NCBI GenBank assembly: GCA_963733035.1
Contig: CAVTBU010000008.1
Coordinates: 32,001-96,000 of the forward strand
Origin: Pirellulales bacterium
Lineage (GTDB): Bacteria; Planctomycetota; Planctomycetia; Pirellulales; PALSA-1355
Direction: 5' to 3'
DNA length: 64,000 bases
Positions 1 through 64,000 of the stretch are shown one piece after another. Positions within the stretch are counted from its first letter, which is position 1. Each line of letters starts with the position of its first letter. The notes beneath the pieces were generated by a model. The model searched no databases. It was not told where the DNA came from and worked only from the letters and a program-made list of their open reading frames with translations. Position numbers and translations under genes: made by a program.

Positions 1-1
1 T

Positions 2-289
2 GCGCTCAAGGCGTGCAAGGGACATACCGAGGCACTTTTGATGGGAGCGGCAGCGCAAAAGTACGGCATGTTTCTGTGCGTGCAGGATCTCACTTGTCCG
101 GGGCGCTCATTCTTGCATTCGGCCAGCCTCTCGGCACGGCTGCCCACGGTGGCTGCCATCGAAGGCAATGCACGACAGTACTGCCCGGCCGGAAATCGCG
201 GCTGGTCCGATCGCTTCCCCGCGATGTTTCAGGTCACTGACGGCACGCTGGGCACGGCGGTACTCGACGGCGTCGGCCTGGGCTTCTGA
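2..289 (+). CDS. C-terminal part of an enolase-superfamily (mandelate racemase/muconate lactonizing-like) protein, truncated by the window edge
   Basis: Frame open from base 2: ALKACKG...[12 protein letters not shown]...[12 protein letters not shown]...LDGVGLGF; the GxGLG ending is typical of this superfamily. Confidence 0.55.
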
Positions 290-427
290 TGCGAACCTGT
301 CGGCGGTAGCCAGGGCAATGAATGAGGTACCATTGTCGCAAGCCCGCGTCAGCTTCCTGTTGAAATGCAGCGAGTGACGATCATCGAGCCGACACTCACC
401 GGTGTAGTTAGCTTGGCCGTCGATGGC

Positions 428-1186
428 TCACGGTAGCATCACCCGCCCGCCGCAGGCCACCAGCGTTTGCCCGACCATAAACCGCGACGCTTCGCTCAAG
501 AGGAAATGCACGACGTCTGCGATTTCCTCCGGTTGACCGATGCGCTTCATCGGGGTCTGGTCGACGATTCGGTCGAGAACTTCCCGATCGACGTCGTCGA
601 TGATTTCGGTTTCGATCAGGCCGGGGGCGACGGCGTTCATGCGGATGTTGTGGCGGATCAGCGCTTCGGAGGCGCTTTTGGTAAAGCCGATCACGCCGGC
701 CTTGCTGGCCGAGTAGGCGATGCCATAGGGCCGGCTGCGGAGACCCGAAATCGACGACATGTTGACGATCCGCCCGAAATTGCGGTCGATCATCTGACCC
801 TTGACCGCCCAGGTGACGATGTACAAGCCGGTCAGATTGACGTCGATCGTCCGCCGCCAATGATCGAGCGAGGCCTCGTCGTGCGTGACGTACTCAAAGA
901 TGCCGGCGTTGTTGACCAGCATGTCGATGGGCCCCAACTGGTCGTTGATTCGGGCGACCATCGCCGCAACCGATTTTTCATCGGCGACGTTGGCCTGCAC
1001 GGTCATCGCCTGGCCGCCCGCATCTTTGACCAACCGGGCCGTTTCCAGGGCATCGGATTCCTTCGAGTGGAAGTTCACTGCCACGCGAGCGCCGGCCTGG
1101 CCCAGCCGCACGCAGCAGGCGCGGCCGATTCCGCGCGAGCCGCCAGTCACGAGAATCGTGCGATCTTGAAAGTCGGGTTCGGGCAT
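428..1186 (-). CDS. SDR family oxidoreductase (3-oxoacyl-ACP reductase-like)
   Basis: TGGSRGIG, NNAG, YSASK and NAVAPG motifs. Confidence 0.9.
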   Translation of the reverse strand: MPEPDFQDRTILVTGGSRGIGRACCVRLGQAGARVAVNFHSKESDALETARLVKDAGGQAMTVQANVADEKSVAAMVARINDQLGPIDMLVNNAGIFEYVTHDEASLDHWRRTIDVNLTGLYIVTWAVKGQMIDRNFGRIVNMSSISGLRSRPYGIAYSASKAGVIGFTKSASEALIRHNIRMNAVAPGLIETEIIDDVDREVLDRIVDQTPMKRIGQPEEIADVVHFLLSEASRFMVGQTLVACGGRVMLP

Positions 1187-1292
1187 GAGTTCCTCGCTGA
1201 GCGCGTTTGATTACCTATTCGAACCGGGTACGAGACTGCCATGGCGCTTGTCGCGCCGCTCAAATCGACCGTTGCGATCCAACAGGCGCCGT

Positions 1293-4094
1293 TCAACCAG
1301 TGTTCTTGAGGCCGGCGGCGATGCCGTTGATCGTAATAAACAGCGTGTGTAACGTCGCGGCCGCGGCTTCTTCGTCGGCGTCACAGTCGCGCAGCTCGCG
1401 AAGCAACCGTACCTGAATGAAGTTTAACGGATCGACGTACGGGTTGCGAAGTCGGATCGAGCGTTGCAGGGTGGGTTCGTTATCGAGAATGGTCTTCTGG
1501 CCGGAGACACGCGTCACCCAGTGCACGGTCTGTTCGAACGCGGACTTGATGGCACAGTAAACCCGCTCGCGAATGACGTCGTCCTTGACCAGATCGGCGT
1601 AAAGCCGTGCGATTCCCATATCCGACTTGCCGAGCGCGAGTTGTACGTTGTCGATCATCGTGCCAAAGAACGGCCAGTGCCGATACATGTCCCGCAGCAT
1701 CGCCAGACGCTCGTCCCGCTGATCGCCAGCCCCAACAAACGACTCCAGGGCCTGTCCCACACCAAACCAGGCCGGCAGGTTGTGCCGGCTTTGCATCCAG
1801 CTAAAGCCCCAGGGAATAGCCCGCAAGCCGGCAAACACGTCGCCTCCCTTGCGCCGCGCGGGTCGCGAGCCAATGCGCATGCCGCTCAGCTCATTGATTG
1901 GTGTTGCCTCCTGCCAATATTCGAGCACGTCGGGCGTTTCATAAATGAACGTGCGGTACGCCTGGAACGCGATGGCTGCCAGCTCGTCCATGGCGGCCGT
2001 CCAAGCCGGCTTGGGAGTGGCGTGCCGCTTGTGCGCCGGCGAGGACGCGACCAGCACGGCACTGACAAGTTGTTCGAGATGGCGCTCGGCAATTTCGGGA
2101 TGAAAGTAAAAGTCGTTGATTACTTCGCCCTGTTCGGTGATGCGGATCCTGCCTTCGACCGAACCAGGCGGCTGGGCCAGGATGGCGCGGTTCGTCGGCC
2201 CGCCGCCACGTGCGATCGTGCCGCCGCGTCCATGGAAAAGCGTCAATCCAACGTTGTGCTTGCGACAGCATTCCGCCAGACGGTCCTGGGCCTGGTATAG
2301 TTCCCAAGTGGCCGTGAGGTAGCCCGCATCCTTGTTGCTGTCGGAGTAGCCGATCATCACAATCTGCTCGCTCGCTTGTGCCGCTAGATGGGCGCGATAA
2401 CTAGGATGAGCGAACAGCGTCTCCATGATTTGAGGCGCATTCAGCAGGTCCTGCCGCGTCTCGAAAAGCGGCGCGATTGCCGGCAGCGAAAGTCCGCTGC
2501 CGTTGCCGCGCAGGCACAATCCGTGCCACTTGGCCAGCAGGAGCACGGCCAGCACGTCGTCGACCCCCTTGGTCATGCTGATGATGTACGGACCAATCAA
2601 CTCCGGACCATACAATTCGACCGCCCGACCGATGACAAGAAACAGCCGCAACGTTTCCGCCGTCGGCTCGGAGTATTCCTTCGGCTGGCCCAAGGCCGGC
2701 GTTCCGGCGGCCAGTTGCGCGGTGAGCAGTTCGGCCCGTTGATCGGAGGACAGGTCCAGATAGTTCGGCGAGATCATCAATCTTTTGAAGATCTCGGCCA
2801 AAGCCTGATCGTGAGCGTCGCTAAGCTGACGGAAGTCGAGCCGGGCCACGTTGACGCCAAATACTCGGGCCTGGATCAGGGCATCCTTCAGATCGGCGTC
2901 GGCGATCAGATCCGTCTCTCCGTTTCGCAAACTCTGATCGATGCGCTCGAGCGGTTTGATCAGGTCGGCCGCCGAACGGATAGGTGCCATCGGAGAATTG
3001 TCGTTTTCAAGCAACCGCGACTTCACCGGATCGCGATTGGTATCATCGAGATCCGCCTTCAGGGCCGCCGCCAGCAGCCGGTAGGGCTCTTGCGGATACT
3101 GTTGAGCCAGGAACTGTACGTGGCGTGAAAAGTCGGCGGCCTCTTCCTGCAACAAGGCCAACATTTCTGGGCTGGGCTTGTGCAACAGCTCGGAGAGGCT
3201 CAGCGAACGATTCAACGACCGGGCCGTTTCGGCGTGCTTCGACAGGGCCAGTCCTCGGTGCAGGCGGAATGTTTCGGCTGTGACGAAGGCAGTCACGTGC
3301 GGATTGCCGTCGCGGTCGCCACCGATCCAACTTCCAAACGTCAAAAATCGATCGGGCAACTCCACGGTCGGGTAGAACTCGGCCAGTGCTGCTTCCATGG
3401 CACGATAAACCCGCGGCACAACGTCCCAGAGCGTCGTTTCAAAATAGTGCAGGCCGGTCTTCACCTCGTCGGTCACAAGAGGTTTTGCCACGCGGCTTTG
3501 AGCCGTGAGCCAGAGGATCGTAATTTCGGCTAGGAGCTCTTGGCGAACCCGGGCGTCTTCCGACGGGAGCAAATTGCCGTTGTCGATTTGATACAAACAT
3601 TGTCCGATGTGCCGCAGCTTGGAGATCAGCGTGCGGCGTTTGGCTTCGGTGGGATGCGCGGTGAAGACCGGTTCGATTTGTAGCCGGTTGACGATCCGCT
3701 GCATTTCGAACTCGTCGACACCGGACCGCCACATTTCTCCGACTGCCGCTTTGATGGATTCGTCAATCGATCGCGGCGATTCAGCCCGAATCCGACCCCT
3801 GAGAACCCTTGCCCGATGCTGGTCCTCGGCCACGTTGATGAGTTGGAAGTAAACCGTAAAGGCCCGGGACACGTCTTGGAGTTCCTGCATACCGAGGCCG
3901 TCGACCAGGTCGCTAATCTTGGCGGTCACCTCGGCGGCCGAGTCCTTGTCACCACGACGCACCTTCGAAAGGGCACGGAAGCGCTCCTCAAGATCGTAGA
4001 CGTCGACACCTGCTTGTCGGCGAATGACTCTTCCGAGAAGATCGCCCAGCAGGTGAATATCGGCCGAAAGAGCCTTTTGAGAGGGTTTGTGCAT
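1293..4094 (-). CDS. ppc: Phosphoenolpyruvate carboxylase
   Basis: VFTAHPTE, SWIGGDRDGNP, MIGYSDSNKDAG, FHGRGG, LRAIPW and C-terminal GLKNTG motifs. Confidence 0.97.
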   Translation of the reverse strand: MHKPSQKALSADIHLLGDLLGRVIRRQAGVDVYDLEERFRALSKVRRGDKDSAAEVTAKISDLVDGLGMQELQDVSRAFTVYFQLINVAEDQHRARVLRGRIRAESPRSIDESIKAAVGEMWRSGVDEFEMQRIVNRLQIEPVFTAHPTEAKRRTLISKLRHIGQCLYQIDNGNLLPSEDARVRQELLAEITILWLTAQSRVAKPLVTDEVKTGLHYFETTLWDVVPRVYRAMEAALAEFYPTVELPDRFLTFGSWIGGDRDGNPHVTAFVTAETFRLHRGLALSKHAETARSLNRSLSLSELLHKPSPEMLALLQEEAADFSRHVQFLAQQYPQEPYRLLAAALKADLDDTNRDPVKSRLLENDNSPMAPIRSAADLIKPLERIDQSLRNGETDLIADADLKDALIQARVFGVNVARLDFRQLSDAHDQALAEIFKRLMISPNYLDLSSDQRAELLTAQLAAGTPALGQPKEYSEPTAETLRLFLVIGRAVELYGPELIGPYIISMTKGVDDVLAVLLLAKWHGLCLRGNGSGLSLPAIAPLFETRQDLLNAPQIMETLFAHPSYRAHLAAQASEQIVMIGYSDSNKDAGYLTATWELYQAQDRLAECCRKHNVGLTLFHGRGGTIARGGGPTNRAILAQPPGSVEGRIRITEQGEVINDFYFHPEIAERHLEQLVSAVLVASSPAHKRHATPKPAWTAAMDELAAIAFQAYRTFIYETPDVLEYWQEATPINELSGMRIGSRPARRKGGDVFAGLRAIPWGFSWMQSRHNLPAWFGVGQALESFVGAGDQRDERLAMLRDMYRHWPFFGTMIDNVQLALGKSDMGIARLYADLVKDDVIRERVYCAIKSAFEQTVHWVTRVSGQKTILDNEPTLQRSIRLRNPYVDPLNFIQVRLLRELRDCDADEEAAAATLHTLFITINGIAAGLKNTG

Positions 4095-4347
4095 GCGAAG
4101 GCTGAGTTCAGGGGGATACGGGAAAGTTCGCGCAGCGCACCGCCGGCCCGCCTGCCTATGAGTTTACCGTGTGGCCCGCTTCCACAGAATGGGGCGTTGC
4201 CGTCTATCAGCACCGGCCCGTGGCTCTACTCTCTTGGCGTTTCAAACCAGGCACGGAATCTCCGCACCCAACTCGATACAATAACTCGCAAAGCACCTGC
4301 TAACTTGTCGGATTCGTACACTCGCGCCTGGCGCCGGAGTTCTGACG

Positions 4348-5394
4348 ATGAACTTGGACCACTTTCCTCGAGTACCGCTCTGTCACAGGCCGACTCCACT
4401 CGAACCGTTGCACAGGCTGACGGCACATTTGGGTGGGCCAAGGCTATTTGTGAAGCGTGATGATTGCACCGGATTGGCCATCGGCGGCAACAAGACCCGT
4501 AAACTCGAATTCCTGATGGCCGACGCAATCCAGCATGGAGCGACCACGGTGGTAACCGTCGGCGGAGTACAGTCGAATCATTGCCGGCAAACAGCGGCTG
4601 CCGCCGCGAAGCTGGGACTGAAGTGCGAACTGGTGTTGCCGCATTTGTCCCACTTCGGCAGCTCGACGTACGACGTTGGTGGAAACGTCCTGCTCGATCG
4701 GCTCTTGGGCGCGACACTTCACATTGTCGACTCGATGGACTCGGCACCCGCCCGAGTCCAACAAGTGCTCGAAACAATTCGTCAACGAGGCGAAACGCCG
4801 TACTTCATTCCGGCCGGAGGCTCAACGCCACTGGGCGCGCTCGGCTATGTCGACGCCGCGCTGGAACTAGCGGCGCAAGCCAAAGAGCTGAATCTGCGCA
4901 TCGATCACATTCTGGTCACCACTGGAAGTACCTCAACCCATGCTGGGCTGGTGGTGGGATTTGCCGCAATCGAACAATCCGGCGAGTTCGATTGCCGGCC
5001 ACGCGTGACAGGAATCTCGGTCTACCAACGCCGCGAAGGTGCCGAGACGACGGTGCGCGGGCGGGCTCGCGAGACTGCAGAGCTGGTCGGTTTGGATTGT
5101 CCAGATCTCGAGGATCGCATTGTGGTTACCGATGATTATCTGGGCGGCGGCTACGGCGAACCAACCAATGGCATGCTTGAAGCAGTGGGCCTTGCCGCGC
5201 GACTCGAAGGCTTGCTCATCGACCCCGTCTACACAGGCAAGACAATGGCGGGACTGATCGATCTGGTGCGCCAAGGACACTTTCAAGAATCCGACAATAT
5301 CGTGTTTTGGCACACCGGCGGCACGCCCGCGCTGTTCGCCTACCGCGAGGCTTTTACACCCACCGTTGACGATGCCGCGGAGCATGACGCATGA
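4348..5394 (+). CDS. D-cysteine desulfhydrase / ACC deaminase family PLP enzyme
   Basis: KRDD...GGNKTRKLE, QSNHCR, DPVYTGK and HTGG motifs. Confidence 0.9.
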   Translation: MNLDHFPRVPLCHRPTPLEPLHRLTAHLGGPRLFVKRDDCTGLAIGGNKTRKLEFLMADAIQHGATTVVTVGGVQSNHCRQTAAAAAKLGLKCELVLPHLSHFGSSTYDVGGNVLLDRLLGATLHIVDSMDSAPARVQQVLETIRQRGETPYFIPAGGSTPLGALGYVDAALELAAQAKELNLRIDHILVTTGSTSTHAGLVVGFAAIEQSGEFDCRPRVTGISVYQRREGAETTVRGRARETAELVGLDCPDLEDRIVVTDDYLGGGYGEPTNGMLEAVGLAARLEGLLIDPVYTGKTMAGLIDLVRQGHFQESDNIVFWHTGGTPALFAYREAFTPTVDDAAEHDA

Positions 5395-6569
5395 GTGAAA
5401 CCTGGAGCAATTGGTCCGGCTCGGTTACTTGCAGGCCCCGGCGCATCGTCCAGCCCGGCAGCGAGGAGGAAATTGCCTCGCTCGTCAACCAGGCGTCGTC
5501 GCGCGGTCAAACCGTGCGGGTTTTTGGCAGCGGCCATTCGTTTGTGCCGTTGTGCGCCAGCAACGGCCTGCTGCTTTCGCTCGACAATCTGAGCGGAATT
5601 GAAAGCGTGGACGCCGAGCAACGCGAAGCCACGATTCGCGCCGGTACGAAACTGTGCGACTTGGGCGCGCCGCTGGCCCAACATGGCCTGGCGCTTGAGA
5701 ATCAAGGCGACATCGACAAGCAATCGCTGGCCGGTGCCATTTCCACCGGAACGCACGGTACGGGTCGCGCGCTGGGAAGTATCTCCACGCAAGCGGTCGG
5801 CATGCGATTGATTACCGCCGCGGGCGAGCGGCTGGAGTGCTCACATGACATCGAAGCGAACGTACTTCAATCGCTCGGTGTCTCGCTGGGAGCTTGCGGC
5901 GTCGTGACAGCCATCACGCTGCGGCTGGTACTCGCCTATCGCCTGCACGAACGAACGTGGCGCGAACCGATCGAAGAGTGCTTGTCGCGGCTGGATGAGC
6001 GGATCGCGGCCACGCGGCATTTCGAATTCTTTTGGTACCCCACGACCGATTTGGCATTTTGCAAGGCGCTTCAGCCAACCGATGCGCCGCCCGATCCGAT
6101 GCCCGAACGGGAAGAAGAGCGTATCGACCATAGCTTTCGCATCTTTCCGACGGAGCGCAACGTACGTTTCAACGAAATGGAATATGCCGTGCCGTATGAA
6201 CAAGGGCCGGCCTGTTTCCGCGCGATTCGCACCCTCATGCAGCAGCATCACCCACACGTGACCTGGCCGGTGGAGTATCGGACAGTCGCCGCCGACACGA
6301 TCGATTTAAGCCCGAATCACGCTCGGCCCACTGTGGCGATTTCCATTCACCAGGCGATCGAACTCGAACATCGCGCATTTTTTGGCGACGCCGAGCCGAT
6401 CTTTCGCGCCCACCAAGGGCGTCCCCACTGGGGAAAGATGCACAGCCTTACAGCCGCCGACTTGGCACCACTATATCCCCGCTGGGACGCGTTCCGTGCG
6501 GTGCGTGCAGCGCTCGATCCCCAGGGCATCTTCCTCAACGAGCACCTGCGGCGGCTATTCGTCGATTAG
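5391..6569 (+). CDS. FAD-linked oxidase, D-arabinono-1,4-lactone oxidase family
   Basis: GSGHSF, GAISTGTHG, EMEY and GRPHWGK motifs; 4-bp overlap with the upstream gene. Confidence 0.88.
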   Translation: MSETWSNWSGSVTCRPRRIVQPGSEEEIASLVNQASSRGQTVRVFGSGHSFVPLCASNGLLLSLDNLSGIESVDAEQREATIRAGTKLCDLGAPLAQHGLALENQGDIDKQSLAGAISTGTHGTGRALGSISTQAVGMRLITAAGERLECSHDIEANVLQSLGVSLGACGVVTAITLRLVLAYRLHERTWREPIEECLSRLDERIAATRHFEFFWYPTTDLAFCKALQPTDAPPDPMPEREEERIDHSFRIFPTERNVRFNEMEYAVPYEQGPACFRAIRTLMQQHHPHVTWPVEYRTVAADTIDLSPNHARPTVAISIHQAIELEHRAFFGDAEPIFRAHQGRPHWGKMHSLTAADLAPLYPRWDAFRAVRAALDPQGIFLNEHLRRLFVD

Positions 6570-6754
6570 CTGCTCAACGCTAGCACGAGGCGCCCGCCGG
6601 TACAGCACCGCTAGCATTCCATTCGGCAAGAATGCTTGTATGGTTCCGCGCCTCGCGGTCGATGTCGAAAAGAGCCCCGTCCGCAAGTCTACACGTGCTC
6701 TCATCCCACGGCTGGGGCATCTTCACTTGGACCGCCCGCTCAGCTACCGGCCCT

Positions 6755-7688
6755 ATGGACCGTTTCGTCCCCCTATTCATTGCGGAAGCGGTCGTTACCC
6801 GCCGTCGGTGGTGGTTGTCAATTTGCCTCTGGGCCGTTTTGAACCTCAATACCAGTGTCATCCGCGCAGGTACTGAGCCCAATACCGGACCCTGACGTCG
6901 TCGCCCAGCTTGGCCCCCTGCGCCGCTGGTTGGCGACTCACCCGGAGCGGGACGAGACCGTGCCAACGGTCATCCAGACGGATCGCCCCAGTTTCACCGC
7001 CGCGCACACGCTCGTGCCCAAGGGTTGGGCGCAGCTTGAAAGTGGCTATCAGTTCACGCATAACCGCAGCGGAAGCCTGCTAACAAATGCGAACGGCGGT
7101 CCACAATTGAACCTCCGTTTGGGACTGACGGACTGGGTCGAATGGCGGACGCTGTGGTCGGGCGTCACGTCGACGGCGGAACATGACCTAAACAGCAGCA
7201 TACATCGATTTGAAACATCGTCGGCAAACCTGCAAACCGGCGTCAAGCTGCGGGCGACGAACGCCAATGGCTGGGTTCCGCAGTCGGCACTGATTGTGAC
7301 CGCGTTCCTGCCGACCGGATACGGCACGTCGGCCAGTCGTCGAGTGGCCCCGCAAGTCGACTACATTTACTCCTGGGCACTGACCGACGTCTGGAGTTTC
7401 ACGGGCAGCACCGGCACCGTGTTGGCGCGCGACGGCCAGCAGGGGGCCGACGAGTTTTTCCAGTCGTTGGTGCTGGGACAAGAGTGGTCGGATCAAATCA
7501 GCACCTACGGAGAGTGGTATATCATCGACAGCCAAAGCGCCGTCAGCAATTCCACGCCTCAAACGATGGACGCGGGCGTGCTCTGGCGGCCGCTGCCGAA
7601 CATTCAATTCGACTGGCGAGCCGGATTTGGTCTGAATCAGGCCGCCGACAACTTCTTCACCGGCGTCGGCTTTTCAGCCCGGTATTAG
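6755..7688 (+). CDS. Putative outer-membrane beta-barrel 'transporter' (phenol_MetA_deg-like); N-terminus probably separated by a 1-nt frameshift near 6854
   Basis: ORF 6855-7688 has IQTDRPSFT and a barrel-type C-terminus (FFTGVGFSARY); a signal-peptide-like RRRWWLSICLWAVL lies just upstream in another frame. Confidence 0.6.
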
Positions 7689-7853
7689 GTGTTCGGCGCC
7701 ATCTGCGCCAGATCCGGTGAGGCACTCCACGTCGCTAAATTCCCGCTGAATCACGTCGTCACCATATTTTTGGGATAATCTCCTGGTGGCGGCGTCTTAT
7801 TCGTGTCGGCCGACATGCAGCCGCCCTGGACGTAGACCGGAGCACCGACATCG

Positions 7854-8366
7854 ATGGGGCATGACGACCAGACGCCAGCCTGGCTGGCGGAACTGCTTGC
7901 CGAGCACGGGCGATCGCTTGTGCTGTACGCTCGGCAGTGGTGCGATTGCCCCGAGGATGTTGTGCAGGACGCGCTGGTGGAACTAGTTTCACGGCGAGAG
8001 CGGCCCGAGCGGGTGGCAGCCTGGCTATTTCGCGTGGTACGCAACGGCGCGATTAGCGCGGGCCGCAGCATACGCCGCCGCCGGCACCGCGAGCAACAGT
8101 CGGCGACGAGCGAAGCGTGGTTCGAAAATGCTGCCGCCGCGCTCGACGCGGAAGCCGCCTCGGCGGCGCTTGCGAGCTTGTCGGCGGAACTGCGCGAAGT
8201 CGTGGTGGCAAGAATTTGGGGCGAGCTGACATTTGTAGAAATCGGCGAACTGACCGGAACATCGAGCAGCACGTCACAACGCCGCTATGAAGCGGGCCTC
8301 CGCGTTCTGCAAGCCAAACTGGAGAAGCCATGCGCGACACAGGAACACCCCTCGAACCCGAACTGA
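7854..8366 (+). CDS. ECF sigma factor
   Basis: EDVVQDA, AWLFRVVRN and region-4 HTH (LTFVEIGELTG). Confidence 0.9.
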   Translation: MGHDDQTPAWLAELLAEHGRSLVLYARQWCDCPEDVVQDALVELVSRRERPERVAAWLFRVVRNGAISAGRSIRRRRHREQQSATSEAWFENAAAALDAEAASAALASLSAELREVVVARIWGELTFVEIGELTGTSSSTSQRRYEAGLRVLQAKLEKPCATQEHPSNPN

Positions 8367-8845
8367 CCCAACTCGAGGCTCAGCTCGCCGGTCTGGCACC
8401 GCGATCTGGTCTCAACCGCGACCGGTTGATGTTTGCGGCTGGACGCAAAGCCGCAGACCAGCGGCTGCGCAAGACGAATCGAGTTCTCACGATGGCGACC
8501 GTCGCATTCGCGGGCCTGGCATGCCTACCGCTACTCTCCGGTCGGTCGCCACGGCAGGACCTCACCTCGCCCACAAACCTGGCGAACAAGCCGATCGAGC
8601 AAGCGATTTTCGTGCAACCTCGCCCATCACCACGTACGCTTACCGTCGGCGATAGCGGAGCACTCTCGATTGCCCTGAGCCAAGGCACCCCTGCGGACAG
8701 GGCCAAGCAGCCGTGGGAGCACCGCGACGAACCGCCCATCGAGCCGTTTGCGGACGGTTCGGCATTGGGCGTCGATTTCAGTCTACCGCCAACGTCACGC
8801 GCGCTGATGCGGCGTTACCTGGAATCGACGAGCGAACGACTCTAA
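8330..8845 (+). CDS. Putative anti-sigma factor, single transmembrane segment
   Basis: Overlaps the ECF gene; LEAQLAGLAP...RDRLMFAAG N-terminus then a hydrophobic segment. Confidence 0.6.
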   Translation: MRDTGTPLEPELTQLEAQLAGLAPRSGLNRDRLMFAAGRKAADQRLRKTNRVLTMATVAFAGLACLPLLSGRSPRQDLTSPTNLANKPIEQAIFVQPRPSPRTLTVGDSGALSIALSQGTPADRAKQPWEHRDEPPIEPFADGSALGVDFSLPPTSRALMRRYLESTSERL

Positions 8846-8899
8846 TACTTTACGATCGTGGTTCTAACCGAATTCGGTCTTTGAGGACGGGTCCCAAAC

Positions 8900-10345
8900 A
8901 TGTGCACTTTCCACCGATTTCTATCGACAAGCATTTGCCTGGCCACGTTGGTCGGATCCTTTGCAATCCGCCCAGCGGTCTTCGGAGAAGAACCAGCGCC
9001 GGAAACCTACGAATTGACAGTCAGTCCGGCCGCCGAACCGGTTCCAGCACTCAAGTATCACCTATTGCCGCCGCTGGAGGATCAAGTACCCGGCAACGCG
9101 GTGCCCATTTATCTGCGAATCATTTTTGAGCATGCATCCGGGGAATGGCATCGCCTTTTGCGAGACAAACCTGGGCAGCTACTGGAAATCCCTATCGACG
9201 ACTTGCCGCTGGACGAAGCGTCCAAGGTACTCTCGACATTTGAGGGCGAACTGCGCCAAATGACGGCAGCAGGGAAGCGATCCTACGCCAATTGGGAATA
9301 CGTGCAGGAGGAAGATCCGCTAACCACGCTGCTTCCCGACGCTCAATCGATGCGCAGCTACGCTCGGTTGATCGCATTGCGGGCACGGTACGAAGTTCGC
9401 CAAGGCAATCCGCTAGAGGCCGTGGCCAGCCTGCGCGACGGACTTGCACTCGCGCGGCATGTATCAGACGCTTCGTTCCTGGTAAACCAATTCGTTGGCG
9501 TTGCCGTTGCTAAGATTGTACTCGCAGAAGTCGACCAGGTCGTCTGCCTCGAAAATGCACCGAATCTCTACTGGGCGCTAGCCGAACTACCGAAGCCGTT
9601 AATCCCCTTCAGCAACGGCTTGGCTACCGAAAGCCAAATCATTCAATTGCGGTTTCCCGAGCTGGTTGTGCCCAAGGCTTCAATCAACTGGGGGGAGCTA
9701 TCTGAGCGGATGCGGCGTTGGGCAGTCCAGGTGGTAACGTGGGAAGAGACAGACAATGCTGCCGCTCTAACCGCACAGATATTAAAGACGCCCTCGTCAG
9801 AACAACTCGATACCGCTCGCGATGAGCTTTCTCGAATGACGGATTATTCGCCAGAAGAGGTAGCTGCCATGAGCGACTCCGAGATTGAGGTTCGATATAC
9901 GCTAGCGTTGCATGGCGTTATCTACGATGCCTGGCGCAAATGGTATTCGGTGCCTTATTTCCAGGCCCTACCCAAAATAGAACATGTCACCGAACAATTA
10001 CAGGCCGACGCTCGTCGTCGCGAAATCTACCCGCTCGTCTCGATACTCGCGCCGCTCCGCACTAATCTGAGCAACTTGTTGTCAGGTCCGTTGCAGAATA
10101 CGCGGCAAATAGCCCGCCAGCAGGTGATTGAGGCCCTTCGCATGCATGCCGCGCAGGCTGGCAAGCTTCCGACTACGCTCGACGAAGTGACGGTCGTGCC
10201 CGTGCCGCTCGATCCGGCGACCGGCGGACCCTTTGCTTATAAGCTCGAAGATGGCGTAGCCACGCTCGACGTCACCGATTTGGCAGGTATGCAGCGAGAC
10301 ATCTTGCGAGTTCCTGTTAAGGTTCGGCTACGGCAAGGCGAGTAG
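8900..10345 (+). CDS. Secreted hypothetical protein (Planctomycete-type)
   Basis: 481-aa ORF with signal peptide; LKYHLLP and PVPLDPATGGPFAY segments. Confidence 0.75.
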   Translation: MCTFHRFLSTSICLATLVGSFAIRPAVFGEEPAPETYELTVSPAAEPVPALKYHLLPPLEDQVPGNAVPIYLRIIFEHASGEWHRLLRDKPGQLLEIPIDDLPLDEASKVLSTFEGELRQMTAAGKRSYANWEYVQEEDPLTTLLPDAQSMRSYARLIALRARYEVRQGNPLEAVASLRDGLALARHVSDASFLVNQFVGVAVAKIVLAEVDQVVCLENAPNLYWALAELPKPLIPFSNGLATESQIIQLRFPELVVPKASINWGELSERMRRWAVQVVTWEETDNAAALTAQILKTPSSEQLDTARDELSRMTDYSPEEVAAMSDSEIEVRYTLALHGVIYDAWRKWYSVPYFQALPKIEHVTEQLQADARRREIYPLVSILAPLRTNLSNLLSGPLQNTRQIARQQVIEALRMHAAQAGKLPTTLDEVTVVPVPLDPATGGPFAYKLEDGVATLDVTDLAGMQRDILRVPVKVRLRQGE

Positions 10346-10458
10346 TGCTGGGCAGGCTCTTGGCGATCGACTAGACTTGAAGCCACCGTCGGCCGGCGAG
10401 GAAGTATTCTTGCCCACCGGCTCGCCGACCGATCTTTCGCTCTCCAGGATTTTCCGCC

Positions 10459-11793
10459 ATGCATCGCTTTCGATTCACGTGTCTCGTTCTCATGCCACTG
10501 TTCGCGGGAATTGCACACGCGCACGAAGACCATCCGCCAAAGGTGCTGGACGAAAGCCTGTACCGGGCGACTCCCATGCCCGACCGGATCATCCTCACCT
10601 GGAACGGCGATCCGGCGCACTCGCAGGCGGTCACCTGGCGTACGGACACTTCCATCAAGAAGGGTTTGGCCGAAATCGCTGTTTCCGAGCCCGGCCCGGG
10701 ATTTGCCAAAAAGGCCAAGCAAGTGGAAGCCACGACCACCTTACACGAAAGCGACTTAGGACCCACTCATTATCACAGCGTGGAGTTCAAGGATCTCACG
10801 CCATCGACCAAATACGCCTACCGCGTTGGCGACGGCACAAACTGGAGCGAGTGGATTCAATTCACGACCGCCAGCGACAAGCCCGAGCCGTTCTCGTTCA
10901 TCTACTTCGGCGACGCCCAGAACGACGTCCGGTCACACTGGTCGCGGGTGATTCGAGAGGCCCACAGCGACGCCCCAAAAGCCCGCTTCATGATTCACGC
11001 CGGCGACCTGATCAACAGCGGGAACCGCGATGCCGAATGGGGTGAGTGGTTCGGCGCCGGCGGCTGGCTGAACGCCATGGTCCCAAGCATCGCCACACCT
11101 GGCAATCACGAATACGCGCACGATCCCGAGCGTCCGCTATTGCGAAGGCAACTTTCCCACCATTGGCGCCCACAGTTTACGCTGCCCGAAAACGGACTCT
11201 CCGGCCTCGAAGAAACGGTCTACTGGATCGACTACCAGGGCGTACGGATCGTGTCGCTCAACTCCAACGAACGCGAAAAGGAACAAGTTCCTTGGCTCGA
11301 GGGAGTATTGAAAGACAACCCAAACAAGTGGACGGTGCTAACGTTCCATCATCCCGTCTATTCCACCGCCAAGGGACGCGACAACCCGGATATTCGCGGA
11401 CTCTGGAAGCCCGTGTTTGACAAGTATCGCGTGGATCTGGTGCTGCAAGGCCACGACCACGGCTACGGCCGTTTTGGGCAGGACCTGTCCGAAAACGTCG
11501 GCAGCGGCGCCAACGCCCGCAGTCCGGAAGGCGGCACGATCTATGTCGTTTCGGTAAGCGGCCCAAAGATGTACCGGGTGGAGCGCACCCCGGCCATGCA
11601 CCGGGCGGCGGAAAACACGCAACTCTATCAGATCGTCTCGATTGACGGCGATACGCTCCGCTACCAGGCTCGCACCGCGACGGGCGAACTCTATGACGCG
11701 TTTCGTCTAGTCAAGCAGCCGGGCGAGATCAACAAACTGGTGGATGAAATTCCCAATACCCCTGAGCGGCTTAACCAACTCGAAGGCAAATAA
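10459..11793 (+). CDS. Purple acid phosphatase-like metallophosphoesterase with N-terminal FN3-like domain
   Basis: Signal peptide; GDAQ, AGDL, GNHE, FHHP and GHDH metal-binding motifs. Confidence 0.9.
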   Translation: MHRFRFTCLVLMPLFAGIAHAHEDHPPKVLDESLYRATPMPDRIILTWNGDPAHSQAVTWRTDTSIKKGLAEIAVSEPGPGFAKKAKQVEATTTLHESDLGPTHYHSVEFKDLTPSTKYAYRVGDGTNWSEWIQFTTASDKPEPFSFIYFGDAQNDVRSHWSRVIREAHSDAPKARFMIHAGDLINSGNRDAEWGEWFGAGGWLNAMVPSIATPGNHEYAHDPERPLLRRQLSHHWRPQFTLPENGLSGLEETVYWIDYQGVRIVSLNSNEREKEQVPWLEGVLKDNPNKWTVLTFHHPVYSTAKGRDNPDIRGLWKPVFDKYRVDLVLQGHDHGYGRFGQDLSENVGSGANARSPEGGTIYVVSVSGPKMYRVERTPAMHRAAENTQLYQIVSIDGDTLRYQARTATGELYDAFRLVKQPGEINKLVDEIPNTPERLNQLEGK

Positions 11794-11801
11794 GCCGGCA
11801 G

Positions 11802-12935
11802 TCAGGCCTTGCTCTCGCTCGCCTTCGGTATCACTGCCACGCGGGGCGCCTTGGACGCGAGCGCGTGGGCGAAGGCAGCGTCGGCCTCGAGTAGCGGATA
11901 TCGGCCCTCAACTAGCTGGGCGAACGGAAACTCAGCCTGCCCCACGCGGAGGAACTCAATCGCTCCAATCAAGTCGGCTGGCGTGTAATTGTGCACACCT
12001 TCGATGCGGAGCAACCGCCGCACGAGAAACTCTGGCGAAAGCGGCACGTCGCGCGTCGGAAATACCGTGCCCACAAGGACGTAATGACCACCCATCCGCA
12101 GAAGCTTTATTCCAGCTTCGATCGCGGCCGGAGAGCCCGACAGTTCGAGTGCCACATCGACACCGTGGCCGGCGGTGACACTCGCGACAGCGTCCGTCAG
12201 AGCACGGGCGTCAGGCTCAATGAGTACGGTCTGCGTTGCGCCAAAGCGTTCTGCCCATTTCAGCCGCTCCTCGTCGAGGTCGGCCACGATCACTTCGCGC
12301 GCTTGCTGATGTCGGGCCATTGCCGCGGCCGTCAAGCCCAACATGCCGGCACCTTGCACCAGGACCGTACGATCACGGCAATCGCCGGCCACGCGCATTG
12401 CGGCCGCGACGGTCGCGGTCGCACAATTGGCCGGACAGGCAACCTCGTCGGGAAGGGAATCGGGGACTTTCAAAATCGCCGTCCCCCGAGCAAGATGACA
12501 ATGCTCGGACAACCCGCCGCTTAGCGGATGCCGGGGATCGGTCCGTTCATGACCGTACTTAAACAGGTGCTCGCATTTCTGCGGCAATCCGAGTTCGCAG
12601 TAAAAGCATGAACCACAACTTGCGGCCACGCTCCACGTCACCCGATCACCTATCGCCAATTTGTGGCCGGCCAGGTCAAGCGGCGGATCGCCGGGACGCA
12701 TTTCGGCGACGCGTCCAATAATCTCGTGTCCTAAAATGGTGGGGAAGGGGGTATCGCGACGGCCCCCAAAACTGTGCAAGTCGCTGCCGCAGAGCGTGGT
12801 ACAAGTGACCTCAACCAACAGCTCGCCCGCGCCAAGTGTTGGCCGCGAGAACTCGCGCAACGCGAGTGGCCGTCCCGGCCCTTCGAATACCATGGCGCAC
12901 GACTTTTTGGTCATCGATTTGGTGGCTACGCTCAT
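11802..12935 (-). CDS. Zinc-binding alcohol dehydrogenase (resembles the phosphonate-catabolism-associated type)
   Basis: CGSDLH, GHE, CGSCFYC...C and GAGMLG motifs; start moved to ATG 12935, which overlaps the MFS stop (ATGA). Confidence 0.85.
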   Translation of the reverse strand: MSVATKSMTKKSCAMVFEGPGRPLALREFSRPTLGAGELLVEVTCTTLCGSDLHSFGGRRDTPFPTILGHEIIGRVAEMRPGDPPLDLAGHKLAIGDRVTWSVAASCGSCFYCELGLPQKCEHLFKYGHERTDPRHPLSGGLSEHCHLARGTAILKVPDSLPDEVACPANCATATVAAAMRVAGDCRDRTVLVQGAGMLGLTAAAMARHQQAREVIVADLDEERLKWAERFGATQTVLIEPDARALTDAVASVTAGHGVDVALELSGSPAAIEAGIKLLRMGGHYVLVGTVFPTRDVPLSPEFLVRRLLRIEGVHNYTPADLIGAIEFLRVGQAEFPFAQLVEGRYPLLEADAAFAHALASKAPRVAVIPKASESKA

Positions 12936-14356
12936 GACGTTCCTCCTGTTGCTGACGAACGCGAACCGGTAGTCCATACGCTCAGCGCCGCCAGCCCGGC
13001 CCCCATACCCGTCACCGACGCGAGCACAAGAAACAAAGCCGGATAGCCATAACCGGCACGGTCGCCGATCAAGTATCCAAGCACAGGGCCCTGCAGGGCG
13101 GCGCCACCGTAGGCTAGCGCATCCATTAGTCCCACGGCCGTACCTGAATTCTCGCGTCCGACGACGTCCGGGCAAATCGCCCACAGCGGACCTTGCGCAC
13201 CATAAACGAAGAAACCCGCCAGAAACAAGAGAGCAATCCCCAGGCGTTGATCGCCGACGGCCGATACCGGATTGGCTCGCATGATCAAGAAGCAAACAGC
13301 GCTAATGACCAGAAAGATGGCTACGACCGCGGCACGACGCCTGAGGAACCAGCGATCGGAACAGTATCCGCCGACCACCGCCCCCAGGCCCATGCCAATG
13401 GGCAAAGCCAGGGTCAATTTCAGCGCATCGTTCACTCCCAGCCCCGAATCGCTGTAGTACGCGGTCGTCCAGGTAAGCAATCCATAGCGTGCAAAGCTTT
13501 GGAAAACAATCACCACGGCAGCCAGCAAGAAGGCGGGGTTGCCCAGCACGGCCCGGTACCGATCGAACCAATGCATGACCTCGGCCGATGACGCAGCCCC
13601 GTCAGATTCTTCGGCCATACAATCGTCGCCGAGTGGTGGCAGGCCCACCTCCTCGGGCTCATCGCGAACCAGCAAATAAAACAACACTCCGGCCGCGCCA
13701 AGCGATAGCACCGGCAAGCGGAATAACCAGCGCCAGCGGCTCGGATCATCGTCCGCGAATTGCGCGAGGACCAAATCGCTCGTACACCACACCATCACGG
13801 TCGCCGCGCCGGCCGAAAGCATGTACAAACCGAACGCCAAGCCACGGCGATCGCGAGGCCACCAGATCGAAATCAGCCGCCCGCCAGGCGCCCAGCCCAT
13901 GCTTTGCACGAAGCCGTTGGCCCCCCAAACCACCAACAGCCAGAAGGCTGTATCGAGGAAACTAAACACCCAGCAGAGAACCATCGAACCGAGCGCTCCG
14001 AGCGTAACCATCCGACGCGCACCGAGCCAATCACCGAGATTGCCGTTGATGGCCTGCCCGACGCCGTAAGTCGCCAGCGCCGCGGCCGCGAGCCATCCGA
14101 GTTGCTGCTTGGAGTACCCCAAATCCCGTTCCATCAGTGGCATGGCGTGGCCGATCGCCAGCCGCCCCGTGTAATAAAACAGGTAGCAGCCCATCAGTGC
14201 GACCAGCACGCGCCATTGCCAGAAGCGAAAACGGGAGTCCAAAGAGGAGACGTCGGCGTTCAAACTGATCCCAGAAGTCGAAGGAGTTATGAGGGATGAC
14301 ACCAATCCCGGGACAATGAAATTGTTCCTTGTGTCAGGATACAGCAGGCCGGGCAT
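12932..14356 (-). CDS. MFS transporter, organophosphate:Pi antiporter (GlpT/UhpC-like)
   Basis: YLFYYTGR, YGVGQAINGNLGD and NGFVQSMGWAP motifs; multiple transmembrane segments. Confidence 0.85.
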   Translation of the reverse strand: MPGLLYPDTRNNFIVPGLVSSLITPSTSGISLNADVSSLDSRFRFWQWRVLVALMGCYLFYYTGRLAIGHAMPLMERDLGYSKQQLGWLAAAALATYGVGQAINGNLGDWLGARRMVTLGALGSMVLCWVFSFLDTAFWLLVVWGANGFVQSMGWAPGGRLISIWWPRDRRGLAFGLYMLSAGAATVMVWCTSDLVLAQFADDDPSRWRWLFRLPVLSLGAAGVLFYLLVRDEPEEVGLPPLGDDCMAEESDGAASSAEVMHWFDRYRAVLGNPAFLLAAVVIVFQSFARYGLLTWTTAYYSDSGLGVNDALKLTLALPIGMGLGAVVGGYCSDRWFLRRRAAVVAIFLVISAVCFLIMRANPVSAVGDQRLGIALLFLAGFFVYGAQGPLWAICPDVVGRENSGTAVGLMDALAYGGAALQGPVLGYLIGDRAGYGYPALFLVLASVTGMGAGLAALSVWTTGSRSSATGGTS

Positions 14357-14449
14357 GCGTCGCAGGTGAACACGCGTTTCTCACATTTCGTCGTCGCCGC
14401 TACAATAAGCGTCCGACAAAAGGCCTCTGCCCTTGAACAGGAATTGCAA

Positions 14450-15685
14450 GTGAGCAAGACCCACCGACTTCGCCGGCTCTTACACCCACGTCGCGCAGCG
14501 CCAGGCTCCGCACCAGGCACTCTCGTCGCCGATCCACGAGCGCCCAAGCCCGTCGTTCACGTCTTGGCCTATGACGGCCAGAAGTACACGGAGCGCGATT
14601 TACGCACGTCAGCGGAGATCAAACAACTTCCTCAAATCCTTGAACAACATCAGGTCACGTGGGTTAATGTCCATGGCCTGGGCGATACCGAGATCGTCGG
14701 ACGTTTAGGTGAAATCTTTGGACTGCACCCGCTGGCCTTGGAAGATGTGCTCAACAATCATCAGCGATCCAAGGTTGAGCAATACGGCGACAACTTGTTC
14801 ATCGTCGCCCGGATGCTCGAAGGCGGCATGACGATGGCCACCGATCAGCTTGGAATGTTCCTGGGCAAGAACTACGTCGTGACGTTCCAGCACTTGCACG
14901 GAGACTGTTTCGACCCATTGCGCGAGCGTATCCGCCGCGAACGTGGAATCATTCGAACCTCGGGTCCCGACTACCTGGCGTATGCCATTCTCGACGGCGT
15001 GGTGGACTCCTACTTCCCCATTTGCGAAGGCTTTGGCGACCACATCGAATCGCTCGAGGAAGAGATTATTCGCGAAGTCGACGGTGAAGTCGTCTCGCGA
15101 ATCCACAATGTAAAAAGTAAGCTCCTGGTCATCCGCAAGGCAGTCTGGCCACTGCGCGACGCCCTGCATATCCTGGTGCGCGATCCCATTCCGCTGATTA
15201 CCGAGAATACGCGCATTTATTTGCGCAACTGCGCCGACCACACGTTTCAGATCATTGATCTCGTGGAAACATACCGCGAGTTGTCGTCCAACCTGATGGA
15301 TCTGTATCACTCGGTGCTCGCCAACCGCACGAACGAAGTCATGCAAATGCTGACCGTGATTGCCACGATCTTCATCCCCCTCACGTTCATCGTCGGCGTC
15401 TACGGCATGAATTTCACATACATGCCCGAATTGCGCTGGCGTTATGGCTACGCCATGGTCTGGTGCAGCATGGCCTTCGTGGCCGGCAGTCTGCTGTGGT
15501 ATTTCAAAAAGAAGGACTGGCTCCCGCGCCGAGAGCGGCCGCAACTTCCAACCAATAGCGACCAAAACGGCGAACCGCGCGGCTACGCGCGATTTTATCT
15601 GGATCGGTCAAATCTGGTTGATGGCGCTCGAGTGCGGCCCGGCCACTCCGTCAATCGTCGTGGGTCGAGGGGCGAACGCGCTTGA
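14450..15685 (+). CDS. corA: Magnesium/cobalt transporter CorA
   Basis: GLHPLALEDV, YGMNF...MPEL signature; GTG start at 14450 chosen. Confidence 0.92.
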   Translation: MSKTHRLRRLLHPRRAAPGSAPGTLVADPRAPKPVVHVLAYDGQKYTERDLRTSAEIKQLPQILEQHQVTWVNVHGLGDTEIVGRLGEIFGLHPLALEDVLNNHQRSKVEQYGDNLFIVARMLEGGMTMATDQLGMFLGKNYVVTFQHLHGDCFDPLRERIRRERGIIRTSGPDYLAYAILDGVVDSYFPICEGFGDHIESLEEEIIREVDGEVVSRIHNVKSKLLVIRKAVWPLRDALHILVRDPIPLITENTRIYLRNCADHTFQIIDLVETYRELSSNLMDLYHSVLANRTNEVMQMLTVIATIFIPLTFIVGVYGMNFTYMPELRWRYGYAMVWCSMAFVAGSLLWYFKKKDWLPRRERPQLPTNSDQNGEPRGYARFYLDRSNLVDGARVRPGHSVNRRGSRGERA

Positions 15686-15724
15686 GTTGCCGGCGCGAAT
15701 TCCGTTCGAGTCGAGCCAAATGCC

Positions 15725-17557
15725 TTACGCGCGACGACGGGCCTGCTTGCGACGTTCGGTTTCGCTCAACACGATCTTGCGCAAGCGAACGCTCGCTGGT
15801 GTCACTTCAACCAATTCGTCTTCCTCGATGTACTCGAGGGCGGCTTCCAGGTTTAAGAGGCGCGGTGGCTTGAGCAGGATATTGCGATCACTGCCGGAAG
15901 CTCGCATGTTCGTGAGTTTTTTCTCCTTGGTCGGATTGACGGCCATGTCATCATTGCGGCTATTCTCACCGACGATCATGCCCTCATAGACCACATCGCC
16001 CGGGCCGACAAACATCTCGGCCCGCTCCTGCAATCCATCCAGACCGAAGGCCACCGCCTTGCCCGACACCATCGACACCAGCACACCGTTGGCGCGGCCG
16101 ACAATTTCGCCCTCCATCGGCCGGTACACCTCGAAACGATGATGCATGATCGCCGTGCCCTGTGTGGCATTGAGCAACCGCGTTCGCAGGCCAATTAATC
16201 CCCGAGCAGGAATCGAAAACGCAACGTGCGCATATTCTCCGCGAGTATTCATTTCAATCATCTGACCGCGGCGCGCTCCGACCAATTCCATTACCGTGCC
16301 CAGCTTATCGTGCGGCACTTCCACGATCAGCGATTCGAACGGCTCCTCGGTAATCCCGTCGCGGTCGCGCAGAATGACCTGTGGTTTGCCGACAGACAGC
16401 TCATAACCTTCGCGGCGCATGGTTTCGATGAGCACGCTCAAGTGCAGCAAGCCTCGGCCACTCACGGCATAGGCATCCGAACCGGCGACGGGCTCGACCC
16501 GCAGTGCCACGTTCCGTTCGAGTTCCTTGTAAAGCCGGTCTCGCAGATGCCGGCTCGTCACGTATTTACCTTCGCGGCCGGCCAGCGGTGAGCTATTGAT
16601 ACTGAAGATCATCTGCAGTGTCGGCTCGTCGACAGCCACGCGCGGCATGGCTTGCCGCAGGTTCACGTCGCTCACGGTGTCACCGATCTCAACGTTTTCC
16701 AACCCTACCAGGGCGACAATGTCGCCGGCCGTTGCTTCGTTGACTTCCGTGCGGCCCAACTTGTCAAACGTATACAGGTTGATCACTTTGCAAACCGACT
16801 GTCGGTCGCCGGACTGCATCAGGGCCACTTGTTGCCCCTTGTTCACCTTGCCCGAAAAAATGCGCCCCACGGCGATGCGTCCCACGTAGTCGGACCAATC
16901 GAGTGTGGTCACCAGCATTTGCAATGGCGATTCGGCGTCGATTTCCGGCCCGGGAATGTGCTCGAGGACCATGTCCAAGAGCGGCCGCATCGACTCGCCC
17001 TTCACGTCGGGGTCAGTGGTGGCGAAACCGTCGCGACCGCTGGCATAGATGTGCGGAAAGTCAGCCAGATGCTCGGCCCCTAATTCCAGGAACAGCTCGA
17101 AAACCTCGTCGAGCACCTCCAGCGGCCGGGCGTCCGGGCGATCGATCTTGTTGATTACGACGAGTGGTTGCAGTCCGACTTCGAGCGCCTTGGTTAGCAC
17201 AAATCGCGTTTGCGGCATCGGGCCTTCCGCCGCGTCCACAAGCACCAGTGCACCGCTGGCCATCCGTAGAACTCGTTCGACCTCACCGCCAAAGTCGGCG
17301 TGCCCGGGCGTGTCGATGACGTTGATCTTCACGCCCCGATAGGGGAGGGCGATGTTCTTGGCGAGGATCGTTATCCCGCGTTCGCGTTCCAGATCGTTCG
17401 AGTCGAGAATGCAGTCGCCCACCAATTGGCTCTCGCGGTACTCTCCGCTCTGGCGCAAAAGGGCGTCGACCAACGTTGTCTTGCCGTGGTCGACGTGGGC
17501 AATGATGGCAATGTTGCGGATGTCTTCGCGTTGCATGACAACGGGTTCAGTTTGCAT
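15725..17557 (-). CDS. typA: Translational GTPase TypA/BipA
   Basis: [23 protein letters not shown] and C-terminal [10 protein letters not shown] motifs. Confidence 0.96.
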
Positions 17558-17989
17558 AAGCTTGGAGACCTGGCGGATCCGTTCCGGTGGGGAAGATCGA
17601 GTGCTGGGGGCGTCGTGCCCTGGTTTTAGGTTCGCCGGGGGCGTGACAGCACTCGTGCGAAAAAGCCGGCATCGGCCGGCCTGGCACATTTGGGGGAATC
17701 AAGCTCTCTATTCTATTGCAAAACCCGCGTTTTACATAGAGGCAGTGCTGCTCCAAGTGCGTTTAACACAACTCTCATACTGGCCGTCGGTCGACGCTTT
17801 GGTCGCTTTGTGAAAGCGTTGCGGTCGGTACCTCTTAAAGGAACGCCGCCCAGCCCCCTCATTTCTCGCTTCTTAACCGTGATAGCTGACAATTTCGCCA
17901 AATCCGGAAAACTCCCTCAAATCGGTAGAGTTTTACGGCCGATAACGGGGACGAACGTCGTTCAGAACCCGGTTTCGTGGGGATGTGCC

Positions 17990-20353
17990 ATGTCTGGCCG
18001 TAAAGTAATCGTAACGATTGTCTGCTTGGTGGGAATTCACGTCGCCGTGTCCACCTTTGCACAGGACGAGACCAGATCCGCGCCTCGCCGCCCGTCGCTC
18101 GCCGAGCGGCTGCAGCGATTTCGCCAGGACCTGTTCGGTGGAGACTCGAGCCGGCAGCGTATCGGGGACGAAGTCCCCGGTCCACGTTCTAACGGCTGGG
18201 CATTACCCAACGGGTCAAGCAGTTCGCGTCCCGTAATGGTAGCGCCACCCGGACCGCAACCCCAGCCATCAATGGCCGAAGCGTCACCAACTGCACAGCC
18301 CCAGAATTCTCGCTCGATCACGGTGTCGCCTCGGATGCAACTTCAATCGGCACGCCGCGCCAAGAGCGGTGCCCCACCGGTAACGGTGATCACGCCCAAC
18401 GGCGACAAAACGGCCACCAGACTAAACACCGGTTCACCGCGCCGCCCTCTTCAGGAGACGCGCCGCCGGGCCCTTGGCGAGCCCGCCGCCGAAGAGGCCG
18501 AAGAAATCGAGATCATCGAGGAAGATGTCGTGCAGCGAGTCGACGAGCCGCTCGACAACGACCCGGAAGACGCGCAAGCAATGGAAGTGGTCGAGGAATC
18601 CATCGCCGAAGTTCCGTCCGAACAACCGACGGCGGCGGCCGAAACCAATCCGATCAGAGGCGACGCCCCAACCGACTGGCAGCACTACGGCGAAGAATCG
18701 CCGGAGCCGACTGAGTCTGAGGTTGACATCGAGGAAGCGGCGCCGCGAACCTTCCAGAATGGAAACAAACTACGACCGACTGAGCAGGACGCGTCGGTCG
18801 ACGAGCCGCAGTCAACCGCTACCGCCGAACCCGTCGCTGTTCCGCTCGAGGAATCGACCAGCGACGTGTTATTTACGACACAAAGTCCGGTGCTTGCCGT
18901 GGTCGCGAGCGGACCGCGAACCGTCATGATCGGGGAAGAGGCGGAGTTCGTCGTCAAGGTGACGAACTCAGGCGCCGCGGCCAACAACGTCGCAATCAAG
19001 GTGATCGTTCCGCACTATGCCGACGTGGCTTCGTCCCGCCCGAGCTCGGGCAGCGCCCAGCCGCCGTCGCGCGGCGATTTGAATTCGGGCCTGGAATGGA
19101 CCATCGACCGACTCGAAGCCGGCGACGAGGAATCGCTGACCCTAAAACTCATTCCGCGCAAGAGCTCACCGCTCGATCTGGCCGTGAGTTACACGTTCGC
19201 GCCCGAGACCTCACAGACGATGGTCGAAGTGCAAGAGCCGAAGCTGGCCATGAACATTTCCGGTCCAAGCGAAGTGCTGTTTGGCCAAACCAAAGTGTAC
19301 AAGCTGACTATTTCCAATCCGGGCAACGGTGACACACACAATGTCTCGGTGGGATTGCAGCCCATCGGCCGCAGCGGTGAAACGCAGGGCACCCATCGCC
19401 TGGGCACACTAGCGGCCGGCGAAAGCAAGACGATTGACATCGAACTGACGGCGCGACAGGCCGGGCCTATTGCGATCAAGGCACAAAGCTTTGCCGATGG
19501 CGGACTCCGAGCCGAAGCGGCCCAGGAAGTGCTCGTGCGCCGGGCGGAGTTGCAAGTCAAAGTCGAGGCACCTCACGTCAAGTACGCTGGGACACCGGCC
19601 AGCTACCAGATCATCGTACAAAACACTGGCGACGCTCTGGCCGACGGCGTCGAACTATCGGCTGTGCTGCCGCCCGAAGCCAAGTTTCTGGCCGCCGGCG
19701 GCGGACGTCTCGATCCGCAACAGGGACGTGTCACTTGGATCGTCGGGGCGCTTCCGGCGGGTGGCGAACGACTCTTTGAACTGCAATGCGTCCTCAACAC
19801 TCCCGGCGAGAATCGCCTGCAAGTCTCCGTCGACGGTGGCGGCGAACTTACGGCCGCCGCTACCACGAGCACGCGTGTCGAAGCGATCGCCGATCTCAAA
19901 CTCGAGGTCCGCGACCCCCAAGGCCCAGTCGCGGTGGGTGACGATGCAGCCTATGAGATTCGGATTCGCAACCGCGGCACAAAGGCCGCCCAGGGCGTCG
20001 ACCTGGCAGTGTTCTTTTCCGAGGGGCTTGAGCCGACAACCGCCGACGGCGGACCGAATGACATCGGCACCGGCCAGGTCATATTCCGGCCCATCGCGTC
20101 GATTCCCGCCGGCGACACCGCCGTATTCCAGGTTCGCGCTCGCGCTGCCTCGCCCGGCAACCATGTGTTCCGGGCCGAGGTATTCTGCAAGGCGCTCGAT
20201 ACCAAACTTGCAGCCGAGGAGGCGACGCACTTCTACGGCGACCAGCGAACCGCTGCGCTACCCAAGCGTGAGCCGACGCTGGCCAAGCCTCGCGAAGCCA
20301 GCGACGAACCTCAGGCGCTGGAAGACGCCCCACCGACCAACCCCTACGAGTAG
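17990..20353 (+). CDS. Secreted DUF11/CARDB Ig-like repeat protein
   Basis: Signal peptide MSGRKVIVTIVCLVG, low-complexity acidic linker, repeated YxIxxxNxG beta-sandwich units. Confidence 0.75.
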   Translation: MSGRKVIVTIVCLVGIHVAVSTFAQDETRSAPRRPSLAERLQRFRQDLFGGDSSRQRIGDEVPGPRSNGWALPNGSSSSRPVMVAPPGPQPQPSMAEASPTAQPQNSRSITVSPRMQLQSARRAKSGAPPVTVITPNGDKTATRLNTGSPRRPLQETRRRALGEPAAEEAEEIEIIEEDVVQRVDEPLDNDPEDAQAMEVVEESIAEVPSEQPTAAAETNPIRGDAPTDWQHYGEESPEPTESEVDIEEAAPRTFQNGNKLRPTEQDASVDEPQSTATAEPVAVPLEESTSDVLFTTQSPVLAVVASGPRTVMIGEEAEFVVKVTNSGAAANNVAIKVIVPHYADVASSRPSSGSAQPPSRGDLNSGLEWTIDRLEAGDEESLTLKLIPRKSSPLDLAVSYTFAPETSQTMVEVQEPKLAMNISGPSEVLFGQTKVYKLTISNPGNGDTHNVSVGLQPIGRSGETQGTHRLGTLAAGESKTIDIELTARQAGPIAIKAQSFADGGLRAEAAQEVLVRRAELQVKVEAPHVKYAGTPASYQIIVQNTGDALADGVELSAVLPPEAKFLAAGGGRLDPQQGRVTWIVGALPAGGERLFELQCVLNTPGENRLQVSVDGGGELTAAATTSTRVEAIADLKLEVRDPQGPVAVGDDAAYEIRIRNRGTKAAQGVDLAVFFSEGLEPTTADGGPNDIGTGQVIFRPIASIPAGDTAVFQVRARAASPGNHVFRAEVFCKALDTKLAAEEATHFYGDQRTAALPKREPTLAKPREASDEPQALEDAPPTNPYE

Positions 20354-20661
20354 TCCACTCGCAGGTGGTCCGTCTGCGTGCTCAAGTCGCCTCCAGGTCG
20401 GGTGCTACCCCCGCTTTACTTCGGTTGACGGTCAATTCGCCGGCCACGTCAGCGAGCTTCACGCCTCCCCTCCCGACAGCCGACTGGCGACTCAAGCCAT
20501 TTGGCTACAGGGGTTTATACGCGATCACCGGCACGCATAAACCAATGTTTGTCGGTCGGCACGCTTCGGCTATAATTCGCCGCCCTTGAGCCGGGGACCT
20601 TGGCTCTGGAGCCTCGCGCGAGGCGACCATCAATCCACTGCGGGCACGCGAAATAGATTTC

Positions 20662-21720
20662 ATGCGCGGATTGCATTGTTGCGGACTACTGATTGCGGTG
20701 CTGGCCGGCGCCGGTTGCGGAACGACCAAGTGGTCGGATTCGCCACGGACCGCCACGGAACAATTGCTGATTTCCGACGCCGTTGATCGTGCGGTCAGCG
20801 AGATCGACTTTAGCGCGCTCGAAGACCGCAGCGTCTATCTCGACACGCGGTTCATCGCCACCACGCTCGACCAGAATTACGTAACTAGTACGCTTCGGCA
20901 GCACATGTTGGCCAGCGGTTGTGTTATCAAAGACAAACCGGAGGAATCGGACTACGTCGTCGAGGTCCGCACCGGTTCGCTGGGCACCAATCGCAACGAT
21001 GTCTTGATTGGCATTCCGGCCACGCAGCTCCCCAGCGTCGGCTTGCTTCCCACCGGGGCCGCCGCGATCCCTGAAATCGCGCTGTCCAAACGCACTAGCC
21101 AGCAGGCCGTCTGCAAGATTGCTGTTTTCGCGTACGATCGCATGTCCGGGCGTCCCGTGTGGCAATCAGGAAATCGCAAGGTCGCAAGCTCCTCCAAGGA
21201 CATTTGGCTCTTCGGAACCGGACCGTTCCAACGAGGCAACATCTATGACGGCACGGCATTCGCCGGCGAGAAAATCAAAGTCCCCTTGCGAAAAACAGAT
21301 AACGTCCGGAAGAGTGCGACCAGCATGTCTGTCGGACAGGAACGCCGATTCAACCACCGGGCCGAAAATCAACTCGACGACTCTGGCAAGGTGGAAAATG
21401 CCGGCTACTCATCGCCGCTTCCAAAAGTCGAAAACCCTGGTGTAACGCCGGCCGTCGAAACTCCCGCCGGCGTGCCAGCGACGGCCGCCAAACCCGACGC
21501 CAAAGCAGGTGCCAAAGTTGACGCCGACACACCGCGAAAAGCCGCCTACACACCGCCGCCGTCGAAGCCTGCGACCACGGCGCCTGCCGGTAGCGGGCTG
21601 CAGGGAAATCTAAGCGCGCAAAAGATTGCGCCTATCACCAACCCGGCAGTCACGACAGCTGGGGCCGTGCAGACCTTCAACATCGCTCGACAGCTGCTGG
21701 ACAAGAATCAAACGCCGTGA
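20662..21720 (+). CDS. Lipoprotein of unknown function
   Basis: Lipobox LAGAGC; RTATEQLLISDAVDRAV segment. Confidence 0.75.
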   Translation: MRGLHCCGLLIAVLAGAGCGTTKWSDSPRTATEQLLISDAVDRAVSEIDFSALEDRSVYLDTRFIATTLDQNYVTSTLRQHMLASGCVIKDKPEESDYVVEVRTGSLGTNRNDVLIGIPATQLPSVGLLPTGAAAIPEIALSKRTSQQAVCKIAVFAYDRMSGRPVWQSGNRKVASSSKDIWLFGTGPFQRGNIYDGTAFAGEKIKVPLRKTDNVRKSATSMSVGQERRFNHRAENQLDDSGKVENAGYSSPLPKVENPGVTPAVETPAGVPATAAKPDAKAGAKVDADTPRKAAYTPPPSKPATTAPAGSGLQGNLSAQKIAPITNPAVTTAGAVQTFNIARQLLDKNQTP

Positions 21721-21764
21721 TGAGCCGTGGCGATCTGCCAGAACTGGCGGTCGTTTCGGCCCGG

Positions 21765-23006
21765 CTATCGCGACGCAATCGGTTCGAACAACAAGGGCTC
21801 AGATGCCAACGGGTCGCCAATTCGAATAGCGACCCGTCCCGCGAGCAAGTCCTCGATCATCCGACCTACGACTTCAGCGCGCCAGCCACAACCAAGCAAC
21901 GGTGGACCGTCGTCGACGTTTGTCAATCCCAGGCGATAGGCCACCAATTCGCGCACGTCACTAGCCGTCCCGACAATGCTCGGGGCCAACTCGGCCGACC
22001 GACAGATACCCGCCAAGGCAGTGGAAAGGAACTGTCCCAACACGTTGAGTTGAGCCGGAACTTCTCGCTGCTGGGGCGCCGGCAGCTCGCTATCGGGAAG
22101 TTCCATGCCCCGTTTGACGGCGGCCGCAAGCTGCGGCAACGCGCACTCCAGGTCGCGACGCTCCATCCCCCTCACGGCTCGAATCTGTTTGAGCTCGCAA
22201 CTCTTCCGCTTGGCCAACTCAATAATCAAGTCGTCGCGCAACACCCGTCGAGTCGGACAGTTTCGCTTCTCGGCCTCGCGCTCGCGCCATCGCCACACCT
22301 CGCGAACGATGGCCAAATTGCGCCGCGAAAGTCCCGACGTGCCCGACACCTTCCACCATCGCTCGCCGCCGCGCGTCGCGGCAACGTCGCTTTGCCAGCT
22401 CTGCATCTCGCCGTCCAGCCACGCCGTGCGGTCGAGTTCCTCCAGCCGCCCTCGCAGCTTCTCCGCCAGGGCGTCCAAATATCGCACGTCGTCCAAGGCA
22501 TAAGACAGCTGGCTGGCGGAAAGTGGCCGACGGCGCCAATCGGTGCGGGTCTCGCCCTTGTGCAGGCGTGTGCCCAGCAGCTTGAACAGCAATGACCCGT
22601 AGCCTGCAGGATACTCATACCCTACTAGCCCGGCCGCGATTTGAATGTCGAACAGGTCGGTTGGCGGCTTGCCCACCGCCGCCAGACAAAACAGCAACTC
22701 CTCGCGGCCGGCGTGCACGATCGTTTGGTGCCCTGGAGCGGCTAGGACTTTCCAAAATGGTGTAACATCGGAAATTGTCTGTGGATCGATGACCGCCATC
22801 CGCCCCGCCGCGGCAACCTGAATCAAGCACAATTCCGGCCGGTATGTGTGCTCGGAAACAAACTCCGTGTCAAATGCGATACTCGGCGCAGTTGCTAACT
22901 CGCGGCAGAGTCGCTGGAGCCCCGCGTCGGAAGTGATGTGGTCGTAGTCCGCATTCGCGTCGATTGAATCGAGCGGTTTCGGACGACCTTGATGCGCGTT
23001 TTTCAT
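21765..23006 (-). CDS. rnd: Ribonuclease D (DEDDy exonuclease plus HRDC)
   Basis: IAFDTEF, DIQIAA, TDWRRRPLS and YALDDV motifs; start uncertain. Confidence 0.9.
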   Translation of the reverse strand: MKNAHQGRPKPLDSIDANADYDHITSDAGLQRLCRELATAPSIAFDTEFVSEHTYRPELCLIQVAAAGRMAVIDPQTISDVTPFWKVLAAPGHQTIVHAGREELLFCLAAVGKPPTDLFDIQIAAGLVGYEYPAGYGSLLFKLLGTRLHKGETRTDWRRRPLSASQLSYALDDVRYLDALAEKLRGRLEELDRTAWLDGEMQSWQSDVAATRGGERWWKVSGTSGLSRRNLAIVREVWRWREREAEKRNCPTRRVLRDDLIIELAKRKSCELKQIRAVRGMERRDLECALPQLAAAVKRGMELPDSELPAPQQREVPAQLNVLGQFLSTALAGICRSAELAPSIVGTASDVRELVAYRLGLTNVDDGPPLLGCGWRAEVVGRMIEDLLAGRVAIRIGDPLASEPLLFEPIASR

Positions 23007-23076
23007 CTAGCGCTGAATTGTATCACTCGGCACGAGATTGGGCCACCGAACGTTTCTCCGCCCGTGAGACTCGGTC

Positions 23077-24546
23077 TCACTCAACGAACAGCCAGGTGTT
23101 GATCGCCAGGATCGGCAGCAAGAAGACCACGCTATAAATCACGTAACCAAAGAAGCTCGGCATCCGCACGCCCGACTGTTCCGCTATGGACTTGACCATG
23201 AAATTAGGACCGTTGCCGATGTAAGTCATCGCTCCCATCAGCACCGCTCCCAGCGAAATCGCTTTCAGAAAGTTCTCGGCCACTCCGGCCACCTGTGTCG
23301 CGCTTTCCGTGGGCAGCGTTTGCGCGGTTTTGAAAAAGACCAGGTAGGTGGGAGCGTTGTCGAGGACCGCGGACAGGCCGCCCGTCGCCCAGAAGAACTT
23401 GGAAGCCGAATCGATTCCCAGATTCGAACCCCGAGCATTAAGAATCTCGAGCGCAGGTTGCATCGCCACGAAAATGCCGACGAACAAAGCGGCGACCTCA
23501 ACGATGGCAAAGTAGTCGAAATTATTGTCGTCGCGCACGAGCTGAGGTCCAAACGAGAGCGACAGGGACACCAGACCCAATTGCACCATTTCGCGCAAAT
23601 ACAGCCAGGGGTGCCAATCCGTGCCAGGAAAAACCTTGCCGGGATCGAGCAAGGCCACCGAGAATATCACGCCCATCAGCAACAACACGTTCGGCCATAC
23701 GCCCGAAAACCTCAGTTTGCGCACCAGCAATTCGTCGCGAACCAGGTCGAGCTTGGTCTCGTGCGGGTAATAGTAGAAGTGGTCAACAATGAAATAGACG
23801 GCCAGCAGCGTGCCATTGACGAATAGCCAGCTTTTCCACAGCGAAAGCGTCCACAGAAAATCCACGCCGTTCAGATAGCCCAGAAACAACGGCGGGTCGC
23901 CGATGGGCAACAGCAGTCCGCCGCAGTTGCAAACGACGAAAATAAAGAACACCACACTGTGAGCGACATATTTCCGTTCGCGATTTGTCTCCAGCAGCGG
24001 GCGAATCAGAAGCATCGCCGCGCCGGTGGTGCCAATAAAACTCGCCAGGACTCCACCTGCGGCTATAAACGCCGTGTTGGTTAGCGCGTGGGCCGGTAAA
24101 TCGCCGGTAATGCGGATTCCCCCGCTAATCGTATATAGGCTGAACAACAGCACGATGAACGGAATGTATTCGGAAATCACTACGTGTTGCAGCGTATGAG
24201 CGGCCAGCCCCAAGCTTCCTTCCGGATGCAGAAATGCCAGATAGCCGAGCGTCATCAAAGCCAAGTTGCCAGCGACGTAAAACTTGTGCAGATTATGTTC
24301 CCACCAGTGCGCCGTGTGCTCGACCAACGGCAGCAAGGCAATTGCGCCCAGCAGTATCGTGAAGGGAATCACCGCCCAAATATCGGCGATCTTGGCTGGG
24401 ACTTCATGCTCCCCATGGACCGCCACGGCGTGTGCGGCACGCGTCCAACCCAAGGCCGTCACCACGGCATAGGCCACCAGGATGATCAGAATGACAGATA
24501 CAACAGTCTTATGGGTGTTCCCCTTCCAGAAGCCCGTCGGCGTCAT
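23077..24546 (-). CDS. Putative Na+/H+ antiporter / ion transporter superfamily membrane protein
   Basis: [30 protein letters not shown] and [11 protein letters not shown] motifs. Confidence 0.85.
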
Positions 24547-24740
24547 ATGGCATCCCACTTGTGTCGTTAACTCGGAAGCGTCCTCAAGAGAAACCATTGG
24601 GCCCGGAAAATCAAGGGGGACTGGCAACCGTGATTGACGCGGGGCAACAGACGTGTGTGGACCTGCTGCCCGGACCGCGGACGTTTGCTAGACTGACCGT
24701 CGCTGATCATTCTCGGTTTTTGTTTGGACTGGCTTGGACA

Positions 24741-25274
24741 ATGGAAGTCTGGTTGCGCACCAACTCGCGCGCACTGCTATTCGGCATGATTCCACCCGCG
24801 CTGTTGGCGGGCATGGGACTGTTGCTACTCTTGGGCGTTCCGGGCCGCGAGCCACCGCTTTGGTTGCGCATTGTGGGTGGCCTGCTGCTCTTCGTTTCGC
24901 TGTTGACGATCGCGACGATCGCTTGGCAGGTGCGCAAGCCACGTCTGGCCTACCAACACGGCGAGCTACTTTTATGGTTGCGGTCCGGCAGTCCGATTCG
25001 TTTGCCGGTTGAAGCAGTCGAATGCTTTCTGCTCGGCCAAGCTCCCAGTTTGCTGCCAGGCAATGAAGGGCGCTGCGCGGAGACATCCGCGTTGATCCTC
25101 CGCGTGGCCGATCGCGCGGCCGACTGGCACCATCACGACGTGAAACCACAATTGGGAAAGTGGTGTGAAGGCTACATCACGATTCGCGGCACCTGGTGCG
25201 AGCCGCTCAGTGTTCCGCTGGTCAACCGCCTAAACGCACGGCTGGCGGAAGTCAGTCGCGCAACTTCTCGCTAG
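24741..25274 (+). CDS. Hypothetical membrane protein
   Basis: Two hydrophobic helices after MEVWLRTN; soluble C-terminus. Confidence 0.65.
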   Translation: MEVWLRTNSRALLFGMIPPALLAGMGLLLLLGVPGREPPLWLRIVGGLLLFVSLLTIATIAWQVRKPRLAYQHGELLLWLRSGSPIRLPVEAVECFLLGQAPSLLPGNEGRCAETSALILRVADRAADWHHHDVKPQLGKWCEGYITIRGTWCEPLSVPLVNRLNARLAEVSRATSR

Positions 25275-25298
25275 CATGTCCCCCGGACGTTTGAAACG

Positions 25299-26006
25299 AT
25301 GACGAAACTATTGGTAAGCGTCCGCAACGTCGCCGAAGCCCTCACGGCACTCGACGCTGGTGTCGATCTAATCGATGTCAAGGAACCGGACCGGGGAGCA
25401 CTGGGGGCGGCCGATGCCACGACCATCGCGGCGGTGGTGGCCGCGGTCGACAACCAGAGGCCGACCAGCGCGGCGCTTGGCGAACTGACGCAGCTTGCCG
25501 TCTCGCCCGCGTGGCTGCCTCCGGGGCTGTGCTACGCGAAGCTGGGATTGGCGGGATGTGCCCGGCGACAGACCTGGCATGACAGCTTGCGAGCGGCTAT
25601 CGAAACATTTCCCATCGGCGTCGCGGCGGTCGTCGTGGCCTATGCCGATTGGCAACTTGCGGTTGCTCCTCCGCCGTGGGAGATCTTGTCACAAGCCAAG
25701 GAACTTGGCTGCCGGGGAGTGCTGCTCGACACGTTCGAAAAGCAACGCGGAACGTTGCGAGACTACTTCTCAACTCCTGATTTGCGGCGGTGGCTTGGGT
25801 CAGCTCGAAAGGCGGGCCTGATGTCGGTTGTGGCCGGCGGGTTGGTGCTCGACGACACGGCAACGATCGCCCAATTGGAGCCGGATTACGTCGGCGTCCG
25901 CGGTGCCGCGTGCGACGACGGACGTCGCGGAACGATCGACCGTCGACGCGTCCGTCAGCTGCTGCAAGCGCTTTGCCGAGTGCCCGTCGACGTAACCCAG
26001 TCCTGA
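25299..26006 (+). CDS. mfnB: (5-formylfuran-3-yl)methyl phosphate synthase (MfnB/DUF556)
   Basis: LLVSVR..EA, IDVKEP..GALG, SAALGEL, LLDTFEK and GVRGAAC motifs. Confidence 0.85.
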   Translation: MTKLLVSVRNVAEALTALDAGVDLIDVKEPDRGALGAADATTIAAVVAAVDNQRPTSAALGELTQLAVSPAWLPPGLCYAKLGLAGCARRQTWHDSLRAAIETFPIGVAAVVVAYADWQLAVAPPPWEILSQAKELGCRGVLLDTFEKQRGTLRDYFSTPDLRRWLGSARKAGLMSVVAGGLVLDDTATIAQLEPDYVGVRGAACDDGRRGTIDRRRVRQLLQALCRVPVDVTQS

Positions 26007-26094
26007 TTTCCCGACTTTTCAGCGAATCATCGCCCGACGAGCTTGGCCAAACAACTGTTTGCGCGTGTTAACAATTGGTTGTTCATAAAATTGC

Positions 26095-26122
26095 TTGACA
26101 AACGGCGACAGCGCGGAATACT
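26095..26122 (+). promoter_or_regulatory. Possible sigma70 promoter
   Basis: TTGACA at 26095-26100 after an AT-rich tract; weak -10 (AATACT) 16 nt downstream. Confidence 0.35.
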
Positions 26123-26271
26123 CAAGGTCCCCAGTGCCGCAGGGTAGCCGCCGCGAGATAAGCGGCGGATGTGGCGCGCAATCTGTCGATCGAAATCCTC
26201 TCAGCCAACCTTTCCGACCGCCTGCGTGCCTCGCGATATCGATGGCCAACCTTTAAGCAAGGAGCTTCACG

Positions 26272-26490
26272 GTGCCACATTCCACTTCGGAACCGCAAAC
26301 GGTTCTGGACGCGATCCGCATGAAATTATGGGACTACGAGCCCAGCGAACTTGAAGCCGAAGACTTCGAAGCCTGCCCGTCGATGCCGGGAACTCCCGAT
26401 AAGCTCTCCATGCTAGCCGAGCGTGTCCGCCGCGGCCTGCCGCTTTGGCATCCATCCGATCGGCAGGACTGCGAAGACTTGATCACTTAG
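26272..26490 (+). CDS. Small hypothetical protein
   Basis: AGGAG RBS upstream; PGTPDKLSMLAERVRRGLPLWHPSD segment. Confidence 0.7.
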   Translation: MPHSTSEPQTVLDAIRMKLWDYEPSELEAEDFEACPSMPGTPDKLSMLAERVRRGLPLWHPSDRQDCEDLIT

Positions 26491-26655
26491 CGCGGGCCTC
26501 CCCCTCACTGGAAGAAAGCGCGTCTCGACGAACCCGGTGCCGGTTTCCATCATCGCGGATTCGCGTTACGATAATACAAGCCGGAAACTGAACTCAAAAG
26601 TCACTCGCGCCGGCGGAATCTACGATCTCATTTCTTTAGTAGGAATTGCTCGATC

Positions 26656-26958
26656 ATGCCCAGCCTATCGATCAAGGTGCCCCATACGCTTTCGGCCGAA
26701 GAAGCCACGTCGCGTTTGAAGACGTTTTTCGAAAAGCTCAAGGAGCGTCACGCGGACAAAATGAGCAACCTCGAGGAAAGCTGGGAGGGCAATCACCTCG
26801 ACTACGCCTTTTCGACATTTGGTTTCAATATCAAGGGCGATATGAACGTCGAACCCAACGAGGTTTGCGTGAACGGCTCGCTCCCGTTCGCAGCCATGAT
26901 GTTCAAGGGCAAGATCGAGCAGTCGGTCCGCGAAGAGTTGGAAAAGGTCTTGGCCTAA
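26656..26958 (+). CDS. Polyhydroxyalkanoic acid system family small protein
   Basis: VPHTL..EEA, W.GN and LPFAAMMFKGKIE pattern. Confidence 0.8.
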   Translation: MPSLSIKVPHTLSAEEATSRLKTFFEKLKERHADKMSNLEESWEGNHLDYAFSTFGFNIKGDMNVEPNEVCVNGSLPFAAMMFKGKIEQSVREELEKVLA

Positions 26959-27018
26959 CGCGCACGTTTTGGCCCTGTTCAACCGATCGCGACGTTCTAT
27001 CCGGCGACTTTTGCGCGG

Positions 27019-28161
27019 TTAGTTCCGCGCGCGGACGGCAACCTTGCGCCCTTGCCGACGAATCTCCAGTCCCGTGTTCGCGAAAACTGTTTTGAGCAGC
27101 GTATCCAGATCTGCGTTCTCGACCTTAACGGTCACCAACTGATCGGCGGCGATCCCGGCCGCTTTGGTGGCATCGCGATCCCATTCAAACTGAAGCTCCA
27201 GTCGCCTCGCCAGTTCGTCGACCAGTTTGTCGAGCGCGGCGTTCTCGACGGCAAGTTGATAAACCTCCTCGCCGGCGGTCACCGTGGTCCTATTCGTTGG
27301 CTTACCGCGCATGCGTCGCTCGATCTGTTCATGGTCTTCGACGGATGCCGCCACCTGAATCTTGTTGTCGTCGAGGCGGATCTTAGCTTGGGGCAAGTCC
27401 TGCGCCCAACGGCGAGCCACACCCCGCGCGGTCCGGCCGCCGTCATAACTACGGGTGAGCAAGACCTCTTCCGGAATATCCACCAGTTCGATGCTCCGTC
27501 CCTGATCTTCGATGCGATACGTAAGGCCGAATTGAGCGGTCAGCAGCGTCAAGCGATCGAGCCAACTCAGTGGTGGCAGGTCCGTCTCCGGCCAGAGGTC
27601 ATGGGGAATACGCTCTGGATTCTTGACCTCGACGCCCGCCTCAGCGGCAAGTTCCGCCAGCAGCGTGCGAGGTTCGGCCAGCATGCTCCAATGCCAGCTG
27701 CGCTGCATCAGCAGCTTACGTCTCGCGTCGGCAGGCATTTGACGAACATCCTCCAGCTGCAACGCCGCCAACGTGCGCAATCGCGACGAGACGTGGCGCG
27801 GACCGAAGTAGGCGACGGGACCGAATTGGCTGTAGCCAATCTTCTGCTGCGCAGCGATATGCTGCAGTGCCTCGCGTAGTGGTTGACCGTCAATGACCAT
27901 TTCAATGGTTTCGCCCGGATCCACTCGCCGGTCGCGCAGAATCGCCACGTGCGATGTATCAGACAGGCCGGCCAAAGCGCGGGCGAAGGACGTTCCATGC
28001 CAGGAAACTCGCACTGGCGCTTCGAGTTGCTGCTCGAGCGTCGGCCCCGTCGACCAGCCTGACGTCTCGGCGGAGATGCCACGACGGCAGGGAAGTAAGA
28101 TCGCCACGGCGCAAGCGGCAACCGCGACGAATGCCAGCACAAGTTTTCTCAAACGAAACAC
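27019..28161 (-). CDS. Secreted hypothetical protein with STN-like repeats
   Basis: Signal peptide; repeated V.V....L..AL..I segments. Confidence 0.65.
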   Translation of the reverse strand: MFRLRKLVLAFVAVAACAVAILLPCRRGISAETSGWSTGPTLEQQLEAPVRVSWHGTSFARALAGLSDTSHVAILRDRRVDPGETIEMVIDGQPLREALQHIAAQQKIGYSQFGPVAYFGPRHVSSRLRTLAALQLEDVRQMPADARRKLLMQRSWHWSMLAEPRTLLAELAAEAGVEVKNPERIPHDLWPETDLPPLSWLDRLTLLTAQFGLTYRIEDQGRSIELVDIPEEVLLTRSYDGGRTARGVARRWAQDLPQAKIRLDDNKIQVAASVEDHEQIERRMRGKPTNRTTVTAGEEVYQLAVENAALDKLVDELARRLELQFEWDRDATKAAGIAADQLVTVKVENADLDTLLKTVFANTGLEIRRQGRKVAVRARN

Positions 28162-28365
28162 GGCGGCAATTTCCCGACGGAAAGATAACGCTTTAGTTCT
28201 ATTGTTGATCGCGAGTCGCCCCGGAGGAAGCAGAATTCCTCGGCATTGGCAGGGGGGTTTGGTGATTGCGACGGCAGTGATTAGACTGGGTGAATCGGCC
28301 GGGTGCTACCGGCAAACTTTCTGCCAAACAGCGTGCTTCGGGCGGCTTTCGAGGAATTATCGACG

Positions 28366-29028
28366 ATGAACCACAGCACCCGCGGCCCGGTATTACACCG
28401 CATCTACAAGGCGTACCTGGTCGATCAGAACACGCACGCGTTTACTGCGGCGGTAACGAGTCGATATTCGATCGGCACGCTCGAACGCCTGGCTCAATGC
28501 GGCGACCGTATGGCTCGCCGTGCCGCCGTGTTGGCGCTGGGGCTATTCGGGGACTACAGCTCCAATGCGATCCTTGGGCGAGCGCTGCGCGACAACGACC
28601 GTGGCGTCCGGATGTTGGCTGAAAACGGCATCCGCACAATTTGGTGCCGCGTCGGCGATCGCGTGCAGCGCAAAGACCTGCAGGAAATCGTCGAGCTGAA
28701 TGCGGCCCGACGCTTCGACAGCTCCATCCGTCGTGCCACGAAACTGATTACGCAGGCACCTTGGCTGGCCGAAGCCTGGAACCAGCGGGCCCTTGCGCTG
28801 TTCAACCAGCGAAAGTATGCCGAGTCGATTGACGATTGCCATCAAGCGTTGGAAATCAACCCCTACCATTTTGGCGCCGCGACCGGCATGGCCCAGTGTC
28901 ATATGCACCAGGGGAACCGGCCGGCCGCTCTCGATTGCTTCCGGCGGGCGCTCGAACTCAATCCCAACCTGGAAGGCGTGCGGGCTCACGTGCATTACCT
29001 GCAGCGCACGCTCAAGAGCCAAGAGTAG
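28366..29028 (+). CDS. HEAT-repeat / TPR protein
   Basis: RRAAVLALG HEAT repeat; AEAWNQRA...ALEINPYHFGA TPR repeats. Confidence 0.85.
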   Translation: MNHSTRGPVLHRIYKAYLVDQNTHAFTAAVTSRYSIGTLERLAQCGDRMARRAAVLALGLFGDYSSNAILGRALRDNDRGVRMLAENGIRTIWCRVGDRVQRKDLQEIVELNAARRFDSSIRRATKLITQAPWLAEAWNQRALALFNQRKYAESIDDCHQALEINPYHFGAATGMAQCHMHQGNRPAALDCFRRALELNPNLEGVRAHVHYLQRTLKSQE

Positions 29029-29162
29029 TGGCTCTTTCCTAGAGCCGGCCAAGGAATGCCTTGGCGGCGCCGCGCAGCATTCAGCCGTCGTCCAAGCGAG
29101 GAACGGGTATTCTGGCTCGCTTCGTTTCCCGCAAGCGGCTATCCTGCTGCTCAGGTGGGACG

Positions 29163-30837
29163 ATGGACGTTTCTAGCAAAACCGTATTGATTCTTGGCGC
29201 AGGCATCAACGGCTGCGCAATTGCGCGCGAGTTGGCGATCAACGGCATCAATGTGTGGATTGTCGACGCGGCCGATATTGCCTCCGGAGCTACTTCCGGC
29301 TCGTCGCGGCTGATCCATGGAGGACTACGCTATCTCGAATATGGTGAGTTCGACCTGGTCAAAGAGTCTCTCGCCGAACGCACCCGACTACTTCGTCTTG
29401 CGCCTCAATTCGTGCGTCCCTTACGGCTCTGGATTCCGGCGGAAGGTCGTCTGGGCGGCCTGATCCCGGCGGTCGGCCGGTTTTTTGGCTGGAGTTGGTG
29501 GCCGCAACCCAAATCGCCGCGAGGTTCCCTGCTGATCAGTGCGGGGTTGATGTTTTACGACGCATATGCGCATGACGCGACGTTGCCGAAACATACCTGC
29601 GGCCCAGTTAACGCGGCCGACGCACCCAGAGTCGACCAGCGCCAATATCATCAGCTCTGTTCGTACTACGATGGACAAGTGGAGTTTCCCGAGCGCCTCG
29701 TGTGCTCGATGCTGGCCGACGCCAAGCAGTTGTCGACCCAGCAAGGACTTGACTTCCGCTTGTTCAACTATCATCGCGCAAAACTAGTGGAAGACACCGT
29801 CGAGATCACGCCCGTCGAGACGGCTCCACAGTCGAGCCCACCCGTTTCGCTTCGGCCGTCGATCATCGTCAATGCCACCGGTGCCTGGGTCGATGAAACT
29901 CTTGAGCGTCTGCAGATCCCGGCCGACCGACTGATGGGTGGAACGAAAGGCAGTCATCTGTTTTCGTTCAGCCCTCGACTAAAGGACCAGTTGGCAGGGC
30001 AGGGGATCTATGCCGAAGCTCGCGACGGCCGACCCATCTTCATCACTCCGCTTGGGGATACGATTCTGATCGGCACCACGGACATGCCGTTCAGCGGTTC
30101 GCCCCAGACCGCACAAGCCTCCGAGACGGAGATTCAATATCTCCTCGACTCCGCGAATGCTATCCTCCCCGGCGCACAACTGTCGCCAAGCGACGTCAAC
30201 TTTCACTATACGCGCCGTGCGTCCACTACCGTATGTGCATGCCCGCACCACCGGCGCAATCACCCGCCGTCACTTCTTTGTCGAGCACGAGCATCCGTCG
30301 GTGCCAGTGTTTTCGATTGTCGGTGGGAAACTGACGACAATGCGTTCGCTTGCCGAACAGGCGGCGGCGGACGTTCTCAAGCACTTCGGTCGTACGCCAA
30401 CGGCAAACTCACGGGAGCGGCCGTTTCCTGGCGCCGAAAACTTCCCAACATCGGTCGCAGGCGTCGACGCAGCCGTCAACAAGATCGCAACGACCACAGG
30501 TTTCTCCACCGCCAGCGTAGGCGCGGCTTGGACGCTGCTCGGCACGCGGTGCGAATCGGTGCTGGCCGCCGCGACAGATCATGAACTTCTTCCAACGAGC
30601 GACCTGCCGGTCGCGCTTGTTCGCTGGTCCATTCGCGAGGAACAGGTGCACGCGGTTGCTGACCTGGTCGAGCGGCGATTGATGCTCCTTTACGACGAGC
30701 GACTTTCACTGGCCTGCGTTCGGAGACTTGCCGAGCTACTCGCCGAGCAAGGTCGCTTGGTCGCATCGGAGGTCGATGCGGCAACGTCGTCGGAAATCGC
30801 GCGACTGGCGGCTCACTTCGGAAAGTCGGTCGCCTGA
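29163..30837 (+). CDS. glpD: Glycerol-3-phosphate dehydrogenase/oxidase, with an apparent frameshift near 30212
   Basis: GAGING, SSRLIHGGLRYLE, NATGAW and KGSH in frame 1; VRPLP, GGKLTT and RR in a second frame; adjacent to glpK. Confidence 0.85.
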
Positions 30838-30927
30838 CGAGTCGGGCCTTGAACCCTGTCGGGCTGAGCGTTCCAATAGTCGGAACCTTTCAATACTCGG
30901 TTGGCATTCACAACGGAAGGCGACGTC

Positions 30928-32427
30928 ATGGCAGGCAAATTCATACTCGCGTTGGACCAAGGCACGACGTCAAGCCGGGCGATTATTTTTCGTCACGACG
31001 GCGCAATCGTTTCCGTGGCTCAACAGGAATTCGAACAAATCTTGCCCGCACCCGGACACGTCGAACATGATCCCGAGGCCATCTGGTCGTCGCAGCTCGA
31101 CGTGGCGCGGCAAGCGCTCGCAGGCGCCAAGCTTTCGGCTTCAGACATTGCCGCCCTGGGCATCACGAACCAGCGAGAAACCGCCATTCTATGGGAAAGG
31201 GAAACGGGCCGCCCCGTGGCAAACGCGATTGTCTGGCAAAGTCGCATCACGGCCCCGATCTGCGATCGCCTCAAAGCCGACAACCTGGAAGAAACGTTTC
31301 GAGAAAAAACCGGACTGGTCATCGACGCCTATTTCTCGGCCACGAAGATCAAACACCTGCTCGATACGATTCCAAGACTTCGAACGCGGGCCGAGGCCGG
31401 TGAGATTCTGTTCGGGACCGTCGACAGTTGGCTCATCTGGCGCTTGACCGAGGGCCGACGCCACGTCACCGATTACAGCAACGCGAGCCGGACGCTGATT
31501 TTCAATATTCACAGGCTCGATTGGGACGACGAACTGCTAAAGATCCTGAACATCCCGCGGGTCATGTTACCCGAAGTCGTGCCGTCAAGTGGGGCGCTCG
31601 GCGAAACGGCAACCAAATGGTTTGGCGGCGCGATACCCATCGCTGGATGCGCCGGCGATCAACAGGCCGCGACGTTCGGCCAGGCATGCTTTGAACCGGG
31701 AAGCGCGAAAAACACTTACGGCACCGGTTGCTTTCTGCTGATGAATACCGGGCACGAGCCCGTGGCATCCCAGAACCGGCTACTCACCACCATTGGCTGG
31801 GGACGCGACGGCAAGATCACCTACTGCCTCGAAGGGGGCGTGTTTATCGGAGGTGCCGTCGTGCAGTGGCTCCGAGACGGCCTGCGACTCATCGAAAAAT
31901 CGGTGGATGTCGAAAGGCTTGCCGCACAGGTCGATGATACGCACGGCGTCTTCCTCGTACCCGCATTTGTCGGCCTGGGCGCGCCGTATTGGGACCCCTA
32001 CGCCCGAGGGACAGTTGTTGGAATTACCCGCGGCACCAACGCGGCGCACATCGCGCTGGCGGCGATTGAATCGATGGCATTCCAATCGCGCGACCTGGTC
32101 GAGGCGATGCAGCTCGATAGCGGACTGAAGCTAAACGAATTGAAAGTCGATGGCGGCGCGAGCGTCAACAACCGCTTGATGCAGTTCCAAGCAGACCTAT
32201 TGGGCACGACGGTCCGCCGTCCCAAGGTCTCGGAAACGACGGCTCTTGGCGCGGCATATCTGGCTGGTCTGGCGGTGGGCTATTGGAAAGATGAAGCCGA
32301 GATCGCGCGAAATTGGATCCTCGATCAGCAGTTCACGCCAAGCATGTCGGAGCCGGAGCGGAATGCTCGCTATGCTCGCTGGCAAAAAGCCGTGGGCCGC
32401 TCACGCGATTGGGAAGCACACGCATAG
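30928..32427 (+). CDS. glpK: Glycerol kinase
   Basis: [28 protein letters not shown] and VDGG motifs. Confidence 0.97.
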
Positions 32428-32445
32428 GCAAACGACATTGCCCGA

Positions 32446-33909
32446 TCAGGGTCCGGGCCGCATGGCCTGATACGTCGGTTGCTGCGTGGCCTGGCTAGCG
32501 GCGGCAGTATAGTGTTGCTCATTCTGCTCGAACTGGGCTCGCGAGGCCTCGTTGGCAAACAGGTAAATCTTGCCATCCGCGCCAAACACTCCAAATTCTC
32601 GCTTGCCGGGCACCGACGAGTGATTGTCGATGGCCATCACCGGGTCCAGGCCCGACATGACCGGGGCATAGCGATCCGGTTCGGCCAAGAACTTCTCGCG
32701 CTCTTGTGGCCCTAGAAACAGATACGTCCGACCGCGATGCACGGCGCCAAATGTCGGGTGTCCTACGGCCCAGCGTTTACGTTCCACGAGCGTGACCGGA
32801 CAATTCCCGTCAAGAGCCAGGGGTGGGCACCCAGCCGGAATCGGTGGCAGTTGCACCTGCGGCGCCAAAGACGCTTGGGTCACCTGCGATGGCGGAGCCG
32901 CATAAGGGTTGGCAGCGGTTTGCGCAGCCGGCGGCTGTGCAATAGGCTGACCGGTCGGAGGCGCCGCGGCATAAGGATTCATGGCCGTGGGTGGTTGAGC
33001 AGCCGGGGGTTGCGCATAGGGATTCGTGCCGACCGGCGGCTGGTTCGACGGCGGTGCGTATGGATTGGCGCCATTCGTAGCGTACGGATTGGCCGCGGGC
33101 GGAGTGTTGGCCGCGTACGGATTGGCGGCGGGTGCCGCTACGGGCGGAGCCGCGGCAGGCGCTTGAGCGTAAGGGTCGTGTAGCGGCGCGCCTTGTGTGG
33201 CGGGTGCCGACGACGGTACCGCGGCATAGGCCTGTGCCGGCGTCACCTGTCCGGCCGGCGCCGAGGGTGGCGCGGCTTGACCGTTTGGAAAGTACTCCGC
33301 ATAGGGGTCAGTACCTTGCAAGTTTGGCGACTGACCTGCGGGCGGTGTGCTCGGACCTGCGACGGCGGCAGCAGGCGGAGCCGAATAGGGGTCCTGCGTC
33401 ATGCCAGCCCCAGCGGCTGGTTGCGTACCCGGCGCGCCGGGTGCCGCAGCCGGCGTATCGGCCGACGCATCACTCACTCTCCGCGCAAGTGCCCGGTGTC
33501 CGGCCGCGGCCTGGTTCATTTGCTGCACGTATTGCGACGCAGTCGGCGGGCTCTGTAGTTGAGAAACCAATCGGCCAGACGGCGTGGTAATCACGTCCGA
33601 GGGCAAGCTCGATACGCCATACAGTCTGGCGGTTCCCGGCGCCTCATCGGCATTAAGCTTCACAACCACGAAATTGCTTTCGAGTCCTTTGGCCGTCTCC
33701 GGTTTACTGAAGACTTCCTGCTCCATGCGCATACACGGTCGGCACCAGGGAGCCCAGAAGTGAATCAGCACCAGGCGGTTGGATTGAGCCGCCAGGCGTT
33801 GTGCCGTTTCGAGATTCTTCTGCCAAGGCATTTGGTTCTCGGCCGAAGCCGTCGCCGCACAAATCGCCAGCAATAAGGCGGTGGTGGTGAATTGAAAAAT
33901 CGCCCGCAT
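32446..33909 (-). CDS. Thioredoxin-family protein with Pro/Ala-rich linker and C-terminal YHS-like domains
   Basis: Signal peptide, WCRPC; NPY-containing low-complexity repeats; LDGNCPV...YLF and GLDPV...YLF. Confidence 0.8.
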   Translation of the reverse strand: MRAIFQFTTTALLLAICAATASAENQMPWQKNLETAQRLAAQSNRLVLIHFWAPWCRPCMRMEQEVFSKPETAKGLESNFVVVKLNADEAPGTARLYGVSSLPSDVITTPSGRLVSQLQSPPTASQYVQQMNQAAAGHRALARRVSDASADTPAAAPGAPGTQPAAGAGMTQDPYSAPPAAAVAGPSTPPAGQSPNLQGTDPYAEYFPNGQAAPPSAPAGQVTPAQAYAAVPSSAPATQGAPLHDPYAQAPAAAPPVAAPAANPYAANTPPAANPYATNGANPYAPPSNQPPVGTNPYAQPPAAQPPTAMNPYAAAPPTGQPIAQPPAAQTAANPYAAPPSQVTQASLAPQVQLPPIPAGCPPLALDGNCPVTLVERKRWAVGHPTFGAVHRGRTYLFLGPQEREKFLAEPDRYAPVMSGLDPVMAIDNHSSVPGKREFGVFGADGKIYLFANEASRAQFEQNEQHYTAAASQATQQPTYQAMRPGP

Positions 33910-34165
33910 GGGAGAACAGCCCCCCTCTGTGGAAAAGACTTCGAGGTGATCTGAGGGCTGTATCGGTTAGCCACCTTGCTCCAGTTTGGTAAATCTTGCC
34001 GGTAAACTGGAGATTGGCGAACCGGGGTTTTTCATCGGGCGTATTGCTGATTGGGACGCCATTTTCAACGGCATGTGAAAGCGTCGACTGCTGGCACAGT
34101 CGGCGCAGTCGCCCTCCCATTTGTGAAAATCTTCCCAGTCTCCCGCAATATCGCTCGAGACTCGC

Positions 34166-34193
34166 TTGACATTGGTCGAGAGATGACTAAGAT
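34166..34193 (+). promoter_or_regulatory. Sigma70-type promoter upstream of the structured region and rho
   Basis: TTGACA-N16-TAAGAT. Confidence 0.5.
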
Positions 34194-34199
34194 GGCCAT

Positions 34200-34660
34200 A
34201 GTTTTAAGCTCTGCCACGCAGGCAGGCGCCGTGGCTCATGAGTAGTCTCCGGTTGAGGTCGTCTCAGATTGAGACAGTCCCTGCCGGGACCTTGATTCGC
34301 CGGAAAGTGAATCGATGGGCCCCCCCAAGGTGAATAAGACGCTGAGCGTCTTTGCTACTGGGGAAATGAGACGCTTCTGGACTTGGCTCCCGTCGTGAAA
34401 CGTGCGGGAAAGGTCGCGCACGATGGCGGCCAATTGCTTGAATTGCCCGTGAGCCGAATGGGTCGGGCTTCCTTGCGTGAACCGTTTATTCGCACGAGGG
34501 GTAGACGGCCCAAGAGTCCATCCAAGCGACTTGGCGACGCGGGTATTTCGCTGCCGGAACACGGCTGCCGAAAAGGTATGACGGCACCTGGAACTATAGT
34601 CGGCTAAAAAGGTTTTCAAGAATCTCGTCCTCGGAATGGGCGCTTCTCTTGCAGAACGTC
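34200..34660 (+). ncRNA. Candidate large structured RNA (rho leader or independent ncRNA)
   Basis: Back-to-back hairpins plus long-range closing stems; no convincing ORF. Confidence 0.45.
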
Positions 34661-34831
34661 CAGACCGCGACGAGTGGGGTTTTCGATCTTCGTCACGTGA
34701 CGAAGAACGGCTTCTAGTAAGGGCATTCGGCATCGACGCTGAACCGCCGCTCGATTGTTTCCGCTCGCAAGCCGCGCGCGTGGTCTGCACTCGCGCGCTC
34801 GTTGAGTCGTGGTTTCTTTTCAGGGTGAATC

Positions 34832-36145
34832 ATGGGTAAACGCAAAAAGGGTCGTGCTCGCGGGCGTGGAGGCATGGGAGGCCAAATGGGAGGCGGCGGT
34901 GGCGGGGGGGGACCGCACAACGGTCGATCTCGTGGCCGCGGCGGACGACGGTTCAACAAGGACCAAGGCGATCGTCCACCTTATAGCGAAGCCGATCTGG
35001 CCGCCGACAACGGGGAACCGGGTGCCATTGAACCGGGGATCGGTGTTCTCGAATTGCATCCCAATGGTTACGGCTTTCTACGTAACCCCAAGACAAATTA
35101 TCTTCGCGAGCGATCCGATCCATTCGTGCCCGGCACGATGATCGACAAGTTCGGTCTTCGCGAAGGTGTCTTGATCAATGCCATGGTTCAGCAGGCCCGC
35201 AAGCAGCAGGGCCCCCGGGTCAAGGAAATCGTCGACGTCGACGGCATGAAGCCGGAAGAATACGTCAACGTGAAGAGTTTTGACGCTCTGACGCCGATCA
35301 ATCCGGAAAGCTGGTTGCGGCTCGAAACGGGCCCAACACCGCTCAGTACACGCGTGATGGACCTGCTCACACCTCTGGGCAAGGGCCAGCGTGCTCTGAT
35401 TGTAGCCCCGCCCCGCACGGGCAAAACGTTCCTTCTGCAGCACATTGCGAACGCAATTTCGACCAACTATCCCGAACTCACGTTGATGATGCTGCTCGTT
35501 GACGAGCGGCCGGAAGAAGTAACCGATATGCGGCGCTGCGTCGAAGGCGAGGTCATCGCCAGCAGCCTGGACCGTGACGTCGAAAGCCACGTCCGCCTTT
35601 CGCAGCTCGTCGTCGAGCGCGCCAAGCGTCTGGCCGAAATGGGCAAGGACGTCTTTCTGCTGATGGATTCCATCACCCGCATGGCCCGGGCCTTCAACAA
35701 GTGGGTTGGCAACACCGGCCGCACAATGTCCGGCGGCGTCGATATCAAGGCCCTCGACATCCCCAAGAAGCTCTTCGCCACCGCCCGTGTGTTTGAGGAA
35801 GGTGGCTCACTGACCATCGTGGCCACGGCCCTGGTCGATACTGGTAGTCGCATGGATGAATTGATCTTCCAGGAGTTCAAAGGCACCGGCAACATGGAAC
35901 TGGTGCTCGACCGCAAGCTGGCCGACCGCCGCGTATGGCCGGCCATTGATATCTCGCAGTCGGGCACGCGCCGCGAAGAAAAGCTGCTCGATCCCGAGAC
36001 ATTGCATGCGGTAAACATGCTTCGACGCACGCTTTCCACGATGCATCACGTCGATGCCATGGAACAGCTGACGAGCAAACTGGCCAAGTTCAAATCGAAC
36101 CGGGAATTCATCAGCCTCATCAGCAGCGCTCAAGCGGCCGACTAA
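34832..36145 (+). CDS. rho: Transcription termination factor Rho
   Basis: GYGFLR, GKGQRALIVAPPRTGKT, DERPEEVTD and EFKGTGNME motifs. Confidence 0.97.
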   Translation: MGKRKKGRARGRGGMGGQMGGGGGGGGPHNGRSRGRGGRRFNKDQGDRPPYSEADLAADNGEPGAIEPGIGVLELHPNGYGFLRNPKTNYLRERSDPFVPGTMIDKFGLREGVLINAMVQQARKQQGPRVKEIVDVDGMKPEEYVNVKSFDALTPINPESWLRLETGPTPLSTRVMDLLTPLGKGQRALIVAPPRTGKTFLLQHIANAISTNYPELTLMMLLVDERPEEVTDMRRCVEGEVIASSLDRDVESHVRLSQLVVERAKRLAEMGKDVFLLMDSITRMARAFNKWVGNTGRTMSGGVDIKALDIPKKLFATARVFEEGGSLTIVATALVDTGSRMDELIFQEFKGTGNMELVLDRKLADRRVWPAIDISQSGTRREEKLLDPETLHAVNMLRRTLSTMHHVDAMEQLTSKLAKFKSNREFISLISSAQAAD

Positions 36146-36225
36146 CGGGAGCGTCCTCGCAGCGGATCAGGGAAGACCAGCCACCGTCCTGTCTGGATGG
36201 CTGACGACTTTGCCCTGCCCGCGCG

Positions 36226-37983
36226 CTAACGCACGTTTGTCAGCTTGGGCGATCGCGCCAACATGCGAGGCAAGCGCCGCCCGATGACGACGGTTCGGTT
36301 GTGCACTTCGCGCTGGACCGGGTCGCACGGTATTTCGGCGACTTCTTCCCATTCGAACGGTAGCGTACCCGGCGTCGACATGGGCAGGCGACCGTCGCTC
36401 CCGCTACGAGATTCCGGCGTATCGCCGGGTCGACGGTCGAAGCAGAAGTACTCGACGTCCGCGGGCAAGTCGGATGCCGCCACCGGCCAATCGACTTGCC
36501 GAATCTGCCGATCGTAGACGAATGCAAAGCGATGGTACACGCGCCCCAAGCTCACAAGTTCGTCGTCGATGAACCGCTGCTTCAGTTCCGCGACAGCCGG
36601 CTCAAGGTCGTTGGCACCTTGCAGTCTCATGTTGAGGTACAGACCCGATTGACCCATTGCCAGGAAGCCACAGAGGGCCAGAATCGCCACCTGCGGTCGC
36701 GGACGCGATTCGCCTTGTGATGCCCAAATCAGTAGCCCGGCGGAAATCGCCACAACAGGAATCCACACCGCCAAGAAAGGTCCTGATTGCGCGAGCGCGG
36801 AGAGCGGTTGCCACGGCACCAGGGCGGCCGCGACGATTCCAATTCCCACGACCGAAGCCGTGATGGCTGAAATCCGTTGAAAATGCCGCCAAAACATCCG
36901 ATCCGCCGGCGCCGCCAAACGCGCGGTACAGTGCTCGACGACCAGCCCGATCAACACGGCAAGGCAAGGATATAGGGGCATGTAGTAACGTCCCCTCGCT
37001 CCGGCCGCCAACCAAACGCTGGGGTACGTCACGGCCAGGGCCACCAGCAGGAATTTCATTGCCGGACGCTCGGCCCAAATCGAACGCCGCACGCGTGGAT
37101 GCAATAGCGCCAACAGGAGCGGGGACCATGGCAGCAGGCAGCCGAACGTTTCAAGCGGGTAGCTGGCCATGTGGCTGAGCAAGCCACTGATCGTGAAGCG
37201 GTCCTGAGCCAGACCGGCCCAAATATCATCGACGACCTGCCAATTGTTCGTCGCAAAGGGAACCAGCCAGGCGCCCACGATCACGGCGAACACGGCCGCT
37301 CCCACGACGTGAGCCCAACAGAAGAGCCATCGCCAATTCCGTTCCAGAACCAAAAAAACGCCGCACGCGCCGACGAAATAAATCGGTGCCTGCGGGCCCT
37401 TCACCAAGGCACCAAACGCCGCCAGTCCGTAGCCAGCGCACCATGCCAGGAGCCGCGAACGTCCCGAAATATACATTCCGTGCCAAGTCAACAGCGCACC
37501 ACCGACAAACAGGGTGAATAACGCCTCTGACTCACCGAGCCGGCCAATTTGCATCACCTGGCCGAATGTTGCGTAGCTCGCCGCTGCTGCAAATGCACCC
37601 CGCCGAGACAACCAAAGTACGGCGTAACCATAGATTCCGAGCACCATTGCCAGCGTCGCCGCGGCGCTGGGCAGTCGCGTGGCAACCAAATCGACGTCGC
37701 CCCGTACCAGACCGACGAGTCCCATTGCCCAACTGCCGAGCGGAGGGCGTTCAGGGAAGATGGTACCTTGCTGCCGTGGTACCACCCAGTCGCCGGTGGC
37801 AATCATTTCGCGCGCTGCGTTGGCCCATCTCGACTCCTCGCCACAGACAGGCAGTGAAGTCAAACGCGCGAAATACACGCCTAGTACGAGCACTGTCAAT
37901 GCCGCAAATTCCCATTGTCGCCATCCAGCGACGCGGGTTTCTGGCGCGAAACATGAGAGCGGTGCGGTACTGCTGTCTTCCAT
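36226..37983 (-). CDS. ArnT-like glycosyltransferase family 39 membrane protein
   Basis: EESRWANAAREM, RPPL, RLPSA, LVKGP and RYYMPLYP motifs. Confidence 0.85.
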   Translation of the reverse strand: MEDSSTAPLSCFAPETRVAGWRQWEFAALTVLVLGVYFARLTSLPVCGEESRWANAAREMIATGDWVVPRQQGTIFPERPPLGSWAMGLVGLVRGDVDLVATRLPSAAATLAMVLGIYGYAVLWLSRRGAFAAAASYATFGQVMQIGRLGESEALFTLFVGGALLTWHGMYISGRSRLLAWCAGYGLAAFGALVKGPQAPIYFVGACGVFLVLERNWRWLFCWAHVVGAAVFAVIVGAWLVPFATNNWQVVDDIWAGLAQDRFTISGLLSHMASYPLETFGCLLPWSPLLLALLHPRVRRSIWAERPAMKFLLVALAVTYPSVWLAAGARGRYYMPLYPCLAVLIGLVVEHCTARLAAPADRMFWRHFQRISAITASVVGIGIVAAALVPWQPLSALAQSGPFLAVWIPVVAISAGLLIWASQGESRPRPQVAILALCGFLAMGQSGLYLNMRLQGANDLEPAVAELKQRFIDDELVSLGRVYHRFAFVYDRQIRQVDWPVAASDLPADVEYFCFDRRPGDTPESRSGSDGRLPMSTPGTLPFEWEEVAEIPCDPVQREVHNRTVVIGRRLPRMLARSPKLTNVR

Positions 37984-38173
37984 GACGACACTTCCTACCA
38001 ATCCGTGGCTTGAGGGGCGAGAAGCGTCCCAAAACCCGCAAGGTGCCGCAAGGTCGGTTTCCAGCCTGCACAGTGCGGTCGCACCCAGACACCAGTCAAC
38101 TAGGCAATGGCACGGCCGTGGGCTAGAATTTGACGATGTCCGACGGCCGGCTGCCCGCCGCGGCGTCACAATC

Positions 38174-38255
38174 GGAGGGTAAGCGAATGGCTAGCGGCGA
38201 CACTGGAAATGTCGTGCCGGGTAACCGGTTGCGGGTTCGAGTCCCGTGCCCTCCG
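38174..38255 (+). tRNA. tRNA-Ser(GGA)
   Basis: Acceptor GGAGGGT/GCCCTCC; anticodon arm CGACA-CTGGAAA-TGTCG; long variable arm; T arm GCGGG-TTCGAGT-CCCGT; CCA not encoded. Confidence 0.93.
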
Positions 38256-38257
38256 CT
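38202..38257 (+). repeat. Left att core, 56-bp direct repeat (3' part of tRNA-Ser)
   Basis: ACTGGAAATGTCG...CCCTCCGCT is identical to 54932-54987. Confidence 0.95.
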
Positions 38258-38308
38258 GTTTCGTAGCAATGACTTGCGTCGATGGTGGTATTGCACATTT
38301 CCGGTCGA

Positions 38309-39496
38309 TCAGGCGTGTTTTACTGCCAATTGACTGCCATTCTCGGAATGGTCGGCGATCATGAGTGAGTCCATCTTCGCCGCGGCGTCAATCTGCATAC
38401 TCGGCATGACGTGGGAGTAGGTATCCATCGTCAGGCTGATCTGTGAATGCCCTAACCGCTCTTGAACCACCTTCATGTGGACGCCCTGACTCAACAGTTG
38501 TGTGGCGTGCGTGTGCCGCAGATCGTGGAAACGGACCATACGGAGCCCTGCCCGCTTGAGTAGCGGCTTGAACTCGTCGGCGTGGAAATGACTCCGCCGC
38601 AGCGGTCCGCCGTGCTGGTTGGTGAATACGTGCTCAGAACCAGCCAAGCCAGCCGCCACGGTCGCCTTGCGATGCCCTGATAGCTTGTCGATGACCTTGG
38701 AGCCGATTACCACCAGCCGACGGCTCTTGGCGCTCTTGGGCTCGGCGAGGGCCAGCTTGCCGTCAATCTCGGTCAGTGTCCGCCTGACGGAAACCGTGCC
38801 AGCCGATAGATCGATATCGGACCACTGGAGTCCGAACAACTCGCCGATACGCAGCCCGGAGCCAATCGCCAGCCAGTACAGAGCCTCCAGGCGGTCACCA
38901 TCCGCCGCGGCCAACAGCCTACCTACCTCTGACGTGTCGAGCGGCGTGATCTCGCTTTTGGGCACCCTGGGGGGCTCTACGGCGTCACAGACGTTCCGAA
39001 CCACGAGTCCCCACTTGAGCGCCTGCTTGAGAGCACGGTGCAGCACAGCATGAGCCAGACGTCTTGGGTTCGGTCCAATCCCGTCGCGCTCCATTTCGGA
39101 GTAGAGCGCCTGGACGTGCACCGGGGTGAGCTTCTGGAGTCCCACGCCGCCGATTCGCGGGTTGATGTGATTCTTCACGATGGCCTTGTAATTGTAGAAC
39201 GTCGTAGCGCGTACGGTCATGCGGGCAACGTCGTCAAGCCACTTTCCCAGGTACTCGGCAACTGTCTTGCGGGACGGATCTACGAGAGTCCCGGTCAGCT
39301 TGGACGACTGCACGCGAGTCAGTTCATCCTGAACAGCCTTTTTCGTCTTGCCGTATACCGTCCTGCGCTTCCGCTTGCCGTCGGCACCGTAGCCGACGCT
39401 AATCATCGCACACCAACGCCCATCGGGTCGCCGATATACCGAACCTTCGCCACGCCCTCGACGCGCTCGGCGTTTACTCTTCGTTGCGTCGACCAT
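38309..39496 (-). CDS. int: Tyrosine recombinase / phage integrase
   Basis: RGRGEGSVY arm-binding N-terminus; GLRIGE, FHDLRHT, RLGHS and DTYSH catalytic motifs. Confidence 0.96.
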   Translation of the reverse strand: MVDATKSKRRARRGRGEGSVYRRPDGRWCAMISVGYGADGKRKRRTVYGKTKKAVQDELTRVQSSKLTGTLVDPSRKTVAEYLGKWLDDVARMTVRATTFYNYKAIVKNHINPRIGGVGLQKLTPVHVQALYSEMERDGIGPNPRRLAHAVLHRALKQALKWGLVVRNVCDAVEPPRVPKSEITPLDTSEVGRLLAAADGDRLEALYWLAIGSGLRIGELFGLQWSDIDLSAGTVSVRRTLTEIDGKLALAEPKSAKSRRLVVIGSKVIDKLSGHRKATVAAGLAGSEHVFTNQHGGPLRRSHFHADEFKPLLKRAGLRMVRFHDLRHTHATQLLSQGVHMKVVQERLGHSQISLTMDTYSHVMPSMQIDAAAKMDSLMIADHSENGSQLAVKHA

Positions 39497-39498
39497 CC

Positions 39499-39717
39499 TT
39501 ATTTCCTCCCCTTGGTTTTCACGAGTCGCAGTCCAAGAAATGCCGCCAGCTTCTCCGCGGTTCCAAGCAGAATATCTTGCTGCCCGGACATGAACCGGCT
39601 TACAACCGGCTGGGGCACGCCCGACTCTTTGGCGATTCGATAGTACGACAGTCCGCTATCGGTCACGAACTGCCGTATCTGGTCGGCCGTCATTGTGTCT
39701 ACCTGTTGCTTTACCAT
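39499..39717 (-). CDS. XRE/Cro-type HTH regulator
   Basis: SYYRIAKESGVPQPVVSRFMSG HTH; GGAG RBS; ends 2 bp before the integrase start. Confidence 0.85.
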   Translation of the reverse strand: MVKQQVDTMTADQIRQFVTDSGLSYYRIAKESGVPQPVVSRFMSGQQDILLGTAEKLAAFLGLRLVKTKGRK

Positions 39718-39723
39718 ACTCTC

Positions 39724-39737
39724 CAGTATATATACTG
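39724..39737. promoter_or_regulatory. Palindromic operator candidate
   Basis: Perfect 14-bp palindrome CAGTATATATACTG immediately upstream of the HTH-int genes. Confidence 0.45.
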
Positions 39738-40136
39738 ATCGCAATATGGTCAAGCGTTCAGTTGTGTCAAAAATCCCGCCCGGCGCCTTTTCACTGACGC
39801 CGGACGGGTCGCTGTCGGGGCCCGTCTTCACTCGGGTCCGGACCTAGGAGTTGGCTTGTCACTGGCTCACGCCCCTCAATCGCCGCGTGGCGTTCGCCCC
39901 CTTGCGCCTCGATGATCTTGGTTCCAAGTAGCAGCGCACACGCTCGGCCAGCAGGGACGCGTCAAAGGGCCCCTAGCGGCTGCCGACCCAAGTATCGCGT
40001 GGGTGGATTTGCGCGCGTTAGGCGGCGCGTGTGGCGCTCGACGCGCAGGCGATGGCATGGTCGCACCGCGAACCACCCACCGATCCCGACGCAGCGGATC
40101 ATGTGAACACCGCCCCTTCACGTCGCGCTGGAGGCA

Positions 40137-41915
40137 TCATTCGGTCCGCGCGATCTCAATTTCGCGTCCACCATCGACACAGAAAATCCTAAAGCGCACG
40201 ATTGCCTTGTCGTGAATCGCAGTGGTCAGCTCAGCCAGCTCGCTGACAGCCTTGGCACGCTCGCGATTGATCGGCAATTCCGTCTGCATTTGGACAAACA
40301 AGGTTTTCGCGCGTTCAATCCGCTGCAGAGCAGCCGCTTTCAACGCCGCGACCTGTGGTGCCGCCATGTTATCACCATACCGAGCTACTAGTGCATTCAA
40401 GTCAGCGGTGGAATTTTTTACCTCAGCTTCTGCCACCGGTATACTGGCGACTTGCTTCTCAACCAGCGAGTTTAGCTGTCGCAGTAATGTCTGCACTCGG
40501 TCGACTGTCCACGCGTACTCCTTCCGGTCGAACGGCATCATTATTGGCTCGAACCGCACCTGTAAAATGGACTTCCCCGTACCTGACAAGGAGATTTCGA
40601 TGCCGGCCTGTGGCAGTTCATCACGAATTGCGATTCGCAACTTGGAGCCCACCTTTGCAACACGGTCGCTCGGATAGAATGCCCGGGCCGTTGCGCCTTC
40701 GATGCTCAACACTTCAACACGCAGTGAGCGCGGATCAGCTACATCGACGTGCGACAATGTAATTGGGATGGAAGTTTTCGATCGAGTCAGATCGACGGCG
40801 ATCCCTTTGAGAATCAACGTATTTTGACGGTCAACCGAGGGCTTTTGCGAGTCTTTTTTCGGCTGAACCGGCCTACCCATGTCGGGTGACAGTGGCAGCT
40901 GTGTCGGATTGCTCGGAAGAAGCTTCTCTTGGACCTCTCGCTTCAGATCCGGATGGACATCGAACTGTTCCATAAGTTCGTCTACCGCGCGGAGACCAAG
41001 TCGTGTAGCAAGTAAAGGCTTTGAGTCCTTAATTTTGATTGCCTCGCTAATAGCCATCTCGTACAGCACGTAGCGCATCCAATTCTGCTCTTGTGTTTTG
41101 GCCGCGTTCAAATAGTCTTCTGGGTTAAGTTCACCTTCGACGGTGATCGCCTTTCTGGCCTTTGCCTGCTGCTCCGGAGTGGGAACCGGGAGCTTGCCGT
41201 TCCCATTCAATCCCCTGGGTGGCCTCGCGGTGGGGACGACTGGAAGCGTTCTGCCCTTAGTCAATTCGGCAGTGGGTTGCGGCACGTTGCTTGGTACGTT
41301 GTCTTGCCTTGCTCGCGGATTTGGCCTGAGCTGTGGACTGTTTTCGCGAATGGGTTTGTTCTGCTTTTTTGGCAGACCGGCGACCTTTGTGGGGTTGGTC
41401 CCCTGCGGCCTTCCGAGGACCTTGTCAAAATCGATCAAAAACGTTGCCGTAATCACGGCAGCAATTATCGCTACACCGCCGATGATGATTGCAACACCGT
41501 GGTTGCTGCGCCGTCGACGGCGCGGTACCGCGCGTATTCGCGGTTCGACGAACGTTGCGGGTGCCTGAACCGGCGTCGTCGCGGCGACGGCCGGCAATGG
41601 CGATGCGGCAAAATGAGGTGGGGGAGTGATGTCTTCAGGCGGCGACAGCTTTCGACGCAGCTGCTGATCGTATTCCACCTTTGAGGTGGGATTCAACAAG
41701 CAGACTTTCGCGCGAGCTATCTCATTCAGGATCCGCTGCGAAAGCTCAGACTGCGGGCCAATCTTGTAGCTTTGGATGTGCGCCATCTGGCGCTCGCCGG
41801 CAGACTGTATCACTTCCCTGTCGGATTCAAAGTGCTCCAGACCAAGCAACCGATAGTGGTCAGGTGGCTGGTTTTCTGGCCGAATTCCCAGCCACTTGTA
41901 GTATGGATCGAACAC
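40137..41915 (-). CDS. Membrane-anchored protein with N-terminal J-domain-like region (no HPD) and C-terminal coiled coil
   Basis: FDPYYKWLGI...DHYRLLGL...LNEIARAKVCLLNP...EYD; one transmembrane segment; GTG start at 41915 with GGAGG upstream. Confidence 0.75.
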   Translation of the reverse strand: MFDPYYKWLGIRPENQPPDHYRLLGLEHFESDREVIQSAGERQMAHIQSYKIGPQSELSQRILNEIARAKVCLLNPTSKVEYDQQLRRKLSPPEDITPPPHFAASPLPAVAATTPVQAPATFVEPRIRAVPRRRRRSNHGVAIIIGGVAIIAAVITATFLIDFDKVLGRPQGTNPTKVAGLPKKQNKPIRENSPQLRPNPRARQDNVPSNVPQPTAELTKGRTLPVVPTARPPRGLNGNGKLPVPTPEQQAKARKAITVEGELNPEDYLNAAKTQEQNWMRYVLYEMAISEAIKIKDSKPLLATRLGLRAVDELMEQFDVHPDLKREVQEKLLPSNPTQLPLSPDMGRPVQPKKDSQKPSVDRQNTLILKGIAVDLTRSKTSIPITLSHVDVADPRSLRVEVLSIEGATARAFYPSDRVAKVGSKLRIAIRDELPQAGIEISLSGTGKSILQVRFEPIMMPFDRKEYAWTVDRVQTLLRQLNSLVEKQVASIPVAEAEVKNSTADLNALVARYGDNMAAPQVAALKAAALQRIERAKTLFVQMQTELPINRERAKAVSELAELTTAIHDKAIVRFRIFCVDGGREIEIARTE

Positions 41916-42059
41916 TTTTCTGTCGCCTCCGTTTTTGCGTGCGTCTCCTCTGCCCTGCTCGCAAGCCCGGCGGCTTAGCACCTTGCCATGATACGAGCGG
42001 GCTCTTAATTGATCAACCTGACCCGAATTGCGGTAGTGTCCTAACAGTGAGGTGGTCCC

Positions 42060-42299
42060 GTGATTGATACCTATCCGCGTCATATCTTGGAGCTGATCGC
42101 GGCCTGCCGCCAGAATCGTGGCCTGGACCCTCGCGACGTACTGGATGCAATCGACGATCCCCAGTGGGAGCGGGCTTGCCACACTAACGACTGGCGTTCT
42201 GTTGTCGTGGATTCCGTCGTCGATATATGGCCTTTTTTGGGGGTTGAGGCGAGGTTGGTGGCCTATCTAACTGCTTCTGTCGAGGTGGCGATTCAGTAA
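42060..42299 (+). CDS. Small hypothetical protein
   Basis: 79 aa, starts just inside the left TIR; DPQW...NDWR...IW pattern reminiscent of small phage proteins (from memory, unverified). Confidence 0.45.
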   Translation: MIDTYPRHILELIAACRQNRGLDPRDVLDAIDDPQWERACHTNDWRSVVVDSVVDIWPFLGVEARLVAYLTASVEVAIQ

Positions 42300-42789
42300 T
42301 CTTTTTGGCTTGCTTTCGGATGAAATCATCCAGATATCCTACCGCCAGCTCGATGGATTGTCTCGAAGCGTGCAGGCGCTTGTAACCGTAGATTCGCTTT
42401 ACAAATTCCCGAATTGCCTGAACCTGCTGTTCAATCTCGATGTCATCCAGCGAAACGACACGCGGATGGTGCGCTGCATGATTGCGAATTAGTCTGAGCG
42501 CATCGAGCAGGTCGCACACTTCGTGAGCCAGGAGGCCAAAGGCCCGGCACATGGTTATTTTCATGCCGAACGAATAGAGCGGCGACGTAAAGGTATCTAG
42601 CAGCCTGCCTCGGAGATCTGAGTTCAGTCCTTCTCTTGCAAAAGTCTCCCGTAAAAGATCCTCCATTCGATCGTTCAATACCTCGCATCCGATTAGAGGA
42701 CATGCACGATCGGAATCAGACCACATCGCGCTGGTCGTAAGTAGCCAATCCACTAAGGATTTCTTACGTCTATTTTTCTTGCCGCTCAT
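42184..42789 (-). CDS. MtlR-like HEPN-superfamily protein
   Basis: SDR...LLR, PLYSFGMKI...FGLL and IRNHAAH (R-X4-H) motifs. Confidence 0.7.
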   Translation of the reverse strand: MSGKKNRRKKSLVDWLLTTSAMWSDSDRACPLIGCEVLNDRMEDLLRETFAREGLNSDLRGRLLDTFTSPLYSFGMKITMCRAFGLLAHEVCDLLDALRLIRNHAAHHPRVVSLDDIEIEQQVQAIREFVKRIYGYKRLHASRQSIELAVGYLDDFIRKQAKKITESPPRQKQLDRPPTSPQPPKKAIYRRRNPRQQNASR

Positions 42790-42871
42790 ACGTTAGCCCC
42801 TTGGGCGTGGCGTAGTGCGGTCCCTGCCTTATACGCTCACGGATTCGGTGTGCAAATCACCGCACGTCCAT

Positions 42872-43039
42872 TCAGCGGCGTTTAGCGGCCTTTAGAAGCA
42901 CCTCACGCGCCCAGGTGGACGTGTTGCCGTCTGCGGCCTTCTCAAGCTGCTTTAGCTCGGATTCGCTCAAGCGAATCTGAAAGCGTATGTCGCGTCGCTC
43001 CGCGTCGTCTTTTGGGGGTCTACCCCTTTGTGATTCCAT
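42872..43039 (-). CDS. Ribbon-helix-helix DNA-binding protein, 55 aa (below the ORF-track cutoff)
   Basis: Hand translation: MESQRGRPPKDDAERRDIRFQIRLSESELKQLEKAADGNTSTWAREVLLKAAKRR*. Confidence 0.75.
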   Translation of the reverse strand: MESQRGRPPKDDAERRDIRFQIRLSESELKQLEKAADGNTSTWAREVLLKAAKRR

Positions 43040-43045
43040 GACAGG

Positions 43046-43105
43046 ATTGTACAGACAAAAAATATTCGTGCAAGCTATTTACCGCCGATTAAATGTCTGT
43101 ACAAT
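43046..43105. promoter_or_regulatory. Divergent promoter region with 12-bp inverted operator repeats
   Basis: ATTGTACAGACA (43046-43057) and TGTCTGTACAAT (43094-43105) in AT-rich DNA. Confidence 0.6.
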
Positions 43106-43248
43106 AAATTATGTTGGGAACGGCAATTCCCAATAAAAAACCCCGACTCGGCCCTGGCAGGCTGAATCGGGGGACAAACAACCAGGCTCTCGCTAGGCTG
43201 CTGTGACAAGCCAATTCTAGCGGAAGCCGTAACCAAGGCTACCCCGCG

Positions 43249-44283
43249 ATGATGATGATTGCTTGTGCCCATGCGACGTTCCAGAAATACGGCAAAGACC
43301 GCAAGGGAAACCAGCGGTTTAAGTGCTCGCTGTGCGGCAAGCGATGGACGGAAGAACACGCCAAGCCGCTCGGCGAGATGCGCGTGCCGGTCGAAACCGC
43401 CAAACTCGCGCTCCGTCTGCTGACGGAAGGCATGAGCATCCGCGCCACGGAACGCACAACCGGCTTGCACCGAGACACGATTTGCAAACTGCTGGTGTTA
43501 TTTGGCGATGCCTGCCAGCGGTTTTTAGACGAGCGTATGCGTGGGCTCACACTGTCTCATCTGCAATTCGACGAACAGTGGACTTACGTCTACAAGAAAC
43601 AATCTCGGCTCACCACGACCGAGCGCGAGCGATCGAGCGAGCAAGGCGATATGTACTTGTGGACGTGAGTGGACCAGAAAACGAAGCTCATGCCCGCGTT
43701 CCTGATCGGCAAGCGTTCGGCCGACAATGCCCGCCGTTTTATGATGGACGTTGCGAACCGGCTGGTGTTCCCAAAGCCGCACCAGAGCGATGACCAGAGC
43801 TATACAAAGCCTGGATACCAGCCCATTACTCAAATTTCGACGGATGGCTTCCCGGCCTACCCCGAGGCCGTGGACCTGGCTTTCGGTCCCTACGTCAAGT
43901 TCGGCACGATCATAAAGGAGTACCGCAACGCGAGCATGATCTATACGCCCTCAGAAATGGTCGGTACGAAGCGGACGGGCGTTCGCGGGATAAGCGGCCG
44001 GAACCAGCGGACGATATGTACCTCGCACGTGGAGAGGTTGAACGGCACCCAGCGGCTATTTATGAAGCGTCTCAACCGGTTGACCTACTGCTTTTCCAAG
44101 AAACTACGGAACCTGGACGCGGCATTCGCCATGTTCGCGGCCTACTACAACTTTTGCTGGCAGACCCGCAAGCCGGGCAAGTCGGGGCAGAAACGGGGGA
44201 CCGCCGCGATGATGGCTGGACTGGCCGGCCACGTGTGGAGCTTCGACGAACTATTCGATGAGGCAATTGCCAAAATTGCCTGA
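43249..44283 (+). pseudogene. IS1-family DDE transposase interrupted by an in-frame TGA at 43666-43668
   Basis: Zn ribbon (CSLC), HTH (GMSIRATERTTGL), QFDEQW, ISTDG, HVERLN and RLTYCFSKK; both halves are in the same frame. Confidence 0.88.
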
Positions 44284-44331
44284 CCCCCCGTTATGGTTGA
44301 AGCCGGACGCACATTCGAGTAGTCTGCTGGC

Positions 44332-44919
44332 ATGATTTGTCGAATCGCACGTATATCGGCCGTTTTGGTATATTTCGCATTATCTGCGGACGCGCCTGCG
44401 CAAGACATAATTCAATTTACAAATCCACCCGGAAATGGCACCGTTCAACTGCAAATATGGCCGATGTCGGTCGCAGGACCGCAAGCCAATTTCATCCTAA
44501 AGCCCGGTCAAAGCATGCCGGTTCAGCTAGTATCGCAGGGAAAATTCAACATCCGCAGCCTGCAATGGAGCCCAGACGGGAACACCTGCACTCGCTGGCT
44601 CGTACAGAATTTGGATCTCCATGCGATCGCAGATGGATCAGTCCTATCGATCAAGCTTTATGCATCTCGGGAAGCGATGTGGGAGCGATTTGATGGGCAA
44701 TACATGCAGGTGGCAGTGCCTCCAGGAGATTCAAAATGCATCTGGGAATTCACGACAATACCGACGGCGGTAGAATCACCTCCCCTGCTGGAGCCGATAG
44801 AAACAGAGCCTGCGCCTACCGGTGTGCAGCAGTACGCAACTGTTTCCATGCCAGCTGGATGCCCGGTAATTGGGCATGATCCGCCGAGAGAACCAAAAAT
44901 CCCAAAACGTAAAAAGTAG
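44332..44919 (+). CDS. Secreted hypothetical protein (IS passenger)
   Basis: Signal-peptide-like N-terminus ending APA-Q; 195 aa. Confidence 0.65.
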   Translation: MICRIARISAVLVYFALSADAPAQDIIQFTNPPGNGTVQLQIWPMSVAGPQANFILKPGQSMPVQLVSQGKFNIRSLQWSPDGNTCTRWLVQNLDLHAIADGSVLSIKLYASREAMWERFDGQYMQVAVPPGDSKCIWEFTTIPTAVESPPLLEPIETEPAPTGVQQYATVSMPAGCPVIGHDPPREPKIPKRKK

Positions 44920-44934
44920 CAGGAAGGGATTGAT

Positions 44935-45543
44935 ATGGGGTCCGACGCAATTTGGGAAAAGCTGATGTCTCTCAGCATCGTTGCCGGCATGAATCAGCGG
45001 TATTCGCAGTACATGCTGACTAAGGCGGAGTGGTTCAGTAGTGCGATAGACGTTGCGGTTGTTGTCTTTACTATGCTCACCTTGGTTTTCGGGGTGGCTG
45101 CCTATTACAAGCCCGGGAATCTGATGCCCTTATTGCCATATTGGTGGAGCGGAACTGGATGGGGCGTATGGCGTGTTAAGTATAGTCGAATGGCTATCGC
45201 GATGTCGTTGTTCGCTGCGCTCAGTGGTGTGGTGCTCGTTGTCGTGCCAACAAACAAGTCAGTTCATTTCTATAGCACGATGCTTCAAAGCTGGAGCGAC
45301 CTGAGGCAGGACATAGATTCCGCAATTGTCGATTCCGACTCGCACACATTGATTTCCAATGAGCACGGTGAAATGTACCTGGAAAGGCGATATCGCGACC
45401 TGCTGGCAAAAAAGAATGCTCTAAATGCAAGGGAGCCATCTCCCGACCAAGAGCTTCTTGAGCATTTCTTAACGCTGGAAGAGCGGTCGAGGTCGGCCCA
45501 AGATGAAATAGCCGACCAGAAACCAGTCGCACTAAGGGAATAG
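44935..45543 (+). CDS. Two-transmembrane protein, SLATT-like (IS passenger)
   Basis: N-terminal helix, two hydrophobic helices, helical C-terminal tail (WSDLRQDID). Confidence 0.55.
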   Translation: MGSDAIWEKLMSLSIVAGMNQRYSQYMLTKAEWFSSAIDVAVVVFTMLTLVFGVAAYYKPGNLMPLLPYWWSGTGWGVWRVKYSRMAIAMSLFAALSGVVLVVVPTNKSVHFYSTMLQSWSDLRQDIDSAIVDSDSHTLISNEHGEMYLERRYRDLLAKKNALNAREPSPDQELLEHFLTLEERSRSAQDEIADQKPVALRE

Positions 45544-45567
45544 ACAGAGGCAATTCAGAACCACAAC

Positions 45568-45594
45568 AGCCCCGGCCCCCTGCCGGGGCTTTTT
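45568..45594 (+). terminator. Rho-independent terminator
   Basis: AGCCCCGGC-CCCCT-GCCGGGGCT followed by TTTT. Confidence 0.8.
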
Positions 45595-45616
45595 CATGCG
45601 CGATAGAATGGTGCCT

Positions 45617-45751
45617 ATGAGCGAGATTCATTTCACCTATCACGCGTCTTCGACCTGGCTGCCGTGGGCTGGGGTTGCGTTTGGGCTGGCCATGATCATC
45701 GGCTGCTCCGTAGCACTCTGGCGTGGCAGACGCCGACCACCTCAGTCCTAG
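45617..45751 (+). CDS. Putative 44-aa single-transmembrane peptide ending in the right TIR
   Basis: Hand translation: MSEIHFTYHASSTWLPWAGVAFGLAMIIGCSVALWRGRRRPPQS*; TAGAAT just upstream. Confidence 0.45.
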   Translation: MSEIHFTYHASSTWLPWAGVAFGLAMIIGCSVALWRGRRRPPQS

Positions 45752-45802
45752 GACACTACCCGAATTGCATGGGGTTTTGGATTCTGATAGCCTTTTTCTG
45801 CC

Positions 45803-47692
45803 ATGTCCCACCCGCCAATAGGCATTGACCTTGGAACGACTTACTCGGTCATCGCGTTCGTTGATGACACTGGTCGCCCTACGTCAATTGCGAACGAAGA
45901 CGGGGAAATTCTAACGCCGAGTGCGATTTCAATTGACCAGGGCGAAGTTGTCGTTGGAAAAGAGGCGATAAAGCAGGCCATATTCGAGCCATCGGTTTTT
46001 GCTGACTGCTTCAAGCGTGACATGGGGCGATCGCACTATCACCGGCCGATTGCGAAAAGACGGATTCCGCCTGAAGTCTTAAGCGCTTTTATCTTAAGGC
46101 GCCTCAAGCAGGACGCAGAACGCCGACTCGGACCAATTAGGCAAGCGGTTATTACCGTTCCAGCCTTTTTTGACGAAACACGCCGTCGCGCGACTCAAGA
46201 GGCCGGTAGGATCGCGGGACTCGAAGTCCTCGACATAATCAATGAGCCGACCGCAGCTGCTGTAGCGTTTGGCTACCAATCATCGACCGAGCATGAACAC
46301 GTTTTGGTCTACGACTTGGGTGGCGGAACGTTTGACGTGACCGTTTTGCAGATTGATGGCAAGAAGTTCCGCACATTGGCAACCGATGGCGATGTTCAAC
46401 TCGGGGGCAGGGACTTTGATGAGCGCCTTGTGAATCACGTAGCGGATAAGTTTAAGGACGCACATGGGTCCGACCCTCGCAGTGACCCCCACGATGCGGC
46501 CCAACTATGGCAGAATGCCCAAGACGCAAAACATACGCTTTCTCAAAGGTCCAGTGTGGCGATTCCATGCTTTCATACCGGTATCAGAATGCGGGTCGAC
46601 CTTACTCGTTCCGAATTCGAGGAAATGACCGCGGACTTGATCGAGAGAACAGAAACCACGACTCAACTTGTCTTGAGACAAGCGAAACTGGATTGGAGTA
46701 AGATCGACCGGGTGCTTCTTGTCGGCGGGTCGACAAGAATGCCGAAGGTATCTGAGATGCTGCAGCGCGTTTCAGGAAAGGAGCCCGACCGATCAATGTC
46801 GCCGGACGAAGCGGTGGCCCACGGGGCAGCACTTTATGCCGGCCAACTTATGGCTGAACCCAGTCTGCCCCAGTCGTCAGCCTTTGAGCTTGTCAATGTG
46901 AACTCGCATAGCCTGGGCATAATTGGCATAGATCAGCGAGAGGACCGCTACCGAAATATCATCATAATCCCAAAGAACACACCGCTCCCCTGCAAGGTTG
47001 TTCGCAAGTTCGCTACTGCGCGAGAGAATCAAAACAGTGTTCGCGTCGTCGTCGTGGAAGGTGAAAGCGAACGACCAGAACACTGCATCGAACTTGGCGT
47101 ATGCGTGGTTCGCAATTTGCCGCCAGGACTGCCAAAGGGAACAAGAATAGAAGTCGAATATAGCTATGCGGCAAATGGTCGAATCTCGGTTCGTGCCCGA
47201 GTGCCGAAGGCACGTCAGTCGGCCGCAGTAGATTTGCAGTACGATGCTGCGTTGAACTTGGGCTTGAACGATTGGAAGACGAAGATTTGTGGTGATGAGC
47301 CAGCAGAAATTGTTGAGGGCGAAGACGAACTCGACAAATTCGTAAAGTACCTTGATGAGCTACTTGTTTCGATGGGACAGCGCGCCGCCAAGCTACGTCT
47401 GCCCGCCATATTTCAACGGAAACAGGTGGACGCAGTCGATGTCGCGGAAGAGTTACGATCGCTAACCACAGGCTATCTGGAGGCCGAACGGAATCGGCAG
47501 TCAGCCGTTGGTCAGTCTGAGATTCTCAAAACATCTGCCGCTCTATCGCAATTGACGGTCGCAATGGAGCTTGCGGAGGTCAAATTGCGATCAGCCTATC
47601 GCGCGCTCGCGCAGGCATGCGTCGAGGCGGAATACGCCCCTGAACCCCTTGCAGGTTTATACAACGAAATCAAGCGGGTTCACTCAGCATGA
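45803..47692 (+). CDS. Hsp70-family protein (non-canonical DnaK paralogue)
   Basis: GIDLGTT, TVPAFF, INEPTAAA, DLGGGTFD, VGGSTRMP and IPKNTPLP; divergent C-terminal helical region. Confidence 0.92.
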   Translation: MSHPPIGIDLGTTYSVIAFVDDTGRPTSIANEDGEILTPSAISIDQGEVVVGKEAIKQAIFEPSVFADCFKRDMGRSHYHRPIAKRRIPPEVLSAFILRRLKQDAERRLGPIRQAVITVPAFFDETRRRATQEAGRIAGLEVLDIINEPTAAAVAFGYQSSTEHEHVLVYDLGGGTFDVTVLQIDGKKFRTLATDGDVQLGGRDFDERLVNHVADKFKDAHGSDPRSDPHDAAQLWQNAQDAKHTLSQRSSVAIPCFHTGIRMRVDLTRSEFEEMTADLIERTETTTQLVLRQAKLDWSKIDRVLLVGGSTRMPKVSEMLQRVSGKEPDRSMSPDEAVAHGAALYAGQLMAEPSLPQSSAFELVNVNSHSLGIIGIDQREDRYRNIIIIPKNTPLPCKVVRKFATARENQNSVRVVVVEGESERPEHCIELGVCVVRNLPPGLPKGTRIEVEYSYAANGRISVRARVPKARQSAAVDLQYDAALNLGLNDWKTKICGDEPAEIVEGEDELDKFVKYLDELLVSMGQRAAKLRLPAIFQRKQVDAVDVAEELRSLTTGYLEAERNRQSAVGQSEILKTSAALSQLTVAMELAEVKLRSAYRALAQACVEAEYAPEPLAGLYNEIKRVHSA

Positions 47693-47785
47693 TGTAAACA
47701 CCGCTCAATGTGCTGTTGGCGAAAACAGAGCCGCGGTTCGCGACGCCACGGCTCGCCGAATTGTCAAAGAGCCTCGCGAGACCAA

Positions 47786-48508
47786 TTACCTCTGTGGGTC
47801 AACTTCGATGTCGACGATTTCAGACAGCAGGACGGCTTGCCCGCGGCGGTCGTAGCACGTGTTTCCCTTGAGTGATGGCTGGCCGGCAAACACGTAGAAG
47901 ATCGCAGTGCGCAGAGCATCGGGCCGATCGGAAGGGCCGCGAAACTTCACAATACAAGGCTTGGACGCGTCCATGAGCTCGGCCATTAAGTCGATGCCGT
48001 AACACTCAGAACGGCAGATGTCCTCGACAAGCTCGGGAAACTCCAGGTAGGAGCGACTTACTTCCCGACTGAACACTGCATCGCGAACAAGCATCCCGAA
48101 TGGACCGGAATAACCGGCGGAAGACTCTCGCATTTTTTTCCAATGATGCCCGTTGTTGCCGGCGCCATGTTCGACCCTCTCGCGAAACTCGGCCTTTTGG
48201 TCTGCCACCAAGCGGTTGCCGATAAGACGGTCTACCATCTGCCAAATTCGCTCAGTCATTGCCTCGCGCGGCAGGATTCCCTCACGCCGAAAGGATTCCG
48301 GGGCGATCGTCCGGGTAGCATGGAACCAGTAGATCGCATCGAATGAGCAGTCACGACCGACCACCGCTTCCCAAAGCGCTTCCGGCCCATCCTCAAACGA
48401 CTTGCCGACTCGTTGCAGCCGATGCGTTAGTTCGTAATGCTCGATGCCAATGATCGAGCAAAGCGACTGAGTCGCGGACGTCAGATTTGAGCAGTCGAGG
48501 GTTTTCAC
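47786..48508 (-). CDS. Hypothetical protein, possible ADP-ribosyltransferase-like fold
   Basis: YWFHATRT...SFRREGILP resembles the H-x-T...G(I/L)xP start of ART-fold proteins. Confidence 0.45.
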   Translation of the reverse strand: MKTLDCSNLTSATQSLCSIIGIEHYELTHRLQRVGKSFEDGPEALWEAVVGRDCSFDAIYWFHATRTIAPESFRREGILPREAMTERIWQMVDRLIGNRLVADQKAEFRERVEHGAGNNGHHWKKMRESSAGYSGPFGMLVRDAVFSREVSRSYLEFPELVEDICRSECYGIDLMAELMDASKPCIVKFRGPSDRPDALRTAIFYVFAGQPSLKGNTCYDRRGQAVLLSEIVDIEVDPQR

Positions 48509-48514
48509 GGTTGG

Positions 48515-49192
48515 TCATCCTGCTTGTGGCTGCGAGTTGTACTTCTCCCGAAGGCCCAGGGACACAATGGCGAACGTCGTCAGGCAGTACGTGGCCAGAG
48601 CCCGGTTGGCCGCGATCGCGATGAAATGTTTTAGCCCTACCAATTCGTCCCCGGTAAGGAAGTGCGCGTCTAGCAAGCCCACGGCCAGGCGGTAAGCCGC
48701 GCCAGCTCGATACGCGTGAGTCTGCGGGTCGTCGCCATGCGGGTACAACTCCGCGCGGTGTTGGCCGTCTTCCGCCAATTGCACGAAATTGGCGGTCGCA
48801 TTGGTGGGTTTCGTGCAGCCGTCGCATTGGAACCTTTCGCCCTTTTCATCGAACCTTACGCGGCCGGCCCCTTCATGAACAAAATCGGCGAAAGCACAAG
48901 GGCCGGCGGGTGACGGCAGAAGACCCGCGTTGTTTGCGACTGTCAGAGCGATTCTCGCGGCCGTTTCCTCACGTGTGACGGGCATCTTGACCAGGACCGA
49001 CGGGGCCGCAGGCGTGAATTGCACGCAGGATTCGCCGACCTGATAGGTGCTTTCCAGACGGGGACGCCGCCGCAAGTCCTTCATGCCGACTTCGACGATC
49101 TCCATGAAGGGGAGCATCGCGAGTGCGGTCTTCGCAGGAATATAGGTTTCAAGTGACCCGAACGCTAAGTAGGAATTGGTTTGCGGGAGCAT
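48515..49192 (-). CDS. Hypothetical protein
   Basis: ORF co-oriented between terL and the ART-like gene; AGGA upstream of ATG 49192. Confidence 0.6.
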   Translation of the reverse strand: MLPQTNSYLAFGSLETYIPAKTALAMLPFMEIVEVGMKDLRRRPRLESTYQVGESCVQFTPAAPSVLVKMPVTREETAARIALTVANNAGLLPSPAGPCAFADFVHEGAGRVRFDEKGERFQCDGCTKPTNATANFVQLAEDGQHRAELYPHGDDPQTHAYRAGAAYRLAVGLLDAHFLTGDELVGLKHFIAIAANRALATYCLTTFAIVSLGLREKYNSQPQAG

Positions 49193-49275
49193 CTGTATCC
49201 ATCCTTGAGAGAAAGTTGAGGTTAAACGGAAACCGGGGCGACCGACGCAAGTTTCCCTGATGTTTGTGTGAGGAA

Positions 49276-50895
49276 TCACCAGCCATACATTTCATTTGGC
49301 AACATCAACGGCCGGGGTGCGGGACACTGAATAACCTCTTCGATGTGCATGACGGATGGTCCGCACCGCATCGCGTCCGCGGCAATGGGGATTGCGATCG
49401 ACAACGCTATCGCTCGGTCCGCGTGGCCCAAGATCTTGTCGCTGGGGGCCGTTAGCTTATAGCCGTAGCTCTTCTCGACAATTTGCAGCCGGCACAGATC
49501 AGTAATCAGGTCGGGCTCGCGATACAGTTCGACGGTTCGGCCACGAAACGCTTGCAGCAGCGTGCTTGCCATTGTGTCGAGATGCTTGCCGATGAAGGGA
49601 ACTTCAAGCATGTTCACGCCGTCACGTCGTAGCGACTGCGACATAAAGCTGGCTTGGTGAGGATCGTAGCCGATCGTCAATCCTCGAAACCGACGGGACG
49701 CCTCAAGCACGCAGTCCTTGACTAGCAACAGATCGACTTCGCCGCCGGGCTCAGGCGCCGAACTTTGGCAGTCGGCAAGATACATTCGCTCCGTGTCGCT
49801 ATCGACGGCCAGGACGACTAGGGCCGCGTGATCGCGCTTCACCCCAAGATCCAGGCCGGCCACATAACCGAATCGACCAGCGTAGTCTTCGATTGGACCG
49901 TCAAGCGTGATTGCGGCCTCGATATCTGCGACGTCCAGGCAATCGCCGCCGGAACTCCAGACCCCTCCGAACAGGCGATTGAAACGACTGGCGGTGCTTC
50001 GACGTCGGGCATCCTCGATGCCGGCAGGATCGTGATAGGGCGCAGGGCCCGTAATCGTTCGGAATTGCCAGCGTTCGGGCTGAGACTGCACTGCTTCGCG
50101 GAGTCGATATTGCCACGAGTCGACGTTGCCCGCGTTCATGGCAAGCATGACAAGTCCGTGGGGAACCTTTTCAGAGTTGTCCAACAAATTGAACACAAAT
50201 TCTTCTGAAACGATGCACGTCAGTTCATCGACGAAAAGCGCGTCGGGTAGCGCGCCTTGGCTTCCGGCTTCGTCGGCGGGAATGATTTCGGCGAGCGCCT
50301 CAGTGTCGGAGCACACGATTTGCCACTTGTCGACACGGACCCGGTTCGCAAGCCATGGCATCGCCTGGGTGATCTTGACGGCCGCCATCCGTACTTCAGC
50401 CGCTTGGTCTTTGTCCGCGGCCGCAATTTGAATCCGCAGCATGCGGCGTGAAAACGCGATCATCCACAGCACGGTCAAAGCGATCATCCACGATTTGGCG
50501 TAACCTTTGGTTGCCTCCAACCAGAACCGACGAATTGGGGCGGGTCGTCCCTGCATCGCGGCAATGGCGGCGGGCTCAAGCGCAACCAGCATGTCGCGCT
50601 GGGCGGGCACTTTGACGTCGCCGAAACGGCGCAGACCGGTAGCGGTGTGCACGGGCATGTCGTCCGCAAAATCCGCCAGGCTGCCGCGGTAGTGAGCAAT
50701 CTGATCCGGGGTCAGGTTTCGCATGGCTTGTAAACGCCGGGCAACCGCCACGCCTGGAGGGAGACGCAGCAGCGCCCAGCGCGCAAAAGTTTTAGTTGGG
50801 CTGGTGTGTCTCGGGTGACTGCGAATTGCCGCTAGGGCCGATTTGCTGGCCTCCAGGCTGCTTGCCGTCAGAGGTTGAGCTTTCATGCAATCCAT
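49276..50895 (-). CDS. Terminase large subunit-like protein
   Basis: TKGYAKS (Walker A variant), AAADKDQA, LFVDEL (Walker B); RNase H-like AGLDLGVKRD, GYDPHQA and HADRAIAL; alternative start 50724. Confidence 0.85.
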   Translation of the reverse strand: MDCMKAQPLTASSLEASKSALAAIRSHPRHTSPTKTFARWALLRLPPGVAVARRLQAMRNLTPDQIAHYRGSLADFADDMPVHTATGLRRFGDVKVPAQRDMLVALEPAAIAAMQGRPAPIRRFWLEATKGYAKSWMIALTVLWMIAFSRRMLRIQIAAADKDQAAEVRMAAVKITQAMPWLANRVRVDKWQIVCSDTEALAEIIPADEAGSQGALPDALFVDELTCIVSEEFVFNLLDNSEKVPHGLVMLAMNAGNVDSWQYRLREAVQSQPERWQFRTITGPAPYHDPAGIEDARRRSTASRFNRLFGGVWSSGGDCLDVADIEAAITLDGPIEDYAGRFGYVAGLDLGVKRDHAALVVLAVDSDTERMYLADCQSSAPEPGGEVDLLLVKDCVLEASRRFRGLTIGYDPHQASFMSQSLRRDGVNMLEVPFIGKHLDTMASTLLQAFRGRTVELYREPDLITDLCRLQIVEKSYGYKLTAPSDKILGHADRAIALSIAIPIAADAMRCGPSVMHIEEVIQCPAPRPLMLPNEMYGW

Positions 50896-51346
50896 CGCCG
50901 CGTTGCATCCAGACGGCGTCTGTGGGCAGCGCCCACGGGTCGACCGCTTCGCCGTCGGTGTCGAGTCCTAACCGTCGAATCGCCTTGTCGCGGGCATCGC
51001 ACGCCGCGGCCATCGTCGCCCAAAGGGCTTGCTGATCTGCCAGCGATGCATCCTTTCCCCTGTCTCGAAACGCTCGGGCGGCGTACAAGTAGCGCAACTC
51101 TGCACGCGTAGCCCCGTTGATAACTACTGCATGGGATGCGCCCACATGGCCGTGCAACTCGCAAACGGCATCTTCGAGCCCCCGTCGAAAGCGATTGACG
51201 GCCCCACGGACCCCCGGCATCCACTTGGGAACACCGCCGATCGTGAGGGCCGAGCGTAGACCGTGCAACATTCGATTGACGTTGCCCCGCGGTGCACCGC
51301 TGCGGTTCGGCTTGGAAGGCTCGTTTGGCAGTACGTTGGCAGTCAC
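50792..51346 (-). CDS. Terminase small subunit-like protein
   Basis: GAPRGNVNRMLHGLRS motif; helical body ending IRRLGL; directly upstream of terL. Confidence 0.6.
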   Translation of the reverse strand: MTANVLPNEPSKPNRSGAPRGNVNRMLHGLRSALTIGGVPKWMPGVRGAVNRFRRGLEDAVCELHGHVGASHAVVINGATRAELRYLYAARAFRDRGKDASLADQQALWATMAAACDARDKAIRRLGLDTDGEAVDPWALPTDAVWMQRGDGLHESSTSDGKQPGGQQIGPSGNSQSPETHQPN

Positions 51347-51396
51347 GTTTCACTAACCCTTTGCTAGTAGTAACTTACGGGGAGGCACAATCTACG

Positions 51397-51666
51397 CTAT
51401 GTCGTGCCGGCGCTCGCCCCTCCGCATCGGCAGCTTTCCTTGAGCCGTTCCAGATCCGCAGGGTCGATCCGCCTCGCAGATCCGAACCGGTAATAGGCCA
51501 ACTCGCCCCGGTCCATCAACTGGTACAGTGTCGTGCGCCCAAGTCCCAACAGGCTGGCAGCCTCTTTGACGGTCAGCAGCCGCTCGGATTGAACGTGCCG
51601 CGCCGTCAACTCGGGCAGCCCTGGATGGGGTTTGCAGGTGTCCCTGCGTGTGTGTGTGCTGCTCAT
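51397..51666 (-). CDS. Excisionase-like HTH protein
   Basis: LLTVKEAASLLGLGRTTLYQLMDRGEL...RRI. Confidence 0.88.
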   Translation of the reverse strand: MSSTHTRRDTCKPHPGLPELTARHVQSERLLTVKEAASLLGLGRTTLYQLMDRGELAYYRFGSARRIDPADLERLKESCRCGGASAGTT

Positions 51667-51690
51667 TTCCTGCCCCGCAATTTCGTCAGT

Positions 51691-51844
51691 GCATCGGTGC
51701 GGTCGATCTTGTATCGTTGCGACCTCTTTTCAAACGCATCGGTACGTACGGTACGGGGCCTCTTATAAGGCCCCCGTACTGTACCGATGCGACTGCACCC
51801 GTACGGCTGTGTACCGTTGCGGTGTACCGTTGCGTACCGATGCG
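51691..51844. repeat. Iteron-like array, putative replication origin
   Basis: GTACCG(A/T)TGCG at 51781, 51811, 51824 and 51834; inverted copy at 51735-51745; central GGGGCC-TCTTATAA-GGCCCC. Confidence 0.7.
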
Positions 51845-51845
51845 G

Positions 51846-53393
51846 TTAATTTTCATCGTCCACGACCCTGTAACCTTCGTAGCGGCGGCTGTTGGCCTTC
51901 GCGATTTCACACGGCTCCAGGTGGCCGGCGTCAAGCGCGGCGGCGAGCGCGGCGTCAAACGCTTGACCGTTGCGGCCGGTACGGGCGCGAATGTCTGTTT
52001 TGGTGCCTTGGTGGCCCGGCAGCTTGTGGCAGGCTTCGACAACCAGTTGCACGTCGCGCTCGAGCCCCTCGGCGCGCTTCTGGTCGGCCCGCTGTTCTTT
52101 GGCGGCCTCGGCCATGTCCGCGATGGCTGACGGCTCGAGGACCAATACGTGCCAGGTGCGGTTGCTGCCGGTGCCTTCGCAGATCTGCAAGCCGTGTAAG
52201 CCGCTGTGGCCAGCGCTGCCGCCGGTGACCATCCACAAGTGGTGCTCGCCGGTACCGGGCTCGTAGTCGCGTCTGCGGCTCAAGAGAAGCCATTGCCGGG
52301 CCCATTCGCTGGTACCGCTCCAAGAGACTTGCGTTAGCTCGGGCGGTGCGTGACGATTGTCGATGCCGCTTTTGCGAATGTGGTGGACCACGACCAGCGT
52401 GATGCCGATCTCTTCGCACATGCCTGACAGTTGACGTAGCTGCCGGCCGACTGCCATGAGGTTGCCGGCGTCGGCTGCGGCCAGCATGAAATACAGTGGG
52501 TCCACGATGGCAATTTCGATTCGTTCGCGCACCAGTGCACGGCGCAGGGCGGCCAGTTCGTCGGCGGCGTCGAGCCTGGGCACGACTGTGGTCCAAAACA
52601 AATTGCCAAGCTGGGCCAGCGTGGTGCCTTGGGCTGACGCGATGCGTTCCCCTGTTTCCCGCAGCGTCGAGCCGCCGCTTTCAGCGTTTGCGATCAGCAC
52701 GCGATAGGGTCGGGCGACTGAAAACCGGCCGAGAAACGGCTCGCCGCTGGCCAGGGCGATGCCCATCGCGACGCAGATCGTGCTTTTCATGCCCTTCAAC
52801 TGGGCTGCCACAACCATGGGCTGCCGTTCGGCCAGGATGCCTTCGATTGCGTACGTCGCTACATCATTTGTCGCGGCGAACGCAGGGCTGGGTGTCACGT
52901 CGATGCGAAACCCTTGGCTGTCGGCGGCGATGCCGTCCAGGTTGTCGCGGTGGTGGGCGTATGCTTCAGCGAATGGCTTCACTCGCAGATCTCGCAGAAA
53001 CGCCACGCCACTAAGATATCCCTCGCGTTTTGCTCGACAGTCGCGTGCCACGCGCAAGTAGTACGACGTGTTCGACGGCAGCGCATCGCCTGTGATGATC
53101 TCCGCCAGTTTCGCGGCGCCGCCGACGGCTTTGAGTCGGTCGGTGCGGGTCAATTCGCGGTGCAGGTTCGTCAGGTCAACGGGCTGCAGGTTCTCGCGTA
53201 GGGCCGCCATCGCCCCGAAGATTTCCGCATGCGGTTCGTGGTGAAAATCGGCGGCTTCGATTTGATGCTCGTCGATCACCCTAGGCAGCAGTAGACATGA
53301 TCGCAAGAGCATCTGCTCGCAGTGCTCGTCGCTGGGCATGCCCGCATCGAGAATCTCGCCATTTGTCCGGGCGCCGGCGCCGTTTTGCTTCAT
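51846..53393 (-). CDS. Replication helicase: DnaB N-terminal domain fused to AAA_25 (RepA-like) ATPase
   Basis: EQMLL...DF...HAEIF...PVD...VGG N-domain; AQLKGMKS, IVDPLY and VVHHIRK motifs. Confidence 0.85.
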   Translation of the reverse strand: MKQNGAGARTNGEILDAGMPSDEHCEQMLLRSCLLLPRVIDEHQIEAADFHHEPHAEIFGAMAALRENLQPVDLTNLHRELTRTDRLKAVGGAAKLAEIITGDALPSNTSYYLRVARDCRAKREGYLSGVAFLRDLRVKPFAEAYAHHRDNLDGIAADSQGFRIDVTPSPAFAATNDVATYAIEGILAERQPMVVAAQLKGMKSTICVAMGIALASGEPFLGRFSVARPYRVLIANAESGGSTLRETGERIASAQGTTLAQLGNLFWTTVVPRLDAADELAALRRALVRERIEIAIVDPLYFMLAAADAGNLMAVGRQLRQLSGMCEEIGITLVVVHHIRKSGIDNRHAPPELTQVSWSGTSEWARQWLLLSRRRDYEPGTGEHHLWMVTGGSAGHSGLHGLQICEGTGSNRTWHVLVLEPSAIADMAEAAKEQRADQKRAEGLERDVQLVVEACHKLPGHQGTKTDIRARTGRNGQAFDAALAAALDAGHLEPCEIAKANSRRYEGYRVVDDEN

Positions 53394-53590
53394 GGCTGGG
53401 AATCCTTTCCGTCAGCTGTCGTCAATCCGACAAGGCGACAGCCGCACGTTCGCAAGAGCACTTTCGCAGCATGACGCAGCGAACGAAGCCGTTCGGACGG
53501 TGTGTCACCTCGAACGGCGAGCGTCGCCTCGAACCGCTCGGCCAGCGGGCGGCGCTCGACTTTCATCTGATGGCTGGGTAGGCTGTTCAT
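53390..53590 (-). CDS. Small hypothetical protein
   Basis: 4-bp overlap with the helicase start; RLRSLRHAAKVLLRTCGCR. Confidence 0.6.
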   Translation of the reverse strand: MNSLPSHQMKVERRPLAERFEATLAVRGDTPSERLRSLRHAAKVLLRTCGCRLVGLTTADGKDSQP

Positions 53591-53644
53591 GTTCGATCCA
53601 TCGGCGGCCGGTTTCCTTTTGCCAGCGGGGGCCGGCCGCTATTT

Positions 53645-53830
53645 TTAGCTTTTCCGTGCCGGCCGACGATTGGTGGCTGCCGACGTGAACCTTACAGTCA
53701 CGCCGAGCCTACGCAGGTTTCTCACGGCGTCGGCTGCCACTTCAAAATCACCCCTCGACCTTGCTGCCTCCAGCACTGCAAACCAAGCGGTTGGCGAATC
53801 TGTCGGGTCGTCTTTTTCGTGCCGCGCCAT
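53645..53830 (-). CDS. Small hypothetical protein
   Basis: AAGGAG RBS; SPTAWFAVLE...LRRLGVTVRF. Confidence 0.65.
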   Translation of the reverse strand: MARHEKDDPTDSPTAWFAVLEAARSRGDFEVAADAVRNLRRLGVTVRFTSAATNRRPARKS

Positions 53831-53883
53831 CGCGATTTTCTCCTTCTAGATAATCACCACTGGATTAGCCGGCTAATGCCAAT

Positions 53884-53918
53884 GGGAAAACAAGAAACCC
53901 GCGAAAACACGCGGGTTT
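53884..53918 (-). terminator. Putative intrinsic terminator
   Basis: AAACCCGCG-N6-CGCGGGTTT hairpin followed on the minus strand by CTTGTTTTCCC. Confidence 0.5.
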
Positions 53919-53953
53919 GAGTAGAAAAAGAATATTCAGCGTTAGCCGACCGG

Positions 53954-54661
53954 CTAGTCCGCCGGAGCGACGGCCTCAAGGGTGCCGTCGCTGGACTTCA
54001 TACCACGTGGAATATTGGCGTTCATTGCCGCGCGTGCAATCAGATACCGCCGCCATGTCTTTTTGTACATGGTTGTGCGACAGACTTGGGCTTCATCCAT
54101 GATTTTGGCGTCAGACCAATCGGGATGTGCCGCAAGCAGCCCTAACGCCGTCGCTAGTTTTGTCATTCCCGATCGCCCAGCGGTTCGCTGTTCGCTGTCT
54201 GGCGACAGCCTCTTACGCATCCAGTCGAGTAGATCCTTCGCGGCGCGCTCGAGGTCTGGCAGTCGCGCCAGTCGTCGGCCGGACATGAGCCGAAGATCTG
54301 GAGGGCCGATAGTTGGGCACTTGGCCGTCGTGAGGCGGGGAAAATCACGCTGCCTCAAGTATTCGAGAACACGGTACGCGTTGCGTAGTTGTAACGCTGC
54401 GAACTCACTGGCGGTGTTTGGACGGTATTTTTCCGCGTTATCCCGAAACCCAACAATCATTGCGACCATCGTCTCAAACCAGGCTAGAACATCCTCCAGG
54501 GTATCGAGTGGCATGTCGTACCACCGTCCTTCCCAGCCGACAAGAAAGCGCGTAGCCGAGGGCGCATCGGCTAACGTCAGAATCGGCTGCGTCTTCGCCT
54601 CTGGCGACTTTCGGGTCCGTTTCTTCTTGCTGGTGGCGCGGCCATTCTTGTCCTTGGCCAT
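53954..54661 (-). CDS. Hypothetical protein with C-terminal HTH-like segment
   Basis: GGAGG RBS before ATG 54661; WSDAKIMDEAQVCRTTMYK. Confidence 0.65.
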   Translation of the reverse strand: MAKDKNGRATSKKKRTRKSPEAKTQPILTLADAPSATRFLVGWEGRWYDMPLDTLEDVLAWFETMVAMIVGFRDNAEKYRPNTASEFAALQLRNAYRVLEYLRQRDFPRLTTAKCPTIGPPDLRLMSGRRLARLPDLERAAKDLLDWMRKRLSPDSEQRTAGRSGMTKLATALGLLAAHPDWSDAKIMDEAQVCRTTMYKKTWRRYLIARAAMNANIPRGMKSSDGTLEAVAPAD

Positions 54662-54931
54662 GAGAACCTCCATCTGTCGCGGGCGAGCGCCGGGCCGAAG
54701 GCCACCAGATGGAGAGAGTGGCCACTCGGCCGGGCGCTCGTCGGGGATCAATCCGACGACCCGCAGTAACTTAGTCCGCCAGATTCTACCAACCCGGATC
54801 TGTTTTGACTGCCAATATACTGCCAAACCCACGCATGCACCGGAAATCCGCGGACACGTGCGGACGACGCAAGACATTGATCTGACAAGCTTTGAACAAC
54901 TGCGAACAATCGCGAACAACGCTCCAACGCA

Positions 54932-54987
54932 ACTGGAAATGTCGTGCCGGGTAACCGGTTGCGGGTTCGAGTCCCGTGCCCTCCGCT
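54932..54987 (+). repeat. Right att core (duplicated tRNA-Ser 3' part)
   Basis: 56/56 identity to 38202-38257. Confidence 0.95.
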
Positions 54988-55436
54988 TCGGGGAAGCGAA
55001 AGTCTATTCTGCCAGTGACTTTTACTCGCTTGAGGGGGCAAATCGCCGTGCCAATGCGACACGATAAATCTTGACCCCAGCGGGCGTTCCGACTACTGTA
55101 ACGTCGTGTAGTACTTTGATCCCGCCGCGTGGCCAAACGTCATTTGGCCCAATCACCCCCCCGGGCGGGCAGCGTCGTCAACGAGCAAGGACCCGCTCTG
55201 AAGCGGCAAGACCATCGGCTGCCTGGCGCCCAGCGGTTGGCGTCGAGCAGCATGTTCTCCATCACGACAGCGTCTGTTAAATCCGTTGGATCGAGTACAA
55301 CCCCCACCAGGTTGGCAGACCGCGCACGGTTCGGGGCTCCTTTCCGCGGCGTGAACATTGCAAGCCAATTACGAGTCTTCGGTGGCGTGGCCATTACCGG
55401 CGTACGCCGGCCCTTTTCCCGCACGACCGCATGCCC

Positions 55437-56851
55437 ATGAAACAAGACGCCGCTACCGCACCGCGCCAGGAATCCACAGCCGATCAGCGCGGGTCCTTGC
55501 CGGTGGAGTTCGTTCGCGTGACGGCTCCAATTGCCATTGTCGTGGGCGGGTTCGTAGCGTTCTTCGGACTAGCCCGTCTGAAGCAGGACCCCGCGCGGCG
55601 CGAGAGCAGGCCTTGGCACCGATGGTCGAAACCATCGAAGTGGCACCACATCGAGGTGGGCTCGACATCTCCGTCGATGGCGTCGTCGTGCCGTTTCGCG
55701 AAATCGACCTGTCGGCGGAAGTTTCCGGCCGCATCGCCAAGAAATCAGACCTGTGCCGAGCCGGTACCTACGTGACTCGTGGCACGCCGCTCATCGCGAT
55801 CGACTCGCGCGATTACCAACTTGAGGTCGATCGGCTGGAGCGAGAGCTGTCCCAAGCGGCGGTGTCGCTCCAAGAGCTCGACGTCGAATACTCGAACAAC
55901 CAGTCACTTCTGAAACTCGCCAAGGACCAATTGGCTCTGCAGAGGCGAGAACTCGAACGGCAAAGGTCTCTGGCTACGAAGAAGATTGTCACCGACTCCG
56001 ATCTCGACAAAACCAAGCGTGACGAGTTGGCGGCGGTCAACGCGGCAATGACGCTTTCCAATGAGCTGCAATTGCTCACGACGCGTCGCAATCGATTGGA
56101 AAACGCGCGCGACTTGTGGCGATCGCAACTCGAACGGGCCCAGCTCGACCTGCAGCGGACCAAGGTCGCCGCTCCGATCGACGGGGTGATCATTCGCGAA
56201 ATGGTCGAGGAAGACTCCTACGTACAAAAGGGCACCTCGTTGGCGAAGATCGAGGACACGTCCGCCGTCGAAGTAAAGTGCAATTTGCGCATGGAGGACC
56301 TGTATTGGCTGTGGTCTCAGGGACGTGGCGATGATCACGCCCAAGCGGCCGCAAGCGCGACACGTGACTACCAGATTCCGCAGGCCCCGGTCACCGTGTA
56401 CTACGAATTGGGTGGCCACCGCTATGAGTGGGGAGGCATCTTGTCGCGCTTCGACGGCATTGGCGTTGACGAGCGTACTCGTACCGTGCCGTGCCGCGTG
56501 CTGGTTGCCGAGCCTCGCAAAGTAACGATTAAGGATGTCGGCGACGGCGATGCCGGCGCGGTCGGCCCACCGGCTCTGGTTCGCGGAATGTTCGTCACCG
56601 TCGACGTCCACGCGCAGCCCTCGACCGTGCTGCTGGAGATTCCGCAGCGAGCGGTCCAGCCGGGCAACACGGTTTGGCAGGTCGTAGGCGGCACACTGCG
56701 TATCCGCAAAGTGCGCGTCGCCGACGCCGAGGGGGATCTGGTTCTGATATACACCGATCCGTCCGGGCTCCAGCCGGGCATGAAACTGGTCAGTTCGCCA
56801 TTGGCGATGGCCACCGACGGCATGGCGGTGCGGGAGCAGACGCCACAATGA
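55437..56851 (+). CDS. RND efflux periplasmic adaptor subunit, apparent frameshift near 55605
   Basis: Transmembrane anchor in one frame; SAEVSGRI, APIDGVI and RTRT in the next. Confidence 0.85.
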
Positions 56852-59800
56852 AATCGCTCGTCCAGTGGGCCGTTCGCAACACGCCCGCCATGAACACGCT
56901 CATGATCGCGTTCATGGTCGTCGGCGCATTCAGTCTCTACAAAATGCGCCGCGAGGTATTTCCCGAGTTTGATCTCGAGATCATCTTGGTCACGGTGCCC
57001 TATCCCGGTGCCAGCCCGGACGAAGTGGAAGAGGGCATCTGCCAAAAGATCGAGGAGGCGGTTCGCTCCATCGAGGGCATCAAATACCAGACCTCGATTG
57101 CTCAGGAGGGCGCCGGACATGTCGTCCTGGAGCTTGAAGCCGACGTGAAGGACGTGCAAAAGATCCTCAACGAGGTCCGCTCCGAGGTCGACCGCATTCC
57201 CAGCTTTCCGGAACTTGCCGAGGAGCGGGAAGTCAAGCAAATCACGATGCGCGAGCCGGTCATTCAGGTCGGCATCATCGGCCCGGACAGAAAGGACATG
57301 GCCGCCGAACTCCATCTGCGCGATGTCGCCGAGCAAGTACGAGAGGATTTGTTGCAGCAGCCGGCTGTCTCGCAAGCCACGATCATTGGAGCCCGCGAAT
57401 ACCAAATCGACGTTGAAATACCGGAAGAAACGCTGCGCAAGTACGGGCTGTCACTGACGCGAGTGGCCGACATTATCCGCCGCGAGAACGTTGAAATCCC
57501 AGGCGGTACGATGCGCACCGATGCGCAAGAAGTGTTACTGCGCGGCAAGAACAAACGCAGCATCGGCGAGGAACTGCTTGAAATCCCACTCGTGACCGCG
57601 CCGGGCGGCGTCGTGCTCCGTGTGGGTGATCTCGGAACCGTTCGCGATGAGTTCGACGATACGATCACCTCGATTAGTCGCATTAACGGACAACCCGGAC
57701 TTGTCATCTCCGTCGAGCGCACGACGAGCGAAGACCTGCTGGCCATGGTCGACGATGTAAGGCGCTACGTATCCGCGAAGACGCTGCCCCCGGGCTACAA
57801 ATTGGCGGTGTGGGGCGACCAGTCGATCGAAGTCTCCGACCGCCTGAATATGCTGGCTAAAAACGGCATTCAGGGACTGATCCTCGTGTTCGTGCTGCTA
57901 GCGATTTTTCTCGACTTGCGATTGGCATTCTGGGTTGCTTTGGGCATTCCCGTAGCCATTCTTGGCACGTGCGCCGTTTTATATTTTGGCGGTCATACGC
58001 TAAACATGCTCACCAGTTTTGCGTTCCTGATGGTCCTTGGCATTCTGGTAGACGACGCGATCGTGGTCGGCGAAAATATCTACGCTCACCGGCAGCGCGG
58101 CAAGGGATTCTTGCAGGCGGCCGTTGAAGGCGCAGAGGAAGTGCTGCCCAGCGTTGCCGCATCGGTGGTTACCACCGTCATCGCCTTTATGCCGCTGCTG
58201 TATGTGGCCGGCGTGATGGGCAAGTTTCTGGGCGTGATGCCCGTGGCGGTGATCGCGGCACTGCTGATTTCGCTCACCGAGGCGACTTTCGTGCTGCCAT
58301 GCCACTTGAGTCATGCCCCTCCGGCCGAGGACTTTCTTACACGTTGTCGCCGCTGGCGACGCACGATGTCGGCTCCCTTGCAATTGACGTTGGGCAATGC
58401 CCTGGTGCTGTTTGCCTTTGTCATGACCCAGTTTTTTTATCCGCTGCGGCGGCTTGGCGACTTGTTTCACTGGCTGAACGTGAGGTCGTCTCGAGTGCTC
58501 GACGGGTTCATCAATCGGATCTATCGTCCTTCGTTGCGGTGGGCGATCGACCATAGCGCCATCACACTTTCCGCCTGCTTTGCACTGTTGTGCTTATCGT
58601 TGGGACTCGTCGCTTCCGGGCATCCACCCTTTAACGTCTTTCCCCGCCTTGACAGCAAGCAGATTACTTCCAGCATCGTCTATCCTGACGGCACACCCGC
58701 CACGGTCACCGACGCCGCGACGGCCCAGATCGAAAAGGCGATCCTCGAGCTCGGTGAAAAGTACAAGGCCCACGACGGTTCGTCCGTCGTTCGCTACGTG
58801 CACAAGAAGGTTGGAGAAGTGACCACGATGGGTTCGCGGCCCCGACACGCGCACCAACGGCAGCCATGTCGGCGGCGTCGATGTCGAACTGGCCGATAGC
58901 AGAGAACGAGACGTGCGGAGCGATACCATCATCGCCGAGTGGCGAAAGCTCGCGGGCGATTTCCCAGGAGCCGAAAGCGTTACCTATGGTACACCCAACT
59001 TTGGGCCCGGTGGTCGCCCCATTGAGTTCAAGCTGTTGGCCGACGCGGAAGACATGACAAAATTGGAAGCCGCGATCGAGGAAACCAAGGCCAAGTTGGC
59101 CGAATACGGCGGTGTGTTTGATATCTCCGATGACTCACGTCCCGGAAAGTGGGAGTTTCAGCTCCGTGTTAAGCCCAGCGCCATGTCGATGGGGGTTCCT
59201 CTGGCTGATTTGGCCGAAACGGTTCGCGCTTCCTATTACGGCGAAGAAGTCATGCGATTGCAGCGCGGTCGACATGAAGTCAAGCTGATGGTTCGCTATC
59301 CGCGGGAAGACCGTCGCTCCTTGGCCGATTTCGAGGAAATCCGGGTCCGCACTTTCGACGGCGCCGAGCGGCCCATTACCGAGTTGACCGACGTGAACGT
59401 GGCCCGCGGATTCTCGGAAATCAACCGCATCGAGCAGCGACGCTCGATCACCATTACTGCCGACGTCGACGAAACCACCGGCAACGCGTACAGCATCGTC
59501 AGCGACCTGCGCTCCAGCTTCATGCCAGACTTGCTCAAACGCTATCCGGGAGTGGGCGTTTTGTGGCAGGGCCAACAGGAGCGCACCACCGAGTCCATTG
59601 ACAGTTTGCTGATTGGGCTGCTCATCGCGCTGATCGCGATGTTCGTGCTCCTCACGGTCGAATTCCGGTCGTATCTGCAGCCGCTGATGATCATGGCGAT
59701 CATTCCGTTCGGCATCATCGGCGCCATCTGGGGACATTTCCTGCAGGGCATGGAAATGACGATGTTCAGCTTGTTTGGCCTTGTGGCCCTGACAGGCGTC

Positions 59801-60274
59801 GTCGTGAATGACTCGATCGTGCTGATCGATTTCATCAATCATCGCGTTCGTGACGGGCTGGCGATCAAAGACGCGCTGGTCGACGCCGGCGCTCAGCGCT
59901 TCCGGCCCGTCATGTTGACCAGCGTCACGACGGTCGCCGGACTATTGCCAATTCTGCTCGAACGGTCGTTCCAGGCTCAGATTGTGATTCCGATGGCAAC
60001 CAGCCTTTGCTTTGGCTTGATCATGGCGACCGGCTTGGTGCTGTTCTTGATTCCGGCGCTATACTACATCTATGCTCTGATGAGTGGGGGTGGGGCGCAC
60101 GCGCCCAAGAACGACGAGCACCCGGCCCCCCAAGGCGGTCCGACCGAAGCTTGGACGGCCGACGATCCTGAGCTTTCGCACGGCGACCATGAGCGCCCAC
60201 TGGCTGAAAGTGAGTTGTTGGGTCCGCACCGGCGGCCGCGGGCCGACCATGTTGGGTCCGTTTCTCACGACTGA
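56848..60274 (+). CDS. RND efflux permease (AcrB family), apparent frameshift near 58837
   Basis: YPGASPDEVE and GILVDDAIVVGEN; second frame has GVVVNDSIVL and RFRPVMLTS. Confidence 0.9.
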
Positions 60275-60307
60275 ACGCCTGCCTCGTACGCCCTGGGTCG
60301 GAGTCGC

Positions 60308-60915
60308 ATGGATGACTCACAACTAGTTGACCGCATCAAGACGCACGATGTTTCGGCACTCGCCGAATATCTGCGCTCGGTTCGCAAGCCGCTGTTCGCG
60401 TACATCGAACGACATCTCGGCGCCGGCTTGCGGCGCAAGATTGAATCGGAGGACGTCTTTCAAGAGGTGAGTGTCGAGGCCGTGCGGGCGCTGCCCGAGA
60501 CTGACTTCAATCATCGCGAGCCGTTTTCCTGGTTGTGTCAGATTGCCGAGCACCGCATTGTCGATGCGCACCGCCGTTTCTACGGTGCTCAAAAACGGGA
60601 TGCCGGCCGCGAAGTTGCGCTAGCGCACCCGGCGGCGACGGCCGGCACGCGGCCATCGTCGACCTGCTCGTGGCCTCGATGACGACTCCCACGCAGGCAC
60701 TCTCGCGGAAAGGGCGAGAATCTCGGCTGTTTGAAGCCCTGGCCAGCTTGCCCAGCGAGCAACGCGATGCATTGCGGCTGAGGTATATCGAGGGGCTGCC
60801 CAGCAAGGAAATTGCCGCACGTCTTGGAAAGAGTGACGGTGCGGTCCGCGTCATGTTGACCCGCAGCCTCGATCGCCTGCAGAAAGTCCTGGGTCCTGAG
60901 AATGCCCCCCGATGA
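60308..60915 (+). CDS. ECF sigma factor, apparent frameshift near 60622
   Basis: EDVFQE and SWLCQIA in frame 1; TTPTQA and region-4 HTH (SKEIAARLG) in frame 2. Confidence 0.85.
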
Positions 60916-61078
60916 TCGGCGCAAGTAGTCTCCTGCCAACCGCTTCTGATGACGCAGCAGCTGCCGCGACGATTTTTTTGCAGCCCTGTAACATTTCGGC
61001 CGCGCGCACGCTTGGCTGAGGTAGAGGGGACGAAAGCTCTCCGAAACAGACCTCAGACACTGAAAGCGAGCGTGCATC

Positions 61079-62209
61079 ATGACTCGAGTTTTCAACAAGT
61101 TCGGTCGTATCGCGGCGGTGGCAATCCTGACGGGAGTCATGGTTCCCAACGCAAGCCTGGCGGGTAACCACGGAGGTCATCACAGCTCTGGCAACGCCAT
61201 GAAGTCCGGCGGAAACCAGTTCCACGCCACACAGTTCAAGTCCATCGGCAATGCCAAGTCCAATAGCAACAACTTTCGGCGGCTGAACACGAGTTCCCTC
61301 CAGTCGGCGAACAATTGGACGAATTCCGTCAAGCTTGAGACGGGCAAATTCAACTCAAACGTTCTCAAGACCAGCAACCTCAGCAAAAACCTGGGAACCG
61401 GAAAGCTCGGTCAGTTCAAGCAGTTGTCCAGCGATGTCATTAAGCTGAAGGACCGCGGCAAGATCAATTTCCCCGGCGGACCACTCGTCACCGGCGGTTC
61501 TGGCAAGTTCAAGTTTCCGGGTGGTCCAATTGTTGGGCCATTCAACCCCGGCAACGTTGGACCGCTGCCGGGCGGCAAGCCAATCGATCCGGGCCAGGGC
61601 AATGGCAACCCCGGTGGCGGCAACGACGGCGGCACGGGAAACGGCCACAACCACTGTCACCACAATTGCCCGTGGCCCGTGTTCTGGCCGCTCTACGGCG
61701 GCGGCAACTATTGGAATAGCCCCTACTACGGTCCCTCCTACGCGACCCCCACGGCAATCGTGAATGATGTCGTGCCGGTCTCGACGCAAACACCCGCCCA
61801 GGTCGACGTAAGTGTCGCAAGTAAACCTGATTTGGTACTCGAAGACGTGCAGTATGTCGAACCGGCTACGCTATTGGTAGGTCCGGCCTACCGCGTGAAG
61901 TTTCGCAACCAGGGAATGGTCGCTGCCGGTAAGTTCCGCTTGGCTCTGATCGCCTCTATCGACGGTCAAGCCTATGAACAATCGCCGCAAACGATGGTGG
62001 AAGTCGCGGGCTTGGCCAGTGGTGAGTCAGGCGAGGTAACCGTTCGACTTCCACATACCGCAATGCAACTGGCCAATTCGACCGGACAGTCGACCGCCTT
62101 CACGGACCTGCTCGTGGCCGCCGACATCGACAATCTGGTCATCGAATCAGACAAGACCAACAATGTGGCGATCATTTCCCGCTCACAACTGGAAGTCCCC
62201 TCGAAGTAG
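61079..62209 (+). CDS. Secreted protein with low-complexity N-terminus and CARDB-like C-terminal domain
   Basis: Signal peptide; DLVLEDV...YRVKFRNQG...ESDKTNN. Confidence 0.75.
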   Translation: MTRVFNKFGRIAAVAILTGVMVPNASLAGNHGGHHSSGNAMKSGGNQFHATQFKSIGNAKSNSNNFRRLNTSSLQSANNWTNSVKLETGKFNSNVLKTSNLSKNLGTGKLGQFKQLSSDVIKLKDRGKINFPGGPLVTGGSGKFKFPGGPIVGPFNPGNVGPLPGGKPIDPGQGNGNPGGGNDGGTGNGHNHCHHNCPWPVFWPLYGGGNYWNSPYYGPSYATPTAIVNDVVPVSTQTPAQVDVSVASKPDLVLEDVQYVEPATLLVGPAYRVKFRNQGMVAAGKFRLALIASIDGQAYEQSPQTMVEVAGLASGESGEVTVRLPHTAMQLANSTGQSTAFTDLLVAADIDNLVIESDKTNNVAIISRSQLEVPSK

Positions 62210-62238
62210 GCCCGTGGTCAACGGAACGTCCCTGTCGA

Positions 62239-62288
62239 CCGTGGCGTGCGGTGGCCTCCCCGAAAGGCTGCCGGGCGCCGCGGTTTTT
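62239..62288 (+). terminator. Putative intrinsic terminator
   Basis: Long GC-rich hairpin (CGGTGGCCT/AGGCTGCCG core) followed by TTTTT. Confidence 0.55.
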
Positions 62289-62461
62289 CGCTGCGCGCTC
62301 GCGCGCGAAAACGGTCACCGGCGTTTCCGCTTGCAAGCCAAATGGCGGGCCGGCGTCACGGCCAGACCCTTATCGCTGCCGTCCGTGGTAGTGGTATACT
62401 TACACGGTTGCGTTCGACGGACGAGCGCCTTCTCGCTGCCTCTACCCGCATTCAACGATCG

Positions 62462-64000
62462 ATGTCGCACGCCGCCGATACGTTGACGCACATCGACCCG
62501 TCCCTGGTTTGGGACCAGTTGTCCGAGCACATCGATCAGTTCATTGAGGTTTGGGAGGACGCCCCGAAGCCTCCCGTGCTCTTGGATTTCGTCCCGGCCG
62601 GACCGCCGATTCTACGCCGTTTGACGCTCGTCGAGCTGATCAAGGTCGACCTTGAGCACCGCTGGCACGGCCGGCGGTGGCCGAAGCTGATCGAACAGTA
62701 TCTGAGCGACTTTCCCGAGCTCGCGGCCGACGGCGGCATTCCCTGCGACCTCGTGTACGAAGAATTTCACGTGCGCCGACAGCAGGGAGACGACGTCACG
62801 CTGGAGGAGTTTTGCGACCGCTTTCCAACGCGGGCAGGTGAGTTACGAAGGCTATTGAGCATCGATGCACCGACCCAGTCGACGTTGCTCGTCGAGGCGC
62901 GCAAAATACCATCGTTTGAGCCGGGTCAGCTGTTGGACGACTTTGAACTCTTGGCGCCCTTGGGGAAAGGGGCCTTCGCAACGGTGTTCCGCGCCCGGCA
63001 AAAGTCAATGCAGCGCATCGTCGCATTGAAGATTTGCGCGATCGCAGCTTCGAACCGCAGACACTTGCTCAGCTCGAACACCCAAATATCGTCCACGTGT
63101 TCGATCAGCGGCAACTGGTCGACTCGCGGCTGCGACTGCTCTACATGCAATACGTTCCGGGAGGTACGTTGCACGGCGTGCTTGAGCACATCCGGGCCCG
63201 GCCCACCGAACGCTTATCCGGAGCGTCGCTGCTGGCCGCCGTCGACCAGGCGCTGCTCGAAAACGGTGAAGAACCACCGGCCGACTCGCTCACGCGCTAC
63301 AAACTGTTGACGGCCAGTTGGCCGGAAGTTGTTTGCTGGATCGGTGTCCGGATGGCAGGCGCACTGGCCCACGCTCACGCCCAAGGCATACTGCACCGCG
63401 ATATCAAACCGGCCAACGTTCTGGTCGGTGCCGATGGACAGCCACGGCTGGCCGACTTCAATATCAGTTGCTCGAAACTCGACGGCGTCACGCCCGCCGC
63501 CTACTTTGGCGGAACGCTGGCATACATGTCGCCCGAGCAGCTCGAAGCCTATAACCCGGCCCACGAAAGAACTCCCGACGAAATCGACGGACGAGCAGAC
63601 GTCTACGCGCTTGGGCTAATGCTTTGGGAGCTACTTACGCGGGTGCGTCCCTTTGCTGGCTTAGCAATGCCTGCCGATTGGTCGCTTGCCCTGCCGGCCA
63701 TGACGGCTTTCCGCCGCGAGGGCCTACCGGCCGAAGACCGCGCGCTCCTGCCACCTGACTGTCCGCCGGCCGTCGCCGAAGTGCTAACAAAATGCCTAGA
63801 ACCAAATCCCAATGATCGCTACCAATCAGCCGGCGACCTGGCCCGCGAACTTGATCTCTGCCTGCAACCGTGCGCCCGATCGCTGTTGCGGGCCCGTGGT
63901 CGTTGGCAGTCGATGTTGCGGCGTCATCCGGTAGCGACGACGCTCACTCTGGGCCTCCAGCCAAACATCGTCCTTAGTGGGCTGAACATCGTCTACAATT
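62462..64000 (+). CDS. Serine/threonine protein kinase, apparent frameshift near 63035, runs off the window end
   Basis: LGKGAFATV...VALK in frame 1; HPNIV, HRDIKPAN, ADFN, GTLAYMSPEQ and DVYALG in the next frame. Confidence 0.9.

Follow-up and report, generated by a model that had tools for sequence, protein, structure and literature searches.

Organization of the element

The window, i.e. the whole stretch of 64,000 nucleotides analysed, contains an integrated element bounded by two att core copies lying 16,730 bp apart, of which the left one is the 3' part of a tRNA-Ser(GGA) gene (Table 1). Without the nested insertion sequence (IS) and its target duplication (3,737 bp), the element measures 12,993 bp. 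Repeat and IS mapping confirmed the 56-bp att repeats, the circle size and the IS-free length given in the original prediction, and Pfam, PHROGs and NCBIfam profiles upheld its calls of an integrase, an XRE regulator, a helicase and an excisionase (Xis). The core genes all have the same orientation, with int downstream of the cargo. Where classical PICIs have a regulator of AlpA, MerR or Stl type next to int, this element combines an XRE gene upstream of int with an Xis-type HTH protein in a different order, and an AlpA match reached only E 0.04.

Table 1 Features of the element, with positions in the window.
Position	Strand	Feature	Evidence
38174..38256	+	tRNA-Ser(GGA), integration target	ARAGORN
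38202..38257	+	att core, tRNA end, 56 bp	perfect direct repeat
38267..38276	+	CAA-N4-TTR motif, left arm, resembles IHF site	
38309..39496	-	tyrosine integrase, 395 aa	PF00589 1e-27, PF14659, phrog_1 1e-82
38321..38342	+	left arm repeat pair, 11-bp spacing, overlaps int 3' end; likely integrase arm-type sites	
39499..39831	-	XRE/HTH_3 regulator; ORF start probably upstream of true start	PF01381 4e-7
40137..41915	-	cargo protein, ~592 aa	no Pfam match
42032..45760	.	IS1-family element with passenger genes, 3,729 bp	terminal inverted repeats, 8-bp target duplication
42184..42789	-	IS passenger, weak HEPN-like/DUF4145 similarity	below cut-off (E 0.003-0.005)
42872..43039	-	IS passenger, ribbon-helix-helix-like, 55 aa	Pfam, PHROGs
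43249..44283	+	IS1 transposase, in-frame stop at 43666-43668	NF033558
44332..45543	+	two IS passenger ORFs, 195 and 202 aa	no family match
45803..47692	+	cargo, Hsp70-family protein, 629 aa	PF00012 7e-123
47786..48508	-	ORF, 240 aa	no family match in profile searches
48515..49192	-	orphan ORF after terL, 225 aa (254 aa from upstream GTG)	
49276..50724	-	large terminase TerL, 482 aa (reading frame open from 50895)	phrog_9 3e-18
50792..51346	-	small terminase TerS, 184 aa	predicted HK97-like fold
51323..51345	-	third, inverted arm-repeat pair, over predicted terS start codon	
51354..51363	-	CAA-N4-TTR motif just upstream of third arm pair	
51397..51666	-	excisionase-family HTH protein (Xis), 89 aa	TIGR01764 5e-15
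51740..51845	.	iteron-like repeats around hairpin, likely replication origin	putative function
51846..53393	-	replicative helicase, DnaB N-terminal domain and AAA_25, 515 aa	Pfam, NCBIfam
53390..53830	-	two small ORFs, 66 and 61 aa	61-aa ORF recurs in two other elements
53954..54661	-	ORF, 235 aa, first gene after attR	no PHROG match
54806..54828	+	right arm repeat pair, 11-bp spacing	
54932..54987	+	distal att core, 56 bp	perfect direct repeat

Of the 15 GTACCG/CGGTAC copies in the element, six cluster within 51740-51839 and surround an AT-cored hairpin. From their arrangement beside the helicase gene, these repeats probably form the replication origin that had been proposed.

The N-terminal domain of the ~592-aa cargo protein has three paralogues in the host genome, one of them adjoining an Hsp70 gene; the two cargo genes were divergent partners before the IS inserted between them. 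Cargo in relatives of the element includes patatin-like and methylase genes. The in-frame stop of the IS1 transposase had been overlooked in the original prediction. Readthrough was ruled out, because a paralogue on contig C5 carries a sense codon at this position.

Terminase genes

The Walker A lysine, the Walker B glutamate, the coupling motif and the three nuclease aspartates of TerL are all intact, and its best PDB match in profile comparison was 6z6d (E 6.5e-13). The TerS-like ORF had no Pfam, PHROG or NCBIfam match at E 0.1, and a Pfam scan of 63 TerS members revealed no family in common. When a TerS family model was compared with 48,161 chains, HK97 TerS (8pop) ranked second (Z 8.7, rmsd 2.2, 88 residues). 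Six TerS entries were among the top 15 viral matches, and the Atlas lead was Terminase_4 (0.93). An HK97 TerS-like fold is therefore predicted, with a Z-score that is modest for a helical protein, being under the level that the tool asks for helical bundles, and with Foldseek E-values of 0.1 or worse. As indicated by phrog_9, 6z6d and the predicted TerS fold, the two proteins constitute an HK97-type terminase, with a TerL of the Terminase_1 group. The terS-like and terL-like calls hold, the latter by profile and motifs and the former by predicted fold.

No HNH nuclease was found beside terS-terL by Pfam or PHROG matches in the element, and no small HNH gene by pattern search across 30 elements. 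In HK97, an HNH protein is described as stimulating cos cutting (PMC11331095, in part). A promoter scan upstream of terS found nothing.

Search for head and tail genes

Capsid, portal and tail matches were absent among the main ORFs in Pfam, PHROGs and NCBIfam, and the same databases matched no lysis gene in the element. Capsid and portal models built from sister elements had no match here either, although the same tools did recover a capsid in eight and a portal in six sister elements. The major capsid protein, portal, protease and head-tail connectors expected of a capsid-forming PICI (cf-PICI) were not detected in the element, and the genome that carries it (92% complete) had no phrog_10 capsid and no phrog_12 portal.

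The 225-, 240- and 235-aa ORFs had no relatives among the fetched loci. For the 225-aa ORF, the single match among 1,560 candidates was the ORF itself, Atlas gave no usable match, and the structure model (pLDDT 36) was too poor for a structure search. One of the three ORFs might be an unrecognised capsid or capsid-remodelling protein, so that the element would encode its own shell. We regard this as highly improbable. A shell gene should be family-wide, whereas the genes after terL vary from clade to clade, and sister elements have genuine capsids of 450-576 aa and portals of 413-834 aa, which were easily detected and are longer than any of the three ORFs. The predicted lack of recognisable capsid, portal and tail genes is accordingly borne out by profiles and sister models; no hypothetical ORF turned out to be a capsid protein, the 225-aa ORF having a low-confidence structure model.

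Relatives carrying the same TerL family

A census, biased to tRNA sites and long contigs, comprised 30 att-bounded elements carrying the same TerL family (9-25 kb, 19 tRNA isoacceptors). Capsid and portal were both absent in 22 of them; a capsid was present in eight and a portal in six. TerS was kept beside TerL in 29 of the 30. The original prediction had considered that this copy could be a deletion derivative of a capsid-bearing type, or that TerL homologues could be degenerate. Neither applies: the layout recurs, homologues mostly being without capsid and portal, and each of the 27 full-length TerL copies has its motifs intact.

Among capsid-less members, 19 of 22 TerLs are full length with all motifs, and three are split, vs none of eight in capsid-bearing members. 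These breaks fit sequencing error, since helicase or integrase genes are fragmented in the same assemblies. For the capsid-less pair L038/L039, dN and dS were 0.117 and 1.88 for terL (ratio ~0.06), 0.176 and 1.52 for terS, and 0.17 and 2.66 for the integrase; with dS near saturation the ratios are rough, and the close relatives of the present copy lie outside this measurement. On the evidence of this one pair of sequences, terL is under purifying selection though a capsid is absent. The relaxed selection and breakage of a defective prophage are not seen in this ratio or in the 19 intact TerLs.

Capsid-less and capsid-bearing members are interleaved on the TerL tree. A single origin, with all capsid-less members in one clade, was rejected (p-AU 2e-9), and at least 5-6 changes are needed; judged from these sequences, the capsid-less state arose repeatedly. 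Capsid-less clades with SH-aLRT 99 occupy different sites (L037 at Arg and L038/L039 at Thr; G156a at Arg and G452C1 at Ser). Intermediates have a capsid without a portal (two elements), only a head protease (4 of 22), DUF2213 (one) or a weak tape-measure match (one), and look like an erosion series. The capsid-bearing sister elements (six to eight, with or without portal) had no tail tube or lysis match. Terminases of this TerS/TerL family also occur in the viral contigs L059, L065 and L071, together with a portal of lambda type and a head protease. The architecture proposed as a distinct satellite class is thus real and recurrent, but because members intermix and a single origin is rejected, the family is a spectrum of head-gene content, not one clean class.

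In a genome of the same genus, G560, the same att is occupied by an element of 14,847 bp whose integrase is 74% identical. Its module is a canonical HNH-nuclease-terS-terL of a different terminase family, and no capsid or portal was found among 13 ORFs scanned. The layout thus outlived a terminase swap.

The intermixing, the graded loss of head genes, the three broken TerLs and the gain of an IS with a broken transposase by this copy would all suit a repeated erosion of satellites or prophages that once formed capsids, leaving capsid-less copies that are dead ends and in which terL is the last gene to go. We consider such erosion improbable, as capsid-less members are the majority, occur in clades with saturated synonymous sites and low dN/dS, and have exact repeats of 19-61 bp at different att sites. 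The recurrence of the layout with an unrelated terminase pair and the sequencing-error pattern of the broken copies argue in the same direction.

Arm repeats at the terS start

The third arm-repeat pair is a feature that the original prediction overlooked. An element's own att-arm repeat pair was found at the terS start in 15 of 27 elements, vs 0.45 expected; foreign, dissimilar motifs occurred there in 21 of 606 control comparisons. The pair was absent in the other 12 elements and in G560. We take the CAA-N4-TTR motif, found near both the left and the third pair, to be IHF-site-like.

Arm-motif similarity tracked the integrase (Mantel p 0.003) and not TerS (0.89) or TerL (0.34), and a terminase-less element on contig C7, with an integrase 59% identical, has a similar arm pair. 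For these two reasons, a reading of the repeats as TerS sites is disfavoured. A long dyad pattern upstream of terS matched no more than 6 of the 69 loci and a single att end of 60, and was dropped.

From its sequence and position, the arm pair on terS likely links recombination with packaging. Integrase autoregulation at attL is known for P4 Int. IntS of KplE1 likewise acts as a repressor through recombination sites; in the part of that work considered, these sites form the att region and control int, and single arm-site mutations mostly caused no derepression (PMC2951348), whereas the extra pair described here lies 3.5 kb inside the element, on packaging genes.

Proposed packaging in helper procapsids

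We propose, with a probability of roughly 60%, that the element is a phage satellite that loads its own DNA into helper procapsids with its own motor. It is likely an undescribed phage parasite that takes its capsid from another. Of the original prediction, the architecture with terS and terL as the only packaging genes is real, and the borrowing of procapsids is what we infer from it.

The integrase and Xis would recombine the observed 56-bp cores to yield a circle, and the helicase would start replication at the iteron cluster adjoining its gene. TerS may then mark a packaging site near its own gene start, much as HK97 TerS binds adjoining cos, and TerL, with its observed motifs and predicted partner fold, would cut and pump the DNA. 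Bound to the third arm pair, beside the IHF-like site, the integrase might hold the packaging genes or site closed as long as the recombination machinery has not been redeployed. A planctomycete phage or the host's resident head-tail cluster would supply heads, portal, tails and lysis in trans. With a whole motor of its own, the satellite would have no need to fit a helper terminase, and would need only a portal on which its TerL can dock.

Either planctomycete phages that have this terminase too or a conserved cluster of head-tail genes in the host could act as helper. A variant in which the satellite parasitises this domesticated GTA-like cluster instead of, or besides, a phage, with the integrase as switch of the packaging module, seems to us rather doubtful. 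By a hand count, the host-cluster TerL was present in 10 of the 12 genomes that carry a capsid-less element, in 5 of the 7 that carry a capsid-bearing one and in 185 of 301 overall; the genomes are too closely related, and their number is too small, for a link to be shown. Complex prediction between the element TerL and the intact portal from the host cluster of a same-genus genome scored 0.00 and gave no answer.

For capsid-less members, neither an excised circle nor a junction nor a particle was observed. Three scans of viral sequences revealed no free, circular capsid-less member, and the single circular contig that emerged, L064 (13.5 kb), is capsid-bearing. One low-depth soil sequencing run, which holds a small share of the element's words, yielded short contigs inside the element and on its flanks, without an att joint; no RNA run was listed.

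Purifying selection without a shell would be equally well explained if TerS and TerL were kept as anti-phage weapons or decoys, jamming or titrating the portal or cutting phage concatemers, or if they served to start packaging of flanking host DNA, the element spreading otherwise or entering capsids only as a by-product. For so dangerous a gene pair, an integrase site that represses terS would make sense, and the cargo is defence-like in places (the weak HEPN-like match; the patatin-like and methylase genes of relatives). We nevertheless judge this unlikely. ATPase and nuclease motifs are both kept, TerS stays beside TerL almost throughout the census, replication and integration modules accompany the terminase genes, and PADLOC gave no match below E 0.01 for eight window ORFs. 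Because PHROG scans of the elements found no conjugation gene, capsids are the evident route of spread.

Comparison with known satellites and significance

Known satellites either borrow both motor and shell from the helper (P4, PICIs, PLEs) or make motor and head themselves and take only tails from the helper (cf-PICIs). One equipped with nothing but the motor would, if real, fill the missing cell between these two kinds; a layout of TerS and TerL without shell was not found in the literature searched.

As far as they are described in the parts of the sources considered (10.1101/2022.09.08.507074; PMC10085698), cf-PICIs resemble this element in spanning 10-20 kb and in having an integrase, a replication module, an HK97-type TerL and a TerS of their own, and tail and lysis genes are absent here too. 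They differ in having capsid, portal, protease, connectors and a small HNH gene, and in stealing tails only, whereas this element would need a whole head. Their clades are described as deep and separate from phages, whereas this TerL family is common to phage-like contigs and capsid-less members. Classical PICIs and SaPIs share the integrase, regulator, replicase, TerS, cargo and helper-capsid dependence, according to the same partial account (PMC10085698). The attachment repeats and 10-20 kb size of this group are also present here, and the helicase represents the replication module, with a primase domain absent from this copy. PICIs, however, are described there as carrying at most TerS and using the helper TerL, terL being named as the component that tells cf-PICIs from PICIs, whereas this element has an intact terL; their gene order differs, and no AlpA or divergent stl/str switch was seen here.

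PICI-like tycheposons are also tRNA-integrated, of 10-20 kb, with integrase, Xis and helicase or primase; the portion of the report considered describes a capsid gene or terS, and no terL (10.1101/2020.12.28.424599). Pseudomonas phiAH14b (16.8 kb) is small, helper-dependent and without structural genes, but lacks a terminase in the description considered (PMC4936722). The small, helper-dependent mycobacterial EPIPs have terS and a tape measure gene, as do some sister elements, but are listed with the small terminase subunit alone (PMC12822802). Archaeal SRCE and pSSVx, in the part of the preprint considered, likewise keep a packaging-type ATPase without a capsid protein; they are plasmid-derived parasites of spindle-shaped viruses, and their ATPase is unrelated, not a tailed-phage terminase (10.1101/2025.02.15.638363).

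If the proposal is true, a foreign TerL can dock on a helper portal. Such satellites would escape current detection models, so that among the islands now classed as remnants of prophages many may be active. The arm pair on terS bears on how a satellite avoids packaging the chromosome before excision. Little is known of planctomycete phages (a single distant match in 50,697 phage records), and these elements would represent a route of gene transfer in this group.

Structure of the integrated element

The two exact copies of the predicted 56-bp att repeat were spaced 16,730 bp apart, and the left copy was the 3' part of a tRNA-Ser(GGA) gene. Without the nested IS1, which had an 8-bp target duplication and an in-frame stop in its transposase, the predicted circle measured the proposed 12,993 bp. 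GC dropped from ~0.60 to 0.53-0.56 across cargo and IS. In G487, a genome of the same genus, the same tRNA and downstream genes were present and the element was absent, with ~3 kb of other DNA in between. The co-oriented module of the original prediction was recovered on the minus strand, starting at the distal att: ORFs of 235, 61 and 66 aa, helicase, iteron cluster (the likely origin), Xis, TerS and TerL. Two orphan ORFs, the cargo, XRE and the integrase followed.

The cargo held divergent Hsp70 and partner genes, separated by the IS1 insertion. Four passenger genes were found in the IS1: one HEPN-like, one RHH, and two of no assigned family, of which one has two probable membrane helices. 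Host contig C5 carries a close paralogue of this IS1.

Location of the features in the window, its own genome (G000) and a genome of the same genus (G560)
Feature	Location	Remarks
Element	window:38202..54987	
Cargo	window:40137-47692	
Nested IS1	window:42032-45760	
Third arm repeat pair	window:51323..51345 (-)	across predicted terS start codon
Related element (L254)	L254:2993-17897 (G560:C196)	14,847 bp, same tRNA-Ser att
Second capsid-less element (L001)	G000:C9:212700-223200	TerL 35% identical
Island (L003)	G000:C7:729800-742000	at tRNA-Ser(CGA)
tRNA gene arrays	G000:C6:241000-268500	large, 44 tRNA calls
Head-tail cluster (L242, L243)	G000:C6:451000-474000	no integrase, host-like GC

Terminase subunits

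The window TerL had 76 other homologues among 8,000 candidates scored, and its best solved relative was 6z6d, presumably the HK97 TerL. The alignment showed no variation at the lysine of Walker A, the glutamate of Walker B, the coupling motif or the three nuclease aspartates, and the window retained all of them, in agreement with the terL-like call. The terS-like call also stood: the ORF upstream of terL is very likely TerS, because its position, conservation and three leads agree, each signal being modest. Its family comprised 72 ORFs (duplicates counted), every one co-oriented with and upstream of terL. For the predicted structure (pLDDT 80), the HK97 small terminase ranked second of 48,161 chains (Z 8.7, rmsd 2.2), behind a membrane subunit, helical but unrelated (Z 9.8). 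TerS was the name of 6 of the top 15 viral matches (E 0.1-0.4), and the Atlas lead was to Terminase_4 clusters (0.93, 28% of members).

Within one family of the class, 16 of the 20 genomes sampled had a more distant TerL relative (L108-L115, L121). No head genes followed it in L108, the sole locus scanned; it is possibly a domesticated solitary terminase.

Capsid and portal genes in the family

Of 301 genomes of the order, 47 matched the TerL profile at E 1e-20, and 41 of these also below 1e-40; in the phylum sample the profile matched 24 of 401. Flanks were taken for matches on longer contigs, and 34 of the 131 regions examined had a tRNA-anchored repeat enclosing TerL. Removal of two with 12-bp chance repeats and two duplicates left 30 att-bounded elements (9.3-25.2 kb, repeats 19-61 bp), a set in which tRNA sites and long contigs are over-represented. 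In the 29 other elements, 276 called ORFs were scanned against PHROGs, excluding integrases, helicases and TerL, and family-built capsid and portal models were run on all element ORFs of at least 60 aa. An HK97-type capsid was found in 8 elements, 6 of them with a portal. By these searches 22 of 30, including the window's, had neither, so the claimed layout is true of the window element and common in its family. That a capsid is nevertheless hidden in the window element is highly improbable. One accessory head or tail-like gene was retained in 6 of the 22.

An ERCC4-type nuclease recurred in 7 of the 30 elements, and a 155-aa clade-specific gene followed terL in two capsid-less clades. Several capsid-bearing members (e.g. 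L206, L175, L190, L173) had tape-measure-like genes with no other tail genes alongside. L064, a 13.5-kb contig from a virus collection with a 127-bp terminal repeat, encoded integrase, helicase, TerL, capsid and portal and is a circular, capsid-forming, cf-PICI-like member. The second capsid-less host element, of the same TerL family (L001), had a different gene at the terS position. It also encoded serine recombinases, a DUF2213-like protein and a fragment from the C-terminus of a capsid.

Remnant or maintained element

Capsid-less and capsid-bearing TerLs were intermixed in a 95-row tree (a quick LG+G4 run that excluded broken TerLs and the bulk of one distant clade), with at least 6 state changes among 44 labelled rows. 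A single group of the 20 capsid-less rows was rejected (p-AU 2e-9, 48 rows). Capsid loss or gain is therefore recurrent, in a direction that the root does not give. Of the proposed distinct satellite class, the recurrent layout stood and the single grouping did not. This intermixing would suit an eroding remnant, a reading we regard as quite unlikely, since capsid-less clades are old, selected and spread over different att sites, even within one clade. In the capsid-less pair L038/L039, synonymous sites were near saturation and terL dN/dS was ~0.06, resembling the integrase. Retention of the terminase for interference or chromosomal packaging is also unlikely.

The strongest single control was G560, whose element repeats the layout. 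It shared the att core, and its integrase and Xis were 74% and 42% identical to the window's. Its module was canonical (HNH, PLD-type nuclease, terS, terL), no capsid or portal was found, and its TerL was only 23% identical. What was kept was a function slot, not a gene lineage.

A probable third arm site on terS

The arm repeat pair flanking both att cores (11-bp spacing), likely integrase arm-type sites, was found again, inverted, at terS. Arm motifs were derived from each element's own ends, and its interior was then scanned. The best interior pair lay within -200 to +20 of the conserved TerS anchor, an interval chosen post hoc, in 15 of 27 elements (0.45 expected; three without motif or anchor left out). 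These were 12 of 19 capsid-less and 3 of 8 capsid-bearing elements; none was found at terS in the G560 element. Foreign, dissimilar motifs matched at the anchor in 21 of 606 cases. Among 20 elements, arm-motif similarity tracked the integrase (rho 0.23, p 0.003, a guide only, as kin are not independent), and neither TerS nor TerL.

A CAA-N4-TTR motif, which resembles the IHF consensus, preceded terS in 23 of 62 loci, compared with 9% at random and 18 of 62 on the other strand. Of 60 att arms, 15 had the motif, compared with 7% at random. A tighter form, derived from the same data, occurred in 20 of 62 loci (1.4% at random). On these sequence patterns, the simplest reading is that a putative complex of integrase and IHF would sit at the packaging start. 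As a precedent, IntS represses its own promoter via attL, single arm mutations mostly failing to derepress it (PMC2951348). The HK97 TerS binding site adjoins cos, and HNH stimulates cutting (PMC11331095).

The host island L003, which had a similar arm pair, encoded Xis, a P4-type primase and an integrase sharing 59% identity with that of the window, but no terminase of this family. In the phage-like contigs L065 and L071, a short tyrosine recombinase gene lay immediately upstream of terS, another tie between recombinase and packaging start.

Candidate head suppliers

In the viral contigs L059, L065 and L071, genes of the same TerS/TerL family were accompanied by those for a lambda-type portal and a head protease. 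Two of the contigs, L059 and L065, also had a capsid-like gene; such phages would therefore be natural helpers. The host also had a GTA-like cluster with terS, a phrog_38 terL and genes for a lambda-type portal, protease, decoration protein and capsid, plus a tail gene. In G000 the portal, protease and capsid genes were frameshifted; four relatives had intact, syntenic copies of them. Across the order, 185 of 301 genomes had the cluster's TerL, in most cases as a single copy. The cluster's portal (32-37%) and capsid (42-52%) were homologous to those of the phages above, and its protease best matched proteases of capsid-less sister elements. By these homologies, the cluster is a possible resident helper.

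Comparison with known satellites

As far as the cited excerpts describe them, terS or a capsid gene is found in PICIs and in PICI-like tycheposons (PMC10085698, 10.1101/2020.12.28.424599), whereas the window element has terS and terL. The terL-marked cf-PICIs also make their own heads (PMC10085698, 10.1101/2022.09.08.507074), unlike the window element, in which no capsid or portal was found. The Pseudomonas satellite phiAH14b is without terminase (PMC4936722), and archaeal SRCEs retain an ATPase without capsid (10.1101/2025.02.15.638363). For the mycobacterial EPIPs, terS is the only terminase subunit listed (PMC12822802), while terL is present here. Neither a satellite with terS and terL alone nor an arm site on terS turned up in the open literature searched; such variants may be listed in subscription papers or supplements.

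The window element is real, intact, recurrent and selected. For its mechanism, we infer with a probability of about 60% a satellite that packs with its own motor into borrowed heads. It falls outside both PICIs and cf-PICIs by their membership tests; working like a PICI, it is best called a phage satellite of a new variant.

Follow-up and report, generated by a model that had tools for sequence, protein, structure and literature searches.

A probable transporter insertion sequence with an IS1-related transposase and variable passenger genes in a Pirellulales bacterium

Few insertion sequences have been studied as well as IS1, the textbook minimal element, and the members of its family have ends of the form GGnnnTG and generate target duplications of 8-9 bp. 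Within this family there is the ISMhu11 subgroup, with a single long ORF and lengths of up to ~4.6 kb that would imply passengers, although a literature search by the name ISMhu11 found no paper. As for the control of transposition, the transposase of IS10 is under antisense control by RNA-OUT.

Elements in which IS-type terminal inverted repeats (TIRs) enclose passenger genes are called transporter IS (tIS) in ISfinder and TnCentral (PMC9330008, PMC7986276, 10.1101/2021.05.26.445724), and the TnCentral passage that treats them confines them to IS1595 and IS66. A comparable association is that of toxin-antitoxin (TA) genes in Tn3-family transposons, where they lie beside the transposition genes (PMC7157771).

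Here we analyse a 64,000-nucleotide stretch from a Pirellulales bacterium (the window; assembly GCA_963733035.1, contig CAVTBU010000008.1, positions 32,001-96,000), in which positions 42032-45760 most probably (a probability of about 0.8 in our estimation) constitute a tIS, with IS-like TIRs around passenger genes and a transposase distantly related to IS1. The family to which it belongs is large and little described, and combines a constant core of regulator and transposase with an ever-changing conflict cargo.

Ends, target duplication and insertion site

The element comprises 3,729 bp bounded by 26-bp TIRs with three mismatches, and holds five or six passenger genes. The left repeat, IRL (42032-42057, + strand; GGTAGTGTCCTAACAGTGAGGTGGTC), begins GGTAGTG, differs at one of 26 positions from that of a second element in the same genome, and is identical at 23/26 positions to the reverse complement (GGTAGTGTCCTAGGACTGAGGTGGTC) of the right one, IRR (45735-45760, - strand), the two being the longest of the 120 inverted pairs detected in 41800-46000. 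Both are flanked by the same 8 bp, CGAATTGC, in exact copies at 42024-42031 and 45761-45768, and these ends together with the duplication fit the GGnnnTG and 8-9-bp pattern of IS1. An earlier interpretation of this DNA, made from the letters and their ORFs (hereafter the sequence-only reading), had given the same repeats, duplication and enclosed length, and every ORF that it named inside the element was found.

A search of the bacterium's own genome with a 24-mer end pattern (up to 3 mismatches) retrieved three forward and three reverse sites, compared with none in either orientation for the reversed control; the 12-base tip alone is uninformative in this genome (15 matches with up to 1 mismatch vs 14 for the control). 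The search of TIRs and delimitation of relatives that the sequence-only reading had proposed, with two TIRs identical at 19 or more of 26 positions and an exact 8/8 duplication as criterion, delimited elements of the same kind in 48 of 79 relatives' loci, from sources mostly labelled Planctomycetota. This recurrence and the controlled 24-mer search exclude a chance pairing of the ends. Two alphaproteobacterial plasmids bear the same kind of element as well. The 48 delimited relatives and the two own-genome copies make up the set of 50 elements considered below, whose lengths range from 1,805 to 6,993 bp (median 3,754) and whose left arm exceeds 1 kb in 49 cases.

The insertion point, where the 8 bp were duplicated, is the 150-bp spacer of a divergent gene pair, and a same-genus genome keeps the same pair ~120 bp apart with no element in between, providing an analogue of the empty site. 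The pair lies in a 16.7-kb island (38202-54987) bounded by tRNA-Ser with 56-bp repeats, which encodes an integrase, a DnaB-N/AAA_25 primase-helicase-like protein and a terminase-large-like ORF (phrog_9, 3e-18), the remaining island ORFs giving no family matches. With these genes, the claim that the element is nested in a satellite holds as far as an integrated island is concerned, while the identity of this island as a phage satellite, a type recognised by integrase and replication genes, some genes for hijacking packaging and an incomplete set of virion genes, is plausible. The Hsp70-like gene of the island is now 34 bp from a transposon end.

The transposase and its control region

The transposase gene (43249-44283, + strand) encodes a zinc finger, an HTH and a DDE domain, with catalytic residues D108, D199 and E262 that are invariant or nearly so among 39 aligned transposases. 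In the window copy it is interrupted at codon 140 by an in-frame TGA (43666-43668), which falls between the first and the second catalytic Asp and occupies a column that is Cys in 35/39 aligned sequences. The two-part appearance of the frame arises from this TGA, both parts being in the same frame, and 37 of the 48 delimited relatives have a single stop-free transposase frame. The premature stop had been missed by the sequence-only reading. Since the TGA replaces a conserved Cys, the window copy is probably non-autonomous, and would depend for its mobility on transposase provided by the intact relative at G000:C5, an enzyme that may cut and join at the GGTAGTG ends as other DDE enzymes do. The second element of the genome shares these ends and is likewise flanked by an exact duplication (GAATCTCG); its 341-aa transposase is intact and its cargo wholly different. 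No near-identical second copy of the window element was found in the genome, and the only other core (G000:C5), which is intact, is 82% identical to that of the window, so there is no sign of recent movement here.

IS1 is the best NCBIfam family for the window copy and for all six relatives' transposases tested, but every score is under the curated cut-off of the transpos_IS1 model (100 bits): the window copy, scored with X in place of the stop, reaches 76.9 bits and the relatives 66.4-98.5. NF050000, the model for the zinc domain of IS1 and IS1595, exceeds its threshold for the window copy and for 5/6 relatives, the homologues are named "IS1 family transposase" in their source records, and many of them carry a precomputed Pfam DDE_Tnp_IS1 domain. 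Judged by these profiles, the window transposase is a distant IS1 relative, and the sequence-only reading is supported in that the element is IS1-related and bears passengers between its ends.

Assignment of the element to IS1595 or to some unclassified family, instead of IS1, is rather unlikely; it would agree with the score under the IS1 cut-off, with the zinc domain common to both families and with the fact that IS1595, in the passages of the tIS literature that deal with it, has 8-bp duplications and passenger-bearing members too, but the NCBIfam matches include no IS1595 model and have IS1 as the best in 6/6, and the Pfam domain, the source labels and the GGnnnTG ends all point to IS1. 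Considerably less probable is an autonomous window copy, in which the ribosome would pass the TGA, or insert selenocysteine at it, and so make a full-length transposase. A TGA placed exactly at a column of Cys is the classic Cys/Sec pattern, and the frame is open on both sides of it; nevertheless, no tRNA-Sec is present among the 96 tRNAs that ARAGORN detects in this 92%-complete assembly, a stop occurs at that column in 0/38 other aligned transposases, and a single base change is enough to convert a Cys codon into TGA. The least probable reading of all leaves the passengers outside any transposon, the TIRs being the outer ends of two insertions that have decayed, or else paired by chance, with ordinary island genes in between. 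Solo or degenerate ends do exist in the genome (C4:91643 and C6:941-945 kb), but the exact duplication on both outer flanks, the same structure in 48/79 relatives and two plasmids, and the flanking genes lying ~120 bp apart without any element in the same-genus genome argue against it.

The core that these elements share consists of a small putative ribbon-helix-helix (RHH) gene, back-to-back promoter-like sites, a structured leader of ~120 nt and a single-ORF transposase of ~340 aa. From IRL to the RHH gene, and in many elements from the transposase to IRR as well, there are gene modules that are unrelated from one element to another. A fixed core of RHH gene and transposase between variable cargo, which had been suggested from the window copy, is supported as a trait of the family. 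The putative RHH gene of the window (42872-43039, - strand; 55 aa), divergent from the transposase gene, matches Pfam NikA-like (E 0.026) and RHH_7 (E 0.042) weakly, both under the cut-off, and members of its family reach 3.3e-6 and 1.3e-5 with NikA-like. According to the family HMM, the gene is found on this strand in 41/50 elements, 17-286 bp upstream of the transposase gene in 40/41; L020 has a different RHH from outside the cluster (RHH_1, 2e-5). Between both genes there is a putative back-to-back promoter region (43046-43105), with -10 (43051-43046) and -35 (43074-43069) boxes on the minus strand for the RHH gene, and -35 (43078-43083) and -10 (TACAAT, 43100-43105) boxes on the plus strand for the transposase gene. 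An alignment of 51 sequences shows TTGAC-N17-TACAAT to be conserved, and a TAnnnT hexamer ends 4-10 nt ahead of the RHH ATG in 30/34 elements. The RHH protein may repress these divergent promoters.

The leader (43137-43254, + strand; fold z-score -3.3), which lies upstream of the transposase start codon, contains a hairpin H1 (43141-43172) after an A-run (43135-43140), a long helix, P2, in which 43185-43193 pair with 43220-43228, and the conserved ATTCTA at 43214-43219, which is unpaired. A covariance model of it matches 68/73 sources at E<=1e-8, always directly 5' of the transposase gene, and a search of Rfam gave no match to it. Paired cells amount to 92.3% vs 70.4% in shuffles, with changes on both sides in 17/20 pairs. 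The G-U pairs of P2 favour the plus strand (43 vs 9), and those of H1 lean to the minus strand (33 vs 54). We propose that P2 forms within the transposase mRNA, and that H1 and the T-run could terminate a short antisense transcript starting at a conserved TAGAAT box. We regard this conserved and strongly covarying leader as a candidate for a new type of cis-regulatory RNA acting on the transposase.

Passenger modules: defence or addiction?

The left module of the window element would consist of a putative HEPN/MtlR-like RNase and a 79-aa partner. The former (42184-42789, - strand; 201 aa) has 644 homologues at E<=1e-3, and R102, N103 and H107, which form its R-N-x3-H motif, are the sole invariant columns among 66 of them aligned. 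At E<=0.01, DUF4145 is found in 33/66 and MtlR in 29/66 of these (best 3e-17), while the protein itself reaches 17.8 bits with DUF4145, below the Pfam cut-off of 23.1. Its structure model is helical (pLDDT 90.8), with MtlR proteins as best folds (6kcr_C, E 8e-4, and 3brj; probability for MtlR 1.0, TM 0.66 normalised to the target), and the protein has the R-x4-6-H motif in an all-helical domain that defines the HEPN superfamily. The HEPN/MtlR call of the sequence-only reading is borne out by this. The candidate partner (42060-42299, + strand) converges on the HEPN-like gene, overlapping its 3' end, and has a 58% identical homologue that occupies the equivalent place next to a HEPN homologue in a further element (L064:4808-4999); it has no family match in Pfam, NCBIfam, PADLOC or PHROGs.

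The right module would combine an exported protein and a helical one that looks membrane-bound. The first (44332-44919, + strand; 195 aa) has an N-terminus that by eye resembles a signal peptide and a C-terminal motif DPPREPKIPKRKK, shared by position-equivalent proteins that precede SLATT-like homologues in L096 and L097; the profiles searched, including Pfam, NCBIfam, PADLOC and PHROGs, gave no family match. The second (44935-45543, + strand; 202 aa, 12 homologues) is modelled as all-helical (pLDDT 80), and had been read as SLATT-like. That reading does not go beyond a language-model lead, namely the SLATT_4/5 clusters as nearest in ESM Atlas (score 0.92), since no SLATT profile of Pfam (SLATT_1-6, SLATT_fungal, DUF4231) matches it up to E 1; among 11 relatives, one matches SLATT_fungal at 0.051 and one DUF4231 at 0.049. 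This right-hand module recurs in L097 behind a transposase that is merely 36% identical. Downstream there is a subterminal motif (45557-45638, + strand), in which CATGCGCGATAGAAT follows a G+C hairpin and its T-run. An nhmmer profile finds the motif in 6/50 elements, always on the plus strand and with 122-463 bp between it and the right end, as well as at 9 sites in the own genome, and L097 carries it too. The 51-aa hydrophobic micro-ORF adjoining the right end (45596-45751, + strand) has no protein homologue in the relatives' loci or the own genome; the second element has a small membrane-like ORF in the equivalent place (L009:10088-10366).

Across the family, 337 cargo ORFs fall into 234 clusters, and the cargo families that are shared are 24-66% identical where the transposases are 61-81% identical, with the exception of one methylase family (85-89%). 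The same module may occupy the left slot in one element and the right slot in another. Among the ORFs with a Pfam name, conflict types (TA, RM, kinase and the like) account for 31/44 in the cargo and 9/62 in the flanks (p = 5e-9), with no housekeeping gene in the cargo; over all ORFs, called for the cargo with a greedy caller that got some strands wrong, the difference is borderline (31/289 vs 9/150, p = 0.12). As 245/289 cargo ORFs are without a Pfam match, the cargo of the family represents a ready list of candidate systems.

Both window modules most likely act as TA or abortive-infection-type conflict systems, which would benefit the host by protecting it, or else the element by stabilising it. 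The idea of a carrier of defence genes advanced by the sequence-only reading is less well supported than the structure of the element: the Pfam-named cargo does differ sharply in make-up from the flanks, but PADLOC matches show no significant excess in the cargo relative to the flanks of these loci (20/150 vs 12/150, p = 0.19; at E<=1e-10, 14 vs 7, p = 0.17) and include none in the window copy's own cargo. It is quite possible, if short of even odds, that the passengers are addiction modules serving the element, which punish the loss of the transposon or of its island or plasmid, and that "defence carrier" is the wrong label. The named cargo is mostly of classic addiction types (PIN, MazF/PemK, ParE, Fic, SocA/Panacea and methylase-endonuclease pairs), the PADLOC enrichment is weak, and TA pairs are comparably associated with Tn3-family transposons (PMC7157771). 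Conversely, some cargo ORFs match models of reported anti-phage systems (for example PDC-S13 1e-79, HEC-09 8e-73, HEC-06 1e-47, PD-T4-6 2e-40, SoFic 8e-19). Both roles, addiction and host defence, are mutually compatible.

Comparison with known systems

A large clade of IS1 relatives routinely bearing 1-5 kb of exchangeable genes, whether TA, restriction, kinase or unknown, would give conflict systems one more way to move within and between the genomes of a poorly studied phylum. A bolder proposal, less likely than not, is that of an IS1-derived gene-shuttle platform across Planctomycetota and beyond, with a leaderless RHH repressor, a non-Rfam leader and antisense RNA control, with two slots that repeatedly take up and exchange conflict systems, and with the truncated zinc-finger/HTH product of the window copy as an InsA-like inhibitor of the intact relative. 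If true, the elements would be, among transposons, the equivalent of defence islands or integron cassettes.

The family resembles IS1 in its domain order, an N-terminal zinc finger followed by HTH and DDE domains, and in the 8-bp duplication and the GGTAGTG ends. It differs in its single 340-aa ORF, in contrast to the two ORFs of classical IS1 (InsA and InsB') joined by a -1 frameshift, in its length of 1.8-7 kb with passengers (~0.8 kb in IS1), in the separate divergent RHH gene and the structured leader, and in transposases that score under the curated IS1 cut-off. The ISMhu11 subgroup resembles it, by general description, in the single long ORF and the passenger-sized length. The likeness to IS10 would lie in a transcript of ~70 nt antisense to the transposase leader, if TAGAAT does act as its promoter and H1 as its terminator; nonetheless, the sequences are unrelated to RNA-OUT, and the predicted antisense here would miss the start codon. 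Unlike the Tn3-family transposons with TA genes (PMC7157771), the elements have another transposase family, no resolvase, two slots and cargo turnover. The tIS, as they appear in the ISfinder and TnCentral passages, have in common with the window element the IS-type TIRs, the one transposase, the target duplication and the passengers inside the ends, from which the present family departs in being IS1-like and in having passengers as the rule, with a highly variable cargo.

Ends, copies and extent of the family

The terminal repeats and the target duplication described in the sequence-only reading are present as claimed: IRL (42032-42057, GGTAGTGTCCTAACAGTGAGGTGGTC) and IRR (45735-45760, reverse complement GGTAGTGTCCTAGGACTGAGGTGGTC) are identical at 23/26 positions, span 3,729 bp between their outer ends, rank first among the 120 inverted pairs returned by a repeat finder in 41800-46000, and are flanked on both sides by an exact 8-bp duplication, CGAATTGC (42024-42031 and 45761-45768). 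Every ORF named in that reading is present as well. In the 6.65-Mb assembly of this genome (G000), the 24-base end pattern occurs, with up to three mismatches, three times forward and three times in reverse, against none in either orientation for a reversed control; the 12-base tip alone is uninformative there (15 matches at up to one mismatch versus 14 for the control). Of the words sampled for a search of sequencing runs, one DNA run contains a fraction of 0.05; no RNA run is listed as containing them.

A second element of the same genome (G000:C5:1179095-1184417, that is, L009:5096-10418; 5,323 bp) shares the ends of the window element and has an exact duplication (GAATCTCG); it encodes an RHH protein and a 341-aa transposase whose frame is intact. 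The cores of the two elements share 82% DNA identity and their cargo is wholly unlike: in L009 it consists of two membrane-like ORFs, one of them small, and an unknown gene paired with an XRE-type HTH gene. Nested in the right-hand cargo of this element at L009:8075-9360 is an IS3-family element with two ORFs, which splits the unknown 173-aa gene from its XRE-type neighbour; the pair is adjacent and intact in another family locus, L033.

With the intact transposase as query, 4,418 candidates yielded 3,455 homologues at E<=1e-3. Identity is 72-84% for the top 120, which measure about 340 aa and, where a source names them, go by 'IS1 family transposase' of Pirellulales or Planctomycetota. A scan of one genome per species gave 79 loci, mostly with planctomycete labels (Planctomycetota, Planctomycetia, Planctomycetaceae, Pirellulales, etc.), a few labelled only 'bacterium' and one Solirubrobacterales. 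Delimitation was done by a script that sought an end tip (up to three mismatches) on either side of the transposase and asked for a pair alike at 19/26 positions or more with an exact 8/8 duplication, which 48 of the 79 loci possess; the remaining 31 comprise 10 with poor pairs only and 21 without any candidate pair, in most cases because the contig stops before one of the ends. Together with the two own copies (window and L009) these form a set of 50 elements, 1,805-6,993 bp long (median 3,754). In 49 of them more than 1 kb separates IRL from the transposase start (the left arm); 18 have a right arm of 60 bp or less, and 30 one of over 300 bp.

Outside the window, the own genome also holds a 673-bp derivative (G000:C5:1768206-1768878) which lacks a transposase but retains the two family ends, the right-end hairpin/TAGAAT motif and an exact 8-bp duplication (GGCATCCG), and is thus a MITE-like relative of the element. 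In the window that motif lies at 45557-45638 (+), where a hairpin plus T-run precedes CATGCGCGATAGAAT; it recurs in 6/50 elements, in every case on the + strand at a distance of 122-463 bp from IRR, and also at nine sites of the own genome and in L097, a distant family member. Several solo or degenerate family ends occur elsewhere in the genome, including a right end that bears the subterminal motif but stands alone, no partner having been found (G000:C4:91458-91643, outside the window) and, at G000:C10:211887-211920 (outside the window), two end tips facing each other across 10 bp in a 34-bp palindrome-like arrangement with no clear duplication. A stretch at G000:C6:941704-945509, likewise outside the window, contains four copies of the right-end motif and several degenerate end-like sequences (4-6 mismatches), and looks like an array of decayed right ends.

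More distant relatives of the transposase (below 60% identity, best 33%) are found in 23 plasmid records, several of them annotated 'IS1 family transposase'. Two of these plasmids were examined. The element on that of Hoeflea is 4,224 bp long, has ends GGTAGTGTCTCAGTTTGAA (22/24) and the duplication gatgattg (8/8), and encloses an XRE-family regulator and several hypothetical genes; the one on that of Acidiphilium is 2,634 bp long, with ends alike at 20/24 positions and the duplication aagccgag (8/8), and just beyond its right end lies a RES/Xre toxin-antitoxin pair. In both of these alphaproteobacterial plasmids (L098, NZ_CP011481.1, and L099, NZ_CP041717.1) the element end tip is nearly the same as in the planctomycete family (GGTAGTGTCTCA), and 8-bp duplications and passengers are seen.

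Control region and transposase

The proposal of a fixed RHH-transposase core with variable cargo slots describes the family well, the core being common and the cargo differing between elements on either side. An HMM built from 13 clustered copies detects the RHH gene in 41/50 elements, on the strand opposite the transposase, 17-286 bp upstream of it in 40 of the 41; in L022 the two genes are separated by a group II intron. Pfam support is weak for the window RHH protein (E 0.026-0.042) and better for its relatives (NikA-like at 3e-6). The spacer between the genes contains TTGAC-N17-TACAAT directed at the transposase and a second promoter-like pair directed at the RHH gene, both of which would be promoters judging from their sequence; the -10 hexamer of the latter ends only 4-10 nt before the ATG in 30/34 elements, which suggests a leaderless RHH mRNA.

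The transposase is preceded by a structured leader (43137-43254, +), with a hairpin, H1 (43141-43172), and a long helix, P2 (43185-43193 with 43220-43228). In the window it folds at -54.9 kcal/mol (z = -3.3), a stability equalled by 0/200 shuffles, and a search of 42000-45800 against Rfam at E<=1 came back empty. When 45 leaders were aligned simply with MAFFT, RNAalifold recovered just 7 pairs, so that alignment to a covariance model was required; this model, built from 12 leaders, comprises H1 and P2 with 20 pairs in total. It was searched against 73 sources, namely the window, L009, L096-L099 and 67 of the 79 loci (L042, L046, L071, L074, L079, L082, L084, L086, L087, L088, L091 and L093, where the match lacks the transposase N-terminus, were omitted), and was found at E<=1e-8 in 68 of them, each time over its whole length and immediately before the start codon. 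Five sources lack such a match: L017, with a weak match only (E 0.0023); L031, with no match at E<=0.01 and a transposase match that begins 30 bp from the contig end; L096; and L098 and L099, in whose elements this planctomycete model has no match.

Covariation across the 68 sequences is strong. Standard pairs fill 92.3% of the cells, compared with 70.4% in shuffles and 33-44% when the partners are slid, in an alignment that was fitted to the model and hence favours structure, a bias that the slid controls carry too. Moreover, 17/20 pairs are changed on both sides (control 12.3), as are 243 cells (control 67 +/- 6), a value reached by 0/500 shuffles. The two helices differ in the strand they point to: P2 has 43 G-U versus 9 A-C combinations, an excess indicating that it forms in the + strand, the transposase mRNA, whereas H1 has 33 G-U versus 54 A-C and is preceded by an A-run, so that the - strand reads a hairpin and then a T-run. 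Between the P2 strands, four positions of the unpaired ATTCTA (43214-43219), which is TAGAAT on the - strand, are conserved in at least 90% of the sequences. From the strand signal of H1, the T-run and TAGAAT we infer a short antisense transcript: an RNA of about 70 nt would start near TAGAAT and end at H1.

As for the transposase itself, the IS1 transposase model is the top NCBIfam match of the window copy and of 6/6 relatives (66-98.5 bits in the relatives), all scores lying under the curated cut-off of 100 bits; the IS1/IS1595 zinc domain exceeds its own cut-off in the window copy and 5/6 relatives, and no IS1595 model is among the NCBIfam matches of these seven proteins. Across 39 aligned transposases, D108, D199 and E262 vary little or not at all, and on the basis of local IS1 motifs we take them to be the probable DDE triad. 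The window frame (43249-44283) is interrupted by an in-frame TGA at codon 140 (43666-43668), which had gone unmentioned in the sequence-only reading; that column holds Cys in 35 of the 39 sequences, Gly in two, Ala in one, and a stop in the window only. Since the stop falls between D108 and D199, the 139-aa product would keep the zinc finger and the HTH and a single catalytic residue. Readthrough with selenocysteine is unlikely, because the 96 tRNAs detected in the assembly, which is 92% complete, include no tRNA-Sec. The window copy is thus probably non-autonomous, and, given that its IRL and that of the intact L009 element differ at just 1/26 positions, its mobilisation in trans by the latter is plausible.

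Cargo and its turnover

Cargo was surveyed with a greedy ORF caller (at least 50 aa, longest first), which gave 337 ORFs in the 50 elements, falling into 234 clusters; these counts are rough, because the caller at times prefers an antisense ORF, as it does over the RHH gene. Pfam names 44 of the 289 non-transposase ORFs at E<=1e-3, and 31 of the 44 are conflict-type: five DNA methylases; three each of SocA/Panacea, GmrSD, XRE-type HTH and PIN; two each of PemK/MazF and protein kinases; and one each of Fic, Mrr_cat, NYN, ParE, KilA-N, Bro-N, DUF4145, peptidase M78, GNAT and DUF1828. The other 13 are four core RHH genes, two genes of mobile elements nested inside family members (a transposase of the Mutator family at L016:3723-4970 and a reverse transcriptase/maturase of a group II intron at L022:3875-5248), three DUF6941 and four others, with no housekeeping gene among the 44. 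The DUF6941 proteins are cargo of L035, L065 and L083, in the first two beside a PemK or ParE toxin gene.

Is this cargo enriched in defence genes, as the idea of a mobile defence carrier had it? The answer depends on the denominator. In a control of 150 ORFs drawn at random from 309, called in the same way in the flanks of 33 loci, 62 have a Pfam match, mostly to metabolic or envelope genes, and 6 to 9 are conflict-type. Among Pfam-named ORFs the excess in cargo is clear (31/44 versus 9/62, p = 5e-9), whereas over all ORFs the difference is not strong (31/289 versus 9/150, p = 0.12). PADLOC was run on 150 hand-trimmed cargo ORFs from 35/50 elements (15 elements, L069-L094, lay outside the scan; RHH, antisense and most <60-aa ORFs were removed and two alternative ORFs added), and 20 of them, in 13 elements, have a match, among them HEC-09 (8e-73), HEC-06 (about 1e-47, split over two ORFs), PDC-S13 (1e-79), PD-T4-6 kinases, SoFic and several methylases. 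Many of these matches are to generic domains, and the numbers do not separate cargo from flanks, either overall (20/150 versus 12/150, p = 0.19) or at E<=1e-10 (14 versus 7, p = 0.17). By these counts, a lack of defence enrichment, which would have told against the carrier idea, is neither cleanly ruled out nor shown.

Cargo families shared between elements are 24-66% identical, compared with 61-81% for the transposases of the same elements, one methylase family (85-89%) being the exception. Cargo also changes sides: one module occupies the left slot (IRL to RHH gene) in L033 and the right slot (transposase to IRR) in L009, and SocA genes are in the right slot in L049 and in the left in L020 and L063.

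The cargo of the window copy has no PADLOC match. Its 201-aa HEPN/MtlR-like protein (42184-42789, -) proved to be correctly named: a first homologue search returned one relative only and an exhaustive one 644 at E<=1e-3, and in 66 aligned sequences the sole invariant columns are R102, N103 and H107, the HEPN R-x4-H motif. Of these 66, 33 match DUF4145, 29 MtlR (best 3e-17), 8 Abi_2 and 7 HEPN_RiboL-PSP. The AlphaFold model (pLDDT 90.8) has MtlR (6kcr_C, E 8e-4; 3brj) and YggD as its best solved structures, with the prophage HEPN nuclease HepS lower in the ranking (prob 0.89). A 79-aa ORF convergent on this gene has a 58%-identical counterpart at the same position in L064, beside a HEPN homologue only 33% identical to that of the window, which argues that both are real genes of one module; complex prediction for the HEPN-like domain with the 79-aa ORF scored 0.00 against a mark of 0.32 and makes no call either way.

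In the right slot, the 202-aa protein (44935-45543, +) had been called SLATT-like. Its model is all-helical; its nearest ESM Atlas clusters (SLATT_4/5, 0.92) offer a lead towards that name, but it has no SLATT match in Pfam. It has 12 homologues, and as a query it was not found in 400 other genomes sampled from the phylum. At both metagenome loci with a relative, an exported-looking protein of about 190 aa, ending in DPPR(E/K)P(K/R)(I/L)P, precedes the SLATT-like homologue. The corresponding 195-aa exported protein of the window (44332-44919, +) has no convincing Atlas neighbour (best 0.85, no family); its match to the L097 protein is confined to the C-terminal motif (E 8e-5), and it has no significant BLASTP match to the L096 protein in the equivalent position (E 0.52). 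In L097 the pair immediately follows a core of RHH gene, leader and IS1-like transposase, the last only 36% identical, so that the right-hand module recurs in a distant family member. In L096 (4419-6352) the pair is seen without an IS1-like transposase, about 500 bp from a family-resembling RHH gene.

Genomic setting and comparison with known systems

The element sits in a 16.7-kb island (38174-54987) bounded by 56-bp direct repeats, the 3' part of a tRNA-Ser (38174-38256) being repeated exactly (38202-38257 = 54932-54987). The island encodes an integrase, a terminase-large-like ORF (49279-50895; phrog_9 at 3e-18), a DnaB-N/AAA_25 primase-helicase-like protein (51849-53393) and an Hsp70-family protein divergent from a 604-aa protein (40140-41951) that is J-domain-like by eye and has no match in Pfam or PHROGs; a phage satellite is a fair guess. 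In a same-genus genome the orthologous divergent pair (Hsp70-family, 72% aa identity) is about 120 bp apart with no element between, and here the element ends 34 bp upstream of the Hsp70-family start codon (45769-45802, counted from the right duplication). With so short a gap, the native promoter of this gene has probably been displaced, and its expression may depend on read-out transcription from the element. Farther on, at 56674-60271, an AcrB-family transporter is found in two consecutive ORFs of 741 aa (model 8-484) and 453 aa (636-1019), which points to a sequencing error or to a gene that is split or frameshifted.

The main interest lies in the size of the family, its control region and the turnover of its cargo, rather than in the broken window copy. 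In ISfinder, the IS1 subgroup ISMhu11 reaches up to 4.6 kb. Our literature search, which covered few subscription papers, found no paper on ISMhu11 and general reviews of transporter IS (tIS) only, with the clade, its RHH gene, leader and cargo undescribed in them. PMC7986276 states that 'a number of IS families' include passenger-carrying members, the tIS, and the present element likewise carries passengers inside IS-like ends, within that named category. With IS1 it shares the best profile match, the ends and the duplication, although its scores fall under the curated family cut-off, and we file it as an element that works like an IS1-type tIS.
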